Below are positions 1 through 64,000 of a stretch of 64,000 nt of DNA, piece by piece (positions within the stretch are counted from its first letter, which is position 1; every line of letters starts with the position of its first letter). The notes below the pieces were generated by a model. It had not been told where the DNA came from. It saw only the letters and a list, made by a program, of their open reading frames with translations, and searched no databases. The position numbers and the translations under genes were made by a program. This DNA is from a virus: positions 64,001 through 128,000 of the IMG/VR virus record IMGVR_UViG_3300021963_000029, one strand, 5' to 3'.

Positions 1-1343
1 TCAATTAATCTAACTGACTTACTATACTTAAACCTCCCACCGAACTTGTTTAAATCTGTAGAGTCTGAATAAGTCTGCAGAGATTTAACTACTTGTGATT
101 TTAGATCACTTACTGCACCAATAAAGTTTGAATTGTAGTAGATAGAAGATACTAGTTCTACATACAAAACATTAATGTCTACAAAGTTTGGTTGAATTCC
201 TGCTATACTGTATTTTTTGAGAGAAGCAAGAATAAACTCTTTAGTTTGCTCTGACAAATAATCAGAATTTTTTGGTTTTGCTGCTATGAATACCTTACCA
301 AACTGTGGTGGAGATAACTCTTCACCACCATATGCAGTTACTGACTCAATGTTTGGATAAATTGATGGTAATAATGCTTCATAATCTGCTGCTGTAACTG
401 CTCTGTACTGGGTTGAGTACATTCTTGGAGCATAATACCTAATAGACTCTATTGATTGAATATCATCACCATTATTTGCTGCTTCTGTGGTAATAACAAC
501 CCCAACACTAGATCCTAGATTGGACCCAGTATCAGATAAAACTGTACCAGAAAATACAAAATCAGAGGCACCATTGCCCTGCTTACCATTAGTTGTGATA
601 TATGATACTAAAACTTGATTATTGTTGACTAATTTTTTACCAAAGATTCCATCTCCAAAGAAAATTTCATATTTCTCATCTGAGATTTCTTGCACTAAAA
701 AGATTCTTGAGTTTGTATCAATGTTCAAAATATTATCAACAGGAACAAACTCTTGAGTTGTTGTTGACTGTATAGTATCTTTTACATTCACTCTAATTGT
801 AGAAGTGTCTATAAATGGGTTTGGTAAGATATACTTTTGGTTTGGTTGAGAAGTATCAACTATAAACTCTTTGGTGAGTAGAGTACCCTCATAGATGTTA
901 ACATCAAGGAATACTGCTTCTCCTTGACTAACACCAACTGTGATGTCTTCTGGGATTGAAAAAATATAACTTGTGTTATCTAAGTTACCAGTGCAAACAA
1001 TTCCTTTCTTTAAGGTTGCTGTTTTTACTGTTGAATTGATTCCAGTGATGTTAAAAGATATTTTTGCTGTTGCTGCTCTTCTTGATAGTGGAACATACCC
1101 TACATTCCTTGCTAAGGATACTACGTTCTCCCTTAAGGTGGCACTATCAATAAATGACTCATTAACCACCATGTTGGTGTTAAATGCAGTCAGGTAGGTA
1201 TTATAAGCAAGTACATCAATTAAGATTGAAAAGTTAGAACCTTCAAAATCAAAGTCAGTGAAGTTAGAGTTTGATCTTAAGTAATCTTTAATAGATGTTC
1301 TAATCTGATCAAAGTCTAGATTAGTGAATTGAGTAAATGCCAT
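1..1343 (-). CDS. gp6: Baseplate wedge subunit gp6 (N-terminal part; runs off window start; missing from ORF track)
   Basis: My translation from ATG 1343: MAFTQFTNLDFDQIRTSIKDYLRSNSNFTDFDFEGSNFSILIDVLAYNTY, the typical T4-like gp6 N-terminus; TAATG overlap with gp25 stop. Confidence 0.92.
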   Translation of the reverse strand, partial: MAFTQFTNLDFDQIRTSIKDYLRSNSNFTDFDFEGSNFSILIDVLAYNTYLTAFNTNMVVNESFIDSATLRENVVSLARNVGYVPLSRRAATAKISFNITGINSTVKTATLKKGIVCTGNLDNTSYIFSIPEDITVGVSQGEAVFLDVNIYEGTLLTKEFIVDTSQPNQKYILPNPFIDTSTIRVNVKDTIQSTTTQEFVPVDNILNIDTNSRIFLVQEISDEKYEIFFGDGIFGKKLVNNNQVLVSYITTNGKQGNGASDFVFSGTVLSDTGSNLGSSVGVVITTEAANNGDDIQSIESIRYYAPRMYSTQYRAVTAADYEALLPSIYPNIESVTAYGGEELSPPQFGKVFIAAKPKNSDYLSEQTKEFILASLKKYSIAGIQPNFVDINVLYVELVSSIYYNSNFIGAVSDLKSQVVKSLQTYSDSTDLNKFGGRFKYSKSVRLI

Positions 1344-1747
1344 TAGTATCTGGTTGGTTGTAATATGAATGTAACTAATTGTTGGGGAGCACTCAATCCA
1401 ACAATATCATAAATGATACTTACATCCATGGCATTATCATCTGGGAAAAGAGAAACTTCTACGTTTCTCAATCTAACTCTAGGTTCAAAGTTATTGATAA
1501 CTGTTTTGATTTCATCCTTTATGGGTTCTTCAACGCCAATGTCAGCAAGTTCAAAGAAATAATTTTCAACCTTAGAACCTAAAAGAGGATTAAAGAATCT
1601 CTCACCAACTCTAGTTCTCACTAGATTGATAACTGCCCTTTTAATAGCATCCTCGTTTGTTAATGAAATAATATCATTAGTAACTGGATTTCTCTTAAAA
1701 GACAGACTGATATCTTTAAATCCTCTTGAAACAGATTCTAAAGGCAC
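1343..1747 (-). CDS. gp25: Baseplate wedge subunit gp25
   Basis: DISLSFKRNPVTNDI...AIKRAVINLVRTRVGERFFNPLLGS...INNFEPRVRL, GPW/gp25 signature; next to gp6. Confidence 0.92.
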   Translation of the reverse strand: MPLESVSRGFKDISLSFKRNPVTNDIISLTNEDAIKRAVINLVRTRVGERFFNPLLGSKVENYFFELADIGVEEPIKDEIKTVINNFEPRVRLRNVEVSLFPDDNAMDVSIIYDIVGLSAPQQLVTFILQPTRY

Positions 1748-1769
1748 TTTTAGATCTAATATTTACTTG

Positions 1770-1776
1770 TATTTAT
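1770..1776 (-). promoter_or_regulatory. T4-type late promoter (ATAAATA) for gp25/gp6
   Basis: tatttat on plus strand, 23 nt upstream of gp25 ATG. Confidence 0.6.
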
Positions 1777-2009
1777 TGTGGTTTTCCATAAATTGGTTCA
1801 GTGCCATACTCCCAATCATCATAATCTTCATCATTTCTAATTCTTTCATGCATTTCTGCTTGTTCTTTTAGATGATGGTCAATATGAACCTCTTCATGAG
1901 CAATTTCTTTAAGAATTTTTTGAGGTTGACCATAATCTGTCACTAATTTTGTGGTTCCCCACATCTGATGCATGTAATTTGGGTCTCTATCTACTGGTAA
2001 ATTTGCCAT
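1773..2009 (-). CDS. Hypothetical cyanophage protein
   Basis: 78 aa ORF, tightly packed and co-oriented. Confidence 0.7.
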   Translation of the reverse strand: MANLPVDRDPNYMHQMWGTTKLVTDYGQPQKILKEIAHEEVHIDHHLKEQAEMHERIRNDEDYDDWEYGTEPIYGKPQ

Positions 2010-2039
2010 TTTTCCTAATTCTAAGTGAATTAGAACTTT

Positions 2040-2258
2040 TTACGGGGTTTCTATCCCGAAATTAGCAATATTTTCTCTATGAAAAGTTGAATTTTTTTGT
2101 ATTCTAATGTCGCAGTTCCTAAAAGTCCAACAGTACCCACCATTATCTAGGAAAACAACCCACTCAAGGTCATGTTCCTGTGATCTATCGATCAAAAAAA
2201 ATGCCCAGCCTGATCCTTTTGGGGTCAGAACTGGGATTTGTGGGTCAAGTTGGAGCAT
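2040..2258 (-). CDS. Hypothetical protein
   Basis: ATG 2258 overlaps upstream TGA (ATGA). Confidence 0.7.
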   Translation of the reverse strand: MLQLDPQIPVLTPKGSGWAFFLIDRSQEHDLEWVVFLDNGGYCWTFRNCDIRIQKNSTFHRENIANFGIETP

Positions 2259-2401
2259 CAATGCCCTTGACCTCTGTAACGCTTCTTCCTGCCATTACGA
2301 GAGGTGGCAGAGAGGTTAGTATGCTGAGAACAACCCTGACGAGTCTTCTTGGGTTTGTGCTCAATGACAACTTTGTTTGTCAGTGAAGGACGCTTTGCCA
2401 T
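2258..2401 (-). CDS. Small basic protein (47 aa; missing from ORF track)
   Basis: MAKRPSLTNKVVIEHKPKKTRQGCSQHTNLSATSRNGRKKRYRGQGH; AGGAG RBS upstream. Confidence 0.75.
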   Translation of the reverse strand: MAKRPSLTNKVVIEHKPKKTRQGCSQHTNLSATSRNGRKKRYRGQGH

Positions 2402-2403
2402 AA

Positions 2404-2568
2404 TTAAATCTCCTGTGTTCTTTCAAATTCTACCACAATATCCTCTGGATGGGGAGCCCCTGTCTCATAAAATTGTTGAGACAGGTCATCCATTACATCA
2501 AACATCTCTTCTTCAGAAAGATCTTTATAGATCGCTCTTCCATTGCAAAGGATGCTGTACTTATCCAT
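2404..2568 (-). CDS. Small acidic protein (54 aa; missing from ORF track)
   Basis: MDKYSILCNGRAIYKDLSEEEMFDVMDDLSQQFYETGAPHPEDIVVEFERTQEI; start overlaps upstream stop. Confidence 0.7.
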   Translation of the reverse strand: MDKYSILCNGRAIYKDLSEEEMFDVMDDLSQQFYETGAPHPEDIVVEFERTQEI

Positions 2569-3320
2569 CAGATAATCCTAGTCTTCTCGTGACCAACTCT
2601 AATTTGTGGATGACACCAAATGTCAAAACCACACTTTCTCTTAGCATCAAGACAGAATGAAACATCCTCTCCACACATGTCCTGAACCTCTCCAGAGTCA
2701 AAGACCTGCATTTGTGGAGCAAACCATGGATACTTCATTTCGGGGTGCTCAAAGACTCCCTTCTTGATGATAACCCAACCAAATCCAGTATAGTCTACAG
2801 TAAATGGTTTCTTTCTGTTGACAATGGTATCAACCATTTCATGATTCATGACTCCACCATTATTCTTGAAGTCATCTTCATCCAACCAATGTGCTACTGA
2901 AGTGGTTCTACCATCCTCTGTAGCATACCATCCACAGGCAATGTCCTTGTCCATGTCAAAGATTGCCCAGAAGGCATCTGTGTTGAATACAATGTCACTA
3001 TCAATCCAGAGTTGATAGTCATAATTTAGTTTACCTTGCCAGGGTTCTTGATCTGGTCCTGCAAGTACATTTGCCCCTAGGCATTTGCATCTTGCAAAGT
3101 TAACCATGGAAGAATAGTCTTGGGAGATCTGAATACTTGCTCCTGCCTGTACTAGATCAAAGCACAGTTGGACAAAGTTCTTCAGGAATGTATAGGATAC
3201 TCCTCTTCCTGGCAAACAAAATACAATAGTCTTTCCTCTAATCCTTTCTCTACACCTTTCAATATCAAAAAGTGGTTGTTGCTCTGGTTCTTTTGCTTTT
3301 ACAGTAAATCCTTTTGCCAT
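2568..3320 (-). CDS. Glycosyltransferase-like protein (GT-A fold)
   Basis: LWIDSDIVF DxD motif, TGFGWVIIKKGVF, GEDVSFC, VGHEK; typical GT2-like motifs. Confidence 0.75.
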   Translation of the reverse strand: MAKGFTVKAKEPEQQPLFDIERCRERIRGKTIVFCLPGRGVSYTFLKNFVQLCFDLVQAGASIQISQDYSSMVNFARCKCLGANVLAGPDQEPWQGKLNYDYQLWIDSDIVFNTDAFWAIFDMDKDIACGWYATEDGRTTSVAHWLDEDDFKNNGGVMNHEMVDTIVNRKKPFTVDYTGFGWVIIKKGVFEHPEMKYPWFAPQMQVFDSGEVQDMCGEDVSFCLDAKRKCGFDIWCHPQIRVGHEKTRII

Positions 3321-3548
3321 AAAATTTTATTCAAGTTGCGATGACGTACGTATCAACTCAAATGATACTGCACTATTTATTTTAAGTCAATCCACTTGTT
3401 TCCAAGCAGATACCAATTCATAACTCTATGGAGGAAAAACGGTTTTTTCTTCTTCCACAAACAAAATAATCCTGGATCTTCTGGATCATAATTAATGCTC
3501 CAGTGTCCTACATATCCTGATTCTCTCTGAGAATTATAAAAATCTCCA

Positions 3549-3887
3549 TCATTCATTGTTCTCTACATCCTCCATAAGTTCATCATAAGCTTCATTTAAA
3601 AATTTATCTATGTCATCTATTGGTACAGTCTTAACTTTACCAGTCCTAACATCTTCTGCCATTTGCATTAGATTTTCAAGGAATGCTTTAGGAAGAGTAT
3701 CATCTTCTCCTAGTTGTGACCAAAACCAATTATAACATTCTTCATAAGGATCATCATAGAACATGAGAGCATAATCCTTATAGTTGCCAGTCATCAAATC
3801 ACCCCAGATCCTAAAGGTTCCACGAATGTTTTGCCAACCAGTCATCCAACAGTGACCAATCCAATACTCAAACCAGTTCATTTTCAT
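3549..3887 (-). CDS. Hypothetical protein
   Basis: 112 aa, Trp-rich, co-oriented. Confidence 0.65.
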   Translation of the reverse strand: MKMNWFEYWIGHCWMTGWQNIRGTFRIWGDLMTGNYKDYALMFYDDPYEECYNWFWSQLGEDDTLPKAFLENLMQMAEDVRTGKVKTVPIDDIDKFLNEAYDELMEDVENNE

Positions 3888-3906
3888 ATGATAGAGAGAT
3901 ACGGCG

Positions 3907-4056
3907 CTAGAACTTCTTTTTATAATTATACTCTAAGGTAATCTTTCTACTCTCATTGTACTTATCTGCAACATAAGAGAATGTACAGTCTGCCCCAAAA
4001 TGATTGGCAAGCACCTGAATAATTTCTTGGAATAATTTCTGATTGTCTTCTGTCAT
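3907..4056 (-). CDS. Small hypothetical protein (49 aa)
   Basis: MTEDNQKLFQEIIQVLANHFGADC...; ATG overlaps upstream stop. Confidence 0.55.
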   Translation of the reverse strand: MTEDNQKLFQEIIQVLANHFGADCTFSYVADKYNESRKITLEYNYKKKF

Positions 4057-4259
4057 TTAAACCCCTTTGTTTTTTTCTGAGGTGGATCAATTACTTCAAT
4101 GTGACTCAACATGTTCCCTGGTGTGCCCCACCAAGTCCTCTGAGCATCTTCATAGTTATCAAAGACCACTGACTCACCATTGAATGCTACTACCTTGTAG
4201 AAGTGCCTCAAATAGGGGTCAGAGGATGTTTGAGTAAATGTACTAGTCATCACAATCAT
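4053..4259 (-). CDS. Hypothetical protein
   Basis: 68 aa ORF in packed operon. Confidence 0.65.
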   Translation of the reverse strand: MIVMTSTFTQTSSDPYLRHFYKVVAFNGESVVFDNYEDAQRTWWGTPGNMLSHIEVIDPPQKKTKGFK

Positions 4260-4401
4260 TCACAATTAAAAACTCCTTTACCTGAAAATCAGTAGAAAAC
4301 CCTGCACTAATCATCTGGGATATACCAGTGAGTGTCTTCTCACATTCCGAGAGACTACCTTCACAAAACACCCTGTCTCTTGCAATCAACTTGTAGACCA
4401 T
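4243..4401 (-). CDS. Small hypothetical protein (52 aa)
   Basis: MVYKLIARDRVFCEGSLSECEKTLTGISQMISAGFSTDFQVKEFLIVNDCDD. Confidence 0.6.
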   Translation of the reverse strand: MVYKLIARDRVFCEGSLSECEKTLTGISQMISAGFSTDFQVKEFLIVNDCDD

Positions 4402-4679
4402 TTTTACCCTGGGAAAATTTTTTTCTTATAATGGGACCCAAGTATATTTAATCCCTCCCACAGGCAAATTCCAATATAACTGAATTCATCCAAGGGGCTG
4501 GTCTCTGTCCCATACACATTCCTATAGAGCAACCTTACAGGACTTTTTTGACCCCAGAAAATTTTTTTAATCACTTGAAATAAAGCTCTTGTTTTCAAAG
4601 TTTTGTAGGTTAGGGTAGTTTGGATTTTTCGCATTACCCCACAAGGGGTAACATAATAACACAAAACACCTGCTAATTC

Positions 4680-4708
4680 ACTATAACATACCCACTGCAT
4701 TTTGTCAA
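4680..4708 (-). promoter_or_regulatory. Sigma70-type promoter
   Basis: TTGACA (4703-4708) - 17 nt - TATAGT (4680-4685). Confidence 0.7.
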
Positions 4709-4757
4709 CCCCTGTATTCACTGAGACCCACACATCTCATCACTGTTTTACATTGTG

Positions 4758-5055
4758 TTTTCCACATGTTTTCCACAATTATTCACAAGTTTTCCACAGG
4801 TATCTTATACTGAGTTTCACTGAGATTGTGTCACTCACTGGGATCTCACTGATTTACACTTAAGACCTGTGGAAAACTATCACTGTCAAGGGGCAATGTG
4901 CCAGTTCTGAGTGTTCCTGGGGGGTGTTGACATTTCTGAGGGTTTGTGATACAATGGGGGCCAAGATCACTAGACTCAGAGACATTTACTGACAATACAC
5001 TGAATTATACATAGTTTTCCACATTTTCCACAAAATAACACAAACCTGTGGAAAA
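4758..5055. promoter_or_regulatory. Cluster of 8 DnaA-box 9-mers in a non-coding island
   Basis: TTTTCCACA at 4758, 4769, 4790, 5015, 5024; TTATTCACA at 4779; reverse TGTGGAAAA at 4868, 5047. Confidence 0.8.
4927..4955 (+). promoter_or_regulatory. Sigma70-type promoter, opposite to the local gene direction
   Basis: TTGACA (4927-4932) - 17 nt - TACAAT (4950-4955), with extended TG. Confidence 0.75.
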
Positions 5056-5121
5056 CTCAACTACATTTATTTTGACATTTATTTGATTTCCCTAACATTG
5101 TGCGGAATGAACATTTAGGGG

Positions 5122-5325
5122 TTAAATGTCTTTCAGCACATGCCTATAATCAATGGATTTGATACACCAACCTGATGCACATGTGATCTCTTCAACTAGA
5201 TCTTCATCATCATCTGCTTCATAGATTTCCCCAACATAGAGAGAGGTTAGATGATCTTTATCAAATGGAGTTAGTGTATCATCCCCATCAAAATCAAACT
5301 CAATGTATGTAATTTGGAATTGCAT
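5122..5325 (-). CDS. Small acidic hypothetical protein
   Basis: 67 aa, early cluster. Confidence 0.65.
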   Translation of the reverse strand: MQFQITYIEFDFDGDDTLTPFDKDHLTSLYVGEIYEADDDEDLVEEITCASGWCIKSIDYRHVLKDI

Positions 5326-5326
5326 T

Positions 5327-5518
5327 TTATGCTTCTTGGATTAACTCAGGATAGTATTCTTCAATCTCACTTAGCAGTTCTTCATCACTATACATAGAGA
5401 GATTTTCTTCAAGTTGATCACCTACCAATCTCATCAGATCTTTGGTGCTCATGCTATCAATAATGCGATCAACATAAGATGAAACAAGTTGATCACGATT
5501 GGGGATTGGAATTGTCAT
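5327..5518 (-). CDS. Small acidic hypothetical protein
   Basis: 63 aa, early cluster. Confidence 0.65.
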   Translation of the reverse strand: MTIPIPNRDQLVSSYVDRIIDSMSTKDLMRLVGDQLEENLSMYSDEELLSEIEEYYPELIQEA

Positions 5519-5643
5519 TTAGTTTGTTGGAGTTTGTTAATTGCAGTGGTGATAGATGTGGTCAGCATGATACAAACATCTTGATCACAGACAGCATACA
5601 CAGGTTGCTTAGTGTTGATGTCAAAAGTGTACTTAATGGTCAT
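5515..5643 (-). CDS. Small hypothetical protein (42 aa)
   Basis: MTIKYTFDINTKQPVYAVCDQDVCIML...; ATGA coupling to next gene. Confidence 0.55.
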   Translation of the reverse strand: MTIKYTFDINTKQPVYAVCDQDVCIMLTTSITTAINKLQQTK

Positions 5644-5648
5644 TTGAG

Positions 5649-5852
5649 TTAATTATACCAGTGTGCTAATTGTGCAATTTCAGAAGCAACCTCACAGAGA
5701 TTATCTTCTGTCAAAAAGTTTAGATGATGTTGGATGTCTTCATCAGGAACATAGAACAAATCACCATTGATTTCTTGTGCCATTTGATCAGCAAGATTGA
5801 GGCACTTATCTACAAGATTATTCAACTCAATTCTCCTCACTGTGGAAGTCAA
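5649..5852 (-). CDS. Hypothetical protein
   Basis: 67 aa, early cluster. Confidence 0.6.
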   Translation of the reverse strand: MTSTVRRIELNNLVDKCLNLADQMAQEINGDLFYVPDEDIQHHLNFLTEDNLCEVASEIAQLAHWYN

Positions 5853-6114
5853 TCATCATCTCATTGATCTCATCATGGTTGATCAATTCATGATTCCAGG
5901 CAACACCATCATTGGTGGTCATTCTATCACAATTCTCCATGCACCTGATGAACTTATCATAGGGCATTTCATCATCATTTCTAAACTCTACACATGCAAC
6001 AGCAGTGTTATACAGAAACTGGTTGTTTTGCATCCACAGAGCAACATTCCAGGTTTCATAATTTGCCCAACCATTGTAAGTTTCTTGGGGCATTGCAGTG
6101 GTTTGATTTTTCAT
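5827..6114 (-). CDS. Phage hypothetical protein (YNGWANYETWNVALW motif), leaderless start
   Basis: Start moved to ATG 6114, which lies 6 nt after the -10 box. Confidence 0.7.
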   Translation of the reverse strand: MKNQTTAMPQETYNGWANYETWNVALWMQNNQFLYNTAVACVEFRNDDEMPYDKFIRCMENCDRMTTNDGVAWNHELINHDEINEMMIDFHSEEN

Positions 6115-6196
6115 ACATGTATGATAGCACAAAAAACCAGGAAAGTCAATAGGGGTTGTGCCAGTTCTTCAACTGGCACATGATGTCATTTAGTGG

Positions 6197-6376
6197 TCAA
6201 AAATCAAAGTCATCAGCATAATCATTGTCCATGATGTAGGCATCATCAGGCACAGGAACTTGATCCTCTTGAGTATCTACAACTGCATCCAATACAGTGA
6301 GAAGATCCTCACCAGTTTGTGCTTTGGAGAGCATAACCATGGCAGCAGTTTTAGGCAGGTTCAGAGTAGCAGTCAT
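6197..6376 (-). CDS. Small acidic protein (59 aa)
   Basis: MTATLNLPKTAAMVMLSKAQTGEDLLTVLDAVVDTQEDQVPVPDD... Confidence 0.6.
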   Translation of the reverse strand: MTATLNLPKTAAMVMLSKAQTGEDLLTVLDAVVDTQEDQVPVPDDAYIMDNDYADDFDF

Positions 6377-6419
6377 GAGTGAAATTAAAGGGTTGAAAGT
6401 GTAAAGAAAGAAGGGTTAA

Positions 6420-6860
6420 TCAAAAGTTTTTGGTGAACACAAAACCATCATTGAAGGCAAAATCATAATACAAATTGCGTTCCCATGTGGCAGTCCAATC
6501 AATCACAACAGGCACATCATCCAGGTTGGTGATGTAATGCTCACTGACATATTGCTCAGCAAATTGTTCCTCACTGTCATACTCTCCAAAGTATGCATCA
6601 CAGAAGTTTGCAATGGCATCAATACCAAACTCATCTACAAAAGCATCCACTGCTTCATAAGAATACTCCTCACCATACTTCACATAATCTTCATAATAGG
6701 CAAGGAAGTTATCATTACCATAGACCTGAATGAACTCAATCATGTCACCTTCATAGAAGTTTTCTTCCTTGAGTTCATTGATCTTTTCTTGCACATCATC
6801 AGAGATGGTGATGATAATGTTGGTCATTTCAGTGGTTTGGTTGGTGTTTTGATTTTTCAT
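6420..6860 (-). CDS. ArdA-like anti-restriction (DNA-mimic) protein
   Basis: Very acidic; C-terminal AYFGEYDSEEQFAEQYVSE...IDWTATWERNLYYDFAFNDGFVF resembles the ArdA C-terminal domain; leaderless early promoter. Confidence 0.6.
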   Translation of the reverse strand: MKNQNTNQTTEMTNIIITISDDVQEKINELKEENFYEGDMIEFIQVYGNDNFLAYYEDYVKYGEEYSYEAVDAFVDEFGIDAIANFCDAYFGEYDSEEQFAEQYVSEHYITNLDDVPVVIDWTATWERNLYYDFAFNDGFVFTKNF

Positions 6861-6914
6861 ACATGTATGATAGCACAGATTCCTTGAAAAATCAAGGGGT
6901 CTTGTGCCACTTTG

Positions 6915-7121
6915 TCAACTGGCACAGTCAACCTCAGTGATATATTGCTTCAGTGCTTCAATGTCATTTAGAACCATTTTTAGAGCAGATCTAGCATAAC
7001 CAGCAGCATAAGGATAACTCTTCTCATTGTCACTTACTGCCATCTCTGATTCAGAGATTGCCTTCTCACATGTGATAATGATTTTATTCAATTTAGACTC
7101 TACAATTTCATTCATTAACAT
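6915..7121 (-). CDS. Hypothetical protein
   Basis: 68 aa; the C-terminal codons overlap the promoter palindrome. Confidence 0.6.
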   Translation of the reverse strand: MLMNEIVESKLNKIIITCEKAISESEMAVSDNEKSYPYAAGYARSALKMVLNDIEALKQYITEVDCAS

Positions 7122-7387
7122 GCACCATAGAAAGGATTACCAAGTTGAGGCAGGTTAGTGTTATCTTTGACAAACACATAACCATATGCCAACCTCTCAC
7201 GAATAGCAAGTGCTTTCTCTACTCTGTTGAGGTACTTTTTAGACATAGTTTCAATGCCTTTCCATTCTAATACCTGCAAACACCATTCTTTTGATACATC
7301 ACCAAATGGAGTTTTTACAGGGTAAAATGACACAATCATTGTGCCATCTTTGGATTGAATTGTGGGGAAGTCAGTTGTCATAATCAA
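7115..7387 (-). CDS. Hypothetical protein
   Basis: 90 aa, early cluster. Confidence 0.65.
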   Translation of the reverse strand: MIMTTDFPTIQSKDGTMIVSFYPVKTPFGDVSKEWCLQVLEWKGIETMSKKYLNRVEKALAIRERLAYGYVFVKDNTNLPQLGNPFYGAC

Positions 7388-7590
7388 GCAGCAATAGCAG
7401 AGTACATGTTGATGGATTTGATTTCCATCAAAACATAATCATAATTCCAATTATGTTGCAAATCTTTTTTATATTGTTCAGCAGCAGATTTGCAGTCAAA
7501 CAGTTGCAGAGATTTGAAATCTTCACCCTCATAATCATGTCCACCAATGACAGAATACACTTGGGGTTGGTTGTTCATTTGTTTTTCCAT
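7384..7590 (-). CDS. Hypothetical protein, leaderless
   Basis: ATG 6 nt after TACCAT -10 box. Confidence 0.65.
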   Translation of the reverse strand: MEKQMNNQPQVYSVIGGHDYEGEDFKSLQLFDCKSAAEQYKKDLQHNWNYDYVLMEIKSINMYSAIAA

Positions 7591-7767
7591 ACATGTATGG
7601 TAGCACAGAATCCCTAGAAAGTCAATGGAGTCTGTGCCACTTCATCAACTGGCACATCATTATACTTTTCCGCATCAGTTCCGTGATACATGTAGTAAAT
7701 TGTGTTGTTCATGGTTATCATCATCAGCATGATAGTTCTTGATAACATGAAGTGATTGATTAGAGGA

Positions 7768-8238
7768 TCATTGATCACCATAGTCTGCCCAGAAAGCATC
7801 ATTGTGGGAGGGACGAATGCAGTCAACACCATGATCACGAATCACAGCAGCATTGTAAGGAGAATCATCAACCCAGAATTGAATATCCCAGAAACGCTCA
7901 ATGTCCATGAGTTGTTGACCCTTACACTGTGAACCAGTTGCATCATCATCAGTGTTCTTCATGTAGAGTGCATCAAACTCTGGCAAATGTTGTTGCAACC
8001 AGTACCCAGTTCCCTCTGCATAAATGTCAGGACGTGCAGTGGCAATAACTAGATCAAAACCATGAGATTTGCAGTGCTTTGCAACATCAACAACAGCATC
8101 AATAGCAGGGAATTGATCACACTCATCAAAACCAGATTGTGAACCATGATGACACAGAGTTGCATCAAGATCAAAAACAACGCACTTAGGATTGGAGACG
8201 TTGTAGATAACTTTGGAAAAGGATTTGGTTTTTTGCAT
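7768..8238 (-). CDS. HAD-superfamily phosphatase (PseT/PNKP phosphatase-like domain)
   Basis: VVFDLDATL motif I, ATAR motif II, K, WVDDSP motif IV; leaderless ATG 8238 after TATAAT. Confidence 0.8.
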   Translation of the reverse strand: MQKTKSFSKVIYNVSNPKCVVFDLDATLCHHGSQSGFDECDQFPAIDAVVDVAKHCKSHGFDLVIATARPDIYAEGTGYWLQQHLPEFDALYMKNTDDDATGSQCKGQQLMDIERFWDIQFWVDDSPYNAAVIRDHGVDCIRPSHNDAFWADYGDQ

Positions 8239-8622
8239 GTGTGTATTATAGGGCATTTTCAAGGATTTGTCAAGTGTTTTGTGCCACTAATACAAGTGGC
8301 ACATGGTATCACTAATTGGACTCAAGTTGTTCTAGTTGTGCATTAAGTTGCTGTGCATGAGTTTGTACAATGTTGAGACCAAAATCTAGGATGGTAGCAA
8401 CACCACTAAAACCAACAGTAGCAACAATCAGACCAGCAAAAAAGGTTTTCATAATTATACAGAAGGGGTGACAGAAATCTCTTTAATGTTTAATCCACAA
8501 AGTTGATTGTAGACACGATTGAGGATCAATTTATCAGCAGTTTTTGCCTTGCTTTTCTCATGCCAGATGGTCACACATCCATCATAAGTTTCAACTCTGA
8601 CTCTGTAGTTTTTCATGATCAA

Positions 8623-8862
8623 TCAGTACAGAAGGGAGAAAGAACCACAGAACTTACGCACCCATTGTAGAGTGTCATAATGACTGCGAGGTTTAGACAT
8701 TACCATGCTCTTGTTAGTAACAGGATTGAGAGCAATAGCAACATATTTGTGGTCACATTCTTGCCATTCAGGAGTGATTTGCTGAATGAACATTTGATTT
8801 ACTTTACCTTCCTTCCAGTTGTTGACATAGTGGAAGACTTGAGTGGTTTCTTGACTTTTCAT
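8623..8862 (-). CDS. Hypothetical protein, leaderless
   Basis: 79 aa after cassette. Confidence 0.65.
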   Translation of the reverse strand: MKSQETTQVFHYVNNWKEGKVNQMFIQQITPEWQECDHKYVAIALNPVTNKSMVMSKPRSHYDTLQWVRKFCGSFSLLY

Positions 8863-8962
8863 ACATGTATGATAGCATGGATTCCCCCAAAAATCAAGGG
8901 GGTGTGTGCCACTTCATCAACTGGCACATGGTATCATTTATCTGCCACACATTTGTGGTAAA

Positions 8963-9036
8963 AGCTAGTGACAAGACTTGAACTTGCGACCTGAGCTTTA
9001 CAAAAGCCCTGCTCTATCCAACTGAGCTACACTAGC
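8963..9036 (-). tRNA. trnT: tRNA-Thr(UGU)
   Basis: GCTAGTG acceptor, GGGCT-TTTGTAA-AGCTC anticodon arm, GTTCAA T-loop. Confidence 0.92.
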
Positions 9037-9042
9037 AAAAAG

Positions 9043-9357
9043 TCATTCCTTGGATATATTTAGAAGCATCCAAATACCAAGGGCAAAGACTAAAAATAGA
9101 AGCACGTACTTCCATGCTGCAACTAGAATAAATGCAAGCATTGCAAGTAATACAAACCCACCATCAAATCCTGATGATGAACCAGAATCAGATTCATTAT
9201 CATCAGAACTGTATGAGTTGTCTACAACTGCCATGATACATTTACCACCAGTCATAGACTCTGCAAATGCAACTGCATCACTGTGAGTGTATGCTTCTAC
9301 TCTCACAGTTTGTAACCAATTAGATGGTGTTCTTACAGTACACTTCCACTCATTCAT
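9043..9357 (-). CDS. Hypothetical membrane protein
   Basis: C-terminal hydrophobic helices after a Ser-rich linker. Confidence 0.7.
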   Translation of the reverse strand: MNEWKCTVRTPSNWLQTVRVEAYTHSDAVAFAESMTGGKCIMAVVDNSYSSDDNESDSGSSSGFDGGFVLLAMLAFILVAAWKYVLLFLVFALGIWMLLNISKE

Positions 9358-10022
9358 TTGTTATTGTATTCCTGAATGTATTGCTTGAGAGTATCAACAT
9401 AATCAGCAGGATTCTTGACAAAAACTTGTGTTTCACCTGAATGACAAGAAATAAGAGTCACAATTTGTTCCACTTTATTGCCAGTCATTTCCTCATACAT
9501 CATAGCATAACCAGTCTCCTGCACAAAATAGTTTTGGATCTGATTCTCATGCTTTGGTTTAGAAGAACTCTTGAAGTCAATCACAGACAATTTACCATTG
9601 TATTCTGCAATGCAATCTACACGACCTGCAATACCAAGTTGTTCAGAATACAGAGCAGATTCCTGATAGTGAATGTTATCCACATCATCAAGGAGTGCCT
9701 TGAATTGATTAAACAATTTGAGAGCAACTTCATACTTCTCAGCATCATAATCTGCATCCACATTGTTGACATAATCTTCCACAAGTTTGTGGAACTTAGT
9801 ACCATTGTTTGATGCAAATTGACTGATTTGATTTGCAGTTTCTTCACCTACACGTTCTCTCCACTCTGCAATTACTTTCCTATTCTGATAGGAAGTAACT
9901 GTGGTGACAGAAGGCAACAGTTTGCCATTGACAACATAGCGACGTGAACCATCCACAGTTTCAGTGGGGATGTCTGCAAGAGCAGGAAGATTGAGGTGAT
10001 TGAACTTAGTTTTGGTTTGCAT
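9354..10022 (-). CDS. PD-(D/E)xK exonuclease (Cas4/lambda-exonuclease-like)
   Basis: LPSVTTV, GTKFH, AGRVDCIAEYNGKLSVIDFKSS, YFVQETGYA. Confidence 0.85.
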   Translation of the reverse strand: MQTKTKFNHLNLPALADIPTETVDGSRRYVVNGKLLPSVTTVTSYQNRKVIAEWRERVGEETANQISQFASNNGTKFHKLVEDYVNNVDADYDAEKYEVALKLFNQFKALLDDVDNIHYQESALYSEQLGIAGRVDCIAEYNGKLSVIDFKSSSKPKHENQIQNYFVQETGYAMMYEEMTGNKVEQIVTLISCHSGETQVFVKNPADYVDTLKQYIQEYNNK

Positions 10023-10039
10023 AATAATGTTGTTGGTGA

Positions 10040-10189
10040 TCAAAGAAACTCAGCAATGTAATAGTCAACAGTAATTTCTAATTCTGCTGCTTTTGCTTCA
10101 AGTTCCATAGTATATTCTTCTGCCATTTGTTCATCAGCATGATCACAGAAGAGGTCAAGAGTGGATTGGTGCATAAACTTATCTTTCAT
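10040..10189 (-). CDS. Small acidic protein, leaderless
   Basis: MKDKFMHQSTLDLFCDHADEQMAEEY...; start after cassette. Confidence 0.6.
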   Translation of the reverse strand: MKDKFMHQSTLDLFCDHADEQMAEEYTMELEAKAAELEITVDYYIAEFL

Positions 10190-10475
10190 ACATGTATGAT
10201 ACCACAGATTTACTAAAAAGTCAAGCATTAGTGGACAGTCCTACAAGTGTCACATGATGTAAGATTTGCGATCAAATCTGTGCTTATTGTACTCAATTTG
10301 TTGTAAATCTTGCTTCATCTTAATGTCTATAACTGCATGGAGAGTCATAGCAAAACTAAAGCAAATAATACAGAAAAGAATAGGTTTCATTAATCTTGAG
10401 GATTGTTATGATGAAGAGCATAGTTAAACACTAATGCAATAAATGCAAGGGCAAACCATGCACCAAAGAATGTGA

Positions 10476-10895
10476 TCATTTGTAGAGATAACCTCCTGCC
10501 CAATCTGCACGTTTGTACATCTCAACACGAGATTGTTCATCAAGCAAGTTATATCTTACACCATTCTTTGCAGGTGATTGCCAAGTGGCAGATTTGTACA
10601 CATCACCAGTATTCAGATCAACAAAAGCATGTGCACTTTTCTGACTACCATAACTGGTAACATGGATAATCTTGGCATACTTTTTACCTTTAGTGTAAAT
10701 GTAATTATCCACACCATCACCTTCACAGAGTTTATCAATGCACTGCTGGTGATAGTCTACATTCTCACCTTTAGCAATGTATTGTTGGTGACGTTGAATA
10801 GCAGAAGATTGATAGTTGGTGCGAAGAACCTGGCACATTTCTTCAATCTTATCAATAACTTTTTCAGTGGTCAAGTTGGTGTTTTGATTTTTCAT
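10476..10895 (-). CDS. Phage hypothetical protein (KYAKI...HAFVD..TGDVYKSATW motif), leaderless
   Basis: Start at ATG 10895, 6 nt after -10. Confidence 0.7.
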   Translation of the reverse strand: MKNQNTNLTTEKVIDKIEEMCQVLRTNYQSSAIQRHQQYIAKGENVDYHQQCIDKLCEGDGVDNYIYTKGKKYAKIIHVTSYGSQKSAHAFVDLNTGDVYKSATWQSPAKNGVRYNLLDEQSRVEMYKRADWAGGYLYK

Positions 10896-11116
10896 ACATG
10901 TATGATAGCACAAGAATCAGCAAAAGTCAATAGGTCGTGGACAGTTCCACAACTGTCACATCTTTACATTTTCTCTGCAATAAACAAACCTATTCCATTC
11001 TTCATTTGTGAAATTGTCACTTGCATAAGGTATGCCAACAACATAGGCACAAAACTTGTTGATTTCCTCAGACTTTTGAGAGGATGAGATAACAACAGAT
11101 GCAATTAGTTCAAGCA

Positions 11117-11329
11117 TTAGAATCTCTTGGGAATGTCACAATATGCTAGAGGATTATAGTCACCTGCATCACTAAATGATGCTGCTGTGTCATGAATCAC
11201 TTTTGCTCTATACAATAGATCCTCAAGATCCAGCATCAGTTGATTCAAATCATCATCAGTTTTACCCAGCAGAGCATCACTAATTCTCTCAAATGCTGCT
11301 GCTGTTTGTAGCGTGTGTTGGTGTATCAT
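11117..11329 (-). CDS. Hypothetical protein
   Basis: Probable start MIHQHTLQ; upstream extension in the ORF track looks like another frame. Confidence 0.5.
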   Translation of the reverse strand: MIHQHTLQTAAAFERISDALLGKTDDDLNQLMLDLEDLLYRAKVIHDTAASFSDAGDYNPLAYCDIPKRF

Positions 11330-11467
11330 ACTACTTTGTATTTTGTCTTTATTGCTTTTAATACTTGTTTGCGTGCCTTTAGTTTGCCTTTGCAAGTGCC
11401 TTTGGTATTCTTTTGTTTTCCTGAGTTGTGCATCCAATTAGGTGTGTTCATTGTTTTACAGTTAGAA

Positions 11468-11540
11468 CAGGCACAGAGGGACTCGAACCCCCACTCAACT
11501 GCTTAGAAGGCAGTGGCATTATCCATTATGCTATGTGCCC
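11468..11540 (-). tRNA. trnR: tRNA-Arg(UCU), copy 1
   Basis: GGGCACA acceptor, ACTGC-CTTCTAA-GCAGT, GGTTCGAGTCC. Confidence 0.9.
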
Positions 11541-11570
11541 AAATAAGGGGCAACAATGCCCCTATTTATT
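11541..11570 (-). terminator. Probable intrinsic terminator hairpin
   Basis: AGGGGCA-TTGT-TGCCCCT followed by TATTT. Confidence 0.5.
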
Positions 11571-12088
11571 ATCAGAACTCTACAGGTTCAAGAGTAGGTT
11601 GAGCAACTGCACTTTGAGTGCTGGGAGCATCATTATCACCAGAAGTGATAGCATCAAGAATGGCAAGGATTTCATTACCATTTTGACCACGACGCAGAGC
11701 AGCAACCATCAGATCAGTAGACATAATGAAGAAGGTGGTAAATGAACAAGAGTGTGTAACTTTAGGGCAAACACATTCCCATTAGTTAAGGAGTGAGAAT
11801 AATTTCTACATCTTTGATAACATCTTCATCAGGTAGATTGTAGAGAAATTGATAATAGTCCTCATAATCAACACCTAGGTAACTAGCAAAATCTTCTAAA
11901 TCATCATGCAATTTACAAGTGTCAATCATGATCCCTCAACTGTTGATGTAATACATCATAGCACACAGAATCAGATTTGGGGAGAACTGTGTGCCACTTT
12001 GATTGGTGTCACAGTCTGTGCTTTAAGAACCACAAATGGGTCTCCAATTAGTAGAATAGAGCACAGAAAAATTCCTTTCCAGAGTTTA

Positions 12089-12274
12089 TTAGACATCATA
12101 CAACTTGTTGATACAAATCTGTTCTTTATACCAGGCATTGTCAGCATCACTATTCCATGAAATGCCTAGCATAAAATTATAGTGGTCTGCCCACAGATTG
12201 CAACTTGCCTCAAACCATTCAGCACTAGGTTTGCAGACAGAATAATCTTGAAAGTCCATTTTGATTTTTGTCAT
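12089..12274 (-). CDS. Hypothetical protein, leaderless
   Basis: ATG 6 nt after TATACT. Confidence 0.6.
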   Translation of the reverse strand: MTKIKMDFQDYSVCKPSAEWFEASCNLWADHYNFMLGISWNSDADNAWYKEQICINKLYDV

Positions 12275-12341
12275 GAAGACAGTATAGCATGAAAAAGGGC
12301 ACTGTGCTCATTTACAGTGCCAGTTCTACAAGTGTCACATG

Positions 12342-12554
12342 TTATACATCAATCTCTGCTAGTTTCTTTTGGTTGCGCAGTTCAGTAATAATAGTTTGTA
12401 GTTCAATCATATCTTGCCTACAATCTTCTAGATCTTCACAAAGAATGTCATACTGATACTCTGACTTACACCTACGAATTTGCTTAGTCAGTTTATCATA
12501 CTTTTTCCTTACATCTTTGAGATCTTTCTCATACTCTTGGATAGTCTTATTCAT
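12342..12554 (-). CDS. Coiled-coil hypothetical protein
   Basis: 70 aa heptad-like pattern. Confidence 0.65.
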   Translation of the reverse strand: MNKTIQEYEKDLKDVRKKYDKLTKQIRRCKSEYQYDILCEDLEDCRQDMIELQTIITELRNQKKLAEIDV

Positions 12555-12753
12555 TTGAGCAAACTAGAATTGAAGTAACGACGAAAAGCAGTGATAATGA
12601 TAATAAGAGTGCTAGACACACCAACCAAACCAAGGAAGGTAACAGCATCACCTGAAAATGTGTAACTTTGAGGCATTTGTTTTTTGATTACTCTGTAATG
12701 ATAGCAGATCTAGAGGTAAAAGTCAATGGATAGTGGACAGTTCTAGAAGTGTC

Positions 12754-13056
12754 CTATCCTATAACTCTGTAGCACACAGTTGCATTACCTTTCTTCACTG
12801 ACTCAATATGTGCAAATGCAGCATAACTGAGGTCCAGATCAGCATGAGAGTATGGACCCCTATCATTGACACGAACCACAACTTGTTTTCCATTATCTTG
12901 ATTGGTTACTCTAATTTTAGTTCCCATCTTTAAGTATGGATGAGCAGCAGTCCACCTATAGGGATTCATTGTTTCACCATTTGCAGTCTTTTGATATGCA
13001 AATCCATCACCAACACCATAAAATGTGGCAATGCCACACATTAGAGCAGCAATCAT
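12754..13056 (-). CDS. rlpA: RlpA-like double-psi beta-barrel lytic transglycosylase
   Basis: ATFYG...TANGETMN...TAAHPYLKMGTKIRVTN..NGKQVVVRVNDRGPY...DLDLSYAAF. Confidence 0.85.
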   Translation of the reverse strand: MIAALMCGIATFYGVGDGFAYQKTANGETMNPYRWTAAHPYLKMGTKIRVTNQDNGKQVVVRVNDRGPYSHADLDLSYAAFAHIESVKKGNATVCYRVIG

Positions 13057-13343
13057 TTAGACCAAAGACCTCGCTGAATCATATACTTTTTGATCTCAGT
13101 ATAAATGAACTGCTTGAGTTTGGGATCATCAGTCTTATCAAATGCTTGATACAGACGATTCAAATAATCATCAGGTTTGGTGACTTTGATAACTTCTGCT
13201 TTGGTCATTCCAAGACCAGAGATAGGCGAACCTGCTTTTGCTTTAGGACGACCAAAGTTACCAGTTACATTACCTTGGGTACGCAGTTTAGGTTTAATCT
13301 TGGAAAGATTAGAAGTTGCGAAGTTCATCTGTGTTTTATTCAT
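13053..13343 (-). CDS. Basic hypothetical protein, leaderless
   Basis: Start moved to ATG 13343 after cassette. Confidence 0.65.
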   Translation of the reverse strand: MNKTQMNFATSNLSKIKPKLRTQGNVTGNFGRPKAKAGSPISGLGMTKAEVIKVTKPDDYLNRLYQAFDKTDDPKLKQFIYTEIKKYMIQRGLWSK

Positions 13344-13380
13344 ACAAGTATGATAGCACACCAGGGGGAACAGTGGGGAT

Positions 13381-13593
13381 TTACTGTGCCAGTTTTTTAT
13401 GTGGCACAAGAGGTGGTTTGCTATTCTCCCTCTCAATATACTCTACAGTGCTGTGTAGTTTGTTATACAGGGCACTGAGGGATACTTTACCACTACCCTC
13501 CATAATCTTCTGTTCCTTTCTTGACAACAACTGTAGAGCACTCTTCAGTGCATCCAACTCATCAAGATTCAGTCTCACAAAATCTTCAGTCAT
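13381..13593 (-). CDS. Hypothetical protein
   Basis: 70 aa. Confidence 0.6.
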   Translation of the reverse strand: MTEDFVRLNLDELDALKSALQLLSRKEQKIMEGSGKVSLSALYNKLHSTVEYIERENSKPPLVPHKKLAQ

Positions 13594-13838
13594 TTCTTTT
13601 CAGGTTGAGGTTTAGGTTGAACTTTGGTAGGATCAGCATAGGGAACTCTGCCATCCTTTTCATACATTAGAATGTCATACTTAAACTTACACTCATGTGG
13701 GCGTTGATTGCACAGAATGAGTGTATCATTGACTGCTTTTTGTGTGCTAACAGAACCACTCACAGCACCACCAATCAACAAAGATAATGCTACAAATGAG
13801 AACATTTTGTAGTTTTCAATCATTTCACTATTCTCCAA
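13590..13838 (-). CDS. Hypothetical protein with N-terminal hydrophobic segment
   Basis: FSFVALSLLIGGAVSG. Confidence 0.6.
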   Translation of the reverse strand: MENSEMIENYKMFSFVALSLLIGGAVSGSVSTQKAVNDTLILCNQRPHECKFKYDILMYEKDGRVPYADPTKVQPKPQPEKK

Positions 13839-14026
13839 TGTGGGTCATTTACTTTATCAATCCAGAAGAAGTATTGTTTGTTAATAGATGCTAGAAACAT
13901 CTGATTGTCTGTCTCTTGTTCTACATGACAACCATGCAGTTTATCCATCACATTAGCAAACCTATTCTTTGCTTTGTTAGAAATAGGTTGAACATTCACC
14001 ATTTTACGTTTCACTTTAGTTTGCAT
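13820..14026 (-). CDS. Hypothetical protein
   Basis: 68 aa. Confidence 0.65.
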   Translation of the reverse strand: MQTKVKRKMVNVQPISNKAKNRFANVMDKLHGCHVEQETDNQMFLASINKQYFFWIDKVNDPHWRIVK

Positions 14027-14424
14027 CAGTTAATACCACAATAGGACCACTTTGGTTGGTCTAATTCACTGTCTTCATAAGTGTAGAGAAACTCACAACC
14101 ACAGTCTTTAGCATACTTATACATTTGCTTGTGAGTCTTGAAGTGTTTAGGATAAACATCTTCATCACCTCTTTCATAATAATAAAGAGGTTGAGGTTCA
14201 CGAGTGTTGGTATAATTATCATCCTTGTAAGTTGATTCCCAAGTTGTATTAGTTTTGAGTGATGAAATGTCACCACCATCAATCAACTCAACAACTTTGG
14301 TGCGATCTTGATAATCTTCTTTGAGAATCTTGCCATTATTCTCAACATAACCATCCCAGTGACAATACACACCAGAATAGGTGTTATCTTTGTGCTTAAT
14401 TGAGATGAAACTGCGTGTTGCCAT
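14026..14424 (-). CDS. Phage hypothetical protein (MATRS...VYCHWDGY motif)
   Basis: Probable start MATRSFI at 14424. Confidence 0.7.
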   Translation of the reverse strand: MATRSFISIKHKDNTYSGVYCHWDGYVENNGKILKEDYQDRTKVVELIDGGDISSLKTNTTWESTYKDDNYTNTREPQPLYYYERGDEDVYPKHFKTHKQMYKYAKDCGCEFLYTYEDSELDQPKWSYCGIN

Positions 14425-14843
14425 TGTTGTTAATAATAAAAAAATCAGTCTTGAACAAGAATCCAATCTTCCATGTCAGTTTCTGTCATGGATTCCCAGT
14501 TATCCTCAAAGAGATCAAACATTGCTTCATTGGGGATGATACAATCAAACTCATCAATCTGAATGTCATCAAGAAATGCAGTGCTCATCTGTGTCATTTG
14601 ATTACCTAGTAATCATAGCACACAGTCAAGCATTTTGGAGATTTACTGTGCCACTTCTACATGTGGCACACAGTTATGCTTTTTTGCTTCTTTTTCTTGT
14701 AGTTCTTGGTGCTTCTTCTTTCACTTCAGCAACAGGTTCTTCCTTAACTTCTTCAACCTGTGGTGCTGGTTGTGGTGATGTTCTACTGATTAGTTCTAAG
14801 AATCTGCTCATGATACTATGGCATCCTAAAACTATTTAGAAAA

Positions 14844-14914
14844 TGGAGGATACCAGAGTCGAACTGGTGATTGATGCTTGCAAAGCACCTGTTTTACCAC
14901 TAAACTAATCCCCC
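14844..14914 (-). tRNA. trnA: tRNA-Ala(UGC)
   Basis: GGTGC-TTTGCAA-GCATC; G3:U70 Ala identity pair present. Confidence 0.9.
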
Positions 14915-14918
14915 TAGG

Positions 14919-15000
14919 TGCACATGAAAGGACTTGAACCTTCATGGATTGCTCCACTGGAACCTAAACCCAGCGCGTATACCAATTCCGCCACATGTGC
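14919..15000 (-). tRNA. trnL: tRNA-Leu(UAG)
   Basis: CTGGG-TTTAGGT-TCCAG, long variable arm. Confidence 0.9.
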
Positions 15001-15078
15001 ATGACAGGGGTGATCAATCCCCTGACCTAAGATAACTTAGGATTTAGAGGAAGATCCAGACATTTCCAGAACTCCCAA

Positions 15079-15150
15079 CTCCCCCACCTGGACTCGAACC
15101 AGGAACACTTTGATTAACAGTCAAATACTCTACCATTGAGCTATAGGGGA
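15079..15150 (-). tRNA. trnN: tRNA-Asn(GUU)
   Basis: TTTGA-CTGTTAA-TCAAA; GGTTCGAGTCC. Confidence 0.92.
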
Positions 15151-15303
15151 CTGCTTTATTTTTTATCTAACAAATACTCAACTGTATTTGCAATGTCATT
15201 CATTGCATCCCTAAGATTTGGTTGACCTCCTGCTTCCATGTTCATGTCATTTGGATCAGTTAATGTCCATCTCCATAACTTCATTTCACTATTATACCAC
15301 AGG

Positions 15304-15462
15304 TTAATCACCATGTTTGTATGACTCCAATTCTATCCAATTAAGAAGAGTTTGAAAGGAGTTAATTGCTGCTTGATTGCAATTATCTTTCTTAAGTCCT
15401 TCAATGTAATACTCAAGTGCTTCAATCACCATTTGGCGATCTTGCTTAGAAATCAAAGACAT
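15304..15462 (-). CDS. Small protein within the tRNA cluster (52 aa)
   Basis: MSLISKQDRQMVIEALEYYIEGLKKDNCNQAAINSFQTLLNWIELESYKHGD. Confidence 0.6.
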   Translation of the reverse strand: MSLISKQDRQMVIEALEYYIEGLKKDNCNQAAINSFQTLLNWIELESYKHGD

Positions 15463-15500
15463 GATAATAACTTAATAGTTTGGAGATATTTATTCTCCAA

Positions 15501-15575
15501 TCCAAGATGTAGGATTTGAACCTACGACCCCTGCTTCCCAAAAGCAGTGCTCTATCCAAACTGAGCTAATCCTGG
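15501..15575 (-). tRNA. trnP: tRNA-Pro(UGG)
   Basis: CTGCT-TTTGGGA-AGCAG; C1:G72. Confidence 0.9.
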
Positions 15576-15650
15576 TGGTGGGAAATACAAGATTCGAACT
15601 TGTGACTGTCTCGGTGTAAACGAGAAACTCTACCACTGAGTTAATTTCCC
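15576..15650 (-). tRNA. trnV: tRNA-Val(UAC) with encoded CCA, directly abutting tRNA-Pro
   Basis: TCTCG-TTTACAC-CGAGA; ends ACCA. Confidence 0.92.
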
Positions 15651-15751
15651 AGGAGGGTGACAATGCCACCCTGTTACACTGTAAAGTATGAATCAGTACA
15701 GTGCCTTTTGCTACCGGCATTCTGGTTTATCTTTCCAGCGCAAAGTAGCAA

Positions 15752-15837
15752 AGGAAGGTCAGGGATTCGAACCCTGGGAGGCTACTAACCTCAATAGTTT
15801 TCAAGACTATCACCATAAACCACTCGGTCAACCTTCC
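15752..15837 (-). tRNA. trnS: tRNA-Ser(UGA)
   Basis: ATAGT-CTTGAAA-ACTAT, long variable arm. Confidence 0.9.
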
Positions 15838-15842
15838 AATTA

Positions 15843-15864
15843 TAAAGGGGATCTCTCCCCTTAT
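15843..15864 (-). terminator. Hairpin between the KTSC-like gene and the tRNA cluster
   Basis: AGGGGA-GAGA-TCCCCT followed by TTATAATT. Confidence 0.5.
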
Positions 15865-15867
15865 TTA

Positions 15868-16098
15868 TCACATCTCAACAGGAACAAGAACCTCATTCTT
15901 CTTGAGTTTAGCAATCAGTTTGCCTACACTTTCAGCAGTGCGAACTTGTTCCTCAACACTCACAGGATCTTTACAAGCAAAGACATAAGACTTATCAGGA
16001 TTGCTGTGATAAGTCACACCAACTTGCATTTCATCATAGTCAAAAGAAACTTGAGAAATAGCAGAAGATTCAACAGCAAGAATAGCAGTGACAGACAT
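15868..16098 (-). CDS. KTSC-domain-like protein
   Basis: VESSAISQVSFDYDEMQVGVTY...SYVF resembles KTSC (SSAI..VGYD...L.V.F...Y.Y). Confidence 0.55.
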   Translation of the reverse strand: MSVTAILAVESSAISQVSFDYDEMQVGVTYHSNPDKSYVFACKDPVSVEEQVRTAESVGKLIAKLKKNEVLVPVEM

Positions 16099-16165
16099 GT
16101 GCTTTTGATTGATTACTTTGTAATGATAACAGGTTTGGAGGGAAAAGTCAAGAGGTTTGTGCCAC

Positions 16166-16354
16166 TTACAGAAGTGTCACACCACTCCACTCATTTTTAT
16201 ACACTAAAAGAACAGCATTACTATTTTCTGGATTAAATGTGAAATACTGTTCTGTAATACACACAATAGTTCCTACCATATTCTTGTAAGAAACTGACAT
16301 TTTTTCTTTAAATTTTGGGAGTGTCATCACATTTTCCTTCAAGAGATTTAACAA
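16166..16354 (-). CDS. Hypothetical protein
   Basis: 62 aa; ends in the promoter palindrome. Confidence 0.55.
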   Translation of the reverse strand: MLNLLKENVMTLPKFKEKMSVSYKNMVGTIVCITEQYFTFNPENSNAVLLVYKNEWSGVTLL

Positions 16355-16571
16355 GCAATGCAGTGAATAGTTCCATTTTATCAGGATGTACAGTTGCTGG
16401 ATTATTGTTTATTGCATTTTTGAGTGCAACAAGTTCATTCCATTCATCATTAGAGAGGTCTGATTGTGTAGAACGTGAAAGAGTCATAGTTTGCTTGATT
16501 TGTGATCATATCCTAACATACTATCTAGGATTTGACTGGTTTCTTAAGGTTATCTTTGGGATTGCTTTACA

Positions 16572-16928
16572 CTAGGTAATAAAGTTATCTAAGGCATCAA
16601 GATCATCTTTGAGTTCTTGTTCCTTTTTCTTATCATGATAATGAGACCACAAAGCATTGTGAACATCCATCAGATAATCTACCCAAAACCCAGCAGGATA
16701 GATTCCAAGTGCATCCATCAGACCACGATGTGAAGTTCCTTCCATTTCTGCTTTACACATAATGTAAGTAATTGCTTCTATCATATCAAGTTTATCTTCC
16801 TCAGATAACATATGATACTTTCCTACTGCACGTTGCCTGGATTCTTCTAATCCTTTCTGCATTTCTTTGTAGGAATCAGATTCCCACCATTCTTGTAATG
16901 ATTTACCCAAATGGTCCCCACTTGCCAC
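16572..16928 (-). CDS. Hypothetical cyanophage protein
   Basis: 118 aa. Confidence 0.7.
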   Translation of the reverse strand: MASGDHLGKSLQEWWESDSYKEMQKGLEESRQRAVGKYHMLSEEDKLDMIEAITYIMCKAEMEGTSHRGLMDALGIYPAGFWVDYLMDVHNALWSHYHDKKKEQELKDDLDALDNFIT

Positions 16929-17127
16929 GATCTCCCTCCTTTCTGTTTTCTAGTTTATCTAGCAATTCATCAGTGCTAATAACACTATCAATTCTTTGGA
17001 TTAAGTCTGCAATCACTGACACAACCATAGGACGTTCAGTTCTAGAAGCATAAGCAAGTGCATTTCTTAGATTACTTTCTGCCTCTCTAAGTGACTCTTC
17101 AACTTGTTGTCCCAATGCCATCTTCAT
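16903..17127 (-). CDS. Hypothetical protein
   Basis: 74 aa, helical. Confidence 0.65.
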   Translation of the reverse strand: MKMALGQQVEESLREAESNLRNALAYASRTERPMVVSVIADLIQRIDSVISTDELLDKLENRKEGDRGKWGPFG

Positions 17128-17271
17128 CCTCCATTAACATACAATCAATACATGACTTGAGTTCTAACATATCCTCATAGGATAATCCTTCTAATGATAC
17201 CACATGTTGGTCAGTAAATGCAATGTTCAAATTGTACACTTCACCATCATATGTTCCACTTGTTTGTACTT

Positions 17272-17787
17272 TTAGCATTGATCCATCTCAAGAGTTTCGT
17301 TTACTTTTTTAAGGGTATATGATCCATCTCCATTATCAATCCACTCAAGAACATCACCCTCTTTCCATCCAGTTTTTGCCATCAATTCATCTGGAAATGT
17401 GACTACACAATCATCACCATCTTCTTCTACAGGAAGAACCCAACTTTTCTTTTCTGCTGCATCACACATAGCATCAAGTTCTTCATCAGTATACTTCAGT
17501 GCTTCCATGTCACTGTGTCCCCAAGGTGGCATACAATCATCAATTTTCTTTTGAATTTCTTGTTTTTCTTTGACTACAGTTTCCTGCCAGGCAAGTTTGA
17601 ACTTATCATCAAACTCTGCAAGATAATACTGAAGAAATTCATCCACAGCATATATCAATTGTTCAACTTTATCATACTGATGTTCTTGAAGTCTATCTAT
17701 TGCACAATCAAGAATCTCACGTGCAGAACAAATCTTAGATGTTACTACATCAAGATCATTCATCACTGTCCACATTTTGCTAGGCAT
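17272..17787 (-). CDS. Protein with C-terminal AbrB/MazE/SpoVT-like DNA-binding domain
   Basis: VLPVEEDGDDCVVTFPDELMAKTGWKEGDVLEWIDNGDGSYTLKKV. Confidence 0.65.
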   Translation of the reverse strand: MPSKMWTVMNDLDVVTSKICSAREILDCAIDRLQEHQYDKVEQLIYAVDEFLQYYLAEFDDKFKLAWQETVVKEKQEIQKKIDDCMPPWGHSDMEALKYTDEELDAMCDAAEKKSWVLPVEEDGDDCVVTFPDELMAKTGWKEGDVLEWIDNGDGSYTLKKVNETLEMDQC

Positions 17788-17971
17788 CTTGTTCGTTCAA
17801 GTAAAGTTTGACTTGTTCCATGATCATAGCACGAACTTCCTCAGATGTCATGTCATTGAGGACACTCCATCTACTGTCACAAGGATCCCACTCTAGGGTA
17901 AATGTTCCATCATCATTCTCAATTACTTTGAGACCATCATCAGTCTCTGGGTTTTGGTTTGTTACACTCAT
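17780..17971 (-). CDS. Hypothetical protein
   Basis: 63 aa, acidic. Confidence 0.65.
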   Translation of the reverse strand: MSVTNQNPETDDGLKVIENDDGTFTLEWDPCDSRWSVLNDMTSEEVRAMIMEQVKLYLNEQDA

Positions 17972-18086
17972 TGCAATAATAAGAAAATCCTGATCTAAAG
18001 TATTTTACTATTTGATAATGTTCTTTATCAAGTGGTTTTTCTTCACCACATTTACTGCACGTCCTTCTTGTATTGTTTTCTAACAT
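17940..18086 (-). CDS. Small zinc-finger protein
   Basis: CSKC...CNEC pair in 48 aa. Confidence 0.65.
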   Translation of the reverse strand: MLENNTRRTCSKCGEEKPLDKEHYQIVKYFRSGFSYYCNECNKPKPRD

Positions 18087-18261
18087 GCTTAAGTTCTTTG
18101 AGTTCCATTTTAATGTTTTTGTAAGCAGTGTCAGCATCTAGTTTCCCTCCCATTTCAAGTGCAATAATGATGTCAACTCTGGTGCCAAAGTGTGCTAATG
18201 CCTTTTCAAATGTGTCTAATTCTTCATACATCAAACTGTTCCTTCCATGGATTATTTGCAA
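18052..18261 (-). CDS. Hypothetical protein
   Basis: 69 aa. Confidence 0.6.
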   Translation of the reverse strand: MQIIHGRNSLMYEELDTFEKALAHFGTRVDIIIALEMGGKLDADTAYKNIKMELKELKHVRKQYKKDVQ

Positions 18262-18499
18262 CTATATCTATGCGTCTGTCCACTGCTTCAATAGAATTAG
18301 AAAGTTCATAAAGTAGATTTGTTGTCTCTATGTTCTCCTCTTCTAGTTTCTTAATTCTATCCTCAAGTGTTCCCACATGTCTGGTCAGTTCTGCACACAA
18401 ACCAGCAAGAGAATACTGATCACCAGTCACTTGATCAATAGCATAATCCTTAGGAGTTTCATACTGAGATAACATTCTTTTAATCCAAATAAGCATCAC
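18224..18499 (-). CDS. Coiled-coil hypothetical protein
   Basis: 91 aa. Confidence 0.6.
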   Translation of the reverse strand: MMLIWIKRMLSQYETPKDYAIDQVTGDQYSLAGLCAELTRHVGTLEDRIKKLEEENIETTNLLYELSNSIEAVDRRIDIVANNPWKEQFDV

Positions 18500-18641
18500 A
18501 AAACTCCAACTTCTTTTAAATAATTTCTATATCTCATATATCTATTCCAATTTGGTTGCCCAGGTACATCTAATTGATAACAGATCTCACAATAACACAA
18601 CCATTCATACCATGGAGTAGTAGGATCTAGCACATGATAGT

Positions 18642-18935
18642 TCATTCAAATGCTCCTGTTTTATTATACACCAGTGGCACAGTTGGTTGTGCCTCATGTA
18701 TTTCTACATACACTTTTGTTTCATCATTCCAGTGCCTTATGACCCCTGCACAAATAAAAAGATTAGTAATGAGATAAGTGAAGAATATAAAAGTACGTAT
18801 ACCAGCAATGTTGTCTGATTCTCTGTCATCTTTGCTTGCTTTTTCTCCTAGTGCTTTTGCCCACAATCTCCACACCGTTAGTCTTGACTTCATAATCCTT
18901 TGTTGTAAGTTTAGATCTGCTAATGTATTTCTCAA
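18642..18935 (-). CDS. Hypothetical membrane protein
   Basis: WRLWAKALGEKAS...IRTFIFFTYLITNLFICAGVIRHW. Confidence 0.65.
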   Translation of the reverse strand: MRNTLADLNLQQRIMKSRLTVWRLWAKALGEKASKDDRESDNIAGIRTFIFFTYLITNLFICAGVIRHWNDETKVYVEIHEAQPTVPLVYNKTGAFE

Positions 18936-19032
18936 AATGTTCTACGCATTGAAACCAACAAGTCTTTTTATCTTTACCATCTTTGTGGATTAACTTGATG
19001 GGAAAACTTTCATAGGGAAAATCTTCACTCAT
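18826..19032 (-). CDS. Hypothetical cyanophage protein
   Basis: 68 aa. Confidence 0.65.
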   Translation of the reverse strand: MSEDFPYESFPIKLIHKDGKDKKTCWFQCVEHFEKYISRSKLTTKDYEVKTNGVEIVGKSTRRKSKQR

Positions 19033-19201
19033 CGCTCTTGTTCTCTATGTTGGGTATAATACCTATCAAATACAGCACTTATAATTTCCTCTGCTATTTT
19101 ATGATCCTTTCCATTAAAAGGCAACCCATGCACTTGATAATACTTCATTGCATGGTAGATCATTCTATATTGTTCAGTTGTAAATTTTACTGGGTCTTGA
19201 T

Positions 19202-19453
19202 TCATTTTTCAAATACTGGACGAGTGTTATTACAATACAGGAAATATTTGTATTCTGCAAGTGGTCCATAATGCCATTGCAAAACATCACAACCTTTGTA
19301 AGTGTCTACCACAGTAAAATTGCTACTTGGTTTTTGTAGTTCTTTTTTTTCTTGTTCACTTAATGGGGAAAATACTATGTAAAACAAGGTGAGGAAAGAC
19401 ATCCCAACAACAGCACCAAGAAGAACTGCTCTAGCATAATCAATTTTACTCAT
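19202..19453 (-). CDS. Hypothetical membrane-anchored protein
   Basis: N-terminal TM helix. Confidence 0.65.
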   Translation of the reverse strand: MSKIDYARAVLLGAVVGMSFLTLFYIVFSPLSEQEKKELQKPSSNFTVVDTYKGCDVLQWHYGPLAEYKYFLYCNNTRPVFEK

Positions 19454-19632
19454 ACTGTCTCATCAGAATAGTTTACCCAAAGATTATCCCCACCAATGTT
19501 TAAGTGAAATATTTGTCCATTATTGAGATAGATTCCCAACCACACTGCTCTACCCTGTTCCATTACTTCATAATGAACCATCTTCACATCCCAGTGCACA
19601 ATTTCATCTGGGTTCTTTACAAATTTGCTCAT
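19450..19632 (-). CDS. Hypothetical protein
   Basis: 60 aa; ATGA coupling. Confidence 0.65.
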   Translation of the reverse strand: MSKFVKNPDEIVHWDVKMVHYEVMEQGRAVWLGIYLNNGQIFHLNIGGDNLWVNYSDETV

Positions 19633-19677
19633 TTTAGTTGTTTTCCTGATAAATGGATTTTATTGGGAATCGTGATA

Positions 19678-20139
19678 TTATGCAAGACTTCTTAACACTT
19701 TACGAAGAAACTGAATAGAACCATAAAACTCTTGACCATCTTGACCACCAATCACAATCCAATCAATCTCTTCTAATGCTAACTGAATCTTTTGTTCTCT
19801 GGTAAGATCTTCAAAATCTTTCTCTGCAAATTCTTTCCTTTCAATAGCAGCAAGATGTTGGAATGCTTCTTTGTTTTCCTCTATAATGTTCTTGGCAATA
19901 TCTAGAACTTTCTGTTCTTTAGCAGCATCTAATACTTTCTGATAATCTTCTTCAGAAACTTGTGCTACAATTGCTTCTCGTTTTGCTGCTTCTTCAAGCA
20001 TTTCTTCATGTGTCATGAGTTGTCTGATCCTTTCTTTACCGTATTTCGTGAGTTCTTGTTTCTTGCTGCGAAGTTCTTGGACTTCTTCATCAGACAATCC
20101 AAGAACCCATGGCACGTCATTGTTCATCATCTTCCTCAT
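19678..20139 (-). CDS. Hypothetical helical protein
   Basis: 153 aa. Confidence 0.65.
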   Translation of the reverse strand: MRKMMNNDVPWVLGLSDEEVQELRSKKQELTKYGKERIRQLMTHEEMLEEAAKREAIVAQVSEEDYQKVLDAAKEQKVLDIAKNIIEENKEAFQHLAAIERKEFAEKDFEDLTREQKIQLALEEIDWIVIGGQDGQEFYGSIQFLRKVLRSLA

Positions 20140-20518
20140 CAGTCAGTACAGTTCCCATGACACCTTTTTTGATACGCTGCCAATCTTCTTCTGCTTTTTG
20201 CCAATCCTTAAACTTATCTTTCAAATCCTCTGCCAATGTAAGTTCAAACTCTTCAGCAACTTTACGCATATCTTCTTGTCTTCTCTCTTCACCAAATGCT
20301 ACACCACAAGCACCTTTCATGATGTTAATGTCATCATGTCCCATTGCACGAGCAACAGTTGCAAAGAATCTGAACAGTTGATAAACATTAATGTCTTCAG
20401 CAGGAATCTGAAAAGTATAATGCTCCTCAGGAAGCACTGTGTCATCAAAACCACTGCTATAATGGGTAGAAGTCCACTCAGTGTCAAACTGAACCTTGAG
20501 AGTTGCTTTGTAAGTCAT
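20117..20518 (-). CDS. Hypothetical protein
   Basis: 133 aa, downstream of a cassette promoter (TATAAT 20543-20548). Confidence 0.7.
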   Translation of the reverse strand: MTYKATLKVQFDTEWTSTHYSSGFDDTVLPEEHYTFQIPAEDINVYQLFRFFATVARAMGHDDINIMKGACGVAFGEERRQEDMRKVAEEFELTLAEDLKDKFKDWQKAEEDWQRIKKGVMGTVLTDEEDDEQ

Positions 20519-20543
20519 GAAGAGGGTTGATCAATATACTGTA

Positions 20544-20801
20544 TTATACACCATCAGAATCCTTTTGGGACAGTTCCTGTGACAGTTCCTTAACTGTCCT
20601 CATATACTTTCTCATCATCCACCATCTACCTATAGGAGAAGAGAGGATGACTGGATGAAATCTAATCATCCAGAACATCCTCTCTATGTTTAACTTTGCA
20701 CTTTTAGATAAAAGAACAATATATGCTGACACATTTGAATCTATTATCATCATTGTCACAATGACAACAAATACTGTAAACAATGTATAATAATAGATCA
20801 T
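20544..20801 (-). CDS. Hypothetical membrane protein
   Basis: N-terminal TM helix; 3' end carries the promoter palindrome. Confidence 0.6.
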   Translation of the reverse strand: MIYYYTLFTVFVVIVTMMIIDSNVSAYIVLLSKSAKLNIERMFWMIRFHPVILSSPIGRWWMMRKYMRTVKELSQELSQKDSDGV

Positions 20802-21148
20802 GGCGTTTTCCTTAGAAAATTTAAGTAATCCAACAATTGCCTCTTAACTATATCTAATTCTTCCTCACATCCTTCTTTCTTTGCTCTACACCTAATTTCA
20901 TGATGAGCAGTATGAAGATCTTCTATCATAAGATCTATTGCTTTACTTTTTCCTGGGTTCATCTTTCTTGATAGTTACTGGACAAGTTGGAACCAATGAA
21001 CGAAGTTCTGCAATTATTTCTGACTTTTGCTTTGGCGTTAGGTCAACCATAGATGCAACTCTATTGATTAACCCAACTGCTTGTGAGCAACTGATAATTG
21101 TAGAAAACATTAGAGGAACCATACACCCTCCAAATGATACACTATCTA

Positions 21149-22177
21149 TCAGATTTTAATCCAGCGTTCATTCTCCAGTGTCCATTTTGTAACATCTGCA
21201 ATTCTTTCCCTTACAGATTTCTTAGGTTCCCATCCCATAACTCTCATTTTATCACCATCAAGTGCATACCTAAGATCATGCCCAGGTCTAGAAGAATGGA
21301 AATCAATTAACTCATAAATCAATACTTGATTTTGAGCATCTGCAATAATTTGTGCCAGTTCAAGATTGTTAAGCTCTTCGGATCCTACAATGTTAAACTT
21401 AGGACACTTTGCACCAGTCTCATCAGGCAGGAAATCACCCTGATAATTTAGAAGGAACAGGATTGCACTTGCTACATCTTCAGCATGGATGTAGTGCCTG
21501 GAACCAGGAATTGTGCAGGTAGAATCACTGTGAATAGTCACAGTTTCTTTATCCCTAATCTTCTTGATGCACATAGGAATGTACTTCTCTGGATGCTGAC
21601 GCTCTCCAAATACATTCATAGTATGAGTGATGTATATGGGCAGACTGTAGGTATTTTGATATGCTACAGCAAGTTCTTCACCACCTGCTTTAGTTGCACT
21701 ATATGGATTGGTAGAATTGTATCTATCATTCTCTTTATATTTGATTCCATTAGGTGCAGGACCAAATACTTCATCAGTGCTAAAGTAAATGAATCTTTCT
21801 AGGTTGTCTTTTTGAGTTCTTGCAAACTCAAGAATGTTGCAGGTTGCCACAACATTATCCATGACAAATTCCATTGGATATTCAATGCTGCGATCCACAT
21901 GTGATCCAGCAGCAAGGTGTAGAATATACTCTACTGGTCCAATCTCAGATCTAATCAAAGGATTAAGTTCTGCCTTAAGGTCATGAAATACAACCTTAAC
22001 ACGTTTACGTTCTTCAGCAGTGAAGTCAGACAGAATATCATTCAGTCTGTTCAGGTTGCCACTATAATCCAACCTATCTAAGGTTACAAGGTCCCAGTCA
22101 GTTTCCTTGAGAAGATAACCAATAAGGTGGTGCGCAATAAAACCTGCACCACCAGTAATAAGAGCTCTTTTTGTCAT
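21149..22177 (-). CDS. NAD-dependent nucleotide-sugar dehydratase (dTDP-glucose 4,6-dehydratase/RmlB-like)
   Basis: LITGGAGFIAHH, HLAAGSHVDRSI, FSTDEVFG, YSATK (YxxxK), RPGHDLRYALD. Confidence 0.88.
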   Translation of the reverse strand: MTKRALITGGAGFIAHHLIGYLLKETDWDLVTLDRLDYSGNLNRLNDILSDFTAEERKRVKVVFHDLKAELNPLIRSEIGPVEYILHLAAGSHVDRSIEYPMEFVMDNVVATCNILEFARTQKDNLERFIYFSTDEVFGPAPNGIKYKENDRYNSTNPYSATKAGGEELAVAYQNTYSLPIYITHTMNVFGERQHPEKYIPMCIKKIRDKETVTIHSDSTCTIPGSRHYIHAEDVASAILFLLNYQGDFLPDETGAKCPKFNIVGSEELNNLELAQIIADAQNQVLIYELIDFHSSRPGHDLRYALDGDKMRVMGWEPKKSVRERIADVTKWTLENERWIKI

Positions 22178-22437
22178 ACGAAATCAAGGTAGTAATCACT
22201 ATTATCTACTAAATCCCATGTTAAGTCAAGTTCTTCCAGATACTGAATTAACTCATTTTCATTGTCTGGAAGAACATCATCTTCCTCCAATGTAAAACAT
22301 GCTTCACACAATGCTGGACCATACTCAGGGGGATCATACAAAGTTTGTCCATATGTTTCTACAGCATCTTCAACAATAGCAGAAACATAGACAGTTTTAT
22401 CTTCAGATTGATGAATTGATTCAATGCTTTGGATCAT
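22174..22437 (-). CDS. Acidic hypothetical protein
   Basis: 87 aa. Confidence 0.65.
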   Translation of the reverse strand: MIQSIESIHQSEDKTVYVSAIVEDAVETYGQTLYDPPEYGPALCEACFTLEEDDVLPDNENELIQYLEELDLTWDLVDNSDYYLDFV

Positions 22438-22610
22438 TTTCTTTTCATTTCTTTTTGAACAAACTTTTTAGCAGTCTCCATAGTATTATGAACAGAGATC
22501 TGCTGTCCATTATATATGGACATGAATTTTTTACCAAATGGGATAATTGCCCATTCTCTGGTTTTGCTCACCCATCCTAACTGATCTTCTTCCATAGTCA
22601 AGTGCAACAA

Positions 22611-22684
22611 CGTTTCAGGAGGGACTTGAACCCCCGACCAACTGCTTAGAAGGCAGATGCTCTATCCAACTGAGCTACTGAAAC
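22611..22684 (-). tRNA. trnR: tRNA-Arg(UCU), copy 2
   Basis: GTTTCAG acceptor, TCTGC-CTTCTAA-GCAGT, GGTTCAAGTCC. Confidence 0.9.
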
Positions 22685-22688
22685 ATGT

Positions 22689-22759
22689 AGAGAGTGGTTG
22701 GATTCGAACCAACTACTGTGTAGCATTGTCTGCCTCCCTTGCCCTTTGGGTTCACTCTC
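22689..22759 (-). ncRNA. tRNA-like RNA with intact acceptor, D and T arms but an unpaired anticodon arm
   Basis: GAGAGTG/CACTCTC acceptor, CCC/GGG D-stem, GTTGG-TTCGAAT-CCAAC T-arm; 71 nt. Confidence 0.65.
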
Positions 22760-23116
22760 TGTGGGGCAACCTTCCACCCCTACATATTACCTTGAATAAT
22801 CATCAAAGTCAACATCAGGATGCAGAAACTCTAAGTAATCTTCGTAATCAACACCAAGATATTCTGCAAACTGACGCAACTCTTCAGTATGTTCTTTGGC
22901 AATAAGATCCTCTATGTTTTGAATCATACTACCTCCTCAATATCCATATCTAGAGATCATCTGATCCATTCTATCCTCTCTGTATTCATCTTCCTGTACG
23001 TCTTCTGTCTTATTTTCTTCTAGTTCCTCATAGATGGTATCACCATCTTTTTCTAGAAAAAGGGAAGGCATAGGAGTAATACTTGCGAGGGTTGTTGTAT
23101 ATATGCAGGAAAGGGA

Positions 23117-24214
23117 TCACTCCCCTTCCTGTTGCTGAAATTCAGCATCAATCTTGTCATACAACTCCACAAAAGTGGACTTGGTTTCATCATCAAAGCG
23201 ATTCAAGCATACCTTGAGTGCTTTATCTTTTTTGCCAAAGATAGAGTATGCTTTCATGATATGAACAAGACGACGAGTGGAGACCACTTCATCAATACCA
23301 CCATCAGCAAAGGTCTTGCGAATAATCTCAGCCCAAGTGCACAGGTGTTTGATAAAATCAGTGTGCTCTCCAATCATAGGGATCTTAAGAGATTCTGCCA
23401 CTTTTGTCAAGATCTTTGTCTCAACAGTAATAGTAGGATACTCTTGCTCAAAGGTTACAGGGAAACGCTCAAGGAATGCCTCATTGAGAACATTGGTGCC
23501 AATAAAGCGACCATCATCAGATCCCTTACCTTTGGTGTTTGCAGTAGCAAACACATTGAATCCTGCTTTAGGTACAACATGCTTACCAATTTTCTTCAGG
23601 AAGACACCATTGCCTTCCAGAATTGACTGAAGACACATGATTTTATTGGAAGCAAGGTCAATCTCATCCAGAAGGAGGATTGCACCCCTTTCCATTGCCT
23701 CAACTACAGGACCATTGTGCCATACAGTTTCACCATTAACTAGACGAAAACCACCAATAAGATCATCTTCATCAGTCTCAATAGTGATGTTGACACGAAT
23801 CAACTCACGACCAAGTTGAGCACATGCTTGCTCAATTCCAAAGGTCTTACCATTACCAGAAAGACCAGTGATGAAAGAAGGATAGAACAAACCAGAAGAT
23901 ACAATCTTCTTAATATCACTAAAGTTACCAAAGCTGACGAAGGTAGCATCTTTCTTAGGGATGAGATTTTGCACAACAGAGGAAAGAGTTTGTACAGTAT
24001 CAGTACCCTCTGCAGCAGGTGAATTGTAAGTTTGCTCTAGTTCTTTCACTGTTACCTCAAGATTCCATTTACCACGACCAGTTTTGTATGATTGCAGATA
24101 CTTAGATGCAGTAGCATAAGAAGTATTCAGTTGAGTTGCCACAGACTTAACAGCAGTAGCATCAACTTCAGTGCCAAATTGGTCTTTCAATAGTGTGATA
24201 AGTTGTTCTTGCAT
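23117..24214 (-). CDS. cobS: CobS-like MoxR AAA+ ATPase
   Basis: GLSGNGKT Walker A, LLLDEID Walker B, ATANTKG, NEAFLERF; start moved to ATG 24214 after the cassette leader. Confidence 0.9.
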   Translation of the reverse strand: MQEQLITLLKDQFGTEVDATAVKSVATQLNTSYATASKYLQSYKTGRGKWNLEVTVKELEQTYNSPAAEGTDTVQTLSSVVQNLIPKKDATFVSFGNFSDIKKIVSSGLFYPSFITGLSGNGKTFGIEQACAQLGRELIRVNITIETDEDDLIGGFRLVNGETVWHNGPVVEAMERGAILLLDEIDLASNKIMCLQSILEGNGVFLKKIGKHVVPKAGFNVFATANTKGKGSDDGRFIGTNVLNEAFLERFPVTFEQEYPTITVETKILTKVAESLKIPMIGEHTDFIKHLCTWAEIIRKTFADGGIDEVVSTRRLVHIMKAYSIFGKKDKALKVCLNRFDDETKSTFVELYDKIDAEFQQQEGE

Positions 24215-24296
24215 GGTCTTGGGTTGATTACTTTGTAATGATAGCATGGATTTGGGCAAAGTCAGGGGCAGAGTGGACACTGCCCCAACTGGCACA

Positions 24297-26441
24297 TCAT
24301 GCAATCATGTCAACAAAAGAAGACAATAGTTTCTTGTTTGTCTTCTTTTTCTCCAACATCTTAGAGAATGCAGTTTTGATTTGTGCTTTAGAAGCATCTT
24401 CAGGCACAACAAACTCTTCCTCTTGAGAGAGTGAAGATGTAGGGATGACATTGAACTGATCATAACCAGTTCCAGTAAATGTAATGAACTGGTTCTTTTT
24501 GTACACAGACTTCACCTTCTCATAGTCACCATACTCTCTGCCATACCAATCATAGCAGGTCTTAAAGTCCCTGCTAGGAACAACTCTGAAGTTGACAAAG
24601 TTCACAGTAGGAAACTTATCCTTCAAAGTAGAGAGAAGTGCCTTGGAATACTGAGGGAAGTTGCCATAGTTGAAAGAAGAATAGATTCTACCATTCTTTC
24701 TGCTACGAATAGTGGTGCTGAAAGGTTTAGTCAGACCCACATATTCTTGACCAGCACCATTCTTTTTCTTGGTTGTGATTGCATTTACATAACCCTCACC
24801 ATCAGTCAGGAATACAACATTCACTTTCTGAAGTTTGTTCTTGCTCTGGAAGTCAGGAATCAAAGAATGCAGTGCAATCATGGTTTCACCCAGAGGAGAA
24901 CCAGACAACTCTAGATGATAAGGAACACTACCATTTCCCTTCTGGAAGGCATGACAAACTGCCCAGATATTCTTCATCTGTTCATCCAGTTCTTTAGTGC
25001 TAGTCTTGCTGCTAAAGAAATTGAGAAGTCTAAAAGAATTCTCAGGAGCAATAACACCATCTACTTTATTGTAGATAGCAGGATGATTTGGTTGAATGTC
25101 AACATAAGATTTGCATTCCACGGTGAAAGCATACACCTCAAAGGGAATGTTCACTTTCTTGCAGAACCAGATCAGGTTGTACATTTGCTTACAAGTATCC
25201 AGAATCCAGTTGCACATAGATCCTGACCAGTCAAGAATAAAGATCAGTCCATGATTCTTACCATCAGGGATGACAGAAACTTTCCTGAACAGATCTTCAT
25301 TATACTTGTAAGTATGCAGTTTGCTGGTATCAAGAATACCAGTCCTAGCAGTTGTAGCACGAGCATACTGATCTGCAGATTTCTTGCACTCAAACTCTTT
25401 GACAAGGTAAGAGACTTCTTTCTCTGCAGATTTCTTATACTTGATATAGTCAGACACAACTTCTTGATGCCATTCTTTCACCCAAAGAGATCCATCCTGA
25501 TAATGTTCCTTTGCCTTGGCATGGATGTAATCATTAGGAATGACTACATTCTCAAGAACCATCTCAGGCAGTTCCACATAGTTAGTTTCTTGACCATACT
25601 TGTTAGTCAAATCCTGTGCTTTCTCATCAAAAGATTGAGAAGTCTTAGATTCAAACTCACCATGTTCTTTGCTGGGTTCACGACCTCCACCACCAGAGAG
25701 TTCTTCCTGATCCATAGTGATAGGATTGTCACCTTGAGAATCTTGATCACTGGTAGAAGAATCCTCAGATTCTTGTTCCAAATCAGTGGAATCTTCTGAA
25801 GTATTTTGTTCAGAATTGTCAGGAAGATCTACTTCTTTCCCACTTTCCCCTTGATTTTGAACAATCTCAGGCATCTCAGAGAGTTTCTTACGCTTATAGT
25901 TAAGGAACTCTACAATCTCCTGAGAGATTTGCAGCACATCTTGGAAGGTTTCCAGTTGACTAATGCGAGTCACAAACTCATTCTCTTGGTCAGAGAAAGC
26001 AATGTTATGAAATGCACCAATTTTGTAGTACATGTTGATGCGATCAATAAAGGAGAGATCATCAAGATTCTCATCCTTTACTGAAAAGAAATCATCATTG
26101 TTCAGTTCATTATAACCATTATAGAAGGTTTTGGAAAGACCAGGATATTTTTTCTTCATCAGACGTTCTACACGAACATCCTCAATCACATTGACAAAAT
26201 CCTTAGGAACATCAGGATATTCCTCTCTCCAGTCAATGTTATCAGTAAAGAGTGCATGACCCACCTCATGACCTACAAGGAGGTCATAAACAGTCTCAGA
26301 TGCCTTATCCCACATAGGCAGAGTAAGCACCCTACGATCCACATCAAAGCAGGCAGTAGAGACTTTCTTATGCTCAACAATAAGGTTCTCTGTTGCCAGA
26401 CATTTGGCAAGAGATCCTTTAACTTCTAGGTTGACTGACAT
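24297..26441 (-). CDS. CobT-like protein: N-terminal HExxH domain, acidic linker, C-terminal VWA domain
   Basis: GHEVGHALFT; DWSGSM MIDAS; FLTDGE; adjacent to the MoxR ATPase. Confidence 0.85.
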   Translation of the reverse strand: MSVNLEVKGSLAKCLATENLIVEHKKVSTACFDVDRRVLTLPMWDKASETVYDLLVGHEVGHALFTDNIDWREEYPDVPKDFVNVIEDVRVERLMKKKYPGLSKTFYNGYNELNNDDFFSVKDENLDDLSFIDRINMYYKIGAFHNIAFSDQENEFVTRISQLETFQDVLQISQEIVEFLNYKRKKLSEMPEIVQNQGESGKEVDLPDNSEQNTSEDSTDLEQESEDSSTSDQDSQGDNPITMDQEELSGGGGREPSKEHGEFESKTSQSFDEKAQDLTNKYGQETNYVELPEMVLENVVIPNDYIHAKAKEHYQDGSLWVKEWHQEVVSDYIKYKKSAEKEVSYLVKEFECKKSADQYARATTARTGILDTSKLHTYKYNEDLFRKVSVIPDGKNHGLIFILDWSGSMCNWILDTCKQMYNLIWFCKKVNIPFEVYAFTVECKSYVDIQPNHPAIYNKVDGVIAPENSFRLLNFFSSKTSTKELDEQMKNIWAVCHAFQKGNGSVPYHLELSGSPLGETMIALHSLIPDFQSKNKLQKVNVVFLTDGEGYVNAITTKKKNGAGQEYVGLTKPFSTTIRSRKNGRIYSSFNYGNFPQYSKALLSTLKDKFPTVNFVNFRVVPSRDFKTCYDWYGREYGDYEKVKSVYKKNQFITFTGTGYDQFNVIPTSSLSQEEEFVVPEDASKAQIKTAFSKMLEKKKTNKKLLSSFVDMIA

Positions 26442-26473
26442 GTGTTTTCTTGACTGTCCTTACAGCATACCAT

Positions 26474-26500
26474 AAAAAAGGAGGGGCACCACCCCCTCCT
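26474..26500 (-). terminator. Intrinsic terminator
   Basis: AGGAGGGG-gtggtg-CCCCTCCT-TTTTT. Confidence 0.7.
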
Positions 26501-26577
26501 AGGACACTAAAATAACCGTCCACCACCAAAGACGGGTCTTGGGTCTCAGAGATACAAAGAACCCTCAAGACTTTTAC

Positions 26578-26636
26578 ATAATAGCATGTGGTCTTGAGGG
26601 TGTCAAGTTGACAAGTTGTTAAACCATGAGTAGGAT
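26578..26636. promoter_or_regulatory. Back-to-back sigma70 promoters
   Basis: Minus: TTGACA 26601-06, 17 nt, TATTAT 26578-83; plus: TTGACA 26608-13, 17 nt, TAGGAT 26631-36. Confidence 0.6.
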
Positions 26637-26650
26637 AACTCTGTCAGGGT

Positions 26651-27379
26651 TCAAGACATTTTATATTCAAATAAAACATTATCTTTAATAACATCAAAGA
26701 AAAATACTTGAGTTAATCTAGAATTTTCTACAGATTCTCCAAAAAACTTAGATGCAGTATGATAATGTTTACCTTCATAGATTATGCATCTATTATAAAC
26801 ATTTTCAACATAATCATGTAATTCCCAATTATTTTCATCTAGAGATTCTTTTGCAGAAACATCTTCCTCATACAATCCATGAAAAATTTGTTCTGTTTTC
26901 TTTCTTTTATAAAATCCAGTACCAGTTCCTTTTGGTGGATCTGGATGCAAGTAAATTACTGCAGCCCATTTATTCCCTTGATCAGAGTGTATCCAAGTTT
27001 TTGAATCTTTTGGTATATATTGAAAACATCCATTACTTGAGAATGGAGCATGTAAGTTGACTTGTAGATTATGTTCTTTTAATTTAGGTTTAGATGTTAA
27101 AAAATCAAATTCCCATAATGAAGGATCATCACATTCAACTGCACAAGTATGAATCCACTCAGATTCTTTAATTCTGTTATTAAAAATAGATTGAAATTTT
27201 TTTAAATTGTAAACACTATTTTCTATAGTTGTTCTACATCTAAATCCAGGATAAAATCCTGGAAAATCACCATTTTTATCAGAAAGTCCAGGGTATTCTT
27301 CTGCTTTAAAATTAGATAAGGCTAAATTTCTAATTTCATCTGGATTTTCATACCAGTTATCTACAATTTTATATGTCAT
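26651..27379 (-). CDS. 2OG-Fe(II) oxygenase family protein
   Basis: WIHSD (HxD), AAVIYL...GTGFY, YNRCIIYEGKHYH, RLTQVFF. Confidence 0.82.
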   Translation of the reverse strand: MTYKIVDNWYENPDEIRNLALSNFKAEEYPGLSDKNGDFPGFYPGFRCRTTIENSVYNLKKFQSIFNNRIKESEWIHTCAVECDDPSLWEFDFLTSKPKLKEHNLQVNLHAPFSSNGCFQYIPKDSKTWIHSDQGNKWAAVIYLHPDPPKGTGTGFYKRKKTEQIFHGLYEEDVSAKESLDENNWELHDYVENVYNRCIIYEGKHYHTASKFFGESVENSRLTQVFFFDVIKDNVLFEYKMS

Positions 27380-27401
27380 AATATAAAAATAATGTTAAAA
27401 A

Positions 27402-27776
27402 TTATGTTTTAGGAATATCTTGCTTTACTTGTGTAATTGATTGGAACCAATTTCCTTGATCTAAAGGTGTACCACTCTTAATATCATCATAAAGAAGTGC
27501 TAATTGAGATTCAATGGTTGGGTATGCCATGAATCTATCATACTTATATTTTTCTGCTTCCCAAGCATCTACTAATTCTTGTAATTTATTTCTTGCTGCT
27601 ATTTCAGTTGGAGGGGGAAGAGGATTTTCTTCCATCCACGTTAAGGTTCCCCAATCATAATCTTGAGTGTCAGGTTTCACTGCAATTGTAAATGCACATC
27701 CTGGCGCTAATAATACAATTGCCTCAGGAAGTTCAGGAAATGCTTTAAACTCTTTCCTAGCTTTTGTAATGGTCAT
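27402..27776 (-). CDS. Tail-fibre-associated small protein
   Basis: YDRFMAYPTIESQLALLYDDI...W...VKQDIPK pattern at the end of a fibre operon. Confidence 0.55.
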   Translation of the reverse strand: MTITKARKEFKAFPELPEAIVLLAPGCAFTIAVKPDTQDYDWGTLTWMEENPLPPPTEIAARNKLQELVDAWEAEKYKYDRFMAYPTIESQLALLYDDIKSGTPLDQGNWFQSITQVKQDIPKT

Positions 27777-27815
27777 AATTACTGAAAAATTTAATTTATC
27801 TTTATTTATTATGAT

Positions 27816-28382
27816 TTAAGCGTATACTTCAAATAGCCAAGCATAAGATTTGAGAACTTCATAATATTGTTGTCCCCAACTATCAGTAGTGCGATTTATG
27901 TAATTTGTATAAGTTTGAGATGAGTGTCTTAAAGCAACAGCAATGTCAACTTCTTCTGTTGTATTTGCAACAAAAGAATATCTAATCACATGGTTTTGGG
28001 GAGTACTACTATAGTTTCCATCATAATATCCATTGGATATTCCAGAATAAAGTTGATTGCCATAAGTATTATTATATCCTTCTTCTCCAGAAGTTGTTGC
28101 CAATCCCCAAGAACCCAGGTTAGTTCTTTTGTGAATTAAAAACATTCCATCATGATGAATTTCTCCAGATATGCCCCACTCACAAATTATAATATTGCTG
28201 GTTCTTTTTGGCTTTATTCTTAAAGTTAAATCTTCAATCCTAGTCCCATTACCTGAGTTCTGACTTAATGTTGCATAAGATTGAGTTGATGTAGTAAAAT
28301 AAGAATCAACTATAGTTCCAGAAACTCCAGCTAAACTAAGTCCAGAAGTATTATTAACTGTATTTGTTCTTAGATAACTCAT
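27816..28382 (-). CDS. Putative fibre-tip / receptor-binding protein, paralog 3
   Basis: MSYLRTNTVNN...GTIV; beta-rich; Tyr/Asn/Gly-rich. Confidence 0.55.
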   Translation of the reverse strand: MSYLRTNTVNNTSGLSLAGVSGTIVDSYFTTSTQSYATLSQNSGNGTRIEDLTLRIKPKRTSNIIICEWGISGEIHHDGMFLIHKRTNLGSWGLATTSGEEGYNNTYGNQLYSGISNGYYDGNYSSTPQNHVIRYSFVANTTEEVDIAVALRHSSQTYTNYINRTTDSWGQQYYEVLKSYAWLFEVYA

Positions 28383-28421
28383 TTTAGTTAATTTCCCTTA
28401 TGTAATAATTTATAATTAAAA

Positions 28422-29006
28422 TCATGTCCATCCATTATAAGATGAAATTTCATAAATTACCCCACAACTTACTCCATTTTCATAGTTAGCTTGTCCAGCA
28501 CCACTTACTGCTCTGTTTTGATAGAAAGTGGCTGATCCTGCCCCAGAGTCTCTAAAACTTATTTGATAACTTACATCTCCAGTTGTACCGATTCTTCCAA
28601 TATAAGAAAACTTTTTGCTACTTGGAGTGGTGCTATCATCACCATCATACCATGTTCCTTGATCTGCCATCCAATAAGTTGTACCACTAGCATTTCCTGT
28701 GCCACTGTTGCCAGTAAATGAAATGGGAGAACCATTTCTAAGAACTATAAACATACAGTTGGATGCTGCATTAGATTCTCCAGAAAGATACCAATTACAT
28801 AAAACCCAGTGATTTGGATTTTCTACATTATTTAATGTTAAAGATAATGGATGAATGTTTGTATTTTCATAGTAAGCTCTATAATCATAGACATAAGTGG
28901 TAATAGTATCCACTCTAGTATAATTAACCTGGATTATATTTCCTTGACTTGGAATAATTACTTGATCTGAAAGATTAGTAACATATTGGGTTTGTACTGT
29001 ACTCAT
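28422..29006 (-). CDS. Putative fibre-tip protein, paralog 2
   Basis: MSTVQTQYVTN...GNIIQV. Confidence 0.55.
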   Translation of the reverse strand: MSTVQTQYVTNLSDQVIIPSQGNIIQVNYTRVDTITTYVYDYRAYYENTNIHPLSLTLNNVENPNHWVLCNWYLSGESNAASNCMFIVLRNGSPISFTGNSGTGNASGTTYWMADQGTWYDGDDSTTPSSKKFSYIGRIGTTGDVSYQISFRDSGAGSATFYQNRAVSGAGQANYENGVSCGVIYEISSYNGWT

Positions 29007-29560
29007 GGCGCTATCTCGTAAATTACTCCAGTTGTGATTGAAACTTCTCTGTTGGTTTGACCAGGGCTATTAAGGCAAGCATTTAATCTTAAAGTTCTTG
29101 CTCCACCATCTGCTCCACCAAAAGCCAATGAATAATTTCTTGAAGCAGTGCTACCAGATATAGCTGAATAAATTATCCCATGTTTATTGGCAGTTGAGTC
29201 TGAGTCTTGATCATAGAATCCACTCCACCAACCAACCCAATTATTTAATGCAACTGAATTATTATATCCTTGTTCTCCAGCAGTTGAAATCACTGCCCCA
29301 TCTCTATAAATTCTCATGACAGTATTGTGATCATTAGGTTCCCCTACAAACTCCCATTGAATTATCAATCTACTAGATGAAGATTTAGGAGTAATAGTTA
29401 TCCTAGTTTGAGTAATCTCGGAAAAACTAGAAGCAGCACTTGTTAATGATGCCACCACATCATTTCTCAATCTTGCTACTTGGATTATAGATCCAGAGCT
29501 TTTTAATAAAGTATTACCATCTACAGGATTAACTATTTTATTTGTAACTAAAGTACTCAT
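29003..29560 (-). CDS. Putative fibre-tip protein, paralog 1
   Basis: MSTLVTNKIVN...GSIIQV. Confidence 0.55.
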   Translation of the reverse strand: MSTLVTNKIVNPVDGNTLLKSSGSIIQVARLRNDVVASLTSAASSFSEITQTRITITPKSSSSRLIIQWEFVGEPNDHNTVMRIYRDGAVISTAGEQGYNNSVALNNWVGWWSGFYDQDSDSTANKHGIIYSAISGSTASRNYSLAFGGADGGARTLRLNACLNSPGQTNREVSITTGVIYEIAP

Positions 29561-29582
29561 GAGTTTTTAAAAATATTTAGGA

Positions 29583-29756
29583 CTAAATTACTCTAAAAGT
29601 AACCCCAGAGTTGACAGTAAGAGTCACTCCATTATTTATGGTAAGTGGACCAATTGCTGCATAATTAGACCCTGAGGATAAAGTGGTATTACTTGTAACT
29701 TGTTGATCATTTTGTATAATGTTTGCTCCTCCACCAACGCCTATAGTTACTGCCAT
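29583..29756 (-). CDS. 57 aa protein matching the C-terminal domain of the 907 aa collagen fibre (missing from ORF track)
   Basis: MAVTIGVGGGANIIQNDQQVTSNTTLSSGSNYAAIGPLTINNGVTLTVNSGVTFRVI. Confidence 0.65.
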   Translation of the reverse strand: MAVTIGVGGGANIIQNDQQVTSNTTLSSGSNYAAIGPLTINNGVTLTVNSGVTFRVI

Positions 29757-30164
29757 TTAAACCTCCTGCGCATCTTTGTAGTACTCAGTTGTTTTTAAAT
29801 GATTGTATGCTTGGGTAAGAATAGAATCTGCACTGTCAGGATCAATAAAGAACATAATTTCATGAGCTACTCCTGGGGTAGCCACATGACCATCAATTTT
29901 AACATCAGTTGGAGACAATCCAATACCACCAATAGGTTTCATGCCATTGTCTCTAGCATCTTTAGAGGCAAAAACTTGAATACCAATTCTGCCAATGTAT
30001 CCTGCTTTCCAATAAACTTCAGGACCTCTATCTTCTGATGGTCTATCTACAGGATCTGGATAATCTTGCAATCTTTTTTCTGTTTTCACATCAACAATTA
30101 CATGATATGCATCATCAACTACATATCCAGTTCCAGGTAACTCAAAATCTCTTACCAGTGCCAT
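29757..30164 (-). CDS. Hypothetical fibre-associated protein
   Basis: 135 aa in the fibre operon. Confidence 0.65.
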   Translation of the reverse strand: MALVRDFELPGTGYVVDDAYHVIVDVKTEKRLQDYPDPVDRPSEDRGPEVYWKAGYIGRIGIQVFASKDARDNGMKPIGGIGLSPTDVKIDGHVATPGVAHEIMFFIDPDSADSILTQAYNHLKTTEYYKDAQEV

Positions 30165-32143
30165 TATTCTTCTAACCTCTGCTTGAGTTCTTCAATTTCT
30201 TTTCTCATAGTATTTATTACTTCATTCTGTTCTTTCATAGCCTCAATCAGCAGTGCTGTCAGGTTTCCATAAGAAACTGAATATTCATCAACATCTTCTG
30301 CATATCTGACAACTTCAGGTACAACTTGTTCAACTTCTTGTGCAATAACACCCATTTGTGTTTTGTTATAATCTTCATGATCTTCTTCGAGATCATTCCA
30401 AGTAAATGTTACTCCTCTTAAGGAAAGAACTTTGTCTAATGCTTTTTCTATGGTTACTATATTATTTTTTCTTCTTTCATCAGATGCTGCAGTAATTACC
30501 CCAGTAGAATAAATGTTTCCTGAACAATAAATTGCATAAGAAGATGATGTTGAGGATGTATTAACACCCCAAGAGGCGTTTCCATGAGAATAGTATAAAG
30601 CCCATCTACCAGTAGATTCATAATAGAATCCACCATTTGCAGATCCATCAAACATCACATGAGGTGTGTTTCCACCCTCATAAAAATGAATACCTCTCCA
30701 TCCATTTCTAGCTCCTCTAAGTGCAGTTCCTCCATAAGAACTTAAATCATTTGGATGAATATGCCAACCATTAGTGTCTGAATAGAACCCACTGCTATTA
30801 GTATACATCCAAGTATACTTGTAGAGGTAATTACTCCCACCATTAATTTGGAATACTAGAGATGAATGATCATAATCAGTCCAAAATCTATATCCTTGAT
30901 AAGTTGGGTTAGCACCAAAACTAAGTCCAGTATGATTGTTAATGGATACATCTGGAAATGGAGATGACCATGCTCCAGTTTCTTGGAAAATATCATAGGC
31001 ATAGGAACTATTAGAATATCCACTATTACCACCTGCAAATCTATTATTCAGAATAGAATAGGATAATTGAGTGCCATTCCAAGTTAAACCACTAGCACCA
31101 GCAGCAGATCCTCCATTATTGTATAAAATCTGAGTATTAGAACCACCAGTAGGTCCTGGGGCACCTTGTACACCTTGTGCACCTGTTGCTCCTTGTGCAC
31201 CAGATGCTCCTTGTGCGCCAGGAGATCCTGTAGAACCTTGAGCACCTATTGAACCTTGGAATCCTTGTGCACCTTGTGCACCTACAGATCCTTGTCTACC
31301 TTGTGCACCTTGAGCTCCTGGCGCTCCAGCATCTCCCTGTGCCCCTGCACCACCTGTTGCACCAGTGGCACCTTGAACCCCTTGTGCACCTTGGAAACCT
31401 TGTGCTCCTTGAACACCTGAAGCACCTTGAACTCCTTGTGCACCTGTTGCCCCAACACCTGTAGATCCTTGTACTCCTTGAGCACCTTGTACTCCTTGTG
31501 ATCCTGTATTACCTTGAGCACCTTGTGGTCCTGGTGATCCTTGAAATCCTTGTGCACCTTGAGCACCTGCTGATCCAGTTCCTCCAGTTCCTCCAGTAGC
31601 ACCCTGAACACCTTGTGCACCTTGTACACCTTGTGATCCTGTAGTTCCTTGAACTCCCTGAGCTCCTTGGAATCCTTGGAACCCTTGAGATCCTGTAGAT
31701 CCTTGTGGTCCTGCAGATCCTTGGGCACCAGCACTACCTTGAACCCCTTGGAATCCCTGTGATCCTTGAGATCCAGTTGCACCTTGTGCTCCTAAAGCTC
31801 CCTGAAATCCTTGTGATCCAGTAGATCCTTGAACTCCTTGGAATCCTTGTGCTCCTTGTCTTCCTTGGAATCCCTGAGCACCTTGAGCACCTAAAGCCCC
31901 TTGGAATCCTTGTGCACCTTGAACTCCTTGAGCACCTTGAACACCTTGAAATCCAGTAAATCCTGTGGCTCCTTGAACTCCTTGAGCCCCCTGAACACCT
32001 TGCAATGCAGCAGTTGTAATACTCTGCCAGGCAACTCTGCCATTTGCCCCACCAATAAGAAGTGAAGTTGCTGCTCCTACTTGATTAGTAGAATCATAAA
32101 CAGGTCCAGTAATTCTTATTACTTCTCTTCCGTTATATCCCAT
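30164..32143 (-). CDS. Collagen-like tail fibre with C-terminal peptidase S74 intramolecular chaperone
   Basis: Roughly 95 G-X-Q/G-X-Y triplets; ASDERRKNNI...KVLSLRGVTFTW...GVIAQEVE...YGNL..LIEAMKE. Confidence 0.88.
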   Translation of the reverse strand: MGYNGREVIRITGPVYDSTNQVGAATSLLIGGANGRVAWQSITTAALQGVQGAQGVQGATGFTGFQGVQGAQGVQGAQGFQGALGAQGAQGFQGRQGAQGFQGVQGSTGSQGFQGALGAQGATGSQGSQGFQGVQGSAGAQGSAGPQGSTGSQGFQGFQGAQGVQGTTGSQGVQGAQGVQGATGGTGGTGSAGAQGAQGFQGSPGPQGAQGNTGSQGVQGAQGVQGSTGVGATGAQGVQGASGVQGAQGFQGAQGVQGATGATGGAGAQGDAGAPGAQGAQGRQGSVGAQGAQGFQGSIGAQGSTGSPGAQGASGAQGATGAQGVQGAPGPTGGSNTQILYNNGGSAAGASGLTWNGTQLSYSILNNRFAGGNSGYSNSSYAYDIFQETGAWSSPFPDVSINNHTGLSFGANPTYQGYRFWTDYDHSSLVFQINGGSNYLYKYTWMYTNSSGFYSDTNGWHIHPNDLSSYGGTALRGARNGWRGIHFYEGGNTPHVMFDGSANGGFYYESTGRWALYYSHGNASWGVNTSSTSSSYAIYCSGNIYSTGVITAASDERRKNNIVTIEKALDKVLSLRGVTFTWNDLEEDHEDYNKTQMGVIAQEVEQVVPEVVRYAEDVDEYSVSYGNLTALLIEAMKEQNEVINTMRKEIEELKQRLEE

Positions 32144-32157
32144 TTACAGAACCTCTA

Positions 32158-32490
32158 TTATGTTTGTTCCAAAATACTTAATATCACATCCACAGAAGTA
32201 GATGCACTAGAAGTAACTTGAATTAAATCTCCAGTTTCTAATACAATTTTATTTCCAGTATTAAATTCAAATGATGTTCCTGTTGGAAGTTCAATCCCCT
32301 TTACAATGTAAACATCATTAGCACCAGCATCTGATTTGTTTAAAAATACATCAGCAGTTACTGTATTTGCAGTAGTATTTGCAATATTGAATCCAATTAA
32401 AATTGTACTAGTTGCTGCTGGAACAGTGTAAACTGTAGATGGAGAAGTTCCAACATTAGATTTTGTTTTACTTTTAAATGTATTTGCCAT
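32158..32490 (-). CDS. Small virion adaptor-like protein, paralog C
   Basis: MANTFKSK...VYTVP...ILIG..IAN...LETGD.I...ILSILEQ. Confidence 0.65.
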   Translation of the reverse strand: MANTFKSKTKSNVGTSPSTVYTVPAATSTILIGFNIANTTANTVTADVFLNKSDAGANDVYIVKGIELPTGTSFEFNTGNKIVLETGDLIQVTSSASTSVDVILSILEQT

Positions 32491-32496
32491 CTTTTA

Positions 32497-34569
32497 TTAT
32501 CCTAGAGCTATTGCAAGAGCAACTGCATCATTATTTGCAGTAAAGAGGATGCTTGTTCCATTCACTCTAACATCTGTTGAGCTATTTATTACACCTCCAA
32601 CATCCAAGGTATATGCTGGGAATGCTGTATTGATTCCAACTGAAGTAATTCCACTTTGAGTGTAAGCAGTCAAGACAGTTCCACCAGTTCCAACATTTAA
32701 TCTATTAATGGTGGATATTCCAGATACTGATAGATCAAAAATTCTTTGTGCTTGCTTTACAGTAACAACTCCAACATTAACTTCTAAATTAGCAGAATCA
32801 AATGCAGCAATACCTTTTGTTACTGAAGTTGCTTGTACATGAGATTGAGAACTCAATCCCACAACTCTTCCATATTGATCAATTTGAACTACAGAGGTAA
32901 ATGTATCGGTTAATGCTCCAGGAGTTGTATATGATCCAATTACCTGTGCTAAATCTATATCATCAGAATTAATTACAATTCTTGTGCTACTAGCTGTCCC
33001 AACATTAAAATCAGTGCCACTATCATATAGACCCAATCCTGCATTTTTTTGAGTTGGAGATGAAATTTGTGTAAACTCTAATGCACTAGTGCCAACTCCA
33101 ATTGCATAAGCATCTTTTGTAATTAGAGCAAATCCTTTTGCTGCTTCTCTAACACCACCAATAACAAAAGCAAAGTCTCCAGTTTCAATTTCACCAGTAG
33201 CATCATAATCTGGGGCTCTTGTTAATTCAAATCCAGTAGCACCACTTCCAACCCTAGTAACTTCATAGAATCCATTATGTGCTGCATTAGTTTGATTTTT
33301 AATTAAAATTCTCTCTCCAAGAGACAATGCGGTTTGATCAATTGATGTTGTTCCAACACCTACACCATATATCTTTGCTCCTTCCCCACTTAAACCATTA
33401 TCATAAGCACCGCCTATATTTTGAGTAGATGCAATTGATACTGCTTTTTGCACTTGGATACCTTGTGCAAAAGCATCTACATAAGATTTTGATGTTAATT
33501 CTGTAATTTGGAGAGGAATTGTTTGATTTACATAAACTCTGTCTGCAGTAATATCACTAGAAACTCCAACATTTCCTTTTACCTCTAGAGTTTTTGATAT
33601 AACTGATGTATTAATGCCTAATTTATTTGCATTATCATCATAATAAACTTGAGCACCTCCAAAATACCCTCCATTATTATATTGAAGTTGTCCATCAGTT
33701 CCTGCGGGATTTGTTGCAATAGAAACAGCAACCCCAACTCCACTTCCATCATCATATGCAGTTACACCAACACCAATAAAGTTTAATGTGGTTACACTAC
33801 CTGCAATTGCTACTATAGTCCCTTCATCTTTAACTGTAATGCCATTAAAGTTATTAACTGTAGCAATAGGAACCCAATCAATTCCAGTTCCAGTTGAGAT
33901 TAAAACTTCATTCTGGTTTCCAGGTTCTGCATTTCTATCATAAAGAATTCCAGAAATAAAAGCATTAGAGATTGTAGAAACGCCAGATACATTTAGTGAT
34001 GCTATCTTGGCATTTGATAATGTACTTACTCCAGTATAGTTTAATGTAGATCCACTTATATTTGTTACTATACCAACACCAGTTCTTACTGTTGAGCTGT
34101 ATATGTCAGAATAACTTAAGATGCCTCCTTGGAGAGTTTGTATAGTGCTGATTCCAAGGAAACTGAGCCCATTTCCAGCTAAAACTCCTACATATCCACT
34201 TGTATAAGTTAAATCTATTCCACTTAAATATGTAACAACTCCAACTTGAGCATTAACTCCTGAAAAATTGCCTGAATTGTAAGATAAAGTGGTTCCACTA
34301 ATGGTAGTTACTACACCACTTTGAATATATCCATTACTTGCATGAAGTGCAGTAACTATTCCAAGTTGTGAAGTTAAATTGCCAACTAAAACTCTTGCAG
34401 TAGTAACACCACTTACAAGTTGATCTCCAAAAACATGAATATCAGATTGGGCAATTGTGGTGCCAATGCCAACTTTACCACTAACTTCTAAAACTGTGCT
34501 GGTATCATTAAACCCAGACAGTCCAACTTTAATATTACGTTTTCTTCCTGATAGAAACTCTTCTGGCAT
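32497..34569 (-). CDS. Tail fibre / virion structural protein ending in AIALG
   Basis: GVST/GIVT-rich beta repeats, TKSYVD motif, GERILIKNQTNAAHNGFY domain. Confidence 0.75.
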   Translation of the reverse strand: MPEEFLSGRKRNIKVGLSGFNDTSTVLEVSGKVGIGTTIAQSDIHVFGDQLVSGVTTARVLVGNLTSQLGIVTALHASNGYIQSGVVTTISGTTLSYNSGNFSGVNAQVGVVTYLSGIDLTYTSGYVGVLAGNGLSFLGISTIQTLQGGILSYSDIYSSTVRTGVGIVTNISGSTLNYTGVSTLSNAKIASLNVSGVSTISNAFISGILYDRNAEPGNQNEVLISTGTGIDWVPIATVNNFNGITVKDEGTIVAIAGSVTTLNFIGVGVTAYDDGSGVGVAVSIATNPAGTDGQLQYNNGGYFGGAQVYYDDNANKLGINTSVISKTLEVKGNVGVSSDITADRVYVNQTIPLQITELTSKSYVDAFAQGIQVQKAVSIASTQNIGGAYDNGLSGEGAKIYGVGVGTTSIDQTALSLGERILIKNQTNAAHNGFYEVTRVGSGATGFELTRAPDYDATGEIETGDFAFVIGGVREAAKGFALITKDAYAIGVGTSALEFTQISSPTQKNAGLGLYDSGTDFNVGTASSTRIVINSDDIDLAQVIGSYTTPGALTDTFTSVVQIDQYGRVVGLSSQSHVQATSVTKGIAAFDSANLEVNVGVVTVKQAQRIFDLSVSGISTINRLNVGTGGTVLTAYTQSGITSVGINTAFPAYTLDVGGVINSSTDVRVNGTSILFTANNDAVALAIALG

Positions 34570-34573
34570 TTAA

Positions 34574-34915
34574 TTACCTCTTGGCACTTTCTAATACACT
34601 GAGGACTATTTCCATTGTACCATCAACACTGCCTTGAATTTTAAATACATCACCAGTTTCTAAAATTAATCTCCCACTTAAAAGATTTACAGAATCATTA
34701 GGAGGAACTGGAGTTTGTTTAACTAACCTAGCATCAACACTACTTCTGGAGTGTGCAGCTGTAACTGTTGGAACTGATGATCCTGTGCCAACATTGCTTA
34801 CCTGAGCAAGTAGGACAATAGAAGCAACACCAGTGGGGGCAGTATAAATTCCAACATTAGAAGTTGTAATATTATGCCTGATGGTTAAAAACTTATTAAG
34901 TGCTATCTGTGCCAT
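34574..34915 (-). CDS. Small virion adaptor-like protein, paralog B
   Basis: IYTAPTGVASIVLLAQVSN...GRLILETGD...VLSVLES. Confidence 0.65.
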   Translation of the reverse strand: MAQIALNKFLTIRHNITTSNVGIYTAPTGVASIVLLAQVSNVGTGSSVPTVTAAHSRSSVDARLVKQTPVPPNDSVNLLSGRLILETGDVFKIQGSVDGTMEIVLSVLESAKR

Positions 34916-34916
34916 A

Positions 34917-37172
34917 TTATCCTAACTGATCTAGGGCAATAATTAAGGGTGTTACTGTATTTAGAAGACTCTGATCAAAGTCTCTACCTGTGATAGTTCC
35001 TGTAAATTGGTTCACAGCAACCCCATCACCAATTCTAAAGTTTCCTGCTTGATCTGTGCTTGTATAAACTACAAGTCCACCATCTCTAAACACCACTTCA
35101 TTTTCTTGAATAGTTACACCACCTAAAGCAGGTTTTGCTGTAAAGATATTTGTTCCTGCCCCTACATATTCAAATGAAATTGTAGTTGCAATTTGTAAAC
35201 TTTGTCTATTAAAATAAACTGTGGTCCCAGCACCAACTTCAAAATCTAATACAGTTTTTAATGTTACTGTGCTTACTCCTGCTGATGGCAAAGTGGCACT
35301 TTCCACATAGTAGTAAATTGGTTGAAGAACTGCTGTAGCTGAGGCACTTCCAGTTCCTGCAATAGAAACATTTGGAGGTGATTCAAATTCATACTGTGAT
35401 CCTGTTGCAATAACACTGATTCCAGTGATCTTTCCATCTGGGGAAACATCTGCTGCTGCTTCTGCTCTAATACCTGATGGTCCAGTAGGAGCATCTATTG
35501 TAATAACTGGGGGGGAGTTTGGATTATAATCCCCAATATCTCCTGGGTTATCAATAATAATGGAATCTAAGTTGTAATATAATTTTCCAAAATATAATGC
35601 TTGTCCATCATAAGGTCTATATGTTCCCACACCAGAAACAACCACAGTATCAGTTTCCTCTGCTGAAGTTGTAGTAATTTCTCCTGTCATTCTATAAACT
35701 GATCCAGAATCAGTTCCTCCAACTCCAATAGATACTAATCCTTTATTTCCAAATGAAGAGTTTGAGTTTGTAATGTCACATTGCCCACCATTTCCAGTGT
35801 AAATTGCAATATCATCACAAATAGTAAAGATAGAAACTAACTGTGCATATGCTCCATTTGTAATAGAAACTCCAATGCCCCCCTGATTGTATTGAGTAAA
35901 TGAATCAACTGACATTGTGCCAGTTACGCCAATATCATCTTGATCTCCAGGTTCAGCATGAAACCCATCTACTTTCATTCCAATACTATTTGCAATGAAA
36001 TTAGTACAGTTTCTAATGTAAGGTCCTTGAGTTATAGGACCAACACCTGGAGAAAAAGATGCATCATTGGGAGCAGTTGTACCTGCTCCACTATTTCCTG
36101 GGTAGGTAGTATTAATGCCAGCACCAAGGATACTTAATCCATTTTTAATAATAGAAGTTACAACACCAACACAAGAGTAAATTGCAGAAACTACATTAGC
36201 ACAATTATCTAAAGATACCCCAAACCCAGTTGATGGATCTGGTTGAATACTTAAATCTCTGACTTGAGTGTATTCATTCTGATAATTCCCTGTCCAAGGA
36301 ACATTATTAATACAAGATTTTGCTATCCCAGCAGCATAGTAAATAGCATCTATAGTTTCTGTTTTTACTCCAACAATGTGTTGTAGTGCACCTGCTTGTG
36401 TGTAATAAGATTTTCCTGCTCCAACACACTTGGAGTTTCCTCCTCTAGTTATGTCATGACATACTGCTTTAAAAATTGATTTAATGTCCTCAGCACATTG
36501 CCTTGAAGTAGAAAACCCCATAGAGAATGGAGTCATAGCTGAGGGGGATGAAAAATATACGCCACTAGTCAAAAATCCTACTGTTTCACTTGCAATATAA
36601 TCAAGATTCATCCTGATCATTCTTGCAGCATCAAAAAATCTATCTGATGCAACTCCTGATAGAGGTTGAAATGCTATAACAGCAGATCCATTAGTCATTC
36701 CAGGTCCAACAAAACTTAAATTTGTTACATGGACAGCATTATTGACATGAAATAAATCTTTATCAGTATTTTGGGGAGTTACTTGACAATTTCTAAGTTC
36801 AGTTCCCTGAACTACTACATTAGTAGGCAAGATTACTGGATTATTCTCTACATAATATCCAGGATATACTTTAATAGTATCTCCAGACAGTGCTATAGAT
36901 GCAGCAGCTCCAATAGTTGCTTTAGCATCATTCAAAGACAATCCAGTATTGAAATTATTGCCGTTCTTATTGACAAATATAGTTTTTCCTACTGATGATC
37001 CAGCACCAACTTCAATAACTCTTGTTCCTACTCCTACTCCACCTTGATCTTGTTTGATGAATAATTTTCCATCATAAAAGTTTACTGCAAGTTCTCCAGC
37101 TTGGAGTTGATCAATAGTAGGTTTTTTTGCAGGAACAGAAGATCTTCTTATCCTGATTTTAGGATCTGCCAT
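34917..37172 (-). CDS. Large virion structural protein (I-R-I-R-R N-terminal domain, beta-helix-like core)
   Basis: MADPKIRIRRS...GELAVNFYDGKLFIK; paralogous to 42607-47079. Confidence 0.75.
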   Translation of the reverse strand: MADPKIRIRRSSVPAKKPTIDQLQAGELAVNFYDGKLFIKQDQGGVGVGTRVIEVGAGSSVGKTIFVNKNGNNFNTGLSLNDAKATIGAAASIALSGDTIKVYPGYYVENNPVILPTNVVVQGTELRNCQVTPQNTDKDLFHVNNAVHVTNLSFVGPGMTNGSAVIAFQPLSGVASDRFFDAARMIRMNLDYIASETVGFLTSGVYFSSPSAMTPFSMGFSTSRQCAEDIKSIFKAVCHDITRGGNSKCVGAGKSYYTQAGALQHIVGVKTETIDAIYYAAGIAKSCINNVPWTGNYQNEYTQVRDLSIQPDPSTGFGVSLDNCANVVSAIYSCVGVVTSIIKNGLSILGAGINTTYPGNSGAGTTAPNDASFSPGVGPITQGPYIRNCTNFIANSIGMKVDGFHAEPGDQDDIGVTGTMSVDSFTQYNQGGIGVSITNGAYAQLVSIFTICDDIAIYTGNGGQCDITNSNSSFGNKGLVSIGVGGTDSGSVYRMTGEITTTSAEETDTVVVSGVGTYRPYDGQALYFGKLYYNLDSIIIDNPGDIGDYNPNSPPVITIDAPTGPSGIRAEAAADVSPDGKITGISVIATGSQYEFESPPNVSIAGTGSASATAVLQPIYYYVESATLPSAGVSTVTLKTVLDFEVGAGTTVYFNRQSLQIATTISFEYVGAGTNIFTAKPALGGVTIQENEVVFRDGGLVVYTSTDQAGNFRIGDGVAVNQFTGTITGRDFDQSLLNTVTPLIIALDQLG

Positions 37173-37223
37173 ATATTGAAGTGGTATATACCTTGATCCT
37201 GATATATATCAGGTTTCTTTTAT

Positions 37224-37406
37224 TTAGTCGAAGGAATCTGACTCAGATTCTTCTTCCTCTTCTAATTTTTTTATTTTCTCAGTTAAATCTACAATCACAT
37301 TGTTCAACGCATTTAACTTTGCTTCATACACAATGTTTTGATTAATTAATTCTGCTACTTTTTTTTGATAAGATGCCAATAATGCATTATAATCAATATC
37401 AACCAC
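37224..37406 (-). CDS. Small coiled-coil protein
   Basis: 60 aa heptad pattern. Confidence 0.7.
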   Translation of the reverse strand: MVDIDYNALLASYQKKVAELINQNIVYEAKLNALNNVIVDLTEKIKKLEEEEESESDSFD

Positions 37407-38803
37407 TAAAATGAGCCTCCATCTACTGTAATGTTATTTAAGAATCTTTCTGAACCAACACAAGAAACTAGTTGAGATTGTCCTGCACAATCATTTATCC
37501 AAAGATCTGCAATTTCTAAAGAACCATAAGAGTTAATAGTTAAAACACTACTAGTCTCTGATACATCTTTTGCTAGAACAATTCTTTGAGCACTGTCATC
37601 CCAGAAAACAGCAGCTTTCTTTGCAGTTCCTTGATACCAGTGCATTAAAAGACCAACATCAATATTTAAATCTGATGTTGGAGTTCCAAGAAGACCACCA
37701 CTATTTACAAGACCAACTTCAATCATGCTGTCTTCAACTTTCATTGTCTCAGCATTTACTTCAACTGTAGTTCCAAGAACATACAGATTTCCATTAACTG
37801 TTAAATCCTGAGAAGCATTAATATTGTTACTAAATGTAGATACTCCAGAAACTAAAAGACTTGTTTGAAGTCTTGTACTTCCACCAACATCAAGAGCATA
37901 AATGCCACCTAAAGCTGGATTATCTACAACTACTCCATTTTGGAATGTTGAAATACCAGTTGCTTTGAGTTGGGTTACTCTTGTAAACCCTTCAATATCT
38001 GCCCCATTATTAACATCTAAAAATCCACCTACTGTAGCACCAGCACTAACATTAAGGTTTTGTGTATAAATTCCTCTCCAATTTTTAGCAGTATCTCCAA
38101 GATCATATGCATTAGTAGTTGATGGTCCTACATTAGATGCGAACTCTCCTCCAATAATAATATCATCATTAGGACTATCTCCAATATTAATTGTTCCCCC
38201 TTCAAATCTAACTTCACCTACAAAAGTAGAAACGCCAGAAACTTTTAAGTTACCTCCAATATTAACGCTTTTCTCTACACCAATACCTCCTTCAACCACT
38301 AAAGATCCATTGTCTTTGGTTGTTGAATCTGTAATATCAGAAATATATGCAGAATTTGTAACAGTTACAAAACCTACAGTTAAATTATCAACATCTAAGT
38401 TTGTAAATTCATTGGACCAACTTAAAATTCCACCAGAATCAGATTTTAAAAATGCTCCATCAACCGGTGCTGCTGGAAATGTATACTGAACATTAGAATC
38501 TAAACTATTTGGAGAAGCAAGAGTGACATAATTTGTTCCACTAGAAGTTGCTTCTACTAAATTAACTCCAGATCCACTAAGACTTGTTTCTTTTGACCAA
38601 TATCTAGAAGATCCAAAAAATTTATTATCAGGAGCAGTAATTAATGCAGAAGTTATAGTATTAATTCCAAGGGTTATAGTTGCACCAGTCCCCACATAAA
38701 AGTCATACTTGTCAGTAGTAAACCCAGGTTCCCCTGCTTTCAGTGAGGTTATACCAATATTAGATGCAGGGCCTCTTTTTATTTGTAAAATAGCAGAAGC
38801 CAT
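37406..38803 (-). CDS. Virion structural/fibre protein ending in DGGSF
   Basis: MASAILQIKRG...GEPGFTTD; GSLVVEGGIGV. Confidence 0.72.
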   Translation of the reverse strand: MASAILQIKRGPASNIGITSLKAGEPGFTTDKYDFYVGTGATITLGINTITSALITAPDNKFFGSSRYWSKETSLSGSGVNLVEATSSGTNYVTLASPNSLDSNVQYTFPAAPVDGAFLKSDSGGILSWSNEFTNLDVDNLTVGFVTVTNSAYISDITDSTTKDNGSLVVEGGIGVEKSVNIGGNLKVSGVSTFVGEVRFEGGTINIGDSPNDDIIIGGEFASNVGPSTTNAYDLGDTAKNWRGIYTQNLNVSAGATVGGFLDVNNGADIEGFTRVTQLKATGISTFQNGVVVDNPALGGIYALDVGGSTRLQTSLLVSGVSTFSNNINASQDLTVNGNLYVLGTTVEVNAETMKVEDSMIEVGLVNSGGLLGTPTSDLNIDVGLLMHWYQGTAKKAAVFWDDSAQRIVLAKDVSETSSVLTINSYGSLEIADLWINDCAGQSQLVSCVGSERFLNNITVDGGSF

Positions 38804-38828
38804 AGTTATTCCTTGTTTTTATTATTTA

Positions 38829-39137
38829 TTAAAAGGACCCACCGTCCAAATCTATATTAGCAATTCTATTTGGGTCTGTGTCTAATGCATTAATAAATTG
38901 AACTGGCAAACCATCTCCAGCAGACGACATTGATTGTACTGTAGATGCTGCTGATACTAACACATCATCTGGATCTACAAATTGAAATTTCTGAGTTGAT
39001 GCATCATATGCTAAAAGGTAATTAAAAGATGTGCTTGTAATACCTGTTGGGTTTACATCAACTAAGTCTACTAATTTGTTGGCCACGTTAGATAAAACCT
39101 CTACTTCTGTGGTTGATGTTAGATTAACCTCTATCAT
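38829..39137 (-). CDS. Small virion protein ending in DGGSF
   Basis: 102 aa. Confidence 0.65.
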   Translation of the reverse strand: MIEVNLTSTTEVEVLSNVANKLVDLVDVNPTGITSTSFNYLLAYDASTQKFQFVDPDDVLVSAASTVQSMSSAGDGLPVQFINALDTDPNRIANIDLDGGSF

Positions 39138-39471
39138 TAGAAGATGATCCTCTTACTAAAACATTTCCTTCTAATACTTTGGTTTTAATGTTAGTTGATG
39201 GAGTTATAGAAATCAAATCAAAAACATGTCTACCAATAGGCAATTCAGTGGTGACTGAATTATGCAATTCAAGTTTAACAATACCATCTGCAGCTGGAGA
39301 TAAAATAGTTGTACTAAATCCATACCCAACTGGAGAATTATAATGCTTTCTCATTACGCATGAGAAAGCATAACCAGTTAAATTGACAACAGAACCATCA
39401 GTTTTTATTTTTATAGCTGTAGAAAAATCAGTTCCTTTATCTATGATAAAATTTACTGCTGCTACTGCCAT
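39124..39471 (-). CDS. Small virion protein (Ig-like/BppU-N-like)
   Basis: NFIIDKGTDF...NLTGY...MRKHY...GRHVFD...KVLEG pattern. Confidence 0.65.
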   Translation of the reverse strand: MAVAAVNFIIDKGTDFSTAIKIKTDGSVVNLTGYAFSCVMRKHYNSPVGYGFSTTILSPAADGIVKLELHNSVTTELPIGRHVFDLISITPSTNIKTKVLEGNVLVRGSSSNDRG

Positions 39472-39492
39472 TTTATATGCACTTTATTTTAT

Positions 39493-42216
39493 TTAGATTA
39501 TCTTCCATTCTGCTCCACTAACCACTGTGACTGTAATTCCATTGTTAATTGTTATAGGTCCTATACTTGCCTCATTATAAGTAGTATTAACAGTATAATC
39601 ACTTGCCACAGTTGTAGAATTTCTAAAGAAAGGAACAGTTGTTAATGTTAAACTGCCAGCACAAGTTAATGGTCCACCAAAAGATAATTCTCCAGTTCCA
39701 GGATTGAATGCAAATGCAGTAGAACTTGTTCTAACTCTTGGGGTCGCATCTACACCTGCTTGACTGACAAATACTGGATAGTATGTGCCAGAAGATGTAG
39801 TGTTTGTTGCATTAACCACATTAGATGGTCCTGGAGCACCTTGGAATCCTTGGAAACCTTGAGGTCCTTGAGGTCCAATAGCACCTGTAGTTCCTTGAGT
39901 TCCATTTACACCTTGTACACCTTGAGCACCTTGAACACCTTGATACCCTTGGAAACCTTGTGGTCCTTGTGGTCCTCTTGGTCCTTGTGGTCCAATAGGA
40001 CCAGCAGTTCCTTGTGTTCCTGATGTGCCAGGAGATCCTTGAGCACCTTGAGGTCCTACAGGTCCTTGTGGTCCTTGAGCACCTTGTGATCCTTGTGGTC
40101 CCCTTTCTCCTTGAGGTCCAATTGGTCCTTGTGGACCTTGGAAACCTTGTGGACCTTGTACGCCTTGAGGACCTGTATTACCTTGAGGTCCATATGGTCC
40201 CTGAGGTCCTTGAGCACCTTGTGATCCTTGTGGTCCTGCATTACCTTGAGGTCCATATCCTTGAGGTCCAATAGCACCTTGGATGCCCTGATTGCCAGTT
40301 GTTCCTTGTGGTCCAATTGATCCCTGAGGTCCAATAAATCCTTGAGGACCTTGTACTCCTTGTGGTCCTCTATCACCAGTAAATCCTTGTGATCCTTGGG
40401 GACCTTGGAAACCTTGTGGTCCTTGAACTCCTTGTGGTCCTTGGAAACCTTGTGGTCCTCTAAATCCTTGTGGTCCTTGGAAACCTTGTGGGCCAGTAAT
40501 GTATCCAGCATCAACATAAGAACTTCCATTACAAACATATAAGTGACCATCTGCAGTTACGATATATGCATCTCCAACAGTAGTTCCATCGCAAGTTGGT
40601 AAAGCACCAACTGTTGGATATGTACCTTTAATGTTAATTGCAGTTCCTGGAGCTCCTTGTGGTCCTTGGAACCCCTGTGGTCCTTGAGGTCCAATAGGTC
40701 CTTGTGGACCTATTTCTCCTTGTGGACCATATCCCTGTGGACCTTGGAATCCTTGTGGTCCTCTAATGCCTTGAGGTCCTTGAGGTCCAAGATTTCCTTG
40801 TGGTCCTTGGAAACCTTGTGGTCCTTGTGGTCCTCTAAATCCTTGTGGACCTTGGAAACCTTGAGCACCTTGTGGTCCAAGTGCACCTTGTGGTCCAATT
40901 TCACCTTGAGGACCTTGGAAACCTTGTGATCCTTGTGGTCCTAAGTTTCCTTGGAAACCTTGTGGACCTTGAACACCTTGAGGTCCTTTTTGTCCAACTT
41001 CACCTGCTAAACCCTGTGATCCTTGTGGTCCTTGAACGCCCTGAGGTCCTTGGAAACCTTGTGGTCCTTGGAAACCTTGTGGTCCAATAAATCCTTGAGC
41101 ACCTTGAACTCCTTGGAAACCTTGTGATCCTTGTGGTCCTTGGAAACCTTGTGGTCCTTGGAAACCTTGTGGTCCTTGGAAACCTTGAGCACCTTGTGGT
41201 CCTTGGAAACCTTGGAAACCTTGGAATCCTTGTGGTCCTCTAACACCTTGAGGACCTATTTCTCCTTGAGGTCCAATATTTCCTTGAGGTCCTTGGAAAC
41301 CTTGTGGTCCAACACCCTGTGGTCCTTGGAAACCTTGAGGTCCCTGTACACCTTGAGGTCCTCTTTCTCCTTGTGGTCCAATAAATCCTTGAGCACCTTG
41401 AACTCCTTGGAAACCTTGTGGTCCTCTAGATCCTTGTGGTCCTTGGAAACCTTGTGGTCCTTGTGGTCCAATAGGTCCTTGTGGTCCTTGTGATCCTTGG
41501 GGTCCTCTAAATCCCTGTGCACCTTGGAATCCTTGGAAACCTTGAGGTCCTTGAGGTCCTAAACCACCAGCAACATTAGTCCAAGTAAATCCTGCTCCTG
41601 GACCTAATGAGGTTAAGACTTTTGGAAATGTTCCTACATCTCCTGCATAGTTAGCAAGATCTCCAGAAAATCTTACTGTGGTTACACCAATATCAACACC
41701 AACAGTTGGATTTGTGCTTCCAATACCTAATCTGTTAGTGCCGGGAATGAAAACTAAAGAATTTGGTTTAATATCAAAAGCAGTTACAACACCTGGAGCT
41801 CTTTGACTTGTAAACCCAATGTAATATAAATTAGAATCAGCAGGTTCATTTGCTTGAATTGAAGCAGTAATGATAACTGTTGCAATTCCAGCACCACCAG
41901 GAGGAACTGGAACAACAGTTACACCAGAACCAACAAAGTTAATTGTGGTAATAGAACCTGCAAGACCTACAATGGTCCCTTCATCTCTAACTGTAATACC
42001 TCTATCAATAACACCAGGAGGCAACTGTTGCCAATATCTTCTTCCTGGAGCAGTATCTACAGAAATAAGAATATATTGTTGTCCAATAGGAGGACTATCA
42101 CCAGGAGGATCCCCCAAATTAGGTTCAGCTTGATTTAACCCAAGATATTGATATCTATCAGCTGTTAATCTTTCTTGAGGGAGCTTTATAACCCTGCGAC
42201 TAAGATACTTTGCCAT
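39493..42216 (-). CDS. Collagen-like fibre (two G-P-Q/G-F-Q blocks split by a small globular insert)
   Basis: Roughly 175 triplets; insert [15 protein letters not shown]...GDAYIV...GHLYV. Confidence 0.88.
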
Positions 42217-42599
42217 TATTGATTAAGAGTCTCCAGGATGCTTACAGTATACTTGAGATGATTTGGTGTAGAAGTTGAGATTCCACTCATCACAATTGCA
42301 TCAGATTTTAATGCAGTTCTTTCTAAAACAAGTCTACCTTCAAGAAGAACAAGAGCATCATTTTCTGGAACTAAACCACCTTTGATTAATTCATTATAAT
42401 CTGTGCTAACCCCAGCCTGACTTCTATTTGTTCTCTTGTGTGAAAATGTTACTGTACCAATTCCACTTCCAGTATTAGCAACCTGAGCATATAGAACAAT
42501 GCTTGTGTAACCTGTTCTGGTAGTGTAGATTTCAGTATTTTCAGTAGTGCTGACAATGCCAGTTACTGTTTTGTATGTATTTAGTGGTTGTTGTGCCAT
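42216..42599 (-). CDS. Small virion adaptor-like protein, paralog A
   Basis: IYTTRTGYTSIVLYAQVAN...GRLVLE...YTVSILET. Confidence 0.65.
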   Translation of the reverse strand: MAQQPLNTYKTVTGIVSTTENTEIYTTRTGYTSIVLYAQVANTGSGIGTVTFSHKRTNRSQAGVSTDYNELIKGGLVPENDALVLLEGRLVLERTALKSDAIVMSGISTSTPNHLKYTVSILETLNQ

Positions 42600-42606
42600 C
42601 TAATTT

Positions 42607-45600
42607 TTAACCTCCTCCTAGGGCAATGATGAGCGGAGTTACTTCAGATTGAAGACTCTTACTGAATGCTGTTCCACTGATAGTACCAGTGTTTTGATTG
42701 ATTGTAATACCTTCACTAATTCTGAAGTTACCTCCTTGGTCTGTGCTGGTGAAAGGAACTCTTCCTCCTGCAGTGGTTACAATTTGATTTTCATCAATTG
42801 GAACTGCAGCCTTAGAGGGGATTGCATTCACAATGTCTGTACCTGTTCCTATATATTCAAATGTAATACCAGAAGCAATAATCTTACTTGCTTGGAAGAA
42901 GTTGACTGTTGCTCCTGCAGATACAGGATAAGTAATAAATTGATCAAAGGTTACTGTTGTAATGCCAGTAGGATCTACTGGAGTTGCTGCAACTACATTG
43001 AAGAATAAGTTCTCCATAACTGCAGTAGCAGTTGCAGTTGTTCCTACACCAGGACCAACAACAGGAGGAGGAGCAATTGTTACAGTTGGTGGGGCTAAGT
43101 AACCAGTTCCAGAAACAAGAATAGAAATGCTTCCAATGGTGCCATCTGGATTGACATCATCTTCAAAAATAGTGATTTCTGCTGGAATTGCATCATCACC
43201 CAATTCAGGAAGTCCAATTTGAACTTCTACAGGAGCACCAACTTCATATCCAAATCCTGGGTTGTCAATTCTTAATGAGTTGACAGTAAAGTACTGAGTT
43301 CCAATAAATGATACCTGACCATCATAAGGTCTTTGACCTCTTGGAAGTTGTCTTGCGGGAAGAGATCCAGTGCCAAGTCCAATAACACTAGTTACAATAC
43401 CAGCACTTGCTGTAATGATTCCAATGACAGCAGGACTATATCCATTTTTATTGACATCTTTGTACTGTGGAATGCTATTGATTCCACTCTGATATGATTT
43501 TGGAAGATTTAGGTTTTGGATAACATAAGTAGAGATTCCTGCCAGATATTGAATTGATTTAATCTCACCAGTTGCAACATATCCAGTGGTAAATCCTGTT
43601 GGTAGAGGAGTTGAGTCTCCTAAGTATGTGACACTGTAATCTGCAGCATCTCTATATGCTAATGCTGAATCAATAGCATTAATGTTTCCTTGTTGGATAA
43701 GATCAAGGGCAAAAGTCTCAACAAGAATTTTAGTATCTCTCTTACACTTATCTCTTCCTCCTCTTACCCCACCATAATCAAATGTTGTTCCTAGAGCACC
43801 ATAAGGTCCATCTGTACTGGTAACAAATCCAACAACTTCATTTGCTAAGAAATCAGCATTTGCTCTAAGAAGATCAATTGCATCATCATATGCTTGAGTT
43901 CTACCTGCTCCAACATTAAGAACTAGAGTATCAACATTATCACCTGTTGGGGTTACTGTAACAATACCAACATATTGGAGTGGAGTGGTTCCATTTGCCC
44001 ACAGACCATAGTTACCAAAGGAAGCATTACTGTTGTTCATGTCACAAACACCACCAGTGTCATTGTAAACAGCAATGTCACAGCAAATTGTGAATAATGA
44101 AACTAACTGAGCATATCCAAAGTTGGTAATTGAAACGCCAATACCACCTTGGTTGTATTGAGTATAGGCATCAAGAACCATGGACTTAAATCCACCAGCT
44201 CTGTTACCATCAATTCTCATTCCTACACTATTTGGAACAAAGTTTGTGCAGTTCTGAACATAAGGTGACTGCCAGTTTTGCTCTGTTCCATCTGCATATC
44301 CTAATCCTCTTGTTGGGAATGAGACCATTGCATGTGGGTTAGCAGGTCCTACAAATGATTGTTGTGCAATATAACAACCTCTTCTTACATGGTATAAGTC
44401 AGTTAATGCTCTAGTTGATACTAGAGTTCTTCTTAAATCTTCTCCAACAACAGCAACTCTTTCTGGAACTTGAATAGGACCATCTTCAACATATAGACCA
44501 GCAAAGATTTTAACTGTGTCTCCTGGTTGAGCTACTGAACATGCCTTCTTAATTGTTAAGAATGCTCCACCTGGGGTATCACCAACATTACTATCATTTC
44601 CATACTTAGCAACAAACCATTCATTACCTACTTTAGCTCCTGGTGGTTGCCAAGTTAATTCTCCAATTGGATTATTAATTTTTGGACCAGCCAATGGTCC
44701 ATCCTGAATAATTGTGGTAACAATACCAACACAAGAATGAATGGCAGAGTAAACATTTGCACATGCATTTGGATTAGTGTTGCTATCACCATCAGGAAGA
44801 AGTTCAGTATCAAAGAGTTGAGCAATACTTGCAATGCCAGTAATTGTTCTAGAAGCAGGAAGAGTGTCAGATCCAATAGCATTTGTGATAATTAAGAAGA
44901 ATGTTGCAATTGCTGATGCTTGGTCTGCACAATCTCCAGCAGTATAAACACCAGCAAGACCTGACTGATCCCCAATTACAGTGTTATCAATGTACTGAGT
45001 TTCTGCACTATACCCACTAATAGTAATTGCTTCATTACGCATGGCTTGGATTGCCATGTCTCTTGCTTGGTTAAAAGCAAATATAGATTCTGTTTCTTCC
45101 CCAGCAAGATAAGCATTGTTTACATAAATTTCTGCTGCATCATAAACTCTATCATTGCCACCAAATTCTAAGTTGAAACAAATTGCATCTAATACATCTT
45201 TGATATCATCAATGCATTCTTGGTTGCCACCAGGAACTGCAAATCCAGAGAAGTTGGCAAGCATTCTACCAACTGCAACTTCAGCAATTAGAGTTTTGTT
45301 TGCTCTAATTAGTCTAGCAGCATCAGCATAAGAACCATTTAATGGAGGAGTTTGATAAGACTTTGGAAGTCTTGAGTTATTAATTACATATCTTGCAAGG
45401 GTTGAAATGCTACTGAATCCAACAAGAGTTGCTTGCTTAACATATCCAGTGCTAAATCCAGTTGGGATAACAGCAGAATCATCAAGATATTGGAGAGTTA
45501 CCCCACTGTAATATGAAAGACCTGCACCTACAGACTTAGAGTTCCCTCCTTTAGAAATATCAAATGCAATAGCATCAATGATAAGACCAATATCTCTTCT

Positions 45601-47079
45601 ACACTTAGTTCTTCCAGTTGCTACCCCAACTTTACCATAATCAAAGTATGGACCATAATATCCAAAGGGACCATCAGTACTAGTAATAAATCCTACAATT
45701 TCATTAGCAATAAATTCTTTATTCCTTACCAGCATATTTGCTGCATCAAGGAATCTACCAGGAATATTATACTTAGATGAGAGGACTGAATATGCAAAAC
45801 CTACATTATTGTCTCCATCAACAACTTCTCCTCTAATTCTAATATCACCATCTACATCTAAAGTTCTAGTTGCAGTGTCTGTTCCAATACTAACTAAAGG
45901 TTCAATTGCTTTCTTAAAATCAGTACCAAAAGTTCCATATACATTTTCTGTGGTAAATCTAGTGGCTGTTAATATAGTTCCACCAACACCAACATCCAAA
46001 TTTCCAGTTGTTGTAATTCCATTAACTAAAAGGTTATCAATTACTGAAGTTACTACTCTTTCTGAAGTTATTGTTGCTATACCAATAGTAGCAATACCAG
46101 CATAAAGTCCAGTAATTGTTGCAAATCCAATATCTGCTCTGTATGCAGTTACTATGCCAATCCAGGCATCAGTTACTGTAGCAAATCCAATAGTTGCTAT
46201 ACCAGCAGTAAGACTGCTGATAGTTGCAATACCAACAGTAGTAATCCCTAAATTTGACTCAGTAATCGTTGCATACCCAACAATAGCAGTATCAATTCCA
46301 GCAGTACCAATAGTTGCAATGCCAATTGTTGAAAATCCTACACGCTCTGCAGTAATAGTTGCGAATCCAACAGTAGCAAACCCAATAACTGATGTAGTAA
46401 TTCCAGCAAACTCAATAGTTGCTATTCCTACTCTGGCAATTCCAATATCCGAATACTGAACTGTAGAAAATCCTACTAATTCTGTTGCAATTGATGCAAC
46501 ACCTACAGTACCAACCCCAATATCTGCAGTTAAAAGATTTGCAAATTCTACAGTAGATACTCCTACTATTTCATTTGCTACTGTAGCAAAACCAACAGTA
46601 GAAATTCCTACAGTCTCAAATGCTATTTGAGCTACCCCAATAGTTGCCAACCCAGTTACAGTGGCAGTCCTCATTGAGGTAAATCCAGATATTCTAGCAT
46701 TTTGAAGAATATCTAAATTATATTCAGGTACAGTTGAACCAATACCTACAGAACCTAGACCAGTAATTACTACTGATTCTGGAGCAAATACATTAACTTT
46801 AAATTTATTATCTCCAGGATCTTCATCAATACCAATTCCTTCAGTTACATATACTTTTCCATCAACATCAAGTTCAAATGCAGGATCTGCTACATTAACA
46901 CCTAGTCTATCTCCAACTTTTAATACTGTATCTACTGCCGCATCACCTAAAATATCTAATGTATAATCTGCTGAAGTTTTACCTATTGCAACTCTTTTAG
47001 TTGTAGCATCAGCAAACAGTGCTTGTGTTCCTACACCAAGACCAGTTCTGACTACAAAATAGTTCTCTTGTGATGGCAT
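42607..47079 (-). CDS. Giant virion structural protein (1490 aa) with pentapeptide repeats
   Basis: GIATI/GFATV repeats; repeated DAA..N..FIA.E.VG modules; ends LIIALGG. Confidence 0.8.
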   Translation of the reverse strand: MPSQENYFVVRTGLGVGTQALFADATTKRVAIGKTSADYTLDILGDAAVDTVLKVGDRLGVNVADPAFELDVDGKVYVTEGIGIDEDPGDNKFKVNVFAPESVVITGLGSVGIGSTVPEYNLDILQNARISGFTSMRTATVTGLATIGVAQIAFETVGISTVGFATVANEIVGVSTVEFANLLTADIGVGTVGVASIATELVGFSTVQYSDIGIARVGIATIEFAGITTSVIGFATVGFATITAERVGFSTIGIATIGTAGIDTAIVGYATITESNLGITTVGIATISSLTAGIATIGFATVTDAWIGIVTAYRADIGFATITGLYAGIATIGIATITSERVVTSVIDNLLVNGITTTGNLDVGVGGTILTATRFTTENVYGTFGTDFKKAIEPLVSIGTDTATRTLDVDGDIRIRGEVVDGDNNVGFAYSVLSSKYNIPGRFLDAANMLVRNKEFIANEIVGFITSTDGPFGYYGPYFDYGKVGVATGRTKCRRDIGLIIDAIAFDISKGGNSKSVGAGLSYYSGVTLQYLDDSAVIPTGFSTGYVKQATLVGFSSISTLARYVINNSRLPKSYQTPPLNGSYADAARLIRANKTLIAEVAVGRMLANFSGFAVPGGNQECIDDIKDVLDAICFNLEFGGNDRVYDAAEIYVNNAYLAGEETESIFAFNQARDMAIQAMRNEAITISGYSAETQYIDNTVIGDQSGLAGVYTAGDCADQASAIATFFLIITNAIGSDTLPASRTITGIASIAQLFDTELLPDGDSNTNPNACANVYSAIHSCVGIVTTIIQDGPLAGPKINNPIGELTWQPPGAKVGNEWFVAKYGNDSNVGDTPGGAFLTIKKACSVAQPGDTVKIFAGLYVEDGPIQVPERVAVVGEDLRRTLVSTRALTDLYHVRRGCYIAQQSFVGPANPHAMVSFPTRGLGYADGTEQNWQSPYVQNCTNFVPNSVGMRIDGNRAGGFKSMVLDAYTQYNQGGIGVSITNFGYAQLVSLFTICCDIAVYNDTGGVCDMNNSNASFGNYGLWANGTTPLQYVGIVTVTPTGDNVDTLVLNVGAGRTQAYDDAIDLLRANADFLANEVVGFVTSTDGPYGALGTTFDYGGVRGGRDKCKRDTKILVETFALDLIQQGNINAIDSALAYRDAADYSVTYLGDSTPLPTGFTTGYVATGEIKSIQYLAGISTYVIQNLNLPKSYQSGINSIPQYKDVNKNGYSPAVIGIITASAGIVTSVIGLGTGSLPARQLPRGQRPYDGQVSFIGTQYFTVNSLRIDNPGFGYEVGAPVEVQIGLPELGDDAIPAEITIFEDDVNPDGTIGSISILVSGTGYLAPPTVTIAPPPVVGPGVGTTATATAVMENLFFNVVAATPVDPTGITTVTFDQFITYPVSAGATVNFFQASKIIASGITFEYIGTGTDIVNAIPSKAAVPIDENQIVTTAGGRVPFTSTDQGGNFRISEGITINQNTGTISGTAFSKSLQSEVTPLIIALGGG

Positions 47080-47105
47080 TGGGTTCCACTATCCCCCTTT
47101 TGATT

Positions 47106-47112
47106 TATTTAT
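47106..47112 (-). promoter_or_regulatory. Late promoter ATAAATA
   Basis: 27 nt upstream of ATG 47079; further copies at 27803, 38823 and CTAAATA at 29574, 63555. Confidence 0.6.
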
Positions 47113-47119
47113 AAAAAAA

Positions 47120-50100
47120 TCAAGAAGTCCTTTGAATAAAGGCTAATGCATAGTATGGAGGTAGATTTTGATCAGTTCCAGATGAACCTGTAGAATTTAC
47201 AGTTGGACTTGTATATGTTGGACTTCCACTTGATGAACTGAATGAAGCCCCAGTGAGAGCATTTGCACCACCAGATGATCTTCCAGCTTCAGATGTGTTA
47301 ACACTACCACTAGTTAAGAAAGTTCCAGTGACACTTCCACCAGATAAAGTATGCGTATGAGTGACAACTATTGCATCCTTAGTTCCACCTGATTTGGTAT
47401 TTACTCCTGTAATTGTGGTTCTACTATCTCCAGCAGAATCTTGGAATGCTCCAATGATAAATTTGTTTCTTAAATCTGGAGTTCCATTGGAACCATTACA
47501 CAAAGACCAACCAGTAGGAATTGTGGCAATAGAACCAGACCACATAATAATTCCACCAAGAGGAATTGAACCATATCCATTAATTGTGGATGGAGCACTA
47601 ACTGTCAAGTTGCCAGTGATATTAGTGCTGCCAGTTACTCCTAGATTATCAGTAATATTAACAGTTCCACCAGAAGAATTTAAATATAAGTTATTAGCAA
47701 CAGTGTCAATTGTTGTTGCTGAGGTTAAACCAACAGTTACATTGTCAATTCTAGCATCATTGCCTACAATTAAATCATCACCAATTCCAACACCACCAAC
47801 GACAACTACTGCTGCTAAACTAGTAGTAGTGGCAGGTTGATTATTTTCAAATGTAGTGATGCCTACAACATTAGCATCACCTTCCACTGTAAATCCCTGA
47901 ACAGTTACATTTGCTGTAGATGCATCTATGATATCATTTACAGTTAAATTGTTAACCTCTAAGGAATCTACTGTAGCTTCTTCACCTTCATTTTCAATTG
48001 GTGCACCAAAATCTGTTTGATTTCCTGTTACAGCATCAAATTTAGTTTTGCCTATAAAGAATTCTCCATTGCTGTTCATTCCTGTATAAACAACAACACC
48101 ACCTTTACTGGTGAGAGATTGAGATGTAGAAATTTCAGAATCAGTAAGAATTCTATCTTGGTTTGAAGGCATACCAGTAGAATAATTTCCTGGTCCAAAT
48201 CCAACATATTCAAATGTATGACCAGATGCTCTAATAATAGAATTTCTTCTTAGTTCAATTGGGAGAGCAGAAACTTTTTTAATTGAGGAACCTGAAGAAT
48301 GAGTTTCTATCTTAGTTGAGAAAATTCCTCTCTTAACATAAATTTCACCACCAGAAACTTTAGTGACAAGCATCATTTCATTGTCTATTTGGATTATATC
48401 ACCCTTTTGTAATCCATAAAGACTTGAGATCAAGAAATTAATAGTAGATGTAGTTATTGCTTGTTGAACACTTGCTTTATAACCACCATAAAGAGCAAAA
48501 CATCTTGTAGATAGGTTTTCATTTTCAGAATTAGTATCTTTTGCAATAGCAGAGAATCCATAAGAGTAAACTCTGTTTGCTGCACCAGCATTTCCCTTTA
48601 CTGTAAATGAAGTTATTCCAAGGACATTGTTCACTGTACAAATTCCAATAGAACCAGATCCAATCTGATCATCAAAAATTACTTTATTGCCAACTGCAAA
48701 TGAATGTGGTTGTTGAGTAATTATAGTTGTATTTCCTGAAATATTATTATAAACTGCCCCATCTGGAACAGTTTGAAGTTGATATGCAGGTCCTCCCCAA
48801 GTAATTACCCCTTGTTCTGGAGTTTCTGGTACACAACTATTATTATATACTGTTACAGTGTTTTTTGTTAGGCTCTTAATAATAAAAGTTCCATTATTAC
48901 CTTCATTTGCACACCCTAAGATTTGAATGGTATCAGAATCAGAAGAACTTGTATTAATTGATGCTACAACAACAGTTGCAGTATTTGAAGATCCTGGAAT
49001 TCCTCTAACTGTTAATGTGTCTCCTACAGTATACCCAGATCCAAAATTAGAAACCTCTACAGCAGTTACTGCATTTCCAGAAACAGTTACTGAGCAAGTT
49101 GCATCTGCTCCAGTTCCTCCACAAAGAGGAATGTCATAGTAAGTTCCATTTAAGAAGGCACTTCCACCACTACTAATAGTTAATCTAGTAATCCCTCCAA
49201 ATCCATGATCTCTTGATGTTGTGATTGTACAAATTCCAACACCAATTACATTATCTTGATATGTAGTTATTCCTGTAATTGATTTTGCTAGATTAAAATC
49301 TTTTAAGAAATATGCAACTGATTCTTTAGTAGTGCTCTTTTTAGTATCATTTAAATCAACTCTTCCAATTTCTTGTCTAGATGCTTTTGATATTGTTGCA
49401 TCTGGATCTGCAATAGGATTATCAAAATCTAAAGATGGATAAAGTCGTTCTATATTTTGAGATAATCTATAGTCACTGGTATTGAATGGTGATACTGATG
49501 GAGTATTTTTGAATGCATTTAAAGTAATATGATAAACACCATCTGAAATACCTTCTTGATATTGTGAAATAGTATCTACGCTATAAACTTGATAATCATT
49601 AGATACATTTACGTGGGTAAAGTAAGGAAGGTTATTTCTGTTTGCATCATAGATTGTGTATGGGGGAACTCTGTAGTTAGAAGTTTGTGCACAGTCTCTA
49701 ACTGTTAACCAAGATGTTGCAGTTGAAACACCAACATTAATTGTACCAGGATCTCTGGTTATGGTATATGTAAATCTCAATTCATTAACAACAGATGCTA
49801 CCGCAAATTCTCCATTGTATCCAGTTCCAGTTCCTAATCCAACTGGATTTGGCTCTGCAGAACTCTTTAAATTATAAATCTTAATTGGATCTCCAACTTG
49901 AAGACCATGAGGTTTGCTAGTTACAATAGTAACAGTACCGGAACTATACCAAGCATCTATGATTGCACCTTTATTTCTAATAGAACTAAGTTGATTTCCT
50001 GATCCAGAAATTAAGTCAGTGCTTTGTGCTTGGAATAAAACAGTATCTAGAATATTAGATGGTTTTTGGATAACAAATCCTGAAGAAATATCAGATGCTT

Positions 50101-52444
50101 GTGATGCTTCTTTTGGTACAACTACTCTGAGTCTGTAAGTTTTATCTTTGGGAGCTCTACTGTCTAATTTTCTCTTGACATAGCAACTTGGAGCAGACAC
50201 ATTTGCCAGTTGAGCAAAGAAAGTTGATGCCCCAGAACTAGTAGAATTGACTCCAATATACCAGTTTTGATTGGTTGAATCCCACTGGATTGGATGTCCT
50301 ATGTCACCAACATTTTTATCAGATACTTTACTTACAAACTTTAAGTTAGATACTCCTACTCCAACTTGGTTTTTTATATCTACAACATTACTATCAGTTA
50401 AAGAATTTGCTAGGTTTTCATATAATTTTATCCCAGTTCCTCCAGTCAATCTAATATTATATAATTTGTCAAACTCAATTCCATCAGGAAGAACCCCAGT
50501 TTTTGATACTATCTTTCCAGTTATTCCTGTTGAAATTCCTGATATATTACCTCCAGTAGAACCCAATCCAACTAAGGTGACAATATTGGTAACAGTATCT
50601 ATTGATGCTACATCATATTCCACCCCATATGGATCTTTAATGTCTATATTGTATTCAATATTTGCAGCTTTAAAATATAAAACATCACTTCTAGCTGCAC
50701 CAACTACAAATCCTCTAGTGTCATTTCTTGGAGGATTTAGAAGATCATTAAACCCACTGAGATAAAGTTTTGTGTTTTGATTGGAAGGAGCTAAAGTTAG
50801 AGTTTTTACTGCATCAATTTTTTCATACCTAATAATATTATCTTTGTCTAAAAATTCTTTTGGTTGAATAATATGGGTTACATAGGCATGATTGTCTTTG
50901 GCAAGAACATCTTTCTTAAACCCACTTGAGAATAATGCAATTTGGCCAAAGTTAGAGTTGGAGTTTGTAATAGATTGGTCTCCACCATTTGTAGTTACAA
51001 ACTGTTTTGCGTATCCAATACCAAAGATAGAAACACATTGAATAAATGCATCATTTGATGCCTTAATGTGGAAAGTTTCCCAAGATGGTCTGTATCTTGC
51101 CCTAGATGATTGGTGTAAAAACTTATCTACACCAAAATTAGTTTGAAATTTATATGATCCTGAAACTTCATCATATTCCGTAAATGCTCTATCATCTTTT
51201 TGTAGAGAAATCCCAGTAAACTGGGCAGTAACCATAGACTTAAATCCTTTTGCCTTAGATCCATCGGCATGAAGACCATTCATACCATAGACAGATTTTA
51301 AGCTGCAGTTAAAGATATATGGAGATGCTGATGCTACAGTATCAGAGATAACTTTAACAACTGCTCCAGTAACACTAGGATTCAGAGTTTGACTTGGAAC
51401 TGATGGAAGTAAATATGTAAACTCTGTTGCACTAGTTACTTGTGCAACAATAAAGTTTCCATTGTATTCTAGTTCAGATACTGGACCTTCTGATTGAGCT
51501 AGTCCAGATACTAAAATAGGAGTAAATGGAGATAAATTGTGAGGAGATGCAGTTTGAACAGTAATAACTGCAGTACCATTGATTCCATCTCCAGAAACTG
51601 CAGATGTAATAATAATAGAACCAGATCCTAGTTCTCCTACAATTCTATTTTCATCTACGTTTGGTTGGAAATTAAGATAACCATCTATGACATTTCTTCC
51701 AGACTGAGCACCAAATCCAAGACTTAATTTATAGTAGTAGTTATCTAGGTCTGTATGAGTAGTATCTACATTACCATAGAAAATGTTATTAGTATCATCT
51801 ACATACTCAAATGCAGTGAGTTTATGGTGAGAATAACTTGGAACTACTGTATTTGAACTATAATTGCTATATGCTTTACCTAATGGATCTGCATCAAAAA
51901 CAGTAAATCCATAGATATAGCAAGCACCAGTTAATTTAAAAATAGCACAAGGATCAATATTATCATCTATCGGATCTGGAACAAATCTTGGTCTAATTTT
52001 GGTTTTTCTAAGATCAGTAGCAACAATAGATGTGCCTTTAGGTACTATGACCCCACCATCAGCACTGTTGTAAATATACAATACGTTTGAGGGATCAGTT
52101 AAATCAAAATTAGTGGAAATGTTAAATTCAGTAATAGTTCTAATAGCACCATTAACATCTCTCAGTACATTAGAACTATCTACAAAAAATCCTGGTCTGT
52201 TATCAATAAAGTGAGTGCCAGGAGAAATTAAAATGGTTGTTTGATCAAATAGGTCATTATTAGTTCCAGGAACATACGCAAATCTAGCTGCTTCAAGTAA
52301 TGCCCTTTGGATAGTTTTAAAAGGTCTTAGTCTTGAATTTCCTCTATTTTCAATTGAGTCTGATGCATCTAATTCATTAGGATCAACATATAATGTATTA
52401 CCATTCAAATTTTTCAAAAAGTTCTCTAGTCTCGCTAAAGGCAT
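47120..52444 (-). CDS. Giant tail fibre / structural protein (1774 aa) with C-terminal tail-collar domain
   Basis: MPLARLENFLKN...PFKTIQRAL; C-terminal IPLGGIIMWSG...PTGWSLCNG...TPDLRNKF. Confidence 0.82.
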   Translation of the reverse strand: MPLARLENFLKNLNGNTLYVDPNELDASDSIENRGNSRLRPFKTIQRALLEAARFAYVPGTNNDLFDQTTILISPGTHFIDNRPGFFVDSSNVLRDVNGAIRTITEFNISTNFDLTDPSNVLYIYNSADGGVIVPKGTSIVATDLRKTKIRPRFVPDPIDDNIDPCAIFKLTGACYIYGFTVFDADPLGKAYSNYSSNTVVPSYSHHKLTAFEYVDDTNNIFYGNVDTTHTDLDNYYYKLSLGFGAQSGRNVIDGYLNFQPNVDENRIVGELGSGSIIITSAVSGDGINGTAVITVQTASPHNLSPFTPILVSGLAQSEGPVSELEYNGNFIVAQVTSATEFTYLLPSVPSQTLNPSVTGAVVKVISDTVASASPYIFNCSLKSVYGMNGLHADGSKAKGFKSMVTAQFTGISLQKDDRAFTEYDEVSGSYKFQTNFGVDKFLHQSSRARYRPSWETFHIKASNDAFIQCVSIFGIGYAKQFVTTNGGDQSITNSNSNFGQIALFSSGFKKDVLAKDNHAYVTHIIQPKEFLDKDNIIRYEKIDAVKTLTLAPSNQNTKLYLSGFNDLLNPPRNDTRGFVVGAARSDVLYFKAANIEYNIDIKDPYGVEYDVASIDTVTNIVTLVGLGSTGGNISGISTGITGKIVSKTGVLPDGIEFDKLYNIRLTGGTGIKLYENLANSLTDSNVVDIKNQVGVGVSNLKFVSKVSDKNVGDIGHPIQWDSTNQNWYIGVNSTSSGASTFFAQLANVSAPSCYVKRKLDSRAPKDKTYRLRVVVPKEASQASDISSGFVIQKPSNILDTVLFQAQSTDLISGSGNQLSSIRNKGAIIDAWYSSGTVTIVTSKPHGLQVGDPIKIYNLKSSAEPNPVGLGTGTGYNGEFAVASVVNELRFTYTITRDPGTINVGVSTATSWLTVRDCAQTSNYRVPPYTIYDANRNNLPYFTHVNVSNDYQVYSVDTISQYQEGISDGVYHITLNAFKNTPSVSPFNTSDYRLSQNIERLYPSLDFDNPIADPDATISKASRQEIGRVDLNDTKKSTTKESVAYFLKDFNLAKSITGITTYQDNVIGVGICTITTSRDHGFGGITRLTISSGGSAFLNGTYYDIPLCGGTGADATCSVTVSGNAVTAVEVSNFGSGYTVGDTLTVRGIPGSSNTATVVVASINTSSSDSDTIQILGCANEGNNGTFIIKSLTKNTVTVYNNSCVPETPEQGVITWGGPAYQLQTVPDGAVYNNISGNTTIITQQPHSFAVGNKVIFDDQIGSGSIGICTVNNVLGITSFTVKGNAGAANRVYSYGFSAIAKDTNSENENLSTRCFALYGGYKASVQQAITTSTINFLISSLYGLQKGDIIQIDNEMMLVTKVSGGEIYVKRGIFSTKIETHSSGSSIKKVSALPIELRRNSIIRASGHTFEYVGFGPGNYSTGMPSNQDRILTDSEISTSQSLTSKGGVVVYTGMNSNGEFFIGKTKFDAVTGNQTDFGAPIENEGEEATVDSLEVNNLTVNDIIDASTANVTVQGFTVEGDANVVGITTFENNQPATTTSLAAVVVVGGVGIGDDLIVGNDARIDNVTVGLTSATTIDTVANNLYLNSSGGTVNITDNLGVTGSTNITGNLTVSAPSTINGYGSIPLGGIIMWSGSIATIPTGWSLCNGSNGTPDLRNKFIIGAFQDSAGDSRTTITGVNTKSGGTKDAIVVTHTHTLSGGSVTGTFLTSGSVNTSEAGRSSGGANALTGASFSSSSGSPTYTSPTVNSTGSSGTDQNLPPYYALAFIQRTS

Positions 52445-52475
52445 TAGAGTATCCTTGCTATATTTTCTTCTGTCT

Positions 52476-52491
52476 TATTTATCAATAAATA
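52476..52491. promoter_or_regulatory. Divergent pair of late promoters
   Basis: tatttat (52476-82) and ataaata (52485-91) between divergent genes. Confidence 0.7.
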
Positions 52492-52514
52492 CCATTACCA
52501 ATCTTTTGTAATTT

Positions 52515-53294
52515 ATGGCAATTAGCACTAGCACTGAGGCTTTGATATCTTTATACCAACAAAAAGTAGAGTCAGATACTGAACAAATTACGCAGGTAAC
52601 TTATACAGAAAATGGGTTTACTACTCAGTTAGCTAATGGAGATCAATTTAAACTATATGGAATTCAAGAAACTTTAGATTATTTTGATGCTCCCATAGAA
52701 AAATTAGATACAAGAATAATTGAATTAAACTCCCAAATTGTTGGTCTTCAAAATACAATAATCAATGTAGGGCAATCTGCAAATACTTGTGGATGTGGAG
52801 GTGCCATTGGATTTGGTAGCACAGGAGTTCCATTTTTTATAGGAGTTAATACAACCACTGTATATGCAGATACTTTAACTTATAGGGGTTATTCATATAC
52901 TTCACCAAATCCATTTTCTGCCATTAATGGAACTCTCTCCTCTGGAAATGTTGGAGTTGGTACTGAAGATTTAACAGGTCAATCTTCACTTGGTGTCTAT
53001 TATGGTGATGTTGGTGTTGCTAGAACAACTCTGCCAGTAGCATCTTGTCCAACAGTTACAAGTTGTTCTGGATATGCAACATCAATCACAAATCTTACAA
53101 CTCAGGTAACTTCTCTCCAAACTCAAAGAAATGACTTAATTGTTAAAGTCAATTATTTGAAGAAAGAAAGGTCTAGATTCCAAATTAGAAAATATGGGTT
53201 TGATAGGCAAAAAGAGGAATTGAATGCAGAGATTGCAACAAGCAATGCTATTCTAAGTTTCTTCCAAGACCCAGCAAATGAAGAATGGTTATAA
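52515..53294 (+). CDS. Hypothetical (probably virion) protein; the only clear plus-strand gene
   Basis: 259 aa; coiled-coil ends; GVG/GST-rich centre; own late promoter. Confidence 0.75.
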   Translation: MAISTSTEALISLYQQKVESDTEQITQVTYTENGFTTQLANGDQFKLYGIQETLDYFDAPIEKLDTRIIELNSQIVGLQNTIINVGQSANTCGCGGAIGFGSTGVPFFIGVNTTTVYADTLTYRGYSYTSPNPFSAINGTLSSGNVGVGTEDLTGQSSLGVYYGDVGVARTTLPVASCPTVTSCSGYATSITNLTTQVTSLQTQRNDLIVKVNYLKKERSRFQIRKYGFDRQKEELNAEIATSNAILSFFQDPANEEWL

Positions 53295-53364
53295 AAACCC
53301 TACAGGCAATTTTTTGCCAGAATTTTTTTCGCCCCTTTTTTGGAATTAAAGGTCAATTTTGAAA

Positions 53365-53448
53365 TAGGAGTGGGGAGACTTGAACTCCCACGACCTTAAG
53401 GTCAACAGATTTTAAGTCTGGTGTGTCTACCGATTCCACCACACTCCC
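53365..53448 (-). tRNA. trnL: tRNA-Leu(UAA)
   Basis: CCAGA-CTTAAAA-TCTGT; long variable arm. Confidence 0.9.
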
Positions 53449-53520
53449 AAGTGAGGACTTACCCAGCCTCAGGTTTCCCTTCACAGGCACGGTGCCTCTG
53501 CACTTCCTTCACACCTCAAC

Positions 53521-53549
53521 AGTATAGAACAAACACTCTATCCTGTCAA
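53521..53549 (-). promoter_or_regulatory. Sigma70 promoter for tRNA-Leu(UAA)
   Basis: TTGACA - 17 nt - TATACT. Confidence 0.7.
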
Positions 53550-53716
53550 CCCTCATAAGCAAGTTCACCCTTTAGTTCAGCAACCTTAGCAGTTGCAAAA
53601 CACTCAACACAAGTCCAGAAAGTTTCTCCACTTACCATATTTTCCTCACAAAAATGGGAAGCAACATCTTCAAGGATGCCATTGAGTTCATTGAGTTGGG
53701 TGCGATCAATCTGCAT
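53546..53716 (-). CDS. Small hypothetical protein (56 aa; missing from ORF track)
   Basis: MQIDRTQLNELNGILEDVASHFCEENMVSGETFWTCVECFATAKVAELKGELAYEG. Confidence 0.65.
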   Translation of the reverse strand: MQIDRTQLNELNGILEDVASHFCEENMVSGETFWTCVECFATAKVAELKGELAYEG

Positions 53717-53753
53717 GATAGGTAGGGGTCTTGCTTACCTATCCATCATAGCA

Positions 53754-54452
53754 CTAGGAACAGCACTCTGCAAGTTTGGTGGACAGTTCAGCAACTGTCT
53801 GCTTTAGATCTTCTATTTGCTTTTGTTGTTCTTTGACTGCTTCTACTAAAGCTGCTGTTATATGGGGATAATTTAAAACTTTAGTTCCTTCTGAATTTAC
53901 CTTTACTAAATCAGAAAAAACTTCTTCAACTTCTTGGGCAATAAATCCAATTTCATGCCATCCATAATCAACTCTATCATATTCTACTCCTTTTAATTTT
54001 AAAACTTTTTCCAATGATTTTTCAAGTGGTTTAATATTTGTCTTTAGTTTAATGTCTGATGGACTCAATTGTACTGGAGTTCCATTTTGAGTCAATCCCC
54101 CAATAATATCCAACTGTCCAAAGAACTTTCCTTGAGGAGATGCTGCATTCCAAGTGGGAGTTCCTTCAAACTTTTTGATGATAGCATCTGCTTTGACACC
54201 AAGGTCTCCCTTCAATCCAAAAGATGTACTAGCACCAAACTTTAAGTGAGATCCAAAAGCATTGGAAAGACCAAATGCATTATGAGCACCAATTTGATTA
54301 GTCAATCCATTTAAATTGTTGACTCCAAAAGATTGTAGAGCAAATGGTTTTGTTGGGTCTAAAGATTGCCATGCTTCAATGGTTGCTGTAGCAGGAGCAG
54401 CAGCAAGACCTGCTTGTATACCTTCTGTTTCTATTGAATTAATGTATGCCAT
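53754..54452 (-). CDS. Tail/baseplate protein with peptidase S74 chaperone domain
   Basis: SDIKLKTNIKPL...KLKGVEY...IGFIAQEVE. Confidence 0.8.
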   Translation of the reverse strand: MAYINSIETEGIQAGLAAAPATATIEAWQSLDPTKPFALQSFGVNNLNGLTNQIGAHNAFGLSNAFGSHLKFGASTSFGLKGDLGVKADAIIKKFEGTPTWNAASPQGKFFGQLDIIGGLTQNGTPVQLSPSDIKLKTNIKPLEKSLEKVLKLKGVEYDRVDYGWHEIGFIAQEVEEVFSDLVKVNSEGTKVLNYPHITAALVEAVKEQQKQIEDLKQTVAELSTKLAECCS

Positions 54453-55159
54453 TATAGACCTCCAAATACTACTGTTTCTATTAACTTATCTACAAACTCA
54501 CCTAAACTAGTTGGGATTAGTGCAGACTTGGGTTCAATAATTGTAACTCCACCAGTTCCTTTCATATAGATTGGTCCTTTTGATGCTAAGATTAATTTAT
54601 TTCTAGCACCAATAGCAACATTAGCTGCATTAATTCTTACACTATCCCCAGCTTCAATAATTATATTCTGAGCAGATCTGAATACAAATGCTTCATCTGC
54701 AGCAGTAGATTCAAATCTAATTTCTCTTGCTGCTAAAGTTAAGATGCCATTACCAGCATCTATTCTTAAATTTTTCCCAGTACTCTTGATGTTTAATCCA
54801 TCTTTTGCATTACTATCAATGTTATCAGCAATGTCACATGGGTTGCTATGTAATTCAAACCCACCATCCTTGAATAGTTTTAGATGAGCACCAGATGTTG
54901 AGTGAAGTTCACACTGTCTTAGTCTTCCTTTTTCTGTTGACTCACCAATGAAAAGAGTTCCATTTTGAGGATCACATAAAACATATCCTGATTTTTCTTC
55001 CTCTTCTGGTTTCTTAGGAGTTTCTGACTTGGGTTGCTTTGAAGTATCAGTAGTTCCTACTGCCTTATCTAAAGCAGTGGGTTTTGTATCATACCTGGGA
55101 TCATAATTAGCTCTTGCATTTATATCCCTATCTCTAGGACTAATCTGTCTGGTTGCCAT
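54452..55159 (-). CDS. Baseplate hub/spike-associated protein (gp5 C-terminal-like beta-strand repeats)
   Basis: Follows gp5; ELHSTSGAHLKLFKDGGFEL, repeated short beta strands. Confidence 0.5.
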   Translation of the reverse strand: MATRQISPRDRDINARANYDPRYDTKPTALDKAVGTTDTSKQPKSETPKKPEEEEKSGYVLCDPQNGTLFIGESTEKGRLRQCELHSTSGAHLKLFKDGGFELHSNPCDIADNIDSNAKDGLNIKSTGKNLRIDAGNGILTLAAREIRFESTAADEAFVFRSAQNIIIEAGDSVRINAANVAIGARNKLILASKGPIYMKGTGGVTIIEPKSALIPTSLGEFVDKLIETVVFGGL

Positions 55160-57165
55160 TATCTATCAGCACAAAGAATTACTTTTTGAATTGGTCTTCT
55201 GTCTTCTGGAAGTTGACCAATCTCTACAAATTTAAGAACTGGTAACAGTATAGCACCTGATCCTGAATCTGTATTTATTACCAGTTTAGGAACAGTTCTG
55301 ATGATACCTCCATTGACTATTTTAGTATCAATTATTCTACCATCAGGATCAACAACAGGGTAAATTTCTACACCAGTATCACAATAGAGATTGTAAATTA
55401 GATCTTCCTCTCTATATCCAACTCCAGTGTTGATAATGATTACATCAGAAATATATGCAGTGTATTCTGTTCCATCATCTCCAACTGGATTTGTAGTGCA
55501 AGCATCACCTTCAGGAGAAACATATCCCATACCATTGCTATCCATGTAGACACTATCAATCTTCCCATCTTTAAGAATGACATTACCTCTAGCACCACCT
55601 CCAGTATTACATGCATCTTCAAAGGTAACATAAGGAGCAGTAGTATAATTTGCACCAGGATCCTTGATGTTTACTCCCATGATTTGACCAAGAACATCCA
55701 CAACAACTGCACCTGATCCACCACCTCCACCAAAACCACCAAAGAAAGTTACCTTTGGCAATCCACAGTTAAGAGTTGTGCCATCACAAGTTGCATAAGC
55801 AGCAAACTGTTCTTTAGTTAATCCTAGTTCAGCAAGAACATTATCACTTGGGGCACCTCCACTGTTTTGACCCAACCAACTTGCAAATTGTTTCTTGCCA
55901 TCAGAGAATAGATTTCTTACTCCTTGAGCTGGTGAATAACTTAGTACCTTTTGGAAATTAACTGATCCTTTTGGAACATATCCCTTATTCATTTCATAAT
56001 CAAATTCTTCCTTACACTTTGCATCTTCACATGAGAAGAAAGAAAGAATTGTTTTTGCATAATTAATTGCCTTAGAAATGATCCCACTAACTTGTCCAAT
56101 TCCCTGCCCTAAGACTGAAGTTAGTTCTTGAATTGCAGGACCAATTGCTTTGCTGATTTCATTTCCAATGGTCTGCATCATGCTTCCAATGAATGACTCA
56201 ACTGCACAAAGAGGAATTGCTACAACCTTTCCTACCATTTGTGCAAGGAAATCAAAGACAAAAGAAGAAATTTTCTTAAGGATATTTTGGAAAGTACACC
56301 AAATACCATCTACAATTTTATCAGTTGCTAATTTCTTTGCAAGAATAGCATCCTTTGGTAATAGTTTTTCTATTATATTTTTTAGACCTTGATAGATCTG
56401 TTCTATAATAAAGTCTCTGGTCAGTTTAGTAAAATCTGCAAGTCCATCAGCAATAGCAGTGGTAGTTTCCTGAATTAATTCAGGAATATTTTGTATGAAA
56501 TTTAGTGTTGGATTTACATAGATGTTAATATAGTTTTGAGCAGTATTCAAATAGTAGATAAACTTTCTAAGTGCTTGTGCAATCTTAGAAACTTTATCAG
56601 TTCCAGTTTTACATGCAGAAACAGTTTGTACTACTGGTGCTGTTCCTGGTGCTGCTGCTGCTTGTTTTTGAGACTCCTTATTATCTGCAGTTCTTCCAGT
56701 TGATAGTGGAATACCAGAGTCTTTTGGTTTAGTGCCATCAGCAGGTTTACTGGATGGATTAACTATCTGCTCTCCAGGTTTAAATGGTTTAAACCCATTT
56801 GTACCTAGGTCAAAAGTGTTTGGATGTTCAATGGATGCACCAGAGAATAATGCACCAATGATGACAGGTTGTTGCCCATCATCACCATCCATAAAGAATC
56901 CAACCACTGCTTCAGATCCTCTTGGGTTGAAGCTAGCACCAGATCCTCCTTCACCTGAACCAAAGTTCAAAGGAACTAGAACATGTGCCCAAGGTAGATC
57001 CTCATCCTTAACTACACTTGAAGAATCAGGATGATGACCTATGATTCTAACCTTTGCCCTATATCCATTCTCAGTATTCTTGTACTTGGTAACTATACCA
57101 ACAAACCATCTAAAGGAATCTCTTCCAATGAAATTAGGATTAATTAGGGATTGTTCTATTAGCAT
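55159..57165 (-). CDS. gp5: Baseplate hub subunit gp5 (N-terminal OB fold; no T4 lysozyme domain recognised)
   Basis: GRDSFRWFVGIV...RAKVRIIGHHP...DLPWAHVL...VVGFFMDGDDGQQPVIIG. Confidence 0.85.
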   Translation of the reverse strand: MLIEQSLINPNFIGRDSFRWFVGIVTKYKNTENGYRAKVRIIGHHPDSSSVVKDEDLPWAHVLVPLNFGSGEGGSGASFNPRGSEAVVGFFMDGDDGQQPVIIGALFSGASIEHPNTFDLGTNGFKPFKPGEQIVNPSSKPADGTKPKDSGIPLSTGRTADNKESQKQAAAAPGTAPVVQTVSACKTGTDKVSKIAQALRKFIYYLNTAQNYINIYVNPTLNFIQNIPELIQETTTAIADGLADFTKLTRDFIIEQIYQGLKNIIEKLLPKDAILAKKLATDKIVDGIWCTFQNILKKISSFVFDFLAQMVGKVVAIPLCAVESFIGSMMQTIGNEISKAIGPAIQELTSVLGQGIGQVSGIISKAINYAKTILSFFSCEDAKCKEEFDYEMNKGYVPKGSVNFQKVLSYSPAQGVRNLFSDGKKQFASWLGQNSGGAPSDNVLAELGLTKEQFAAYATCDGTTLNCGLPKVTFFGGFGGGGGSGAVVVDVLGQIMGVNIKDPGANYTTAPYVTFEDACNTGGGARGNVILKDGKIDSVYMDSNGMGYVSPEGDACTTNPVGDDGTEYTAYISDVIIINTGVGYREEDLIYNLYCDTGVEIYPVVDPDGRIIDTKIVNGGIIRTVPKLVINTDSGSGAILLPVLKFVEIGQLPEDRRPIQKVILCADR

Positions 57166-57383
57166 CAGTCGTCGTACATCCTACACTCTAGTGCATTTGG
57201 ATTTTCATCGCAGAATAATTCAAGAGGAGATGGATCATGCTCATCATCTGGATGATTTGATGCATAAGATTCTAAAGATTCCAATTCATTTTCAATGTGT
57301 CTTCTTCTTTGGGAAGAAATCATTGGGTCAGAAAGTTCTGACTTATCTTTTTCTATGTGATCTTTGATGTTTTTAAATGTCAT
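57165..57383 (-). CDS. cp12: CP12 Calvin-cycle inhibitor (auxiliary metabolic gene)
   Basis: DPSPLELFCDENPNALECRMYDD C-terminal CP12 motif. Confidence 0.92.
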   Translation of the reverse strand: MTFKNIKDHIEKDKSELSDPMISSQRRRHIENELESLESYASNHPDDEHDPSPLELFCDENPNALECRMYDD

Positions 57384-58654
57384 TTTGCTACTCCATAAGA
57401 GTCTCTTACTAGTTCTAATCCAGTGAGACCTTTATCAGTGAAAGAATGCTTTAGTTTACTTATAATATATTTACCAGATTTGCTTTCGTCTTTTAAACCT
57501 TGTTCATCAGTATTCTTTGTAATTTTTCCAAAGTCAAGATTGATAACATCTCCCACTGTTAACCCCAAGTTTAGGGGTATAGTTATATTTAACGACTGAC
57601 TAAACAATAAATTGTATCTTGACACACCTTGTGCCTGATATTCCATTCTTTTATCTGGTGCTTCTAACTTACCAGTTTTATCCATCTGTCCATTGTCAAG
57701 CATTCTAACCATTAATCTTGAAGGACTATCTTGTAATCCTTTTGGTATTTCTGGAGAATTATCTTTATCAGAAGAATGATTCATGATCTCATAACTGTCT
57801 GATAACTTATAAACATTAGAATAAAATTTTCTAGTGTTAGTATCAAAGAAATAGTTTACACTAGAGTACATCCCTATTCTTAAATTGTCTAAAATGTTTA
57901 CATTCTTATTAAAAACAGGTGGAGAAGTAATCTTGAAATTTAATTTAGGATCAGCAGGTGCTGCTGTTATTTCTTTGTAAAAATATGTTTCCTTTGCTGG
58001 TCTATTAGAATCAAACAAAGAATCTACACTCTTAAAGTTGTATCCATCTTTGTTCTCAAAAAATAAAAATCCTGCAGTACCTTGTGTATTTCCTGACTTT
58101 CCTCTTTCTACTTGTGGTATTCCTTTAGGACATAACCATCCCAACACAGTGAATGGTTTCCTTGCATTGGACATGAAAGAATATTTGTTTATGGTCTTTT
58201 CTATATTGCTGCTATTATATCTTGTTGTCTTTAACTCATCTTTTAAAATTTTAGATACTGTATTATCTAATGTATTATCATATCTCTTAAACAATCTAGA
58301 TGTTTCATTGACAAACACTTCACTTGGAACTAAATCTAAGGTGAATAATTCTTTTGTAGATTCTGTCGTAGAGTTTCCAATATTATAAACATAATAGATG
58401 TTATCTGATTCATCAAAAGTCAATCTTAATTTAGTTGCATCTTGCTCAATAACTAATCTTACTATCTCTCCCCCTCTCAGTTTTAATTTGGAAAGGATGC
58501 CACCAGTGTTAATTACTGCCAAAGAAAAATATGTAACTGGAGATGTAATACTCTCAGTATATTCCATAGAAGAAATTGATTGAGATATATCAATAAATCC
58601 TTCCCCAGTTCCTATGGAACATTCTATAATTTTGTAATTAAAATATGATGCCAT
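57380..58654 (-). CDS. Baseplate hub protein (gp27-like)
   Basis: FLFFENKDGYNFKSVDSLF, LTVGDVI...SGKYIISKLKH; position in hub module. Confidence 0.7.
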   Translation of the reverse strand: MASYFNYKIIECSIGTGEGFIDISQSISSMEYTESITSPVTYFSLAVINTGGILSKLKLRGGEIVRLVIEQDATKLRLTFDESDNIYYVYNIGNSTTESTKELFTLDLVPSEVFVNETSRLFKRYDNTLDNTVSKILKDELKTTRYNSSNIEKTINKYSFMSNARKPFTVLGWLCPKGIPQVERGKSGNTQGTAGFLFFENKDGYNFKSVDSLFDSNRPAKETYFYKEITAAPADPKLNFKITSPPVFNKNVNILDNLRIGMYSSVNYFFDTNTRKFYSNVYKLSDSYEIMNHSSDKDNSPEIPKGLQDSPSRLMVRMLDNGQMDKTGKLEAPDKRMEYQAQGVSRYNLLFSQSLNITIPLNLGLTVGDVINLDFGKITKNTDEQGLKDESKSGKYIISKLKHSFTDKGLTGLELVRDSYGVAK

Positions 58655-60606
58655 TAACCTAAAGAGTTATAGTAGAGTTTTTTCAATAACATTTTATCTG
58701 CATCACTTTGAATATTTAGAGATGGTGACCCACCTGAAGAAACATATTGAATCTGTGGTGGCATGACAGGAATTGGAACTTGAACAGTTTGTGGTGGTAA
58801 TTCTGACATAGCCATTGTATAACTTTTTGATTTTACCAAGATTGATTGTAAAAGAGGAACATCAACATTCTTTAGGGGATCTCCTCCACTTGCAGTAAAA
58901 TTATTATCTAAGGGGATAACAGCTTCTGTGCCATGCAAAAATTCAAAGTAACCAGACTTTGGACCTACTGATATGCCACCTTCATTCTTTCCTTCTTTCG
59001 CTCTTTCAATAGAAAGAGGAGATGAAATTCTATTTTTAACACCTCTAACTACTGGAAGAGGATCAGTTGGAGTTTTTCCATCAGGATAAACCTCAAAGTG
59101 TAGGTGTGTATTGCCACCATCTGGATACAAAGTAGCTATTTGTTGTCCACCATAAACTACTTGCCCAACTGAAACACTAGGAACAACATGAACATATCTT
59201 GTTACTAGTCCACCACCATGATCTATTTCAACAACTCCTCTATATCCATTATTAGCTGCCTTAATTACTTTTCCTGTTTTATATGCAGCAACTGCAGCTT
59301 CTAGTGGTCCACTCCAATGAGTCATATCTAATCCAGCATGAGATCTACTTCCTCCATCTCTTGATGCTCCAAAACCTTGACTTGCACTGACCCTTCCTTG
59401 AGTTCCAACATCGCCTCCAGGTAAAGGCATAAAAGTATCACCAGAAATTGGACCATCATATGCTCCTCCTGGGGGAATATTAGGTGCTGCCATTGGAGCA
59501 CCTTCATTATATGGGTCAGAAGTGCTAACTGCTCCAGTAAAATTTAAAGCAAATCTTTCAAATTTAACCAATGCTTTTTCATAACTTACAAGAGTTTTTC
59601 CAAAAGTTAAATTACCACTTCCTTCTACTAATGCCTTCTGTTTTTCTGTTTGTGTTTTTAGTTTATCTTTGTTTTTATTTTTATTTTTTTCTTCTTCTGC
59701 AGCACTAACCCCAAGTAAATCTCTAGTAAGGTTAGTTAAATCTAATGCAAATGATGCAATGGATGCCAGTCCTGCAAGTGGAAGACCTATGCCTGTTGCT
59801 GCAGATCCAGCAGCAAAAGCATCTAAAGCAGCACCAGTCCCTGCTATTGCAGCACCAGTCTGATCTCCTGCCTGTGCTCTAAATGCAGCATCAGCAGCAC
59901 CAACAACTGCACCAACACCAGGAATAATTGAAGCACCAAATTTTCCAAATGCTTTTGCTGTTCTTCCTCCTTGAGTTGCAGTTTGAACTGCATTTCCTCC
60001 TTGTCTTGATCTTTTAAGAGCATCATTACCAAATCTTTTTTTAAAAGAATCATCACCATATCTAGATCTATATCTTTCCTGTGCGCCAGTAGATACTCTT
60101 CTTCCAGTAGCATCAAATCCTCTTCTAACTTTTGGTCCTTTATTGAAAAAAGCATCTCCTGCCATTCCTAACAACCCAGGACCTAATAATGCTGCAGCAG
60201 CAACCATTCCTGGTGACAATGCACCAAGGAAGTCTCCCTGCATTAATTTGTCTACTGAATTAAATGCTGCCAGTGCACCAAGTGATTTTAAAAAATCATC
60301 TGATGCTCCTGCAGTAAAAAAAGTCCCTTTAAACTTAGGTAAAGTTATTCCTTTTGGTTTTTGTTTTTGCTTTTTCCTATACTTATTGTCATTTTCTTTT
60401 TGGATAGAATCTAATCTTTTTTTGTATCTGTTTAAAACAGACAGTTGAGTTTTTCTTTGATATATTCCATTCTCAAAAGTTTTTCTTAGAGCAATAGAAG
60501 TCTTTTTAGTTTTGGTAGAAACTTTAACTAAAGGACTAATTGTAGTTACTTTAGCAACTACTGTTGGGGTTTCTTTTGGTTTTGCTAGTAAAGTTTGTGC
60601 GTCCAT
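58654..60606 (-). CDS. Tail (tape-measure-like) protein with M23 peptidase domain
   Basis: HAGLD (HxxxD), TRYVH, THLHFEV; helical, Ala/Gly-rich N-terminal half. Confidence 0.8.
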   Translation of the reverse strand: MDAQTLLAKPKETPTVVAKVTTISPLVKVSTKTKKTSIALRKTFENGIYQRKTQLSVLNRYKKRLDSIQKENDNKYRKKQKQKPKGITLPKFKGTFFTAGASDDFLKSLGALAAFNSVDKLMQGDFLGALSPGMVAAAALLGPGLLGMAGDAFFNKGPKVRRGFDATGRRVSTGAQERYRSRYGDDSFKKRFGNDALKRSRQGGNAVQTATQGGRTAKAFGKFGASIIPGVGAVVGAADAAFRAQAGDQTGAAIAGTGAALDAFAAGSAATGIGLPLAGLASIASFALDLTNLTRDLLGVSAAEEEKNKNKNKDKLKTQTEKQKALVEGSGNLTFGKTLVSYEKALVKFERFALNFTGAVSTSDPYNEGAPMAAPNIPPGGAYDGPISGDTFMPLPGGDVGTQGRVSASQGFGASRDGGSRSHAGLDMTHWSGPLEAAVAAYKTGKVIKAANNGYRGVVEIDHGGGLVTRYVHVVPSVSVGQVVYGGQQIATLYPDGGNTHLHFEVYPDGKTPTDPLPVVRGVKNRISSPLSIERAKEGKNEGGISVGPKSGYFEFLHGTEAVIPLDNNFTASGGDPLKNVDVPLLQSILVKSKSYTMAMSELPPQTVQVPIPVMPPQIQYVSSGGSPSLNIQSDADKMLLKKLYYNSLG

Positions 60607-60609
60607 TTA

Positions 60610-62625
60610 TTATCCAATAGCTCCAAGTATTCCCATCTGAGTTTCATAACTATACATATCAGATCTGTTGCTTGCACTAACACTTGCCAAAGCAGAACTC
60701 CCTGCTGGGTTAGCAGAACCAAGACCATCTGCTCCTGCCATTTGAGGAACTGGGATCACAGCAACTCTAGGTCCTGACCCTGCACTAGAAGATAATTGTC
60801 TTCCTTGTGGTCTTGCTGGTTGTGCTGGAGGGGCAGGTTGAGCAGGAGGAGGTGGAGCAGATCTTGCACCTAAACTTCTTCTACCTTCTTGTAAATCTCC
60901 TTGAGTGACTTTAGAATTAGTAGTCCAAGCAGACCATCCTGAACCTCTCAATACTTTTAAAGCTGCCTGAGCATTAGTCACTGGATCCTTTAGTTGCTCA
61001 TAATTTGTAATTCCAAATTCTTGCATTCTTGCTGGTCCAAGTCTTCCTATCATATTAATTTGCCACAGACCATATGAATTGTCAGATCCTCCTCTGAGAT
61101 AACTATCATTGTGAGCACCAGCTCTACCACCAGATTCATACTTTGCAATAGCAGCTAATCTTACTGCTTCCTCATCAGTAGCTCCAACTTTTTTAGCAAG
61201 ATCTACAAGTTGTGCATTATTAAATTGAGGACCAGTGACAGTACCTCTCATTGATGGATCCATGTTAACTTCACCTGTTCCAATAGGAGGATTAGGTGTT
61301 TGTTGTGCACCTGCTCCTCCTCCACCGCCTCCACCACCCCCACGATCTTTCTTAGTTAGAAGTAGTTCTACTGCCTTTTCAAATTTTTCATTTAAAGTTT
61401 GAAACTTTTTAAGATCAGTTTGTGTTATAGTTCCTATTGCATCTGAAGTTAATGCTTTTTGCTCTGCAGTAACCTCTTCAAGTCTTGTTTGTGAGGCATC
61501 AACTTCTCCTTCTTCTCCTTGTGATGCTGCAAAAGCACCACCCAAAGCAAGAGCACCAGTGCCAAGTGCTGCCATCTTACCAAACTTACCTATACCAATA
61601 CCAGGACCTCTTGACATTCCTCCAGGGACTCTTGGTGTTCTAGCACCAAACATATTTTTACCAAATCCTTTGAGCAGACTTTTTAATACTGCTCCAGCAA
61701 CCATTGCTCCTATCTGAGGTAGGAAAGTAATTCCTATACCCATAAAGGATTTAAAAACTTGTCCCCAGTCTCCTCTAACTAAAGCATCTAATAAATTAAA
61801 TGCTGCTAATGATCTAATGGCACCACCAACTCCAGAAAAGAAATTACCAACAAATGGTTTTATAATATCTTTTAATTCTTTTTTATTATCTCCAAGATCT
61901 TTTCTTGGAAGTTTTCTTCCTCTATTTGCTACTCTCTTTCTATAGTCTTCTATTTCTTTTTTATTAGTTTCTTTAGTTTGCTTATAGTCTTCTTCTATTA
62001 TTTCTTTAATTCTATCTAAGTTGTCTCCAATTTGAACAAGATCTAAAGTTAATCTTCCTAATGAAGATGAAATTGCTTTTGGAGCTACTGGTCCTTGAGA
62101 TTCTTCTGAAGTAGCTGCCTGAGAAACCCCTGCAGGAACAGCTCTTTTGGGAACTATCCCTGTCATTCTGGTAGTTTTTAATGCTACTTTTCTTCCAGGT
62201 CTAAAGGTAGATTCAGGTCTAGAAATAAATGATTGTGCTTTCTGTTTTTTTTGTTCTTGTATTTCTTTTAATCTAGATTCTATTGCAGCATCTTCAATCT
62301 TTTGATTGGTTTGTTGCTGGAATGGTTTCTCAAGAAACTCTTCTACCAACCATTTCTGATATGCTTCATTGTTATATGCTCCACCATACTTATCATTTTG
62401 ATTTAGTTGTGGATACTTACCATACTTCTTGATATTTGCAATCAATCTATCTGCATCAGCATTACTAAGTTTTGTATAAGATGTAAAGTTCTCTCTTAAC
62501 CCTTCAACTTGTCTACCAGTTAATCTACCTTTTAATCTTGCCCAAGTTATTTCACCAACCTTATTAGCAGGCCAATAAGGTTGCTGTGGATCTAATATTC
62601 CTTCTGGTGGTGATGTAATATTCAT
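60610..62625 (-). CDS. Tail (tape-measure-like) protein with lysozyme/SLT-like domain
   Basis: AIAKYESGG...SYGLWQIN...DPVTNAQAA...GWSAWT. Confidence 0.8.
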   Translation of the reverse strand: MNITSPPEGILDPQQPYWPANKVGEITWARLKGRLTGRQVEGLRENFTSYTKLSNADADRLIANIKKYGKYPQLNQNDKYGGAYNNEAYQKWLVEEFLEKPFQQQTNQKIEDAAIESRLKEIQEQKKQKAQSFISRPESTFRPGRKVALKTTRMTGIVPKRAVPAGVSQAATSEESQGPVAPKAISSSLGRLTLDLVQIGDNLDRIKEIIEEDYKQTKETNKKEIEDYRKRVANRGRKLPRKDLGDNKKELKDIIKPFVGNFFSGVGGAIRSLAAFNLLDALVRGDWGQVFKSFMGIGITFLPQIGAMVAGAVLKSLLKGFGKNMFGARTPRVPGGMSRGPGIGIGKFGKMAALGTGALALGGAFAASQGEEGEVDASQTRLEEVTAEQKALTSDAIGTITQTDLKKFQTLNEKFEKAVELLLTKKDRGGGGGGGGGAGAQQTPNPPIGTGEVNMDPSMRGTVTGPQFNNAQLVDLAKKVGATDEEAVRLAAIAKYESGGRAGAHNDSYLRGGSDNSYGLWQINMIGRLGPARMQEFGITNYEQLKDPVTNAQAALKVLRGSGWSAWTTNSKVTQGDLQEGRRSLGARSAPPPPAQPAPPAQPARPQGRQLSSSAGSGPRVAVIPVPQMAGADGLGSANPAGSSALASVSASNRSDMYSYETQMGILGAIG

Positions 62626-62810
62626 CTATTTGCTTTAGCAGCTTTTTCTTCCTCTTCTCTTATATAATTTTCTAACAGGGAAAGATAAATCTCTCTTTCC
62701 CATGGAATCATATTTTCAATCTCTGTCAAAGAGTATTTATGATGCTGCATCAAGGCAAAATTAGTTCTATAGTATGCCTCTAGATCTTCATGACCAAGGA
62801 CTAACCGAAA
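62622..62810 (-). CDS. gp51: gp51-like hub assembly protein frame; no canonical start before ATG 62750, probably reached by -1 frameshift
   Basis: GHEDLEAYYRTNFALMQHHKYSLTEIENMIPWEREIYLSLL in the -1 frame of gp26. Confidence 0.8.
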   Translation of the reverse strand, partial: FRLVLGHEDLEAYYRTNFALMQHHKYSLTEIENMIPWEREIYLSLLENYIREEEEKAAKANR

Positions 62811-63529
62811 AAACTGGACAATCCCTCCAGAACAATCTCATTGTCTTTTCCAGTAACTGGATTCTTGACTGTCATAGTGTGAGTTAGTTTTGGCATAGTA
62901 TCAAAGAAAGTTTCAATTTGTTTAAATTGATTTGAATCAAAAGTTTCCAACCACTCTACCAATTCTTTTTTGGTTACGTCACTACCAGACCAAGTTTCAT
63001 CTGCAGTGTATACCATATCAATACATGATGCAACAATTTCAAAAGACTTATTGATAGTTTCTTTGCTACTGTTAGCATTAAAATTAAAGTTATTATCAAT
63101 AAACTCTTGGAGAGATGGGTACTTCATCTTCACCATAATTTTATCATCTACTTTGATTTCAGATGTATGTTCCTCTGGGAACTTAACTTCAATGTCTGTA
63201 ATGTCAACAGAACATTCTACTTGGGTTTCTCCATCATCAGGACAAGTGATTACAAGTTCTACTGCTTCCCCAACAGACTTTGCTCTGATGTTCAGGAACA
63301 GATACTCAATATCAAAACTTGGAAGAGTATCAATTCTAATTCCTTTTGTTAAGACACATTCCTTCAAAACATTTTTAACTGCTCTGGTGATCTCTTCAGA
63401 ACTATTGCTCTCCATAGCAAGGATAAGAATCTTTTCCTCTTTGACTAGGAAAGGTCTATATGAAATTTTCTTTTTGTTTGAAGGTAAAATCAACTCATAA
63501 GTTGGAGTTGCAATCTTTGGTAAAGGCAT
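62801..63529 (-). CDS. gp26: Baseplate hub assembly protein gp26
   Basis: MPLPKIATPTYEL...YRPFLVKEEKIL...DIEYLFLNIRAKSVGE...CPDD...LEGLSSFF. Confidence 0.9.
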   Translation of the reverse strand: MPLPKIATPTYELILPSNKKKISYRPFLVKEEKILILAMESNSSEEITRAVKNVLKECVLTKGIRIDTLPSFDIEYLFLNIRAKSVGEAVELVITCPDDGETQVECSVDITDIEVKFPEEHTSEIKVDDKIMVKMKYPSLQEFIDNNFNFNANSSKETINKSFEIVASCIDMVYTADETWSGSDVTKKELVEWLETFDSNQFKQIETFFDTMPKLTHTMTVKNPVTGKDNEIVLEGLSSFFG

Positions 63530-63557
63530 AATGTCCTATAGATTTCAGTAATGTTAT

Positions 63558-64000
63558 TTAGTTGGTTGGTGCTGGTGGTCCTTGTAGTGCAGGAGTTACA
63601 GGGGATCCACTTCTATTCTGAGATCTCAATCTCATCTCTCTAAGTTCATCTATTTGTTGCTGTAAACTTGGAAGTTGTGGATATCCATCAGGGAACTCTG
63701 CCTCTGAAGCACCAGCAGTTCCTGTAGGAGCAGCTGGTGCATTACCTCCAGGTCCAATTACAGTTCCAGATGGTGATCCATTTTCTTCTACTCCAGGATC
63801 AGTGCCAAGTGCAAATCTATTTGATTGGTAGTTATAAACATCATAGTTAAATGTAACTGTCGTCTTTAGTATACTTGCTCCATCATATGAAACTGGAATA
63901 GAAATTAAATTAGATGGAAAAGCATTTCTTAAAGTATAAGTAACACTCTTTGCTGGAGGACCATAGACTCCTTCCTTTACAAGTCTTTGATCTTTCTGTC
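63558..64000 (-). CDS. Tail-tube initiator / gp54-gp19-like protein, C-terminal fragment (runs off window end)
   Basis: YTLRNAFPSNLISIPVSYDGASILKTTVTFNYD. Confidence 0.7.
   Translation of the reverse strand, partial: QKDQRLVKEGVYGPPAKSVTYTLRNAFPSNLISIPVSYDGASILKTTVTFNYDVYNYQSNRFALGTDPGVEENGSPSGTVIGPGGNAPAAPTGTAGASEAEFPDGYPQLPSLQQQIDELREMRLRSQNRSGSPVTPALQGPPAPTN

Follow-up and report, generated by a model that had tools for sequence, protein, structure and literature searches.

The window, that is the whole stretch of 64,000 nucleotides analysed here, is part of the 180,814-bp genome of a T4-like cyanomyovirus of the Kyanoviridae type and comprises an early and auxiliary-gene part followed by a late structural part (Table 1). 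A putative methyltransferase gene, to which most of the following analysis relates, is found upstream of the window, between an NMNAT-like gene on one side and mazG and an open reading frame of 425 codons (ORF425) on the other.

Table 1. Position and CpG content of the main features of the window, with the methyltransferase gene of the same genome (o/e, observed/expected ratio)
Feature	Position	Strand	Characteristics
CpG-depleted window	1..64000	.	242 CG, CpG o/e 0.11; part of the 180.8-kb T4-like cyanomyovirus genome
Early/auxiliary-gene part	1..26500	.	CpG o/e 0.165, less extreme than the remainder; 9 tRNAs, PD-(D/E)XK nuclease, epimerase, cobS-like gene
Nine of the ten tRNA genes of the window	8963..22685	-	T-loops over all ten: 5 TTCAA, 5 TTCGA
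cobS-like AAA_5 gene	23117..24247	-	11 CG, CpG o/e 0.24
Late structural part	26501..64000	-	CpG o/e 0.071; collagen-like tail fibres, baseplate, M23 and SLT domain proteins
Tenth tRNA gene	53364-53449		
Putative N4-cytosine methyltransferase gene	genome 2675-3445 (L002 coordinates)	-	60.5 kb upstream of the window

In this phage, about 90% of the CG dinucleotides have disappeared. The strong depletion that an earlier note had perceived by eye across the window is confirmed by a symmetrised CpG o/e of 0.110, and it extends to the whole genome (0.114), where every 3-kb window falls between 0.01 and 0.25. The hand counts of that note were exact, with a single CG in positions 1-1080 (30 expected) and another in 43021-43380 (16.5 expected), and its estimate of roughly two CG per 60 nt from base composition agrees with the computed 2.04. 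GC dinucleotides are common, as it had stated (o/e 0.90 in the window; GpC 0.88 in the genome), TA stands at 0.74, and TG/CA reaches 1.34 in the window; the TpG/CpA excess whose verification had been proposed is thus present (1.29-1.34 over window and genome) and about equals the missing CpGs in number. The remarks on the predominance of AGA among arginine codons (1538 AGA, 296 AGG and 212 for all CGN together), on five tRNAs with a TTCAA T-loop and on a lesser rarity of CG in early genes such as cobS also proved correct, the last through the contrast between the early and structural parts, several genes of 0.4-2 kb in the latter containing only 0-3 CpG each.

The depletion is not a by-product of codon choice. 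CpG o/e is 0.16, 0.09 and 0.12 at codon positions 1-2, 2-3 and 3-1 respectively, 0.18 in non-coding DNA with tRNAs left out and 0.39 in tRNA genes. With synonymous codons shuffled, 609 +/- 18 CpGs are expected over the codon boundaries of the window and 1915 +/- 32 over those of the genome, whereas 71 and 259 are seen; far from approaching 1, as the earlier note envisaged for a codon effect, the corrected o/e remains at 0.12-0.135. All of the 16 NCGN contexts are depleted, to 0.04-0.16 of expectation (6-25-fold). A phage copying the dinucleotide signature or the tRNA preferences of a CpG-poor host would display rare NCG and CGN codons, as is the case here, but the depletion is as strong over codon boundaries and in non-coding DNA. 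Furthermore, the 16 genomes of the Prochlorococcaceae family that were sampled, which may not include the phage's own host, have CpG o/e of 0.46-0.93, a range that also holds the Cyanobium stretches, and P-HM1, an HLI Prochlorococcus phage devoid of the methyltransferase gene whose host is of the same ecotype group as that of the depleted phage P-TIM68, stands at 0.58. Host mimicry is ruled out for the sampled genomes, and as a general explanation mimicry or translational codon selection has a negligible probability.

Neither the sampled hosts nor the sister phages are depleted, and the same is true of most of the phage family: 77 of 80 relatives identified through gp23 have CpG o/e of 0.45-0.85, so that the degree, which the earlier note considered unusual for a dsDNA phage, is indeed unusual within the family. 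Our literature searches retrieved nothing on depletion of CpG in cyanophages or on a phage m4C CpG methylase; one paper mentions both P-TIM68 and methyltransferases and does not discuss CpG.

A C5-cytosine methyltransferase, sought in the rest of the genome as the earlier note had suggested, was not found, Pfam PF00145 remaining unmatched at E<=1 over the 180.8 kb, with a control search positive in 12 of 14 genomes. The phage does encode another putative cytosine methyltransferase, a bare catalytic domain of 256 amino acids matching the whole of Pfam N6_N4_Mtase (PF01555; E 1.2e-31, positions 1-221 of 221), in which a TSPPY motif near residue 27 lies N-terminal to DPYSGSGTT near residue 190. 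Its catalytic motif IV is thus SPPY, the typical motif of N4-cytosine enzymes, and not the DPPY of the N6-adenine type. The best PDB matches (8S9M, 8S9N and 8S9O; E 2e-45, about 40% identity over 220 amino acids) are all structures of N4CMT (PMC10406627). Together, the SPPY motif and the N4CMT match assign the protein, as far as sequence can tell, to the orphan beta-class amino-methyltransferases of N4-cytosine type. No protein in its neighbourhood is better conserved: identity is 92-98%, compared with 83-88% for gp41 and 60-77% for NMNAT. Two other candidates were discarded as the specific correlate of depletion: a Dam-type methylase (PF02086, genome positions 14678-15505), common in non-depleted relatives such as P-SSM2 and P-HM1 (dam), and a TnsA-like endonuclease considered as a partner restricted to carriers, which is found in non-carriers too.

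Carriage of the methylase and CpG depletion go together over many independent lineages. In each of the 80 IMG/VR loci encoding a homologue of 75% identity or more, CpG o/e falls within 0.11-0.35 (median 0.21), and the cultured Prochlorococcus phage P-TIM68, with a 79% homologue, is at 0.108 genome-wide. Besides P-TIM68 and the present phage (0.114), the carrier genomes G001, G003 and G002 are at 0.156, 0.169 and 0.202, compared with 0.40 in P-SSM2, 0.45 in G006, 0.59 in S-RIM12 and 0.63 in S-CAM22, all listed as lacking such a homologue. Among gp41-anchored loci spanning the insertion site, the five carriers are all at 0.12-0.22 and some 35 non-carriers at 0.41-0.73, and the contrast holds between sisters (L417 and L097 with the gene, 0.14-0.17; L420 and L421 without it, 0.53-0.54). 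To account for the low-CpG state, the gp41 tree needs at least seven changes along well-supported branches, and a quick gp23 tree at least three. More distant homologues (53-72% identity), some of them in other T4-like phages, also lie in CpG-poor surroundings (0.04-0.30), with the exception of a 66% homologue in contigs at 0.40-0.44; conversely, locus L443 is at 0.28 with no methylase at the usual site. Homology alone does not confer CpG specificity, since S-RIM12 and S-CAM22, whose CpG is normal, encode homologues with 40-43% identity that are about as near to N4CMT as the phage enzyme itself is.

The earlier note had attributed the depletion either to long-term methylation and deamination or to selection against a CG-recognising defence system. 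In the first case, either the phage N4 enzyme or a C5 enzyme of the host would have methylated CpGs, which would then have been lost through deamination or mispairing of the modified base, in agreement with the presence of a phage-encoded cytosine methyltransferase and with a TpG/CpA excess nearly matching the missing CpGs. This excess is not diagnostic, however, because relatives with normal CpG also reach 1.12-1.24; according to PMC10406627, deamination of m4C yields uracil, a base that is readily repaired; and the only cytosine enzyme detected in the phage genome is of the predicted N4 type. Substitution spectra were established at third codon positions from 25 polarised triples of gene-carrying contigs and seven control triples; they contain some noise, owing to polarisation by parsimony, to recombination among contigs and to the crudeness of the ORF calls. 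In carrier triples, T>C changes occurred at 96 of 5640 sites before G and at 732 of 6683 before H (ratio 0.16), and A>G changes after C, which also make CpG, had a ratio of 0.13, whereas like changes making GpC instead had ratios of 0.81 and 0.55 and the CpG-making ratios of the control triples were 0.89 and 0.35. The CpG-creating synonymous transitions are thus suppressed 6-8-fold in carriers and not in their relatives, and this suppression is visible already in pairs less than 2% diverged.

Existing CpGs, conversely, are not hypermutable. C>T changes affected 18 of 142 CpG and 522 of 2565 CpH third positions (ratio 0.62), the ratio for G>A at CpG was 1.09, and counts over all sites gave 0.81 and 0.59. 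It is the formation of CpG that falls short, and by our estimate mutational decay would, to produce the same pattern, need CpGs to decay two orders of magnitude faster than other transitions. The substitution patterns therefore point to purifying selection against new CGs, strongly under-represented among recent synonymous changes, as what holds CpG low, and not to methylation-driven mutation. The encoded methyltransferase gives some substance to the methylation part of the earlier proposal, but its deamination part is unsupported, and we consider mutational decay improbable. One point speaks against the selection reading: under simple selection against CpG, existing CpGs should be lost faster, but close comparisons reveal no such loss (0.6-1.1), and a moderately lower retention than that of GpC appears only in distant ones (0.25 versus 0.43 at codon boundary 3-1).

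The second alternative of the earlier note is supported as regards selection, the signature of which is present in the carriers and not in their relatives. To our knowledge, no prokaryotic defence recognises bare CpG. A test of classical restriction-site avoidance showed that the depletion is not confined to particular recognition sequences. CG-containing restriction sites do matter in these hosts, since the reference relatives without the gene have purged CCGG, GCGC and CGCG completely (CCGG observed/expected of 0/86, 1/147, 0/110 and 0/126 in the four genomes), and TCGA is further depleted in carriers, to 0.24-0.52 of Markov expectation. A host defence against CG-containing DNA could therefore have selected both CpG avoidance and a CpG methylase as parallel adaptations, the methylase not being the cause of the cost, an explanation consistent with the selection signature of the spectra. 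We nevertheless hold it to be unlikely, as the depletion affects all 16 contexts of a dinucleotide that is no known defence target, the non-carrier sister phages, presumably exposed to the same host pools, keep CpG at about 0.5, and GpC, which GC-rich recognition sites contain just as often, is spared. In the phage itself CCGG is at Markov expectation (8 observed, 8.2 expected). Relief from CCGG avoidance in carriers is seen when five carrier genomes are compared with four non-carrier reference genomes, and is a weak hint of CpG methylation; as proof of it, it fails over 297 loci, with observed/expected values of 0.59 in 217 normal-CpG loci and 0.46 in carriers.

ORF425, directly upstream of the methylase, raised the question of a cassette resembling a restriction-modification system, in which a nuclease would cut host or competitor DNA containing unmethylated CG while the phage would protect itself by methylation and CpG loss. 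It encodes the only sizeable protein present in all five carrier genomes and unmatched in four non-carriers, and it always adjoins the methylase. The model of the full-length protein is confident (pLDDT 84), invariant D...SxK...E and ExK motifs were recognised, and a language-model search gave weak leads, the nearest named clusters being RE_HpaII (0.87) and RE_HaeIII (0.86). The domain-only model is, however, poor (pLDDT 62), and neither Pfam (E<=10), a PDB profile search nor Foldseek against the PDB (E below 0.1) gave any match; a wide structure search reached at best a Z of 4.5, with 3.5 for MspI, and an Atlas search by shape returned only unnamed viral clusters. A search of 301 picocyanobacterial genomes for RE_HpaII yielded no match. 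Moreover, a homologue with 24% identity occupies the same site in S-RIM2, without the methylase and followed by DUF6267, no homologue of ORF425 was detected in the distant carrier phages, and carriers show no specific avoidance of CCGG. Such a cassette appears very improbable.

These observations lead us to favour, with about even confidence, a genome-wide purge of CpG tied to the phage N4 methylase, in which CpGs would be costly and removed by purifying selection. The enzyme, whose CpG target is predicted, would produce m4CpG as a broad anti-restriction cover, and the reliance on a two-base methylase would impose the modification of every CpG on each new genome copy. Each CpG would then bear a small cost or risk, for which candidates are the exposure of an unmethylated site to CG-containing restriction enzymes, the load on the enzyme or on SAM, and m4C itself; in very large phage populations, selection could strip every dispensable CpG, whatever its sequence context. 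The causality might also be reversed, a CpG methylase being perhaps tolerable only in CpG-poor genomes. A more general version of the purge, to which we give slightly less than even credence, is that a widespread family of CpG-directed phage N4 methylases makes its carriers purge CpG genome-wide by purifying selection. In this tentative extension, its range would cover freshwater and marine T4-like cyanophages, including P-TIM68, and other T4-like phages, and N4CMT, which rotifers acquired horizontally, would have this enzyme lineage among its nearest known relatives.

If the methylase-linked purge is real, phages sharing one backbone with or without the methylase, at genome CpG of about 0.15 and 0.55, constitute a natural experiment, in which a two-base methylase reshapes the entire sequence of a 180-kb genome and an anti-restriction methylase imposes a genome-wide compositional cost. 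Selection could then drive strong depletion of CpG in a bacterial DNA virus, which would parallel, in a virus of prokaryotes and without deamination, the depletion known from vertebrates. m4C at CpG would be abundant in aquatic viromes, with consequences for methylation-aware sequencing, dinucleotide-based host prediction and virome binning, and the family may provide a small CpG-specific m4C tool. As P-TIM68 is in culture, the idea is directly testable.

Several known systems resemble this one in part. In the bdelloid rotifer Adineta vaga, N4CMT forms m4C on both strands with a preference for CpG (PMC10406627, PMC8885841), and no genome-wide CpG purge is reported in the parts of PMC10406627 consulted. 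It is the nearest solved relative of the phage enzyme and shares with it the beta-class motif order and the SPPY motif, but it is a eukaryotic, chromodomain-bearing protein depositing an epigenetic mark, whereas the phage protein is a bare domain with a predicted CpG target. A CpG-wide methylase, CpG under-representation and TpG/CpA excess also coexist in single genomes of Mollicutes with M.SssI or M.MpeI and of vertebrates, where the mark is m5C and its deamination to thymine is regarded as the cause of the depletion; the phage differs from them by its N4-type enzyme, the lack of a detected C5 enzyme of its own, and a deficit arising in the creation of CpGs that are not hypermutable. Classical restriction-site avoidance, which removes specific palindromes of 4-6 bp and is seen in the relatives with CCGG, is likewise purifying selection against short words linked to restriction and modification, but the phage loses a dinucleotide in 16 contexts, and does so alongside a modification enzyme rather than instead of one. 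Finally, CpG suppression in RNA and small DNA viruses infecting vertebrates results from selection by CpG-sensing host factors, of which we know no bacterial equivalent; its setting is eukaryotic innate immunity, and it has in common with the phage a low CpG content kept by selection and not by mutation.

CG dinucleotides number 242 in the 64,000 nt of the window, a strand-symmetrised observed/expected ratio (o/e) of 0.110, with GpC at 0.90, TpG/CpA at 1.34 and TpA at 0.74 for a G+C content of 37%. The whole record is similarly poor in CpG (0.114 over 180,814 bp), and all its 3-kb windows fall between 0.01 and 0.25. The strong depletion described in an earlier note from hand counts is confirmed and is highly non-random. 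Its two counts were exact on recount, its expectation of about 2 CG per 60 nt compares with a computed 2.04, AGA is the dominant Arg codon as reported, and TTCAA T-loops occur in five of the ten tRNAs of the window. The depletion persisted in the sliding windows and in the codon-shuffled control proposed there, in which synonymous codons were shuffled within genes, protein and codon usage being held constant: codon-boundary CpGs amount to 71 in the window against 609 +/- 18 expected and to 259 in the genome against 1915 +/- 32. With ORFs called by a simple method (229 genes; 94% of the sequence coding), CpG o/e is 0.16 at codon positions 1-2, 0.09 at 2-3 and 0.12 at the 3-1 boundary, as well as 0.18 in non-coding DNA (tRNAs excluded) and 0.39 in tRNA genes. 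Back-translation of the proteins with the codon usage of Prochlorococcus phage P-SSM2 predicts about 2440 CpGs, compared with 601 observed. Since all 16 NCGN tetranucleotides stand at 0.04-0.16 of expectation, the effect concerns the dinucleotide and not a set of restriction sites. CG is less rare in the early part of the window (0.165, versus 0.071 in the structural part) and in the cobS-like gene (0.24), as the earlier note had perceived, and psbA and psbD are purged too (0.15 and 0.23). Some other words fall below the expectation from their sub-words in both window and genome (AGCT, 198 vs 462; GGCC, 24 vs 76; TCGA, 32 vs 64; GTAC also low), AGCT and GGCC being scarce in carriers and non-carriers of the methylase described below. 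Strand asymmetry is strong in the window, the plus strand having T>A and C>G; the minus strand holds 201 of the 229 genes called in the genome.

The IMG/VR virus record, a single sequence rated complete by CheckV in which the window occupies bases 64001-128000, encodes the core genes of T4-like cyanomyoviruses (gp23, gp41 helicase, gp43 polymerase, UvsX, RegA, gp44/45, gp46/47 and gp32), including psbA/psbD-sized genes and a cobS-like gene. In the major capsid protein, identity is 76% with P-SSM2 and 71% with the Prochlorococcus phage P-TIM68, and no close DNA relative was found among 50,697 deposited phage records. From the resemblance of the psbD product to Cyanobium/Synechococcus D2, the host is probably a Synechococcus/Cyanobium-type picocyanobacterium. 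Several of the MAGs best matching psbD originate from Lake Mendota, and many related contigs have IMG sample numbers like those of that series; part of the phage clade may be freshwater.

CpG depletion is neither a family trait nor a host trait. Among 80 viral contigs picked solely by gp23 similarity, 77 have a CpG o/e of 0.45-0.85, so the degree seen here is not family-wide; the low exceptions include L007 (gp23 92% identical, 0.07) and L028 (0.13). A terminase-anchored sample is bimodal, with six loci at 0.09-0.21 and the remainder at 0.37-0.74. Complete reference genomes lie at 0.40 (P-SSM2), 0.45 (G006), 0.59 (S-RIM12) and 0.63 (S-CAM22), and P-HM1, which infects MED4, at 0.58. Sampled genome stretches of the Prochlorococcaceae family range from 0.46 to 0.56 in low-GC Prochlorococcus-like members and from 0.65 to 0.93 in the rest. 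The 18.3-kb contig L337, whose terminase is 90% identical to ours, has a normal CpG (0.51), which may reflect mosaicism between phages with and without the purge.

No C5-cytosine methyltransferase, the enzyme suggested for a search in the earlier note, was found in the 180,814-bp genome, which encodes instead an N6_N4_Mtase (table) whose motif IV is TSPPY, as in N4-cytosine enzymes. Among solved structures its closest matches by a wide margin are 8S9M/8S9N/8S9O (E 2e-45, about 40% identity over 220 residues), identified in the deposition paper (PMC10406627) as the N4CMT catalytic domain from Adineta vaga, an enzyme that methylates both strands to m4C with a preference for CpG. Motif and homology together show the phage enzyme to be an N4-cytosine beta-class methyltransferase with a putative CpG specificity. 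No other protein of its neighbourhood is as well conserved. The genome also encodes a Dam-type enzyme, widespread in the family, whose gene end is overlapped by an HNH_3 endonuclease gene.

Coordinates of the features discussed (L002 coordinates are genome coordinates)
Feature	Location	Strand	Remarks
N6_N4_Mtase, 256 aa	genome 2675-3445	minus	assigned by motif and homology
ORF425, 425 aa, phrog_1462	genome 3477-4754 (L002)	minus	directly upstream of the methylase
HNH_3 endonuclease and Dam-type (D12 class) adenine methylase genes	L002:13951-15505		overlapping
psbD	L003:16957-18018		product 94-98% identical to Cyanobium/Synechococcus D2, 89% to Prochlorococcus D2
Methylase neighbourhood, distant carrier	L511:6730-8651		
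Methylase neighbourhood, distant carrier	L518:7326-9863		
Methylase neighbourhood, distant carrier	L514:9216-11646		
Methylase neighbourhood, distant carrier	L517:4345-5986		

The new element brought by our analysis is a tight, phylogenetically repeated link between CpG depletion and this N4CMT-like methylase encoded outside the window. Across all 80 IMG/VR loci whose homologue is 75-98% identical (locus length 4-21 kb, G+C 31-41%), CpG o/e is 0.11-0.35 (median 0.21), and three long methylase-bearing contigs stand at 0.156, 0.169 and 0.202. The only deposited phage with a homologue above 60% identity is P-TIM68 (79%), a cultured myovirus of Prochlorococcus MIT9515 whose 197-kb genome has a CpG of 0.108. 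Presence and absence were compared at one chromosomal site, from mazG to an NMNAT-like gene, in a sample anchored on the neighbouring gp41 helicase: the five loci with the methylase are at 0.12-0.22, versus 0.41-0.73 for about 35 loci spanning the site without it. Two of these non-carriers, L420 and L421, have a gp41 83-84% identical to ours, as close as that of carriers. Mapping the low-CpG state on the gp41 tree takes a minimum of 7 changes along well-supported branches, the carriers L417 and L097 (0.14-0.17) being, for instance, sister to L420 and L421 (0.53-0.54). In the gp23 tree depleted phages are found in two or more distant positions, one held by our clade and another by P-TIM68 and L028.

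More distant homologues, several of them residing in quite different T4-like phages, are surrounded by a CpG of 0.19-0.20 (72% identity to our enzyme), 0.27 (69%), 0.30 (67%), 0.04-0.06 (60%, in a phage reading TGA as Trp), 0.21 (56%) and 0.18-0.20 (53%). The sole clear exception is the 9.3-kb L443 (0.28), where the methylase is absent from the usual site; purH and two unknown ORFs of about 480-510 aa lie there between mazG and the NMNAT-like gene. A 66% homologue at another locus is also exceptional, in contigs at 0.40-0.44, and the association does not extend to S-RIM12 and S-CAM22, whose homologues are 40-43% identical (genomes at 0.59-0.63). In distant carriers the methylase either belongs to a run of two or three N6_N4 methylases or has as neighbours a DruA-family gene (PF14236) and S-adenosylmethionine lyase genes. 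G+C is 23% in L518/L519, where TGA is read as Trp and CpG is 0.04-0.06.

Mutation and selection were distinguished with triples of related contigs (two close sequences and an outgroup), in which single-base differences with identical flanking bases were polarised by parsimony and per-site rates compared between contexts, third codon positions being used for synonymous changes. In 25 carrier triples, T>C occurred at 96/5640 sites before G, making CpG, versus 732/6683 before H (ratio 0.16, p 5e-106), and A>G at 29/1937 after C versus 659/5741 after D (0.13); the same changes making GpC gave 0.81 and 0.55. Loss of CpG had ratios of 0.62 for C>T (18/142 at CpG, 522/2565 at CpH) and 1.09 for G>A (8/63 versus 492/4212 elsewhere), counts that are few and, like all these spectra, depend on parsimony, crude ORF phasing and recombination among contigs. 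Seven triples of normal-CpG relatives gave 0.89 and 0.35 for CpG-making changes and 1.36 and 1.26 for CpG-losing ones. Creation of CpG is already reduced in carrier pairs less than 2% diverged (0.23 and 0.10), and between our genome and the methylase-bearing contig G001 (78% identity) codon-boundary retention is 0.25 for CpG versus 0.43 for GpC. Methylation followed by deamination, one of the two ideas of the earlier note, needs several-fold faster CpG loss and normal CpG gain, the opposite of these data. As loss is not fast and gain is suppressed, we take purifying selection against newly arising CpGs to be what keeps the level low, a reading that upholds in its general form the other idea, selection.

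On the simplest reading, the methylase, by modifying CpG, would provide general cover against many restriction enzymes with CG in their site. Reliance on a two-base methylase would then put a price on each CpG, possibly through unmethylated sites on fast-replicating DNA, demand for enzyme and SAM or a direct cost of m4C, and because every CpG would be costly, dispensable ones would be purged in all contexts. Pressure from CG-containing restriction sites is real in this family: CCGG observed/Markov-expected is 0/86, 0/110, 0/126 and 1/147 in P-SSM2, S-RIM12, S-CAM22 and G006 (L198-L253), respectively, none having a close methylase homologue, and P-SSM2 is also devoid of GCGC (0/71) and CGCG (0/34). 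G006 is, in addition, strongly short of GATC (217/983). CCGG stands at 8/8.2, 8/9.5, 6/6.2, 4/9.3 and 0/2.7 in five carrier genomes, a hint that specific avoidance of CCGG is lifted there, but one of little weight that did not extend to a wider set of loci: CCGG is only mildly low in 217 normal-CpG loci (0.59), versus 0.46 in carriers. Alternatively, methylase and CpG avoidance may be independent answers to one host defence; with P-TIM68 in culture, the cost mechanism can be tested.

ORF425 is the only sizeable protein common to the five carrier genomes and undetected in the four non-carriers, and every copy in the gp41 sample adjoins the methylase gene. More variable than the latter (34-89% identity versus 75-98%), it has zero CpG in 1278 nt, no Pfam match and invariant acidic and lysine motifs; its fold, predicted with confidence (pLDDT 84), gave no significant structural match. 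That it is a restriction enzyme has a low probability: a language-model search placed it nearest, among named clusters, to RE_HpaII (0.87) and RE_HaeIII (0.86), a weak hint below the reliable level of the tool, whereas a 24% homologue occupies the same site in S-RIM2 where the methylase is absent, and distant carriers lack ORF425.

Our literature search found neither CpG depletion described in cyanophages nor an m4C CpG methylase described from a phage. In m5C systems, those of Mollicutes (M.SssI/M.MpeI) and vertebrates, CpG methylases and CpG depletion are known to go together, an association explained by deamination. The present phage differs from them in its N4 chemistry, in the carrier being a lytic T4-like phage, and in substitution evidence that points to selection, whereas theirs is attributed to deamination.

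What the first reader, a model, noticed from the sequence alone, without database searches (positions are those of the whole stretch)
4680..5100. oriC-like island: eight DnaA boxes, four of them helically phased
Seen: seven TTTTCCACA (five forward, two reverse) plus one TTATTCACA within 300 nt of non-coding DNA. The first four start at 4758, 4769, 4779 and 4790 (spacing 11/10/11, one helical turn), and a tandem pair sits at 5015/5024. I noticed no comparable cluster elsewhere in the window. Established: TTWTNCACA is the DnaA box, TTTTCCACA is the form reported for cyanobacterial oriC, and T4-like phages normally replicate without DnaA. Inference: the phage recruits host DnaA for its own origin, titrates DnaA away from the host (datA-like), or uses DnaA as a regulator of the flanking promoters.
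Basis: partly seen in the sequence, partly recalled or inferred. Interest (0 to 1): 0.8.

Follow-up and report, generated by a model that had tools for sequence, protein, structure and literature searches.

The report
Host DnaA-box array in cyanophage
A gene-free control region of this T4-like virus of cyanobacteria holds seven perfect, helically spaced binding sites for DnaA, the host protein that starts DNA copying; related viruses keep such sites, so the virus probably docks the host initiator there to control its own promoters or replication start.

Summary
Seven exact TTTTCCACA and one TTATTCACA lie at 4758-5055. The complete 180.8-kb phage genome has only one more exact copy.

The window belongs to a T4-like cyanomyovirus (it carries psbA and psbD) and encodes no DnaA-like DNA-binding domain. 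The boxes sit in a 720-bp non-coding island. They lie between a leftward early promoter and a strong rightward promoter that has no gene.

In three IMG/VR relatives the boxes and promoters are conserved while the linkers drift. Similar clusters or pairs occur in DSL-LC03, P-SSM7, S-ShM2, S-WAM1, Syn9 and S-PM2, spaced by about one or two helical turns. S-SRM01, P-SSM2, P-SSM4 and P-HM2 have no cluster.

A host-like Synechococcus chromosome (RCC307, 2.2 Mb) has only eight perfect boxes in total.

An oriC-type unwinding signature (DnaA-trios) is not convincingly present, and GC skew is uninformative.

My best reading is a host-DnaA docking module that gates the island's promoters, including an orphan promoter plus AT-rich block built like T4 oriF/oriG. 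A pure DnaA sponge or a true DnaA-opened origin remain possible.

No paper describing this was found. This scan has already noted the same kind of array in at least 14 other cyanophage genomes.

The parts
4402..5121 (.). Non-coding control island between two leftward genes: a 52-aa gene (start 4401) and a 67-aa PHROG-2460 gene (stop 5122)
   Evidence: ORF lists. The 109-aa GTG frame 4404-4733 is broken by a 37-nt indel in relatives. No Rfam family matched.
4680..4708 (-). Leftward sigma70-type promoter P_L: TTGACA, 17 nt, TG-n-TATAGT. It points toward the 52-aa gene and the genes beyond it.
   Evidence: Promoter scan gives 11 of 12 matches with an extended -10. Both hexamers are conserved in L034, L051 and L113.
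4758..4798 (+). Phased array of four DnaA boxes. Three are perfect TTTTCCACA (4758, 4769, 4790) and one is TTATTCACA (4779). Starts are spaced 11/10/11.
   Evidence: The perfect boxes are conserved in relatives. The TTATTCACA site is not, and relatives carry an extra box 22 nt further left.
4718..4886 (+). Second iterated word TCACTG(A), all copies on the + strand; CACTG starts at 4719, 4741, 4818, 4836, 4847 and 4881, with further copies at 4693 and 4998.
   Evidence: TCACTG occurs 6 times in 445 bp against 0.10 expected from the genome (Poisson P about 1e-9). DSL-LC03 uses CTCATAAGA and S-PRM1 uses CGCAGG in the equivalent regions.
4868..4876 (-). Single reverse perfect DnaA box inside a 14-nt repeat ACCTGTGGAAAACT. 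It lies about 86 bp upstream of the predicted P_R start.
   Evidence: It is conserved in all three relatives.
4897..4918 (.). Degenerate copy of the phage's early-promoter palindrome (TGTGCCAGTT...AGTGTTCCT). It is flanked by outward -35 hexamers at 4884-4889 (-) and 4927-4932 (+).
   Evidence: Comparison with the early-gene upstream cassettes TGTGCCAGTT-N4-AaGTGGCACA, then 7 nt, then TTGA(C/T).
4927..4955 (+). Rightward sigma70-type promoter P_R: TTGACA, 17 nt, TG-n-TACAAT. No open frame of 20 codons or more starts downstream before the convergent 67-aa gene.
   Evidence: Promoter scan gives 11 of 12 matches. ORF list at 20 aa or more. The promoter and the first transcribed bases GGGGGCCAAGATCAC are nearly invariant in L034, L051 and L113 and recognisable in S-PRM1 and DSL-LC03.
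5015..5055 (.). Three perfect boxes at about +53 to +93 of P_R. Boxes 5015 and 5024 (+) are a tandem. Boxes 5024 (+) and 5047 (-) form a convergent pair with a 14-nt spacer.
   Evidence: The convergent pair, with starts 22 to 25 nt apart, is the most widely kept arrangement (Syn9, P-SSM7, S-ShM2, many IMG/VR contigs).
5056..5100 (.). AT-rich block (78% A+T over 40 bp) with two direct repeats ACATTTATTT at 5063 and 5075. On the minus strand these read AAATAAATGT, which resembles a late promoter.
   Evidence: Repeat D20. AT profile. An AAATAAAT-like element lies beside the box group in distant phages.
4403..4432 (+). Second rightward promoter-like site (TTTACC, 18 nt, TATAAT). Its start region resembles that of P_R. 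It is convergent with P_L across a conserved non-coding block (4440-4673).
   Evidence: repeat D4; partial conservation.

Best explanation
The island is a docking platform for host DnaA inside the phage's main non-coding promoter hub.

Shown:
- There are seven perfect cyanobacterial DnaA boxes.
- They are spaced by whole helical turns.
- They are conserved as footprints in relatives.
- They always lie beside promoters.
- The phage encodes no DnaA-like DNA-binding domain.

Inferred mechanism:
- Host DnaA occupies the high-affinity boxes from the moment of entry, in either its ATP- or ADP-bound form.
- It oligomerises along the phased array at 4758-4798 and across the convergent pair 5024/5047.
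- This controls the flanking transcription units by roadblock or looping.
- The main target is the orphan rightward promoter P_R. Its gene-less transcript runs through three boxes into an AT-rich repeat block.
- That promoter plus AT-rich arrangement is the architecture of the T4 oriF/oriG R-loop origins, and of oriE, which has an early promoter plus iterons.
- DnaA occupancy would therefore set whether and when this transcript is made or extended, and so gate origin priming or antisense transcription into the early genes.
- As phage genomes multiply, the boxes would outnumber DnaA. That would give a built-in copy-number or time switch.
For: Clustering and exactness of the boxes.

Identity of the motif: TTTTCCACA is the cyanobacterial 'species-specific' DnaA box, bound in vitro by DnaA domain IV (PMC4674748).

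Host versus phage protein: no PF08299 (Bac_DnaA_C) match in the phage. The phage is a cyanomyovirus with psbA and psbD.

Footprint: boxes, P_L and P_R are conserved in L034, L051 and L113 while linkers vary.

Recurrence in other phages:
- DSL-LC03: 7 of 10 genome copies in 456 bp.
- P-SSM7: 4 of 6 in 660 bp.
- S-ShM2: 4 of 7 in 280 bp.
- S-WAM1: 3 in 40 bp.
- Syn9: a pair. S-PM2: a triple.
- About 45 of 116 IMG/VR stretches with paired boxes encode homologues of this same genome region.

Spacing: peaks at 11-12 and 21-22 for same-strand boxes, and at 13 and 23-24 for convergent boxes. E. coli DnaA prefers pairs 2-3 bp apart (PMC11317965).

Promoter followed by boxes in the leader: seen here, in DSL-LC03, in S-PRM1, and, behind a hexamer I read by eye as -10-like, in P-SSM7, S-ShM2 and Syn9.

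T4 origin architecture: PMC3016281.

AT-rich repeat block.
Against: There is no binding or transcript data; every functional step is inferred.

The module is missing from S-SRM01, P-SSM2, P-SSM4 and P-HM2, so it is not essential to the family.

Seven to eight perfect sites is far more than known DnaA-regulated promoters use.

Box number, order and orientation change between close relatives. That fits a dosage trait better than a precise switch.

In P-SSM7 and S-ShM2 a tandem pair fills a spacer of about 40 to 110 bp, ending just before a start codon, with no room for an unwinding element.

The AT-rich repeats may simply be late promoters on the gene strand.

T4-type replisomes do not need DnaA (PMC3016281).
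Confidence: 0.45

Rival explanations
1. DnaA sponge, datA-like in effect. The array has no cis role. It soaks up host DnaA, increasingly so as phage genomes multiply. This stops new rounds of host chromosome replication and spares nucleotides for the phage.
For: All sites are perfect, which by analogy with E. coli means high affinity. There are no weaker sites.

The island holds nearly as many perfect boxes as whole host-like chromosomes: RCC307 has 8 in 2.2 Mb, a Cyanobium has 6 in 3.1 Mb, and CUG2176 has 15 in 2.1 Mb. The RCC307 thrC-dnaN spacer has only 1-mismatch boxes.

Copy number ranges from 2 to 8, layout is fluid, and the array is optional among relatives.
Against: Helical phasing and a fixed convergent-pair geometry are conserved across genera.

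The boxes always lie beside promoters and in the same genome neighbourhood.

One infecting genome offers only eight sites. T4-like cyanophages are generally thought to shut down or degrade host DNA in any case (general knowledge, not tested here).
Confidence: 0.2
2. True DnaA-dependent origin. DnaA oligomers on the array melt the neighbouring AT-rich DNA, as at oriC. The phage helicase loader then assembles the phage replisome on the bubble.
For: The box count equals that of the S. elongatus oriC, where 7 of 11 repeats are TTTTCCACA (PMC4674748).

The array has 11-bp phasing, as in oriC.

An AT-rich block with direct 10-mers lies next to boxes 5015-5055.

A NAN x4 run follows the tandem 5015/5024 and is kept in L034 and L051.

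Lineage-specific iterated words resemble iterons.

The island lies between the small early genes on its right and, some 3 kb to its left, the baseplate and giant structural genes.
Against: A NAN x4 run occurs by chance at 18% of random sites, and the four-box array has none on its 3' side.

There are no low-affinity ATP-DnaA sites.

GC skew is monotonic and uninformative.

Several Kyanoviridae lack the cluster.

In P-SSM7 and S-ShM2 the boxes lie in tiny spacers without an unwinding element.

T4 origins work through R-loops without DnaA (PMC3016281).
Confidence: 0.15
3. The motif is read by a protein other than DnaA. This would be a phage early protein or another host factor that recognises the longer word AGTTTTCCACAGGT. 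The match to the DnaA box would then be partial coincidence or mimicry.
For: Flanks are biased beyond the 9-mer: A at -2 (69%), G at -1 (66%), G at +1 (66%) and +2 (50%), T at +3 (57%), measured over 157 distinct contexts.

Three identical 14-mers occur in the island.

By my own comparison from memory, the word also shares 6 of 8 positions with the RpaB HLR1 half-site.

The predicted oriC of one host-like genome contains no perfect box.
Against: All nine core positions match the DnaA consensus in every copy. Monomer-like use in either orientation, at several spacings, fits DnaA and does not fit a fixed dimer or a direct-repeat binder.

Perfect pairs with the same CACAG flank also occur in host intergenic DNA.

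The motif is the same across phage genera, whereas the phage-specific words of the island differ.
Confidence: 0.12
4. RNA-level element. The inverted boxes form hairpins in the P_R transcript or in early transcripts, acting as a terminator or processing site.
For: The only stable helix in the predicted P_R transcript is the 11-bp stem formed by 5013-5023 and 5047-5057. A loose U-rich tract follows it.
Against: The fold is not better than shuffles (z -1.09).

The four-box array is direct, not inverted.

Stem sequences are strictly conserved rather than covarying across genera, while the loops drift.

L113 has lost one arm. Rfam found nothing.
Confidence: 0.03

Closest known systems
Cyanobacterial oriC (DnaA-box cluster next to dnaN; S. 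elongatus, Anabaena, Cyanothece; PMC4674748)
   Same: Same 9-mer, TTTTCCACA. Comparable number of boxes (3 to 12 in cyanobacterial oriCs). Boxes about 11 bp apart. An AT-rich stretch lies nearby.
   Different: It lies in a phage, with no link to dnaN or dnaA. It has only perfect boxes. It has no convincing DnaA-trio run. It is wrapped around divergent promoters. The predicted oriC of a host-like genome (RCC307) is much poorer in boxes.
Bacteriophage T4 oriF/oriG and oriE (PMC3016281)
   Same: Phage type is the same (T4-like). There is a promoter with no coding role followed by an A+T-rich element. Like oriE, it has an early-type promoter and short iterated words. It lies at a local point of divergent transcription.
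   Different: T4 origins have no DnaA boxes and need no host initiator. The promoter here is sigma70-type rather than MotA-dependent. R-loop formation is untested.
E. coli datA and DARS loci (DnaA-box clusters that titrate or recycle DnaA; PMC6868365, PMC5742627)
   Same: A non-origin cluster of consensus DnaA boxes could change the pool of free or active DnaA. Opposed boxes occur, as in the DARS core.
   Different: DARS has three boxes, with I and II opposed across 5 bp. Here the opposed boxes are 14 bp apart. Only S-PM2's triple, with 4 bp and 3 bp gaps, looks DARS-like. IHF or Fis sites were not assessed. The element is phage-borne.
DnaA-assisted phage and plasmid origins (P1 oriR, pSC101, F, RK2; DnaA effects at lambda pR/ori). 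This comparison is from my own knowledge, not tested here.
   Same: A mobile replicon carries host DnaA boxes next to element-specific repeats.
   Different: Those replicons encode their own initiator, which binds the iterons. No such protein was identified here. The replisome is T4-type.
DnaA-regulated promoters (dnaA, nrdAB and the E. coli ChIP-seq regulon; PMC11317965)
   Same: Pairs of boxes 2-3 bp apart lie close to or downstream of promoters.
   Different: There are many more sites, all of them perfect. The target is a phage promoter hub.

Membership tests
DnaA-box cluster (binding array for bacterial DnaA) | Several 9-mers matching TTWTNCACA, here the cyanobacterial form TTTTCCACA, clustered beyond chance | tested here: met
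   7 perfect boxes plus 1 variant lie in 298 bp. The genome total is 8 perfect boxes and 26 loose-consensus sites. Random placement gave at most 4 per 300 bp.
DnaA-box cluster (binding array for bacterial DnaA) | Physical binding by DnaA | not testable with these tools
   Needs EMSA, footprinting or ChIP. The only support is from the literature, for the same 9-mer with cyanobacterial DnaA (PMC4674748).
Bacterial oriC with basal unwinding system (PMC8287927) | DnaA box, a spacer of 16 nt or less, then three or more NAN DnaA-trios on the strand that reads TTTTCCACA (box-to-trio orientation taken from my recollection of E. coli oriC) | tested here: inconclusive
   Only the tandem 5015/5024 is followed by a NAN x4 run. 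Runs of 4 or more occur at 18% of random sites in this genome, and runs of 3 or more at 40%. The four-box array has none on its 3' side.
Bacterial oriC with basal unwinding system (PMC8287927) | A+T-rich unwinding element beside the boxes | tested here: inconclusive
   5050-5100 reaches 78% A+T against about 63% for the genome, with two 10-nt direct repeats. The same words read as late-promoter-like AAATAAAT on the gene strand.
Bacterial oriC with basal unwinding system (PMC8287927) | Compositional skew switch at the site, or linkage to dnaN/dnaA | tested here: not met
   Cumulative GC skew is monotonic over the whole genome. The neighbours are small phage genes. There is no DnaA domain in the phage.
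T4 oriF/oriG-type R-loop origin (PMC3016281) | Promoter whose transcript has no coding role, followed by an A+T-rich downstream element within about 100 bp | tested here: met
   P_R matches 11 of 12 with an extended -10. No ORF of 20 aa or more starts downstream. The AT-rich block lies at about +90 to +140. The promoter is conserved in relatives.
T4 oriF/oriG-type R-loop origin (PMC3016281) | Persistent R-loop and replication start at the site | not testable with these tools
   Needs DRIP or S1 mapping, 2D gels, or a copy-number time course.
DARS core (PMC6868365) | Three boxes, with I opposed to II across about 5 bp, and III in tandem with II | tested here: not met
   In this window the opposed boxes 5024/5047 are 14 bp apart and 4790/4868 are 69 bp apart. 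A DARS-like spacing is seen only in S-PM2 and some IMG/VR contigs.
Iteron-type plasmid/phage origin with DnaA boxes | Element-specific iterons plus an element-encoded initiator | tested here: inconclusive
   TCACTG occurs 6 times in the island (P about 1e-9), and lineage-specific words occur in DSL-LC03 and S-PRM1. No candidate initiator was identified; the neighbouring genes are small proteins of unknown function.

The most novel reading that the evidence does not exclude
T4-like cyanophages, which carry a complete replisome of their own, have nevertheless wired the host initiator DnaA into their programme. On this reading, a movable cassette of perfect DnaA boxes gates an R-loop-type origin or early transcript. 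Because the boxes multiply with the genome, the cassette also works as a copy-number timer and a brake on host re-initiation. This would be the first host-initiator-dependent control element in the T4 superfamily, and a handle on the unmapped origins of the most abundant marine myoviruses.
Probability: 0.25. Interest if true: 0.8.

Novelty: new variant of a known kind. Interest (0 to 1): 0.62.

Why it matters
Replication origins and early-to-middle control in cyanomyoviruses are unmapped. These phages lack the T4 MotA/AsiA system.

A conserved array of host-initiator sites in their main promoter hub gives a concrete, mutable target. It could be used to test how these ecologically dominant viruses start or time replication. 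It could also show whether they sense or disable the host cell-cycle machinery.

The same module is present in Syn9 and S-PM2, which are cultured in laboratories, so the idea can be tested at the bench directly.

My full-text searches found no paper describing DnaA boxes in cyanophages.

Tried and rejected
- Chance: rejected on the clustering statistics.
- Coding sequence: rejected. The only long frame is broken by a 37-nt indel in relatives.
- Known RNA family: none found.
- Structured RNA: the P_R transcript (z -1.09) and the P_L leader (z -0.06) fold no better than shuffles.
- Phage-encoded DnaA: none found.
- GC skew as an origin test: uninformative, because nearly all genes are on one strand.
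- TCACTGA as a window-wide motif: not enriched overall (11 found, 17 expected). It is enriched only inside the island.
- Intrinsic terminators in the island: none found.
- Host oriC comparison: the RCC307 thrC-dnaN spacer has only 1- and 2-mismatch boxes, so 'copy of the host origin' is not supported for that host type.
- Syn9 transcriptome paper (Doron et al. 2016): not held in the library, so published start sites near Syn9 52.5 kb could not be checked.
- Largest non-coding gap: I could not show that the island is the largest in the genome.

Full report
**What the window is.** The window is bases 64,001-128,000 of a complete 180,814-bp virus record. It carries psbA and psbD and ten tRNA genes, and nearly all genes are on the minus strand. 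Its nearest named relatives are the Synechococcus myoviruses DSL-LC03, S-SRM01 and S-SCSM1 of the Kyanoviridae. Its PsbA is 96-98% identical to those of Cyanobium and Synechococcus genomes such as RCC307. It is therefore a T4-like cyanophage of picocyanobacteria.

**The observation.** All seven exact TTTTCCACA in the window lie at 4758-5055, and TTATTCACA lies at 4779.
- The starts 4758, 4769, 4779 and 4790 are 11, 10 and 11 nt apart.
- Boxes 5015 and 5024 abut each other.
- The genome has one further exact copy, far away.
- Of the 26 TTWTNCACA sites in the genome, eight are in this one 300-bp span. Random placement never gave more than four.
- The island contains no 1-mismatch boxes, and 2-mismatch sites occur only at background rate. 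It is a set of perfect sites, not a graded series.

**The setting.** The boxes lie in about 720 bp of non-coding DNA (4402-5121) between two small leftward genes.
- The only long frame, 4404-4733, is cut by a 37-nt indel in relatives.
- A near-consensus leftward promoter, P_L, is at 4708-4680.
- A near-consensus rightward promoter, P_R, is at 4927-4955. Both have extended -10 elements.
- P_R points against the direction of almost every gene in the genome. No frame of 20 codons or more starts behind it.
- From the -10 positions, I estimate its transcript would cross boxes 5015-5055 at about +53 to +93, enter a 78% A+T block with two ACATTTATTT repeats, and then meet the convergent 67-aa gene.
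- The four-box array lies about 85 bp upstream of the predicted P_L start. The reverse box at 4868 lies about 86 bp upstream of the predicted P_R start.
- Between the two promoters is a degenerate copy of the palindrome TGTGCCAGTT-N4-AACTGGCACA, which precedes many of this phage's early promoters.
- A second word, TCACTG, occurs six times in the island on one strand, against 0.1 expected.
- To the left, after a few small genes and a PHROG-1574 protein with a weaker glycosyltransferase match, come a baseplate wedge gene and giant structural genes. To the right are small early-type genes, including an anti-restriction protein.

**Conservation in close relatives.** Three IMG/VR relatives (L034, L051, L113) share the island. 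In the alignment the perfect boxes, both promoters and the first transcribed bases of P_R are nearly invariant, while linkers and flanks drift. The TTATTCACA site is not kept, and the relatives have an extra perfect box 22 nt to the left. L113 has lost box 5024.

**Conservation further out.** The table gives exact TTTTCCACA counts per genome and the tightest cluster.

| Phage | Exact boxes in genome | Clustering |
|---|---|---|
| DSL-LC03 | 10 | 7 in 456 bp, beside the homologue of the 67-aa gene |
| P-SSM7 | 6 | 4 in 660 bp |
| S-ShM2 | 7 | 4 in 280 bp |
| S-WAM1 | not counted | 3 in 40 bp |
| Syn9 | 4 | a convergent pair |
| S-PM2 | 8 | a triple |
| S-SRM01, P-SSM2, P-SSM4, P-HM2 | 3, 4, 1, 2 | scattered copies only |

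About 45 of them encode homologues of genes from this same part of the genome, usually a few kb upstream of the same giant structural genes.

**Shared geometry.** I compared 157 distinct box contexts from 41 cyanomyovirus stretches.
- The flanks are biased to aAG-TTTTCCACA-GGt.
- Same-strand neighbours are mostly 11-12 or 21-22 nt apart.
- Convergent neighbours are mostly 13 or 23-24 nt apart.
- These spacings are one or two helical turns.
- The convergent pair with a spacer of about 14 nt (here 5024/5047) is the most widely kept unit. Its spacer sequence is free to vary.
- Box number, order and orientation differ even among close relatives.

**Who binds.** TTTTCCACA is the documented cyanobacterial DnaA box. 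It makes up 7 of 11 repeats in the S. elongatus oriC and all boxes in Anabaena and Cyanothece, and DnaA domain IV binds it in vitro (PMC4674748).
- Use of single 9-mers in either orientation, at helical-turn spacings, fits DnaA. E. coli DnaA prefers pairs 2-3 bp apart (PMC11317965).
- Strict sequence conservation of both arms of the inverted pairs, without covariation, argues for a DNA-binding protein and against an RNA stem. The predicted RNAs are not unusually stable.
- The flank bias leaves some room for another reader of a longer word.

**Comparison with the host.**
- Synechococcus RCC307 (2.2 Mb) has eight perfect boxes in all, a Cyanobium (3.1 Mb) has six, and a 2.1-Mb Synechococcus MAG (CUG2176) has fifteen.
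- The RCC307 thrC-dnaN spacer, where oriC is expected, has only 1- and 2-mismatch boxes.
- Isolated perfect pairs with the same CACAG flank do occur in host intergenic DNA.
- The phage island is thus a far denser and stronger DnaA target than anything found in these host-like chromosomes.

**Is it an origin?**

Points in favour:
- There is an orphan conserved promoter followed by an A+T-rich repeat block. This is the minimal architecture of T4 oriF/oriG.
- Like T4 oriE, it has an early-type promoter with short iterated words, at a point of divergent transcription (PMC3016281).
- The second word of the island is lineage-specific: TCACTG here, CTCATAAGA in DSL-LC03, CGCAGG in S-PRM1. That is how iterons behave.

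Points against a DnaA-opened, oriC-like origin:
- The DnaA-trio pattern of the basal unwinding system (PMC8287927) is met only by a NAN x4 run after 5015/5024. Such runs occur at 18% of random sites.
- There are no low-affinity sites.
- GC skew is monotonic.
- The cluster is absent from several relatives.
- In P-SSM7 and S-ShM2 a tandem pair fills a short spacer, ending just before a start codon.
- The AT-rich repeats read AAATAAAT on the gene strand. Similar late-promoter-like words lie next to the box group in distant phages, always pointing in the gene direction. They may be promoters rather than an unwinding element.

**Best reading and rivals.** The constant feature across genera is perfect boxes beside or just downstream of promoters. 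I therefore rank the readings as follows.
- DnaA docking that gates the island's transcription units, including the origin-like P_R unit: 0.45.
- Pure DnaA sponge: 0.20.
- True DnaA-melted origin: 0.15.
- Another reader protein: 0.12.
- RNA element: 0.03.

That the boxes are a selected protein-binding array is close to certain. That the protein is DnaA I put at about 0.75-0.8.

**Novelty.** Full-text searches for cyanophage with DnaA box, for the 9-mer itself, and for cyanophage with DnaA and origin found no description of this feature. Earlier notes of this scan report the same kind of array in at least 14 other cyanophage genomes, with similar conclusions. Notes on this genome pointed to the orphan promoter and the shared palindrome, both of which I re-checked here. 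It is a new variant of known kinds (DnaA-box clusters; promoter plus unwinding-element phage origins) in a phage group where no host-initiator dependence is expected.

Noticed in passing
window 6100-13400 (minus strand), e.g. upstream of the starts at 6860, 7590, 8862: Many early genes are preceded by one cassette. It consists of the palindrome TGTGCCAGTT-N4-AaGTGGCACA, 7 nt, TTGA(C/T)T, 17 nt, TGcTATCAT, with the ATG a few nt after the -10. This suggests leaderless mRNAs and a common operator for an unknown dimeric factor.
   Followed up: partly
window 4403-4673: A second rightward promoter-like site (TTTACC, 18 nt, TATAAT, with a start region like P_R) faces P_L across a conserved non-coding block of about 235 bp. 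This may be a sense/antisense RNA pair. The fold is not unusual (z -0.06).
   Followed up: partly
window 4693-5002; L001 2694-3298; L003 1336-2218: Each phage lineage fills the equivalent island with its own short iterated word: TCACTG here, CTCATAAGA in DSL-LC03, CGCAGG in S-PRM1. The DnaA box stays the same. This hints at a co-evolving phage DNA-binding protein.
   Followed up: partly
L205 2911-2952 (Synechococcus RCC307, 474,410-474,451); L208 2873-2903 (Synechococcus MAG CUG2176): Host-like chromosomes carry isolated pairs of perfect TTTTCCACA, 22-33 nt apart, in AT-rich intergenic spots far from dnaN. These may be DnaA-regulated host genes or phage-derived DNA.
   Followed up: no
L216 1678-1834 (S-PM2 NC_006820, 19,177-19,333): The record annotates tRNA-Asn and tRNA-Leu over the stretch that holds the three DnaA boxes. 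ARAGORN finds no tRNA anywhere in the 4-kb locus, so the feature coordinates of that record appear shifted.
   Followed up: partly
window 6420-6860 (-): A 146-aa protein matches PHROG 36653, an anti-restriction protein (E 9e-28), under one of the early cassettes.
   Followed up: no
L120, L121, L215, L001, L045, L058, L068 (sequence just after the box group): In distant cyanomyoviruses the box group is followed, in the gene direction, by an AT-rich AAATAAAT/AAAAAACATA word and then (T)AGGTGTG. This looks like a late-type promoter and its start site.
   Followed up: partly

What the first reader, a model, noticed from the sequence alone, without database searches (positions are those of the whole stretch)
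62622..62830. Probable programmed -1 frameshift fusing gp26 to gp51, immediately upstream of the tape-measure-like genes
Seen: gp26 ends GGA TTG TCC AGT TTT TTC GGT TAG. The gp51-like sequence (HEDLEAYYRTNFALMQHHKY...) lies in the -1 frame. That frame is closed by a TGA 8 codons before the slip site and has no ATG/GTG/TTG until TTG-ATG at about 62750, which would cut off the HEDLEAYYRTNFA part. A textbook slippery heptamer T TTT TTC (62807-62813) sits two codons before the gp26 stop, and an SD-like GGAGG (62824-62828) lies 10 nt upstream. Established: an internal SD about 10 nt upstream stimulates -1 slippage in E. coli dnaX, and lambda G/GT-type tail chaperone genes frameshift just upstream of the tape-measure gene. 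Inference: the phage makes gp26 (242 aa) plus a roughly 302 aa gp26-gp51 fusion, making the pair a G/GT-like chaperone. In T4 these are separate genes.
Basis: partly seen in the sequence, partly recalled or inferred. Interest (0 to 1): 0.85.

Follow-up and report, generated by a model that had tools for sequence, protein, structure and literature searches.

The report
Frameshift in baseplate-hub chaperone gene
One tail-assembly gene of this complete 181-kb T4-like cyanophage very probably makes a 242-residue and a 302-residue protein because some ribosomes slip back one base on an invariant TTTTTTC; T4 makes this pair from two genes (26 and 51), and reviews name T4 as the exception to the tail-chaperone frameshift.

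Summary
gp26 (62801-63529, minus strand) ends SFFG-stop, and T TTT TTC sits at 62807-62813. The gp51-like frame is the -1 frame. It has no ATG, GTG or TTG for 18 codons after the slip site.

The heptamer alone is not rare: 16 copies in the window against about 29 expected. Its conservation is what counts. It is invariant in 85 of 85 cyanomyovirus loci, while other invariant Phe codons mix TTT and TTC. It recurs in distant T4-like phages of Aeromonas, Vibrio, Stenotrophomonas, Delftia and Rhizobium.

T4-type gp51 (250 aa) aligns along its whole length with the predicted fusion. The genome (CheckV 100% complete) has no other gp26 or gp51 copy.

The N-terminal domain of gp26 best matches the three solved tail assembly chaperones (Z 6.4-7.3, the top three of 48,161 chains). 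The next two genes look like tape measures.

This window's clade differs from most relatives. It has lost both the gp51 AUG and the downstream hairpin, so frameshifting is its only visible route to the extension.

This scan noted the same signal earlier in at least 86 other genomes. I found no paper reporting it.

The parts
62801..63529 (-). gp26 ORF in the zero frame, 242 aa. This is the short product. It has an N-terminal TAC-like domain (about residues 1-95) plus a second domain.
   Evidence: ORF list. Pfam PF12322 T4_baseplate E 3.7e-74. phrog_150 positions 5-232 of 282. Fold of residues 1-100.
62824..62828 (-). SD-like GGAGG, with 10 nt between it and the heptamer. It lies within the Leu-Glu-Gly codons.
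   Evidence: Sequence. GGAGG is present in 47 of 71 non-redundant relatives. The Glu codon here is GAG in 60 of 71, while gene-wide usage is GAA 1215 to GAG 422.
62807..62813 (-). Slippery heptamer T TTT TTC (X XXY YYZ in the gp26 frame). This is the proposed -1 shift site.
   Evidence: Sequence. Invariant in 85/85 loci. The third bases of all three codons have zero entropy in 71 sequences below 90% nt identity.
62801..62803 (-). Zero-frame stop TAG, one codon after the heptamer.
   Evidence: The stop lies exactly 3 nt after the heptamer in 71/71 non-redundant relatives.
62838..62840 (-). TGA that closes the -1 frame eight codons upstream of the FF codons.
   Evidence: Translation. In five relatives this stop lies directly 5' of TTT TTT, which confines the shift to the heptamer.
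62622..62807 (-). -1 frame extension (gp51-like): 61 codons plus the TGA stop. Joined to gp26 residues 1-241 it gives a 302-aa fusion.
   Evidence: phrog_634 E 1.3e-31 and phrog_150 positions 227-278. Its residues 1-46 align to T4-type gp51 residues 201-245, E 9e-7. In the start-less stretch the codon differences are 59 synonymous to 43 non-synonymous, against 37:77 and 13:99 in the other two frames.
60610..62625 (-). Tape-measure-like gene 1 (671 aa, SLT lysozyme domain). Its ATG overlaps the stop of the -1 frame (ATGA).
   Evidence: The start overlaps or abuts the gp51-frame stop in 61 of 64 relatives that could be scored. The S-CREM2 counterpart is 1565 aa.
58654..60606 (-). Tape-measure-like gene 2 (650 aa, M23 peptidase domain).
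   Evidence: phrog_11440 is shared with gene 1. The S-CREM2 counterpart is 1456 aa.

Best explanation
Most ribosomes translating gp26 stop at TAG (62801-62803) and release the 242-aa protein. A minority slip back one base when the two Phe-tRNAs sit on T TTT TTC (62807-62813). They then read the -1 frame and add 61 residues, giving a 302-aa gp26-gp51 fusion. The upstream GGAGG may raise the slip rate by pairing with the 16S rRNA tail, as in E. coli dnaX. The adjacent zero-frame stop may also help. In this phage's clade the fusion is the only way to express the gp51-like extension.

Function (inferred, about 0.65): the short and long forms are the T4-superfamily counterparts of lambda gpG and gpGT. 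The shared N-terminal TAC-fold domain would hold the tape-measure-like proteins encoded immediately downstream. The helical extension, present on a small fraction of molecules, would link them to another hub or tube component during hub and tail initiation. T4 itself makes the two forms from two paralogous genes, 26 and 51.

Shown here: the sequence anatomy, the conservation, the homology to T4 gp51, the fold match and the gene order. Inferred: the slip itself, its rate, and the binding partners.
For: 1. Nucleotide-level selection. The heptamer is invariant in 85/85 loci. In 71 sequences below 90% nt identity the last base of the preceding codon is always T, across AGT, TCT, GAT, GCT and AAT. 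The Phe pair is always TTT TTC. Nine other conserved Phe columns all mix TTT with TTC, in ratios from 68:3 to 24:47.
2. The same or an equivalent heptamer sits at the same place in distant lineages: Aeh1 group, Aeromonas phage 65, a KVP40-like phage, Stenotrophomonas Ps15, Delftia PhiW-14 and S-CREM2 (T TTT TTC); Melnitz and L095-97 (T TTT TTT); Rhizobium P9VFCI (T TTT TTG).
3. The extension is always in the -1 frame. Seven of 71 relatives have no start codon near its beginning. L007 has none in 30 codons. Aeh1, phage 65 and Melnitz also lack one.
4. The start-less 18 codons evolve as coding sequence in the -1 frame.
5. T4-type gp51 consists of PF12322 (residues 1-201, E 3.5e-54) plus a tail. 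It matches phrog_150 over positions 13-281 of 282 and aligns along its whole length with an in-frame natural fusion and with the window's extension.
6. The genome is 100% complete by CheckV and has a single PF12322 gene and a single gp51-like segment.
7. Fold. For window gp26 residues 1-100 (pLDDT 86), the top three of 48,161 chains are the HK97 tail assembly chaperone 2ob9 (Z 7.3, rmsd 3.4, 84 residues aligned), 3fgx (Z 6.9) and 3klu YqbN (Z 6.4). The next unrelated row scores 4.1. Foldseek independently ranks 2ob9 first (prob 0.89). A separate model of a fusion gave the same top three. PMC9603447 describes all three as tail assembly chaperones.
8. Gene order: two virion-type proteins with lysozyme or peptidase domains follow. 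Their S-CREM2 counterparts are 2.3 times longer in a phage with a 418-nm tail (tail length from the abstract listed).
9. T4 gp26 and gp51 are listed as hub assembly chaperones, and gp51 is absent from the particle (PMC3004832).
Against: This window's clade has no significant downstream RNA structure (z 0.4; consensus -3.6 kcal/mol with no covariation; the weakest MFEs of 70 relatives). The slip rate here may therefore be low.

The SD-like GGAGG overlaps conserved Leu-Glu-Gly codons and is absent in 24 of 71 relatives.

Most relatives (62 of 71) have an ATG for an independent 57-aa gp51, so a free small gp51 may be the functional form there.

The fold Z-scores are below 8, the level at which the tool warns of common arrangements. 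gp26 is also about twice the size of typical gpG proteins.

The tape-measure identity of the downstream genes is inferred.

The in-frame fusions found in metagenomes are all singletons and could be homopolymer errors.
Confidence: 0.8

Rival explanations
1. There is no frameshift. The gp51-like ORF is translated on its own, either from the internal TTG/ATG at 62753/62750 (a 42-43 aa peptide), or from a non-canonical start, or by reinitiation after gp26 terminates.
For: 62 of 71 relatives have an ATG two to six codons after the slip site, and GenBank records annotate a separate 57-aa gp51. Vibrio phages D524 and K474 have an ATG and no heptamer.
Against: In this window the first start codon would remove 17-18 conserved residues that evolve under coding constraint in the -1 frame. 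I saw no SD-like motif before that ATG when reading the sequence. L007 has no start in 30 codons. This reading does not explain the invariant heptamer, nor why T4 gp51 aligns with the fusion along its whole length.
Confidence: 0.08
2. Transcriptional slippage. RNA polymerase adds one U in the T6 run, so a fraction of the mRNAs encode the fusion in a single frame.
For: The site is a homopolymer. Some relatives have T7 or longer runs (Melnitz, L095-97). Metagenome proteins with an exact ...FFR... junction exist (P0003, P0031).
Against: From general knowledge, six T is short for productive bacterial RNA polymerase slippage, which usually needs about nine. The conserved unit is frame-specific (X XXY YYZ, with C, T or G tolerated only at Z). 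The preceding wobble base is always T. Both fit tandem tRNA re-pairing. No RNA reads could be examined.
Confidence: 0.06
3. The heptamer is conserved for a reason unrelated to recoding, such as a Phe-Phe protein motif with a fixed codon choice or a U-rich translation enhancer. The extension would then be untranslated or vestigial in this phage.
For: Phe-Phe is invariant at the protein level. In-frame T TTT TTC also occurs by chance elsewhere (60145-60151).
Against: Nine other conserved Phe columns all vary between TTT and TTC. The preceding codon changes its amino acid but never its last base. The extension is conserved as protein and is homologous to an essential T4 protein.
Confidence: 0.04
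4. An assembly or sequencing indel in the homopolymer has split a single gp26-gp51 gene.
For: In-frame fusions of about 300 aa exist in metagenome gene calls.
Against: 85/85 independent loci, including finished isolate genomes, have the same T6 run and the same frame relation. The fusions are singletons.
Confidence: 0.02

Closest known systems
Lambda gpG/gpGT and the conserved -1 frameshift of tail assembly chaperone genes in long-tailed phages (Levin 1993 and Xu, Hendrix and Duda 2004, as cited in PMC5009743)
   Same: Two overlapping ORFs just upstream of tape-measure-type genes. A heptamer lies near the end of the first ORF. The second ORF is in the -1 frame and, in this phage, has no start of its own. 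The shared part has the TAC fold (Z 6.4-7.3 to 2ob9, 3fgx and 3klu).
   Different: No sequence similarity. gp26 is about twice the size of gpG and carries a second domain. The heptamer is T TTT TTC, not G GGA AAG. The family had been annotated as baseplate hub subunit or catalyst. T4 is named as the exception to this frameshift.
Phage T4 gp26 (208 aa) and gp51 (249-250 aa), hub assembly chaperones (Leiman et al. 2010, PMC3004832)
   Same: Same Pfam family, PF12322. T4-type gp51 has the same layout as the predicted fusion, a gp26-like domain followed by a helical tail, and aligns with it from end to end.
   Different: T4-type phages encode the two forms as two divergently transcribed paralogous genes. 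They have no heptamer (GAA TTC TTT GAG) and gp25 follows gp26. Here one gene is proposed to make both forms.
E. coli dnaX -1 frameshift signal (upstream SD-like element, heptamer, downstream hairpin)
   Same: The SD-like GGAGG has 10 nt between it and the heptamer. Most cyanomyovirus relatives also have a 9-14 bp hairpin starting 5-8 nt after the heptamer, with compensatory changes.
   Different: This window's clade lacks the hairpin. The heptamer is U-rich and read by Phe-tRNA rather than A AAA AAG read by Lys-tRNA. In relatives the hairpin also buries the gp51 AUG.

Membership tests
G/GT-type tail assembly chaperone frameshift | Second ORF in the -1 frame, overlapping the end of the first and lacking its own start | tested here: met
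   There is no ATG, GTG or TTG for 18 codons after the slip site in the window.
G/GT-type tail assembly chaperone frameshift | [quoted passage not shown] | tested here: met
   Invariant in 85/85 loci, with zero third-base entropy in 71 non-redundant sequences. Equivalent heptamers occur in distant T4-like phages.
G/GT-type tail assembly chaperone frameshift | Located immediately upstream of the tape measure gene | tested here: inconclusive
   The two genes that follow (671 and 650 aa) carry SLT and M23 domains and have no family name. Their S-CREM2 counterparts are 1565 and 1456 aa, virion proteins in a phage with a 418-nm tail. This fits a tape measure role but does not prove one.
G/GT-type tail assembly chaperone frameshift | The G part has the tail-assembly-chaperone fold | tested here: met
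   For window gp26 residues 1-100, the top three of 48,161 chains are 2ob9 (Z 7.3, rmsd 3.4, 84 aligned), 3fgx (Z 6.9, rmsd 3.2, 80 aligned) and 3klu (Z 6.4, rmsd 4.3, 86 aligned). The best unrelated row scores 4.1. Foldseek ranks 2ob9 first at E 0.12. The result repeated on a second model. The Z-scores are below 8, so this shows a shared fold, not proven homology.
G/GT-type tail assembly chaperone frameshift | Both products are made, at a low long-to-short ratio, and neither is in the virion | not testable with these tools
   Only the literature on T4 bears on this: gp51 is required for assembly but is absent from the particle.
T4 gp26/gp51 family (Pfam PF12322 T4_baseplate) | Match to the family profile above the curated cut-off | tested here: met
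   249.5 bits against a cut-off of 24.5.
T4 gp26/gp51 family (Pfam PF12322 T4_baseplate) | The extension is homologous to the C-terminal tail of T4-type gp51 | tested here: met
   BLASTP E 9e-7, extension residues 1-46 against gp51 residues 201-245. Both match phrog_634 and the end of phrog_150.
dnaX-type tripartite -1 frameshift signal | SD-like element about 10 nt 5' of the heptamer | tested here: met
   GGAGG at 62824-62828. The GAG codon is used in 85% of relatives here against 26% gene-wide.
dnaX-type tripartite -1 frameshift signal | Stable hairpin a few nt 3' of the heptamer | tested here: not met
   In the window the fold z-score is 0.4. The clade consensus is -3.6 kcal/mol with no covariation. 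The feature is met in most relatives: median MFE -11.4 kcal/mol, and 78.6% of cells paired against 26-47% in slid controls.

The most novel reading that the evidence does not exclude
The frameshift meters more than the chaperone ratio. The start codon of the first tape-measure-like gene overlaps the stop of the -1 frame (ATGA here; overlap or abutment in 61 of 64 relatives). In this start-less, hairpin-less clade, only ribosomes that slipped on TTTTTTC reach that junction. The slip rate would then set, through translational coupling, how much tape-measure protein is made per gp26. On this reading the T4 superfamily's gp26/gp51 pair is the ancestral G/GT system, which T4 later resolved into two genes.
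Probability: 0.15. Interest if true: 0.8.

Novelty: new member of a known kind. Interest (0 to 1): 0.72.

Why it matters
The -1 frameshift in tail assembly chaperone genes is regarded as nearly universal in long-tailed phages. A major review of frameshifting names T4 as the exception (PMC5009743).

This locus, its 85 cyanophage relatives and several distant T4-like phages indicate that the T4 superfamily does have the system. It sits in genes annotated as 'baseplate hub subunit gp26' and 'hub assembly catalyst gp51'. T4 itself appears to be a derived case with two separate genes.

[quoted passage not shown] It also means that hundreds of cyanophage and other T4-like genome records probably miss a roughly 300-aa product.

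This clade, with no gp51 AUG and no hairpin, is a clean natural case for testing whether the fusion alone is sufficient.

Tried and rejected
1. A downstream stimulatory hairpin or pseudoknot in this window was sought and not found. The hairpin seen in relatives does not apply here.
2. Sequence search of a natural in-frame fusion (P0031) against PDB chains found nothing. Foldseek on the whole-fusion model also gave nothing significant. Only the exhaustive aligner and the domain-only model showed the TAC fold.
3. The helical extension (fusion residues 241-300) matched only generic helical hairpins (Z 4-5), so no inference was drawn.
4. Natural in-frame fusions from metagenomes were considered as proof of the fusion. 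I set them aside because all are singletons and some have odd junctions.
5. Single-protein scans with Aeh1 and Ps15 gp26 found only close relatives. Breadth was therefore sampled from isolate genomes instead.
6. Literature searches used these term sets: gp26/gp51/frameshift; gp51/slippery; baseplate hub assembly/frameshift/T4-like; gp26/gp51/tape measure/chaperone; gp29/gp26/gp51/tail assembly chaperone. None returned a report of this slip. Subscription-only papers are not covered.
8. Pfam PF28602, listed for the extension in the precomputed hits, is not in the local Pfam copy (one search found no family for the extension).
Full report
**What is there**

All features lie on the minus strand. 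A 242-aa ORF (62801-63529) belongs to Pfam T4_baseplate (PF12322, E 3.7e-74) and to phrog_150 'baseplate hub', matching profile positions 5-232 of 282. It ends GGA TTG TCC AGT TTT TTC GGT TAG.

The frame one base back is open from a TGA at 62838-62840 to a TGA at 62622-62624. From the slip site on it reads RLVLGHEDLEAYYRTNFALMQHHKY... This 61-residue stretch matches phrog_634 'baseplate hub assembly catalyst' (E 1.3e-31). It also matches the last part of the gp26 profile, phrog_150 positions 227-278 (E 1.4e-10). The first ATG, GTG or TTG of that frame after the slip site is the TTG-ATG at 62753/62750, codons 18-19.

**Is it more than chance?**

The heptamer alone is not. TTTTTTC occurs 16 times in the window against 28.7 expected, and one more copy is in frame in a neighbouring gene. 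The conservation is decisive.

I fetched 80 related loci from IMG/VR and four isolate genomes (P-SSM2, S-PM2, S-PRM1, DSL-LC03). All 85 sequences have xxT TTT TTC, followed by one codon and then the stop.

After removing sequences above 90% nucleotide identity, 71 remain. At amino-acid identities down to 57%, the third bases of the three heptamer codons never vary.
- The preceding codon is AGT, TCT, GAT, GCT or AAT, so it always ends in T.
- The Phe pair is always TTT TTC.
- Nine other conserved Phe columns of the same gene all mix TTT with TTC, in ratios from 68:3 to 24:47.

The Glu codon inside the SD-like GGAGG is GAG in 60 of 71 sequences, although the gene overall prefers GAA 1215 to 422. 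GGAGG itself is present in 47 of 71.

**Breadth**

The same arrangement occurs far outside cyanophages.
- T TTT TTC: Aeromonas phages Aeh1 (and relatives L092-94) and 65, a KVP40-like Vibrio phage, Stenotrophomonas Ps15, Delftia PhiW-14 and the long-tailed cyanophage S-CREM2.
- T TTT TTT: Methylophilales phage Melnitz and contigs L095-97.
- T TTT TTG: Rhizobium phage P9VFCI.

The heptamer is absent in two groups. One is the Vibrio phages D524 and K474, where the small ORF has its own ATG. The other is the T4-type phages, where gp25 follows gp26.

**Does the extension need the shift?**

Of the 71 non-redundant relatives, 62 have an ATG two to six codons after the slip site. This is the ATG that GenBank records annotate as the start of a 57-aa gp51. 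Two have only a TTG there, and seven have nothing. The seven include the window and its closest relatives (L005, L007, L008, L010) as well as DSL-LC03 and L081. L007 has no start codon in the first 30 codons. Aeh1, phage 65 and Melnitz also lack one.

In five sequences a -1-frame stop lies directly 5' of TTT TTT. The zero-frame stop is always 3 nt after the heptamer. Together these confine the frame change to the heptamer.

Within the start-less clade, the 18 codons before the first possible start differ mostly synonymously in the -1 frame. Codon differences are 59 synonymous to 43 non-synonymous there, against 37:77 and 13:99 in the other two frames.

The genome is a 180,814-base virus record rated 100% complete. 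It contains one PF12322 gene and one gp51-like segment, so no separate T4-style gp51 exists.

**Relation to T4**

In the T4-type phage RB51, genes 26 and 51 are divergently transcribed. gp51 (250 aa) is itself a PF12322 protein (residues 1-201, E 3.5e-54) with a C-terminal tail. It covers phrog_150 positions 13-281 of 282. It aligns along its whole length with a 300-aa in-frame natural fusion from a metagenome, straight through the junction. Its residues 201-245 align with residues 1-46 of the window's extension (E 9e-7).

So T4 gp26 corresponds to the short product and T4 gp51 to the predicted long product. The T4 tail review lists both as hub assembly chaperones. [quoted passage not shown]

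**Is it G/GT-like?**

A model of a natural fusion was confident (pLDDT 89.6, pTM 0.85). It has a low-confidence linker at the junction and a three-helix extension. A model of the window's own gp26 residues 1-100 had pLDDT 86.

An exhaustive structural comparison against 48,161 chains gave these top three for the window's domain:
- the HK97 tail assembly chaperone 2ob9 (Z 7.3, rmsd 3.4, 84 of 104 residues aligned);
- 3fgx (Z 6.9);
- 3klu, YqbN (Z 6.4).

Next came a Vibrio PLE protein at 4.8, and unrelated chains scored 4.1 or less. Two further phage entries, lactococcal p2 ORF12 (3d8l) and a YuA protein (3pes), appeared at ranks 13 and 16. From memory these are also tail assembly chaperones; I did not check this. 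Foldseek independently ranked 2ob9 first (E 0.12, prob 0.89), with 3fgx at rank 4. The fusion model gave the same top three. PMC9603447 states that 2OB9, 3KLU and 3FGX are all tail assembly chaperones. The Z-scores are below 8, so I claim a shared fold, not proven homology.

Downstream lie a 671-aa protein with an SLT lysozyme domain and a 650-aa protein with an M23 peptidase domain. After them come a 424-aa protein matching phrog_350 'tail protein', whose S-CREM2 counterpart is annotated 'baseplate central spike', and then a gp5-like hub and lysozyme protein. In S-CREM2, whose tail is about 418 nm (abstract listed), the two corresponding genes encode virion proteins of 1565 and 1456 aa. That is 2.3 times longer, as expected of length-determining proteins. 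This is supportive but indirect.

**How this window differs from most relatives**

Most cyanomyoviruses have a 9-14 bp hairpin that starts 5-8 nt after the heptamer.
- The median MFE of the 48 nt downstream is -11.4 kcal/mol, with a median z-score of -2.5.
- On the 70-sequence alignment, 78.6% of cells are paired, against 26-47% when the partners are slid.
- Compensatory changes occur, such as U-A to G-C in ten sequences.

The 5' arm of this hairpin contains the gp51 AUG. The window and its start-less relatives have the weakest folds of the set (-2.3 to -8.3 kcal/mol, z -0.6 or higher). They have no conserved structure. The AUG and the hairpin have therefore been lost together. Here the signal is reduced to the heptamer, the SD-like element and the adjacent stop. 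The slip rate cannot be predicted from this.

**Coupling to the next gene**

The ATG of the 671-aa gene overlaps the stop of the -1 frame (ATGA at 62622-62625). In 61 of 64 relatives that could be scored, the start of the downstream long ORF overlaps or abuts that stop, by -14 to 0 nt. This suggests translational coupling between the gp51 frame and the first tape-measure-like gene. I did not test it further.

**Literature and earlier notes**

[quoted passage not shown] Six searches of the held library found no report of a gp26/gp51 frameshift. Subscription journals are not covered.

This scan's own notebook holds 97 earlier notes in at least 86 other genomes with the same reading. I took from them two leads, the 'except T4' quotation and the T4 gp26/gp51 comparison, and checked both myself.

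**Limits and verdict**

Nothing here shows the protein.

A programmed -1 ribosomal frameshift is the best explanation (about 0.8). The G/GT-type chaperone role is a well-supported inference (about 0.65). In kind, this is a new member of the known tail-chaperone frameshift class, in the one phage group thought to lack it.

Noticed in passing
window 62622-62625 (-); loci L001-L084: The ATG of the first tape-measure-like gene overlaps the TGA of the gp51 frame (ATGA). In 61 of 64 relatives the downstream start overlaps or abuts that stop (-14 to 0 nt). This suggests translational coupling of the tape-measure-like gene to the -1 frame.
   Followed up: partly
alignment A1 columns 39-48 and 58-67; loci L001-L084: In most cyanomyoviruses the hairpin after the heptamer carries the gp51 AUG in its 5' arm. 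The sequences that lack the AUG (the window, L004-L010, L026) also lack the hairpin. S-PM2 has a different 14-bp hairpin at the same place.
   Followed up: partly
window 58654-62625 (-): There are two tandem tape-measure-like genes rather than one: 671 aa with an SLT domain and 650 aa with an M23 domain. Both hit phrog_11440. S-CREM2 (418-nm tail) has the same pair at 1565 and 1456 aa. Whether both set tail length is open.
   Followed up: partly
window 60145-60151 (-): A second in-frame T TTT TTC lies inside the 650-aa M23 gene (GCT TTT TTC). I did not check its conservation or the -1 frame there.
   Followed up: no
proteins P0003, P0031, P0002, P0028 and others: Metagenome gene calls include in-frame gp26-gp51 proteins of about 280-302 aa, all singletons. 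Two have exactly the predicted ...FFR... junction. They may be homopolymer errors or real T7 variants. They are probably why the phrog_150 profile extends to 282 positions.
   Followed up: partly
L090 (Vibrio phage D524), L103 (Vibrio phage K474): These roughly 157-kb Vibrio phages have gp26 and a small gp51-like ORF with its own ATG(s) but no slippery heptamer. They look like a natural 'unlinked' state between the frameshift form and T4's two full-length genes.
   Followed up: no
(precomputed Pfam column): A Pfam family PF28602 is recorded on the gp51-like segment of many hits but is absent from the local Pfam copy. I could not read its name or description.
   Followed up: no
PDB 5ir0 (fold search): ORF19 of the Vibrio cholerae PICI-like element ranks just below the three tail assembly chaperones (Z 4.8; Foldseek rank 2). 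It may itself have a TAC-like fold.
   Followed up: no
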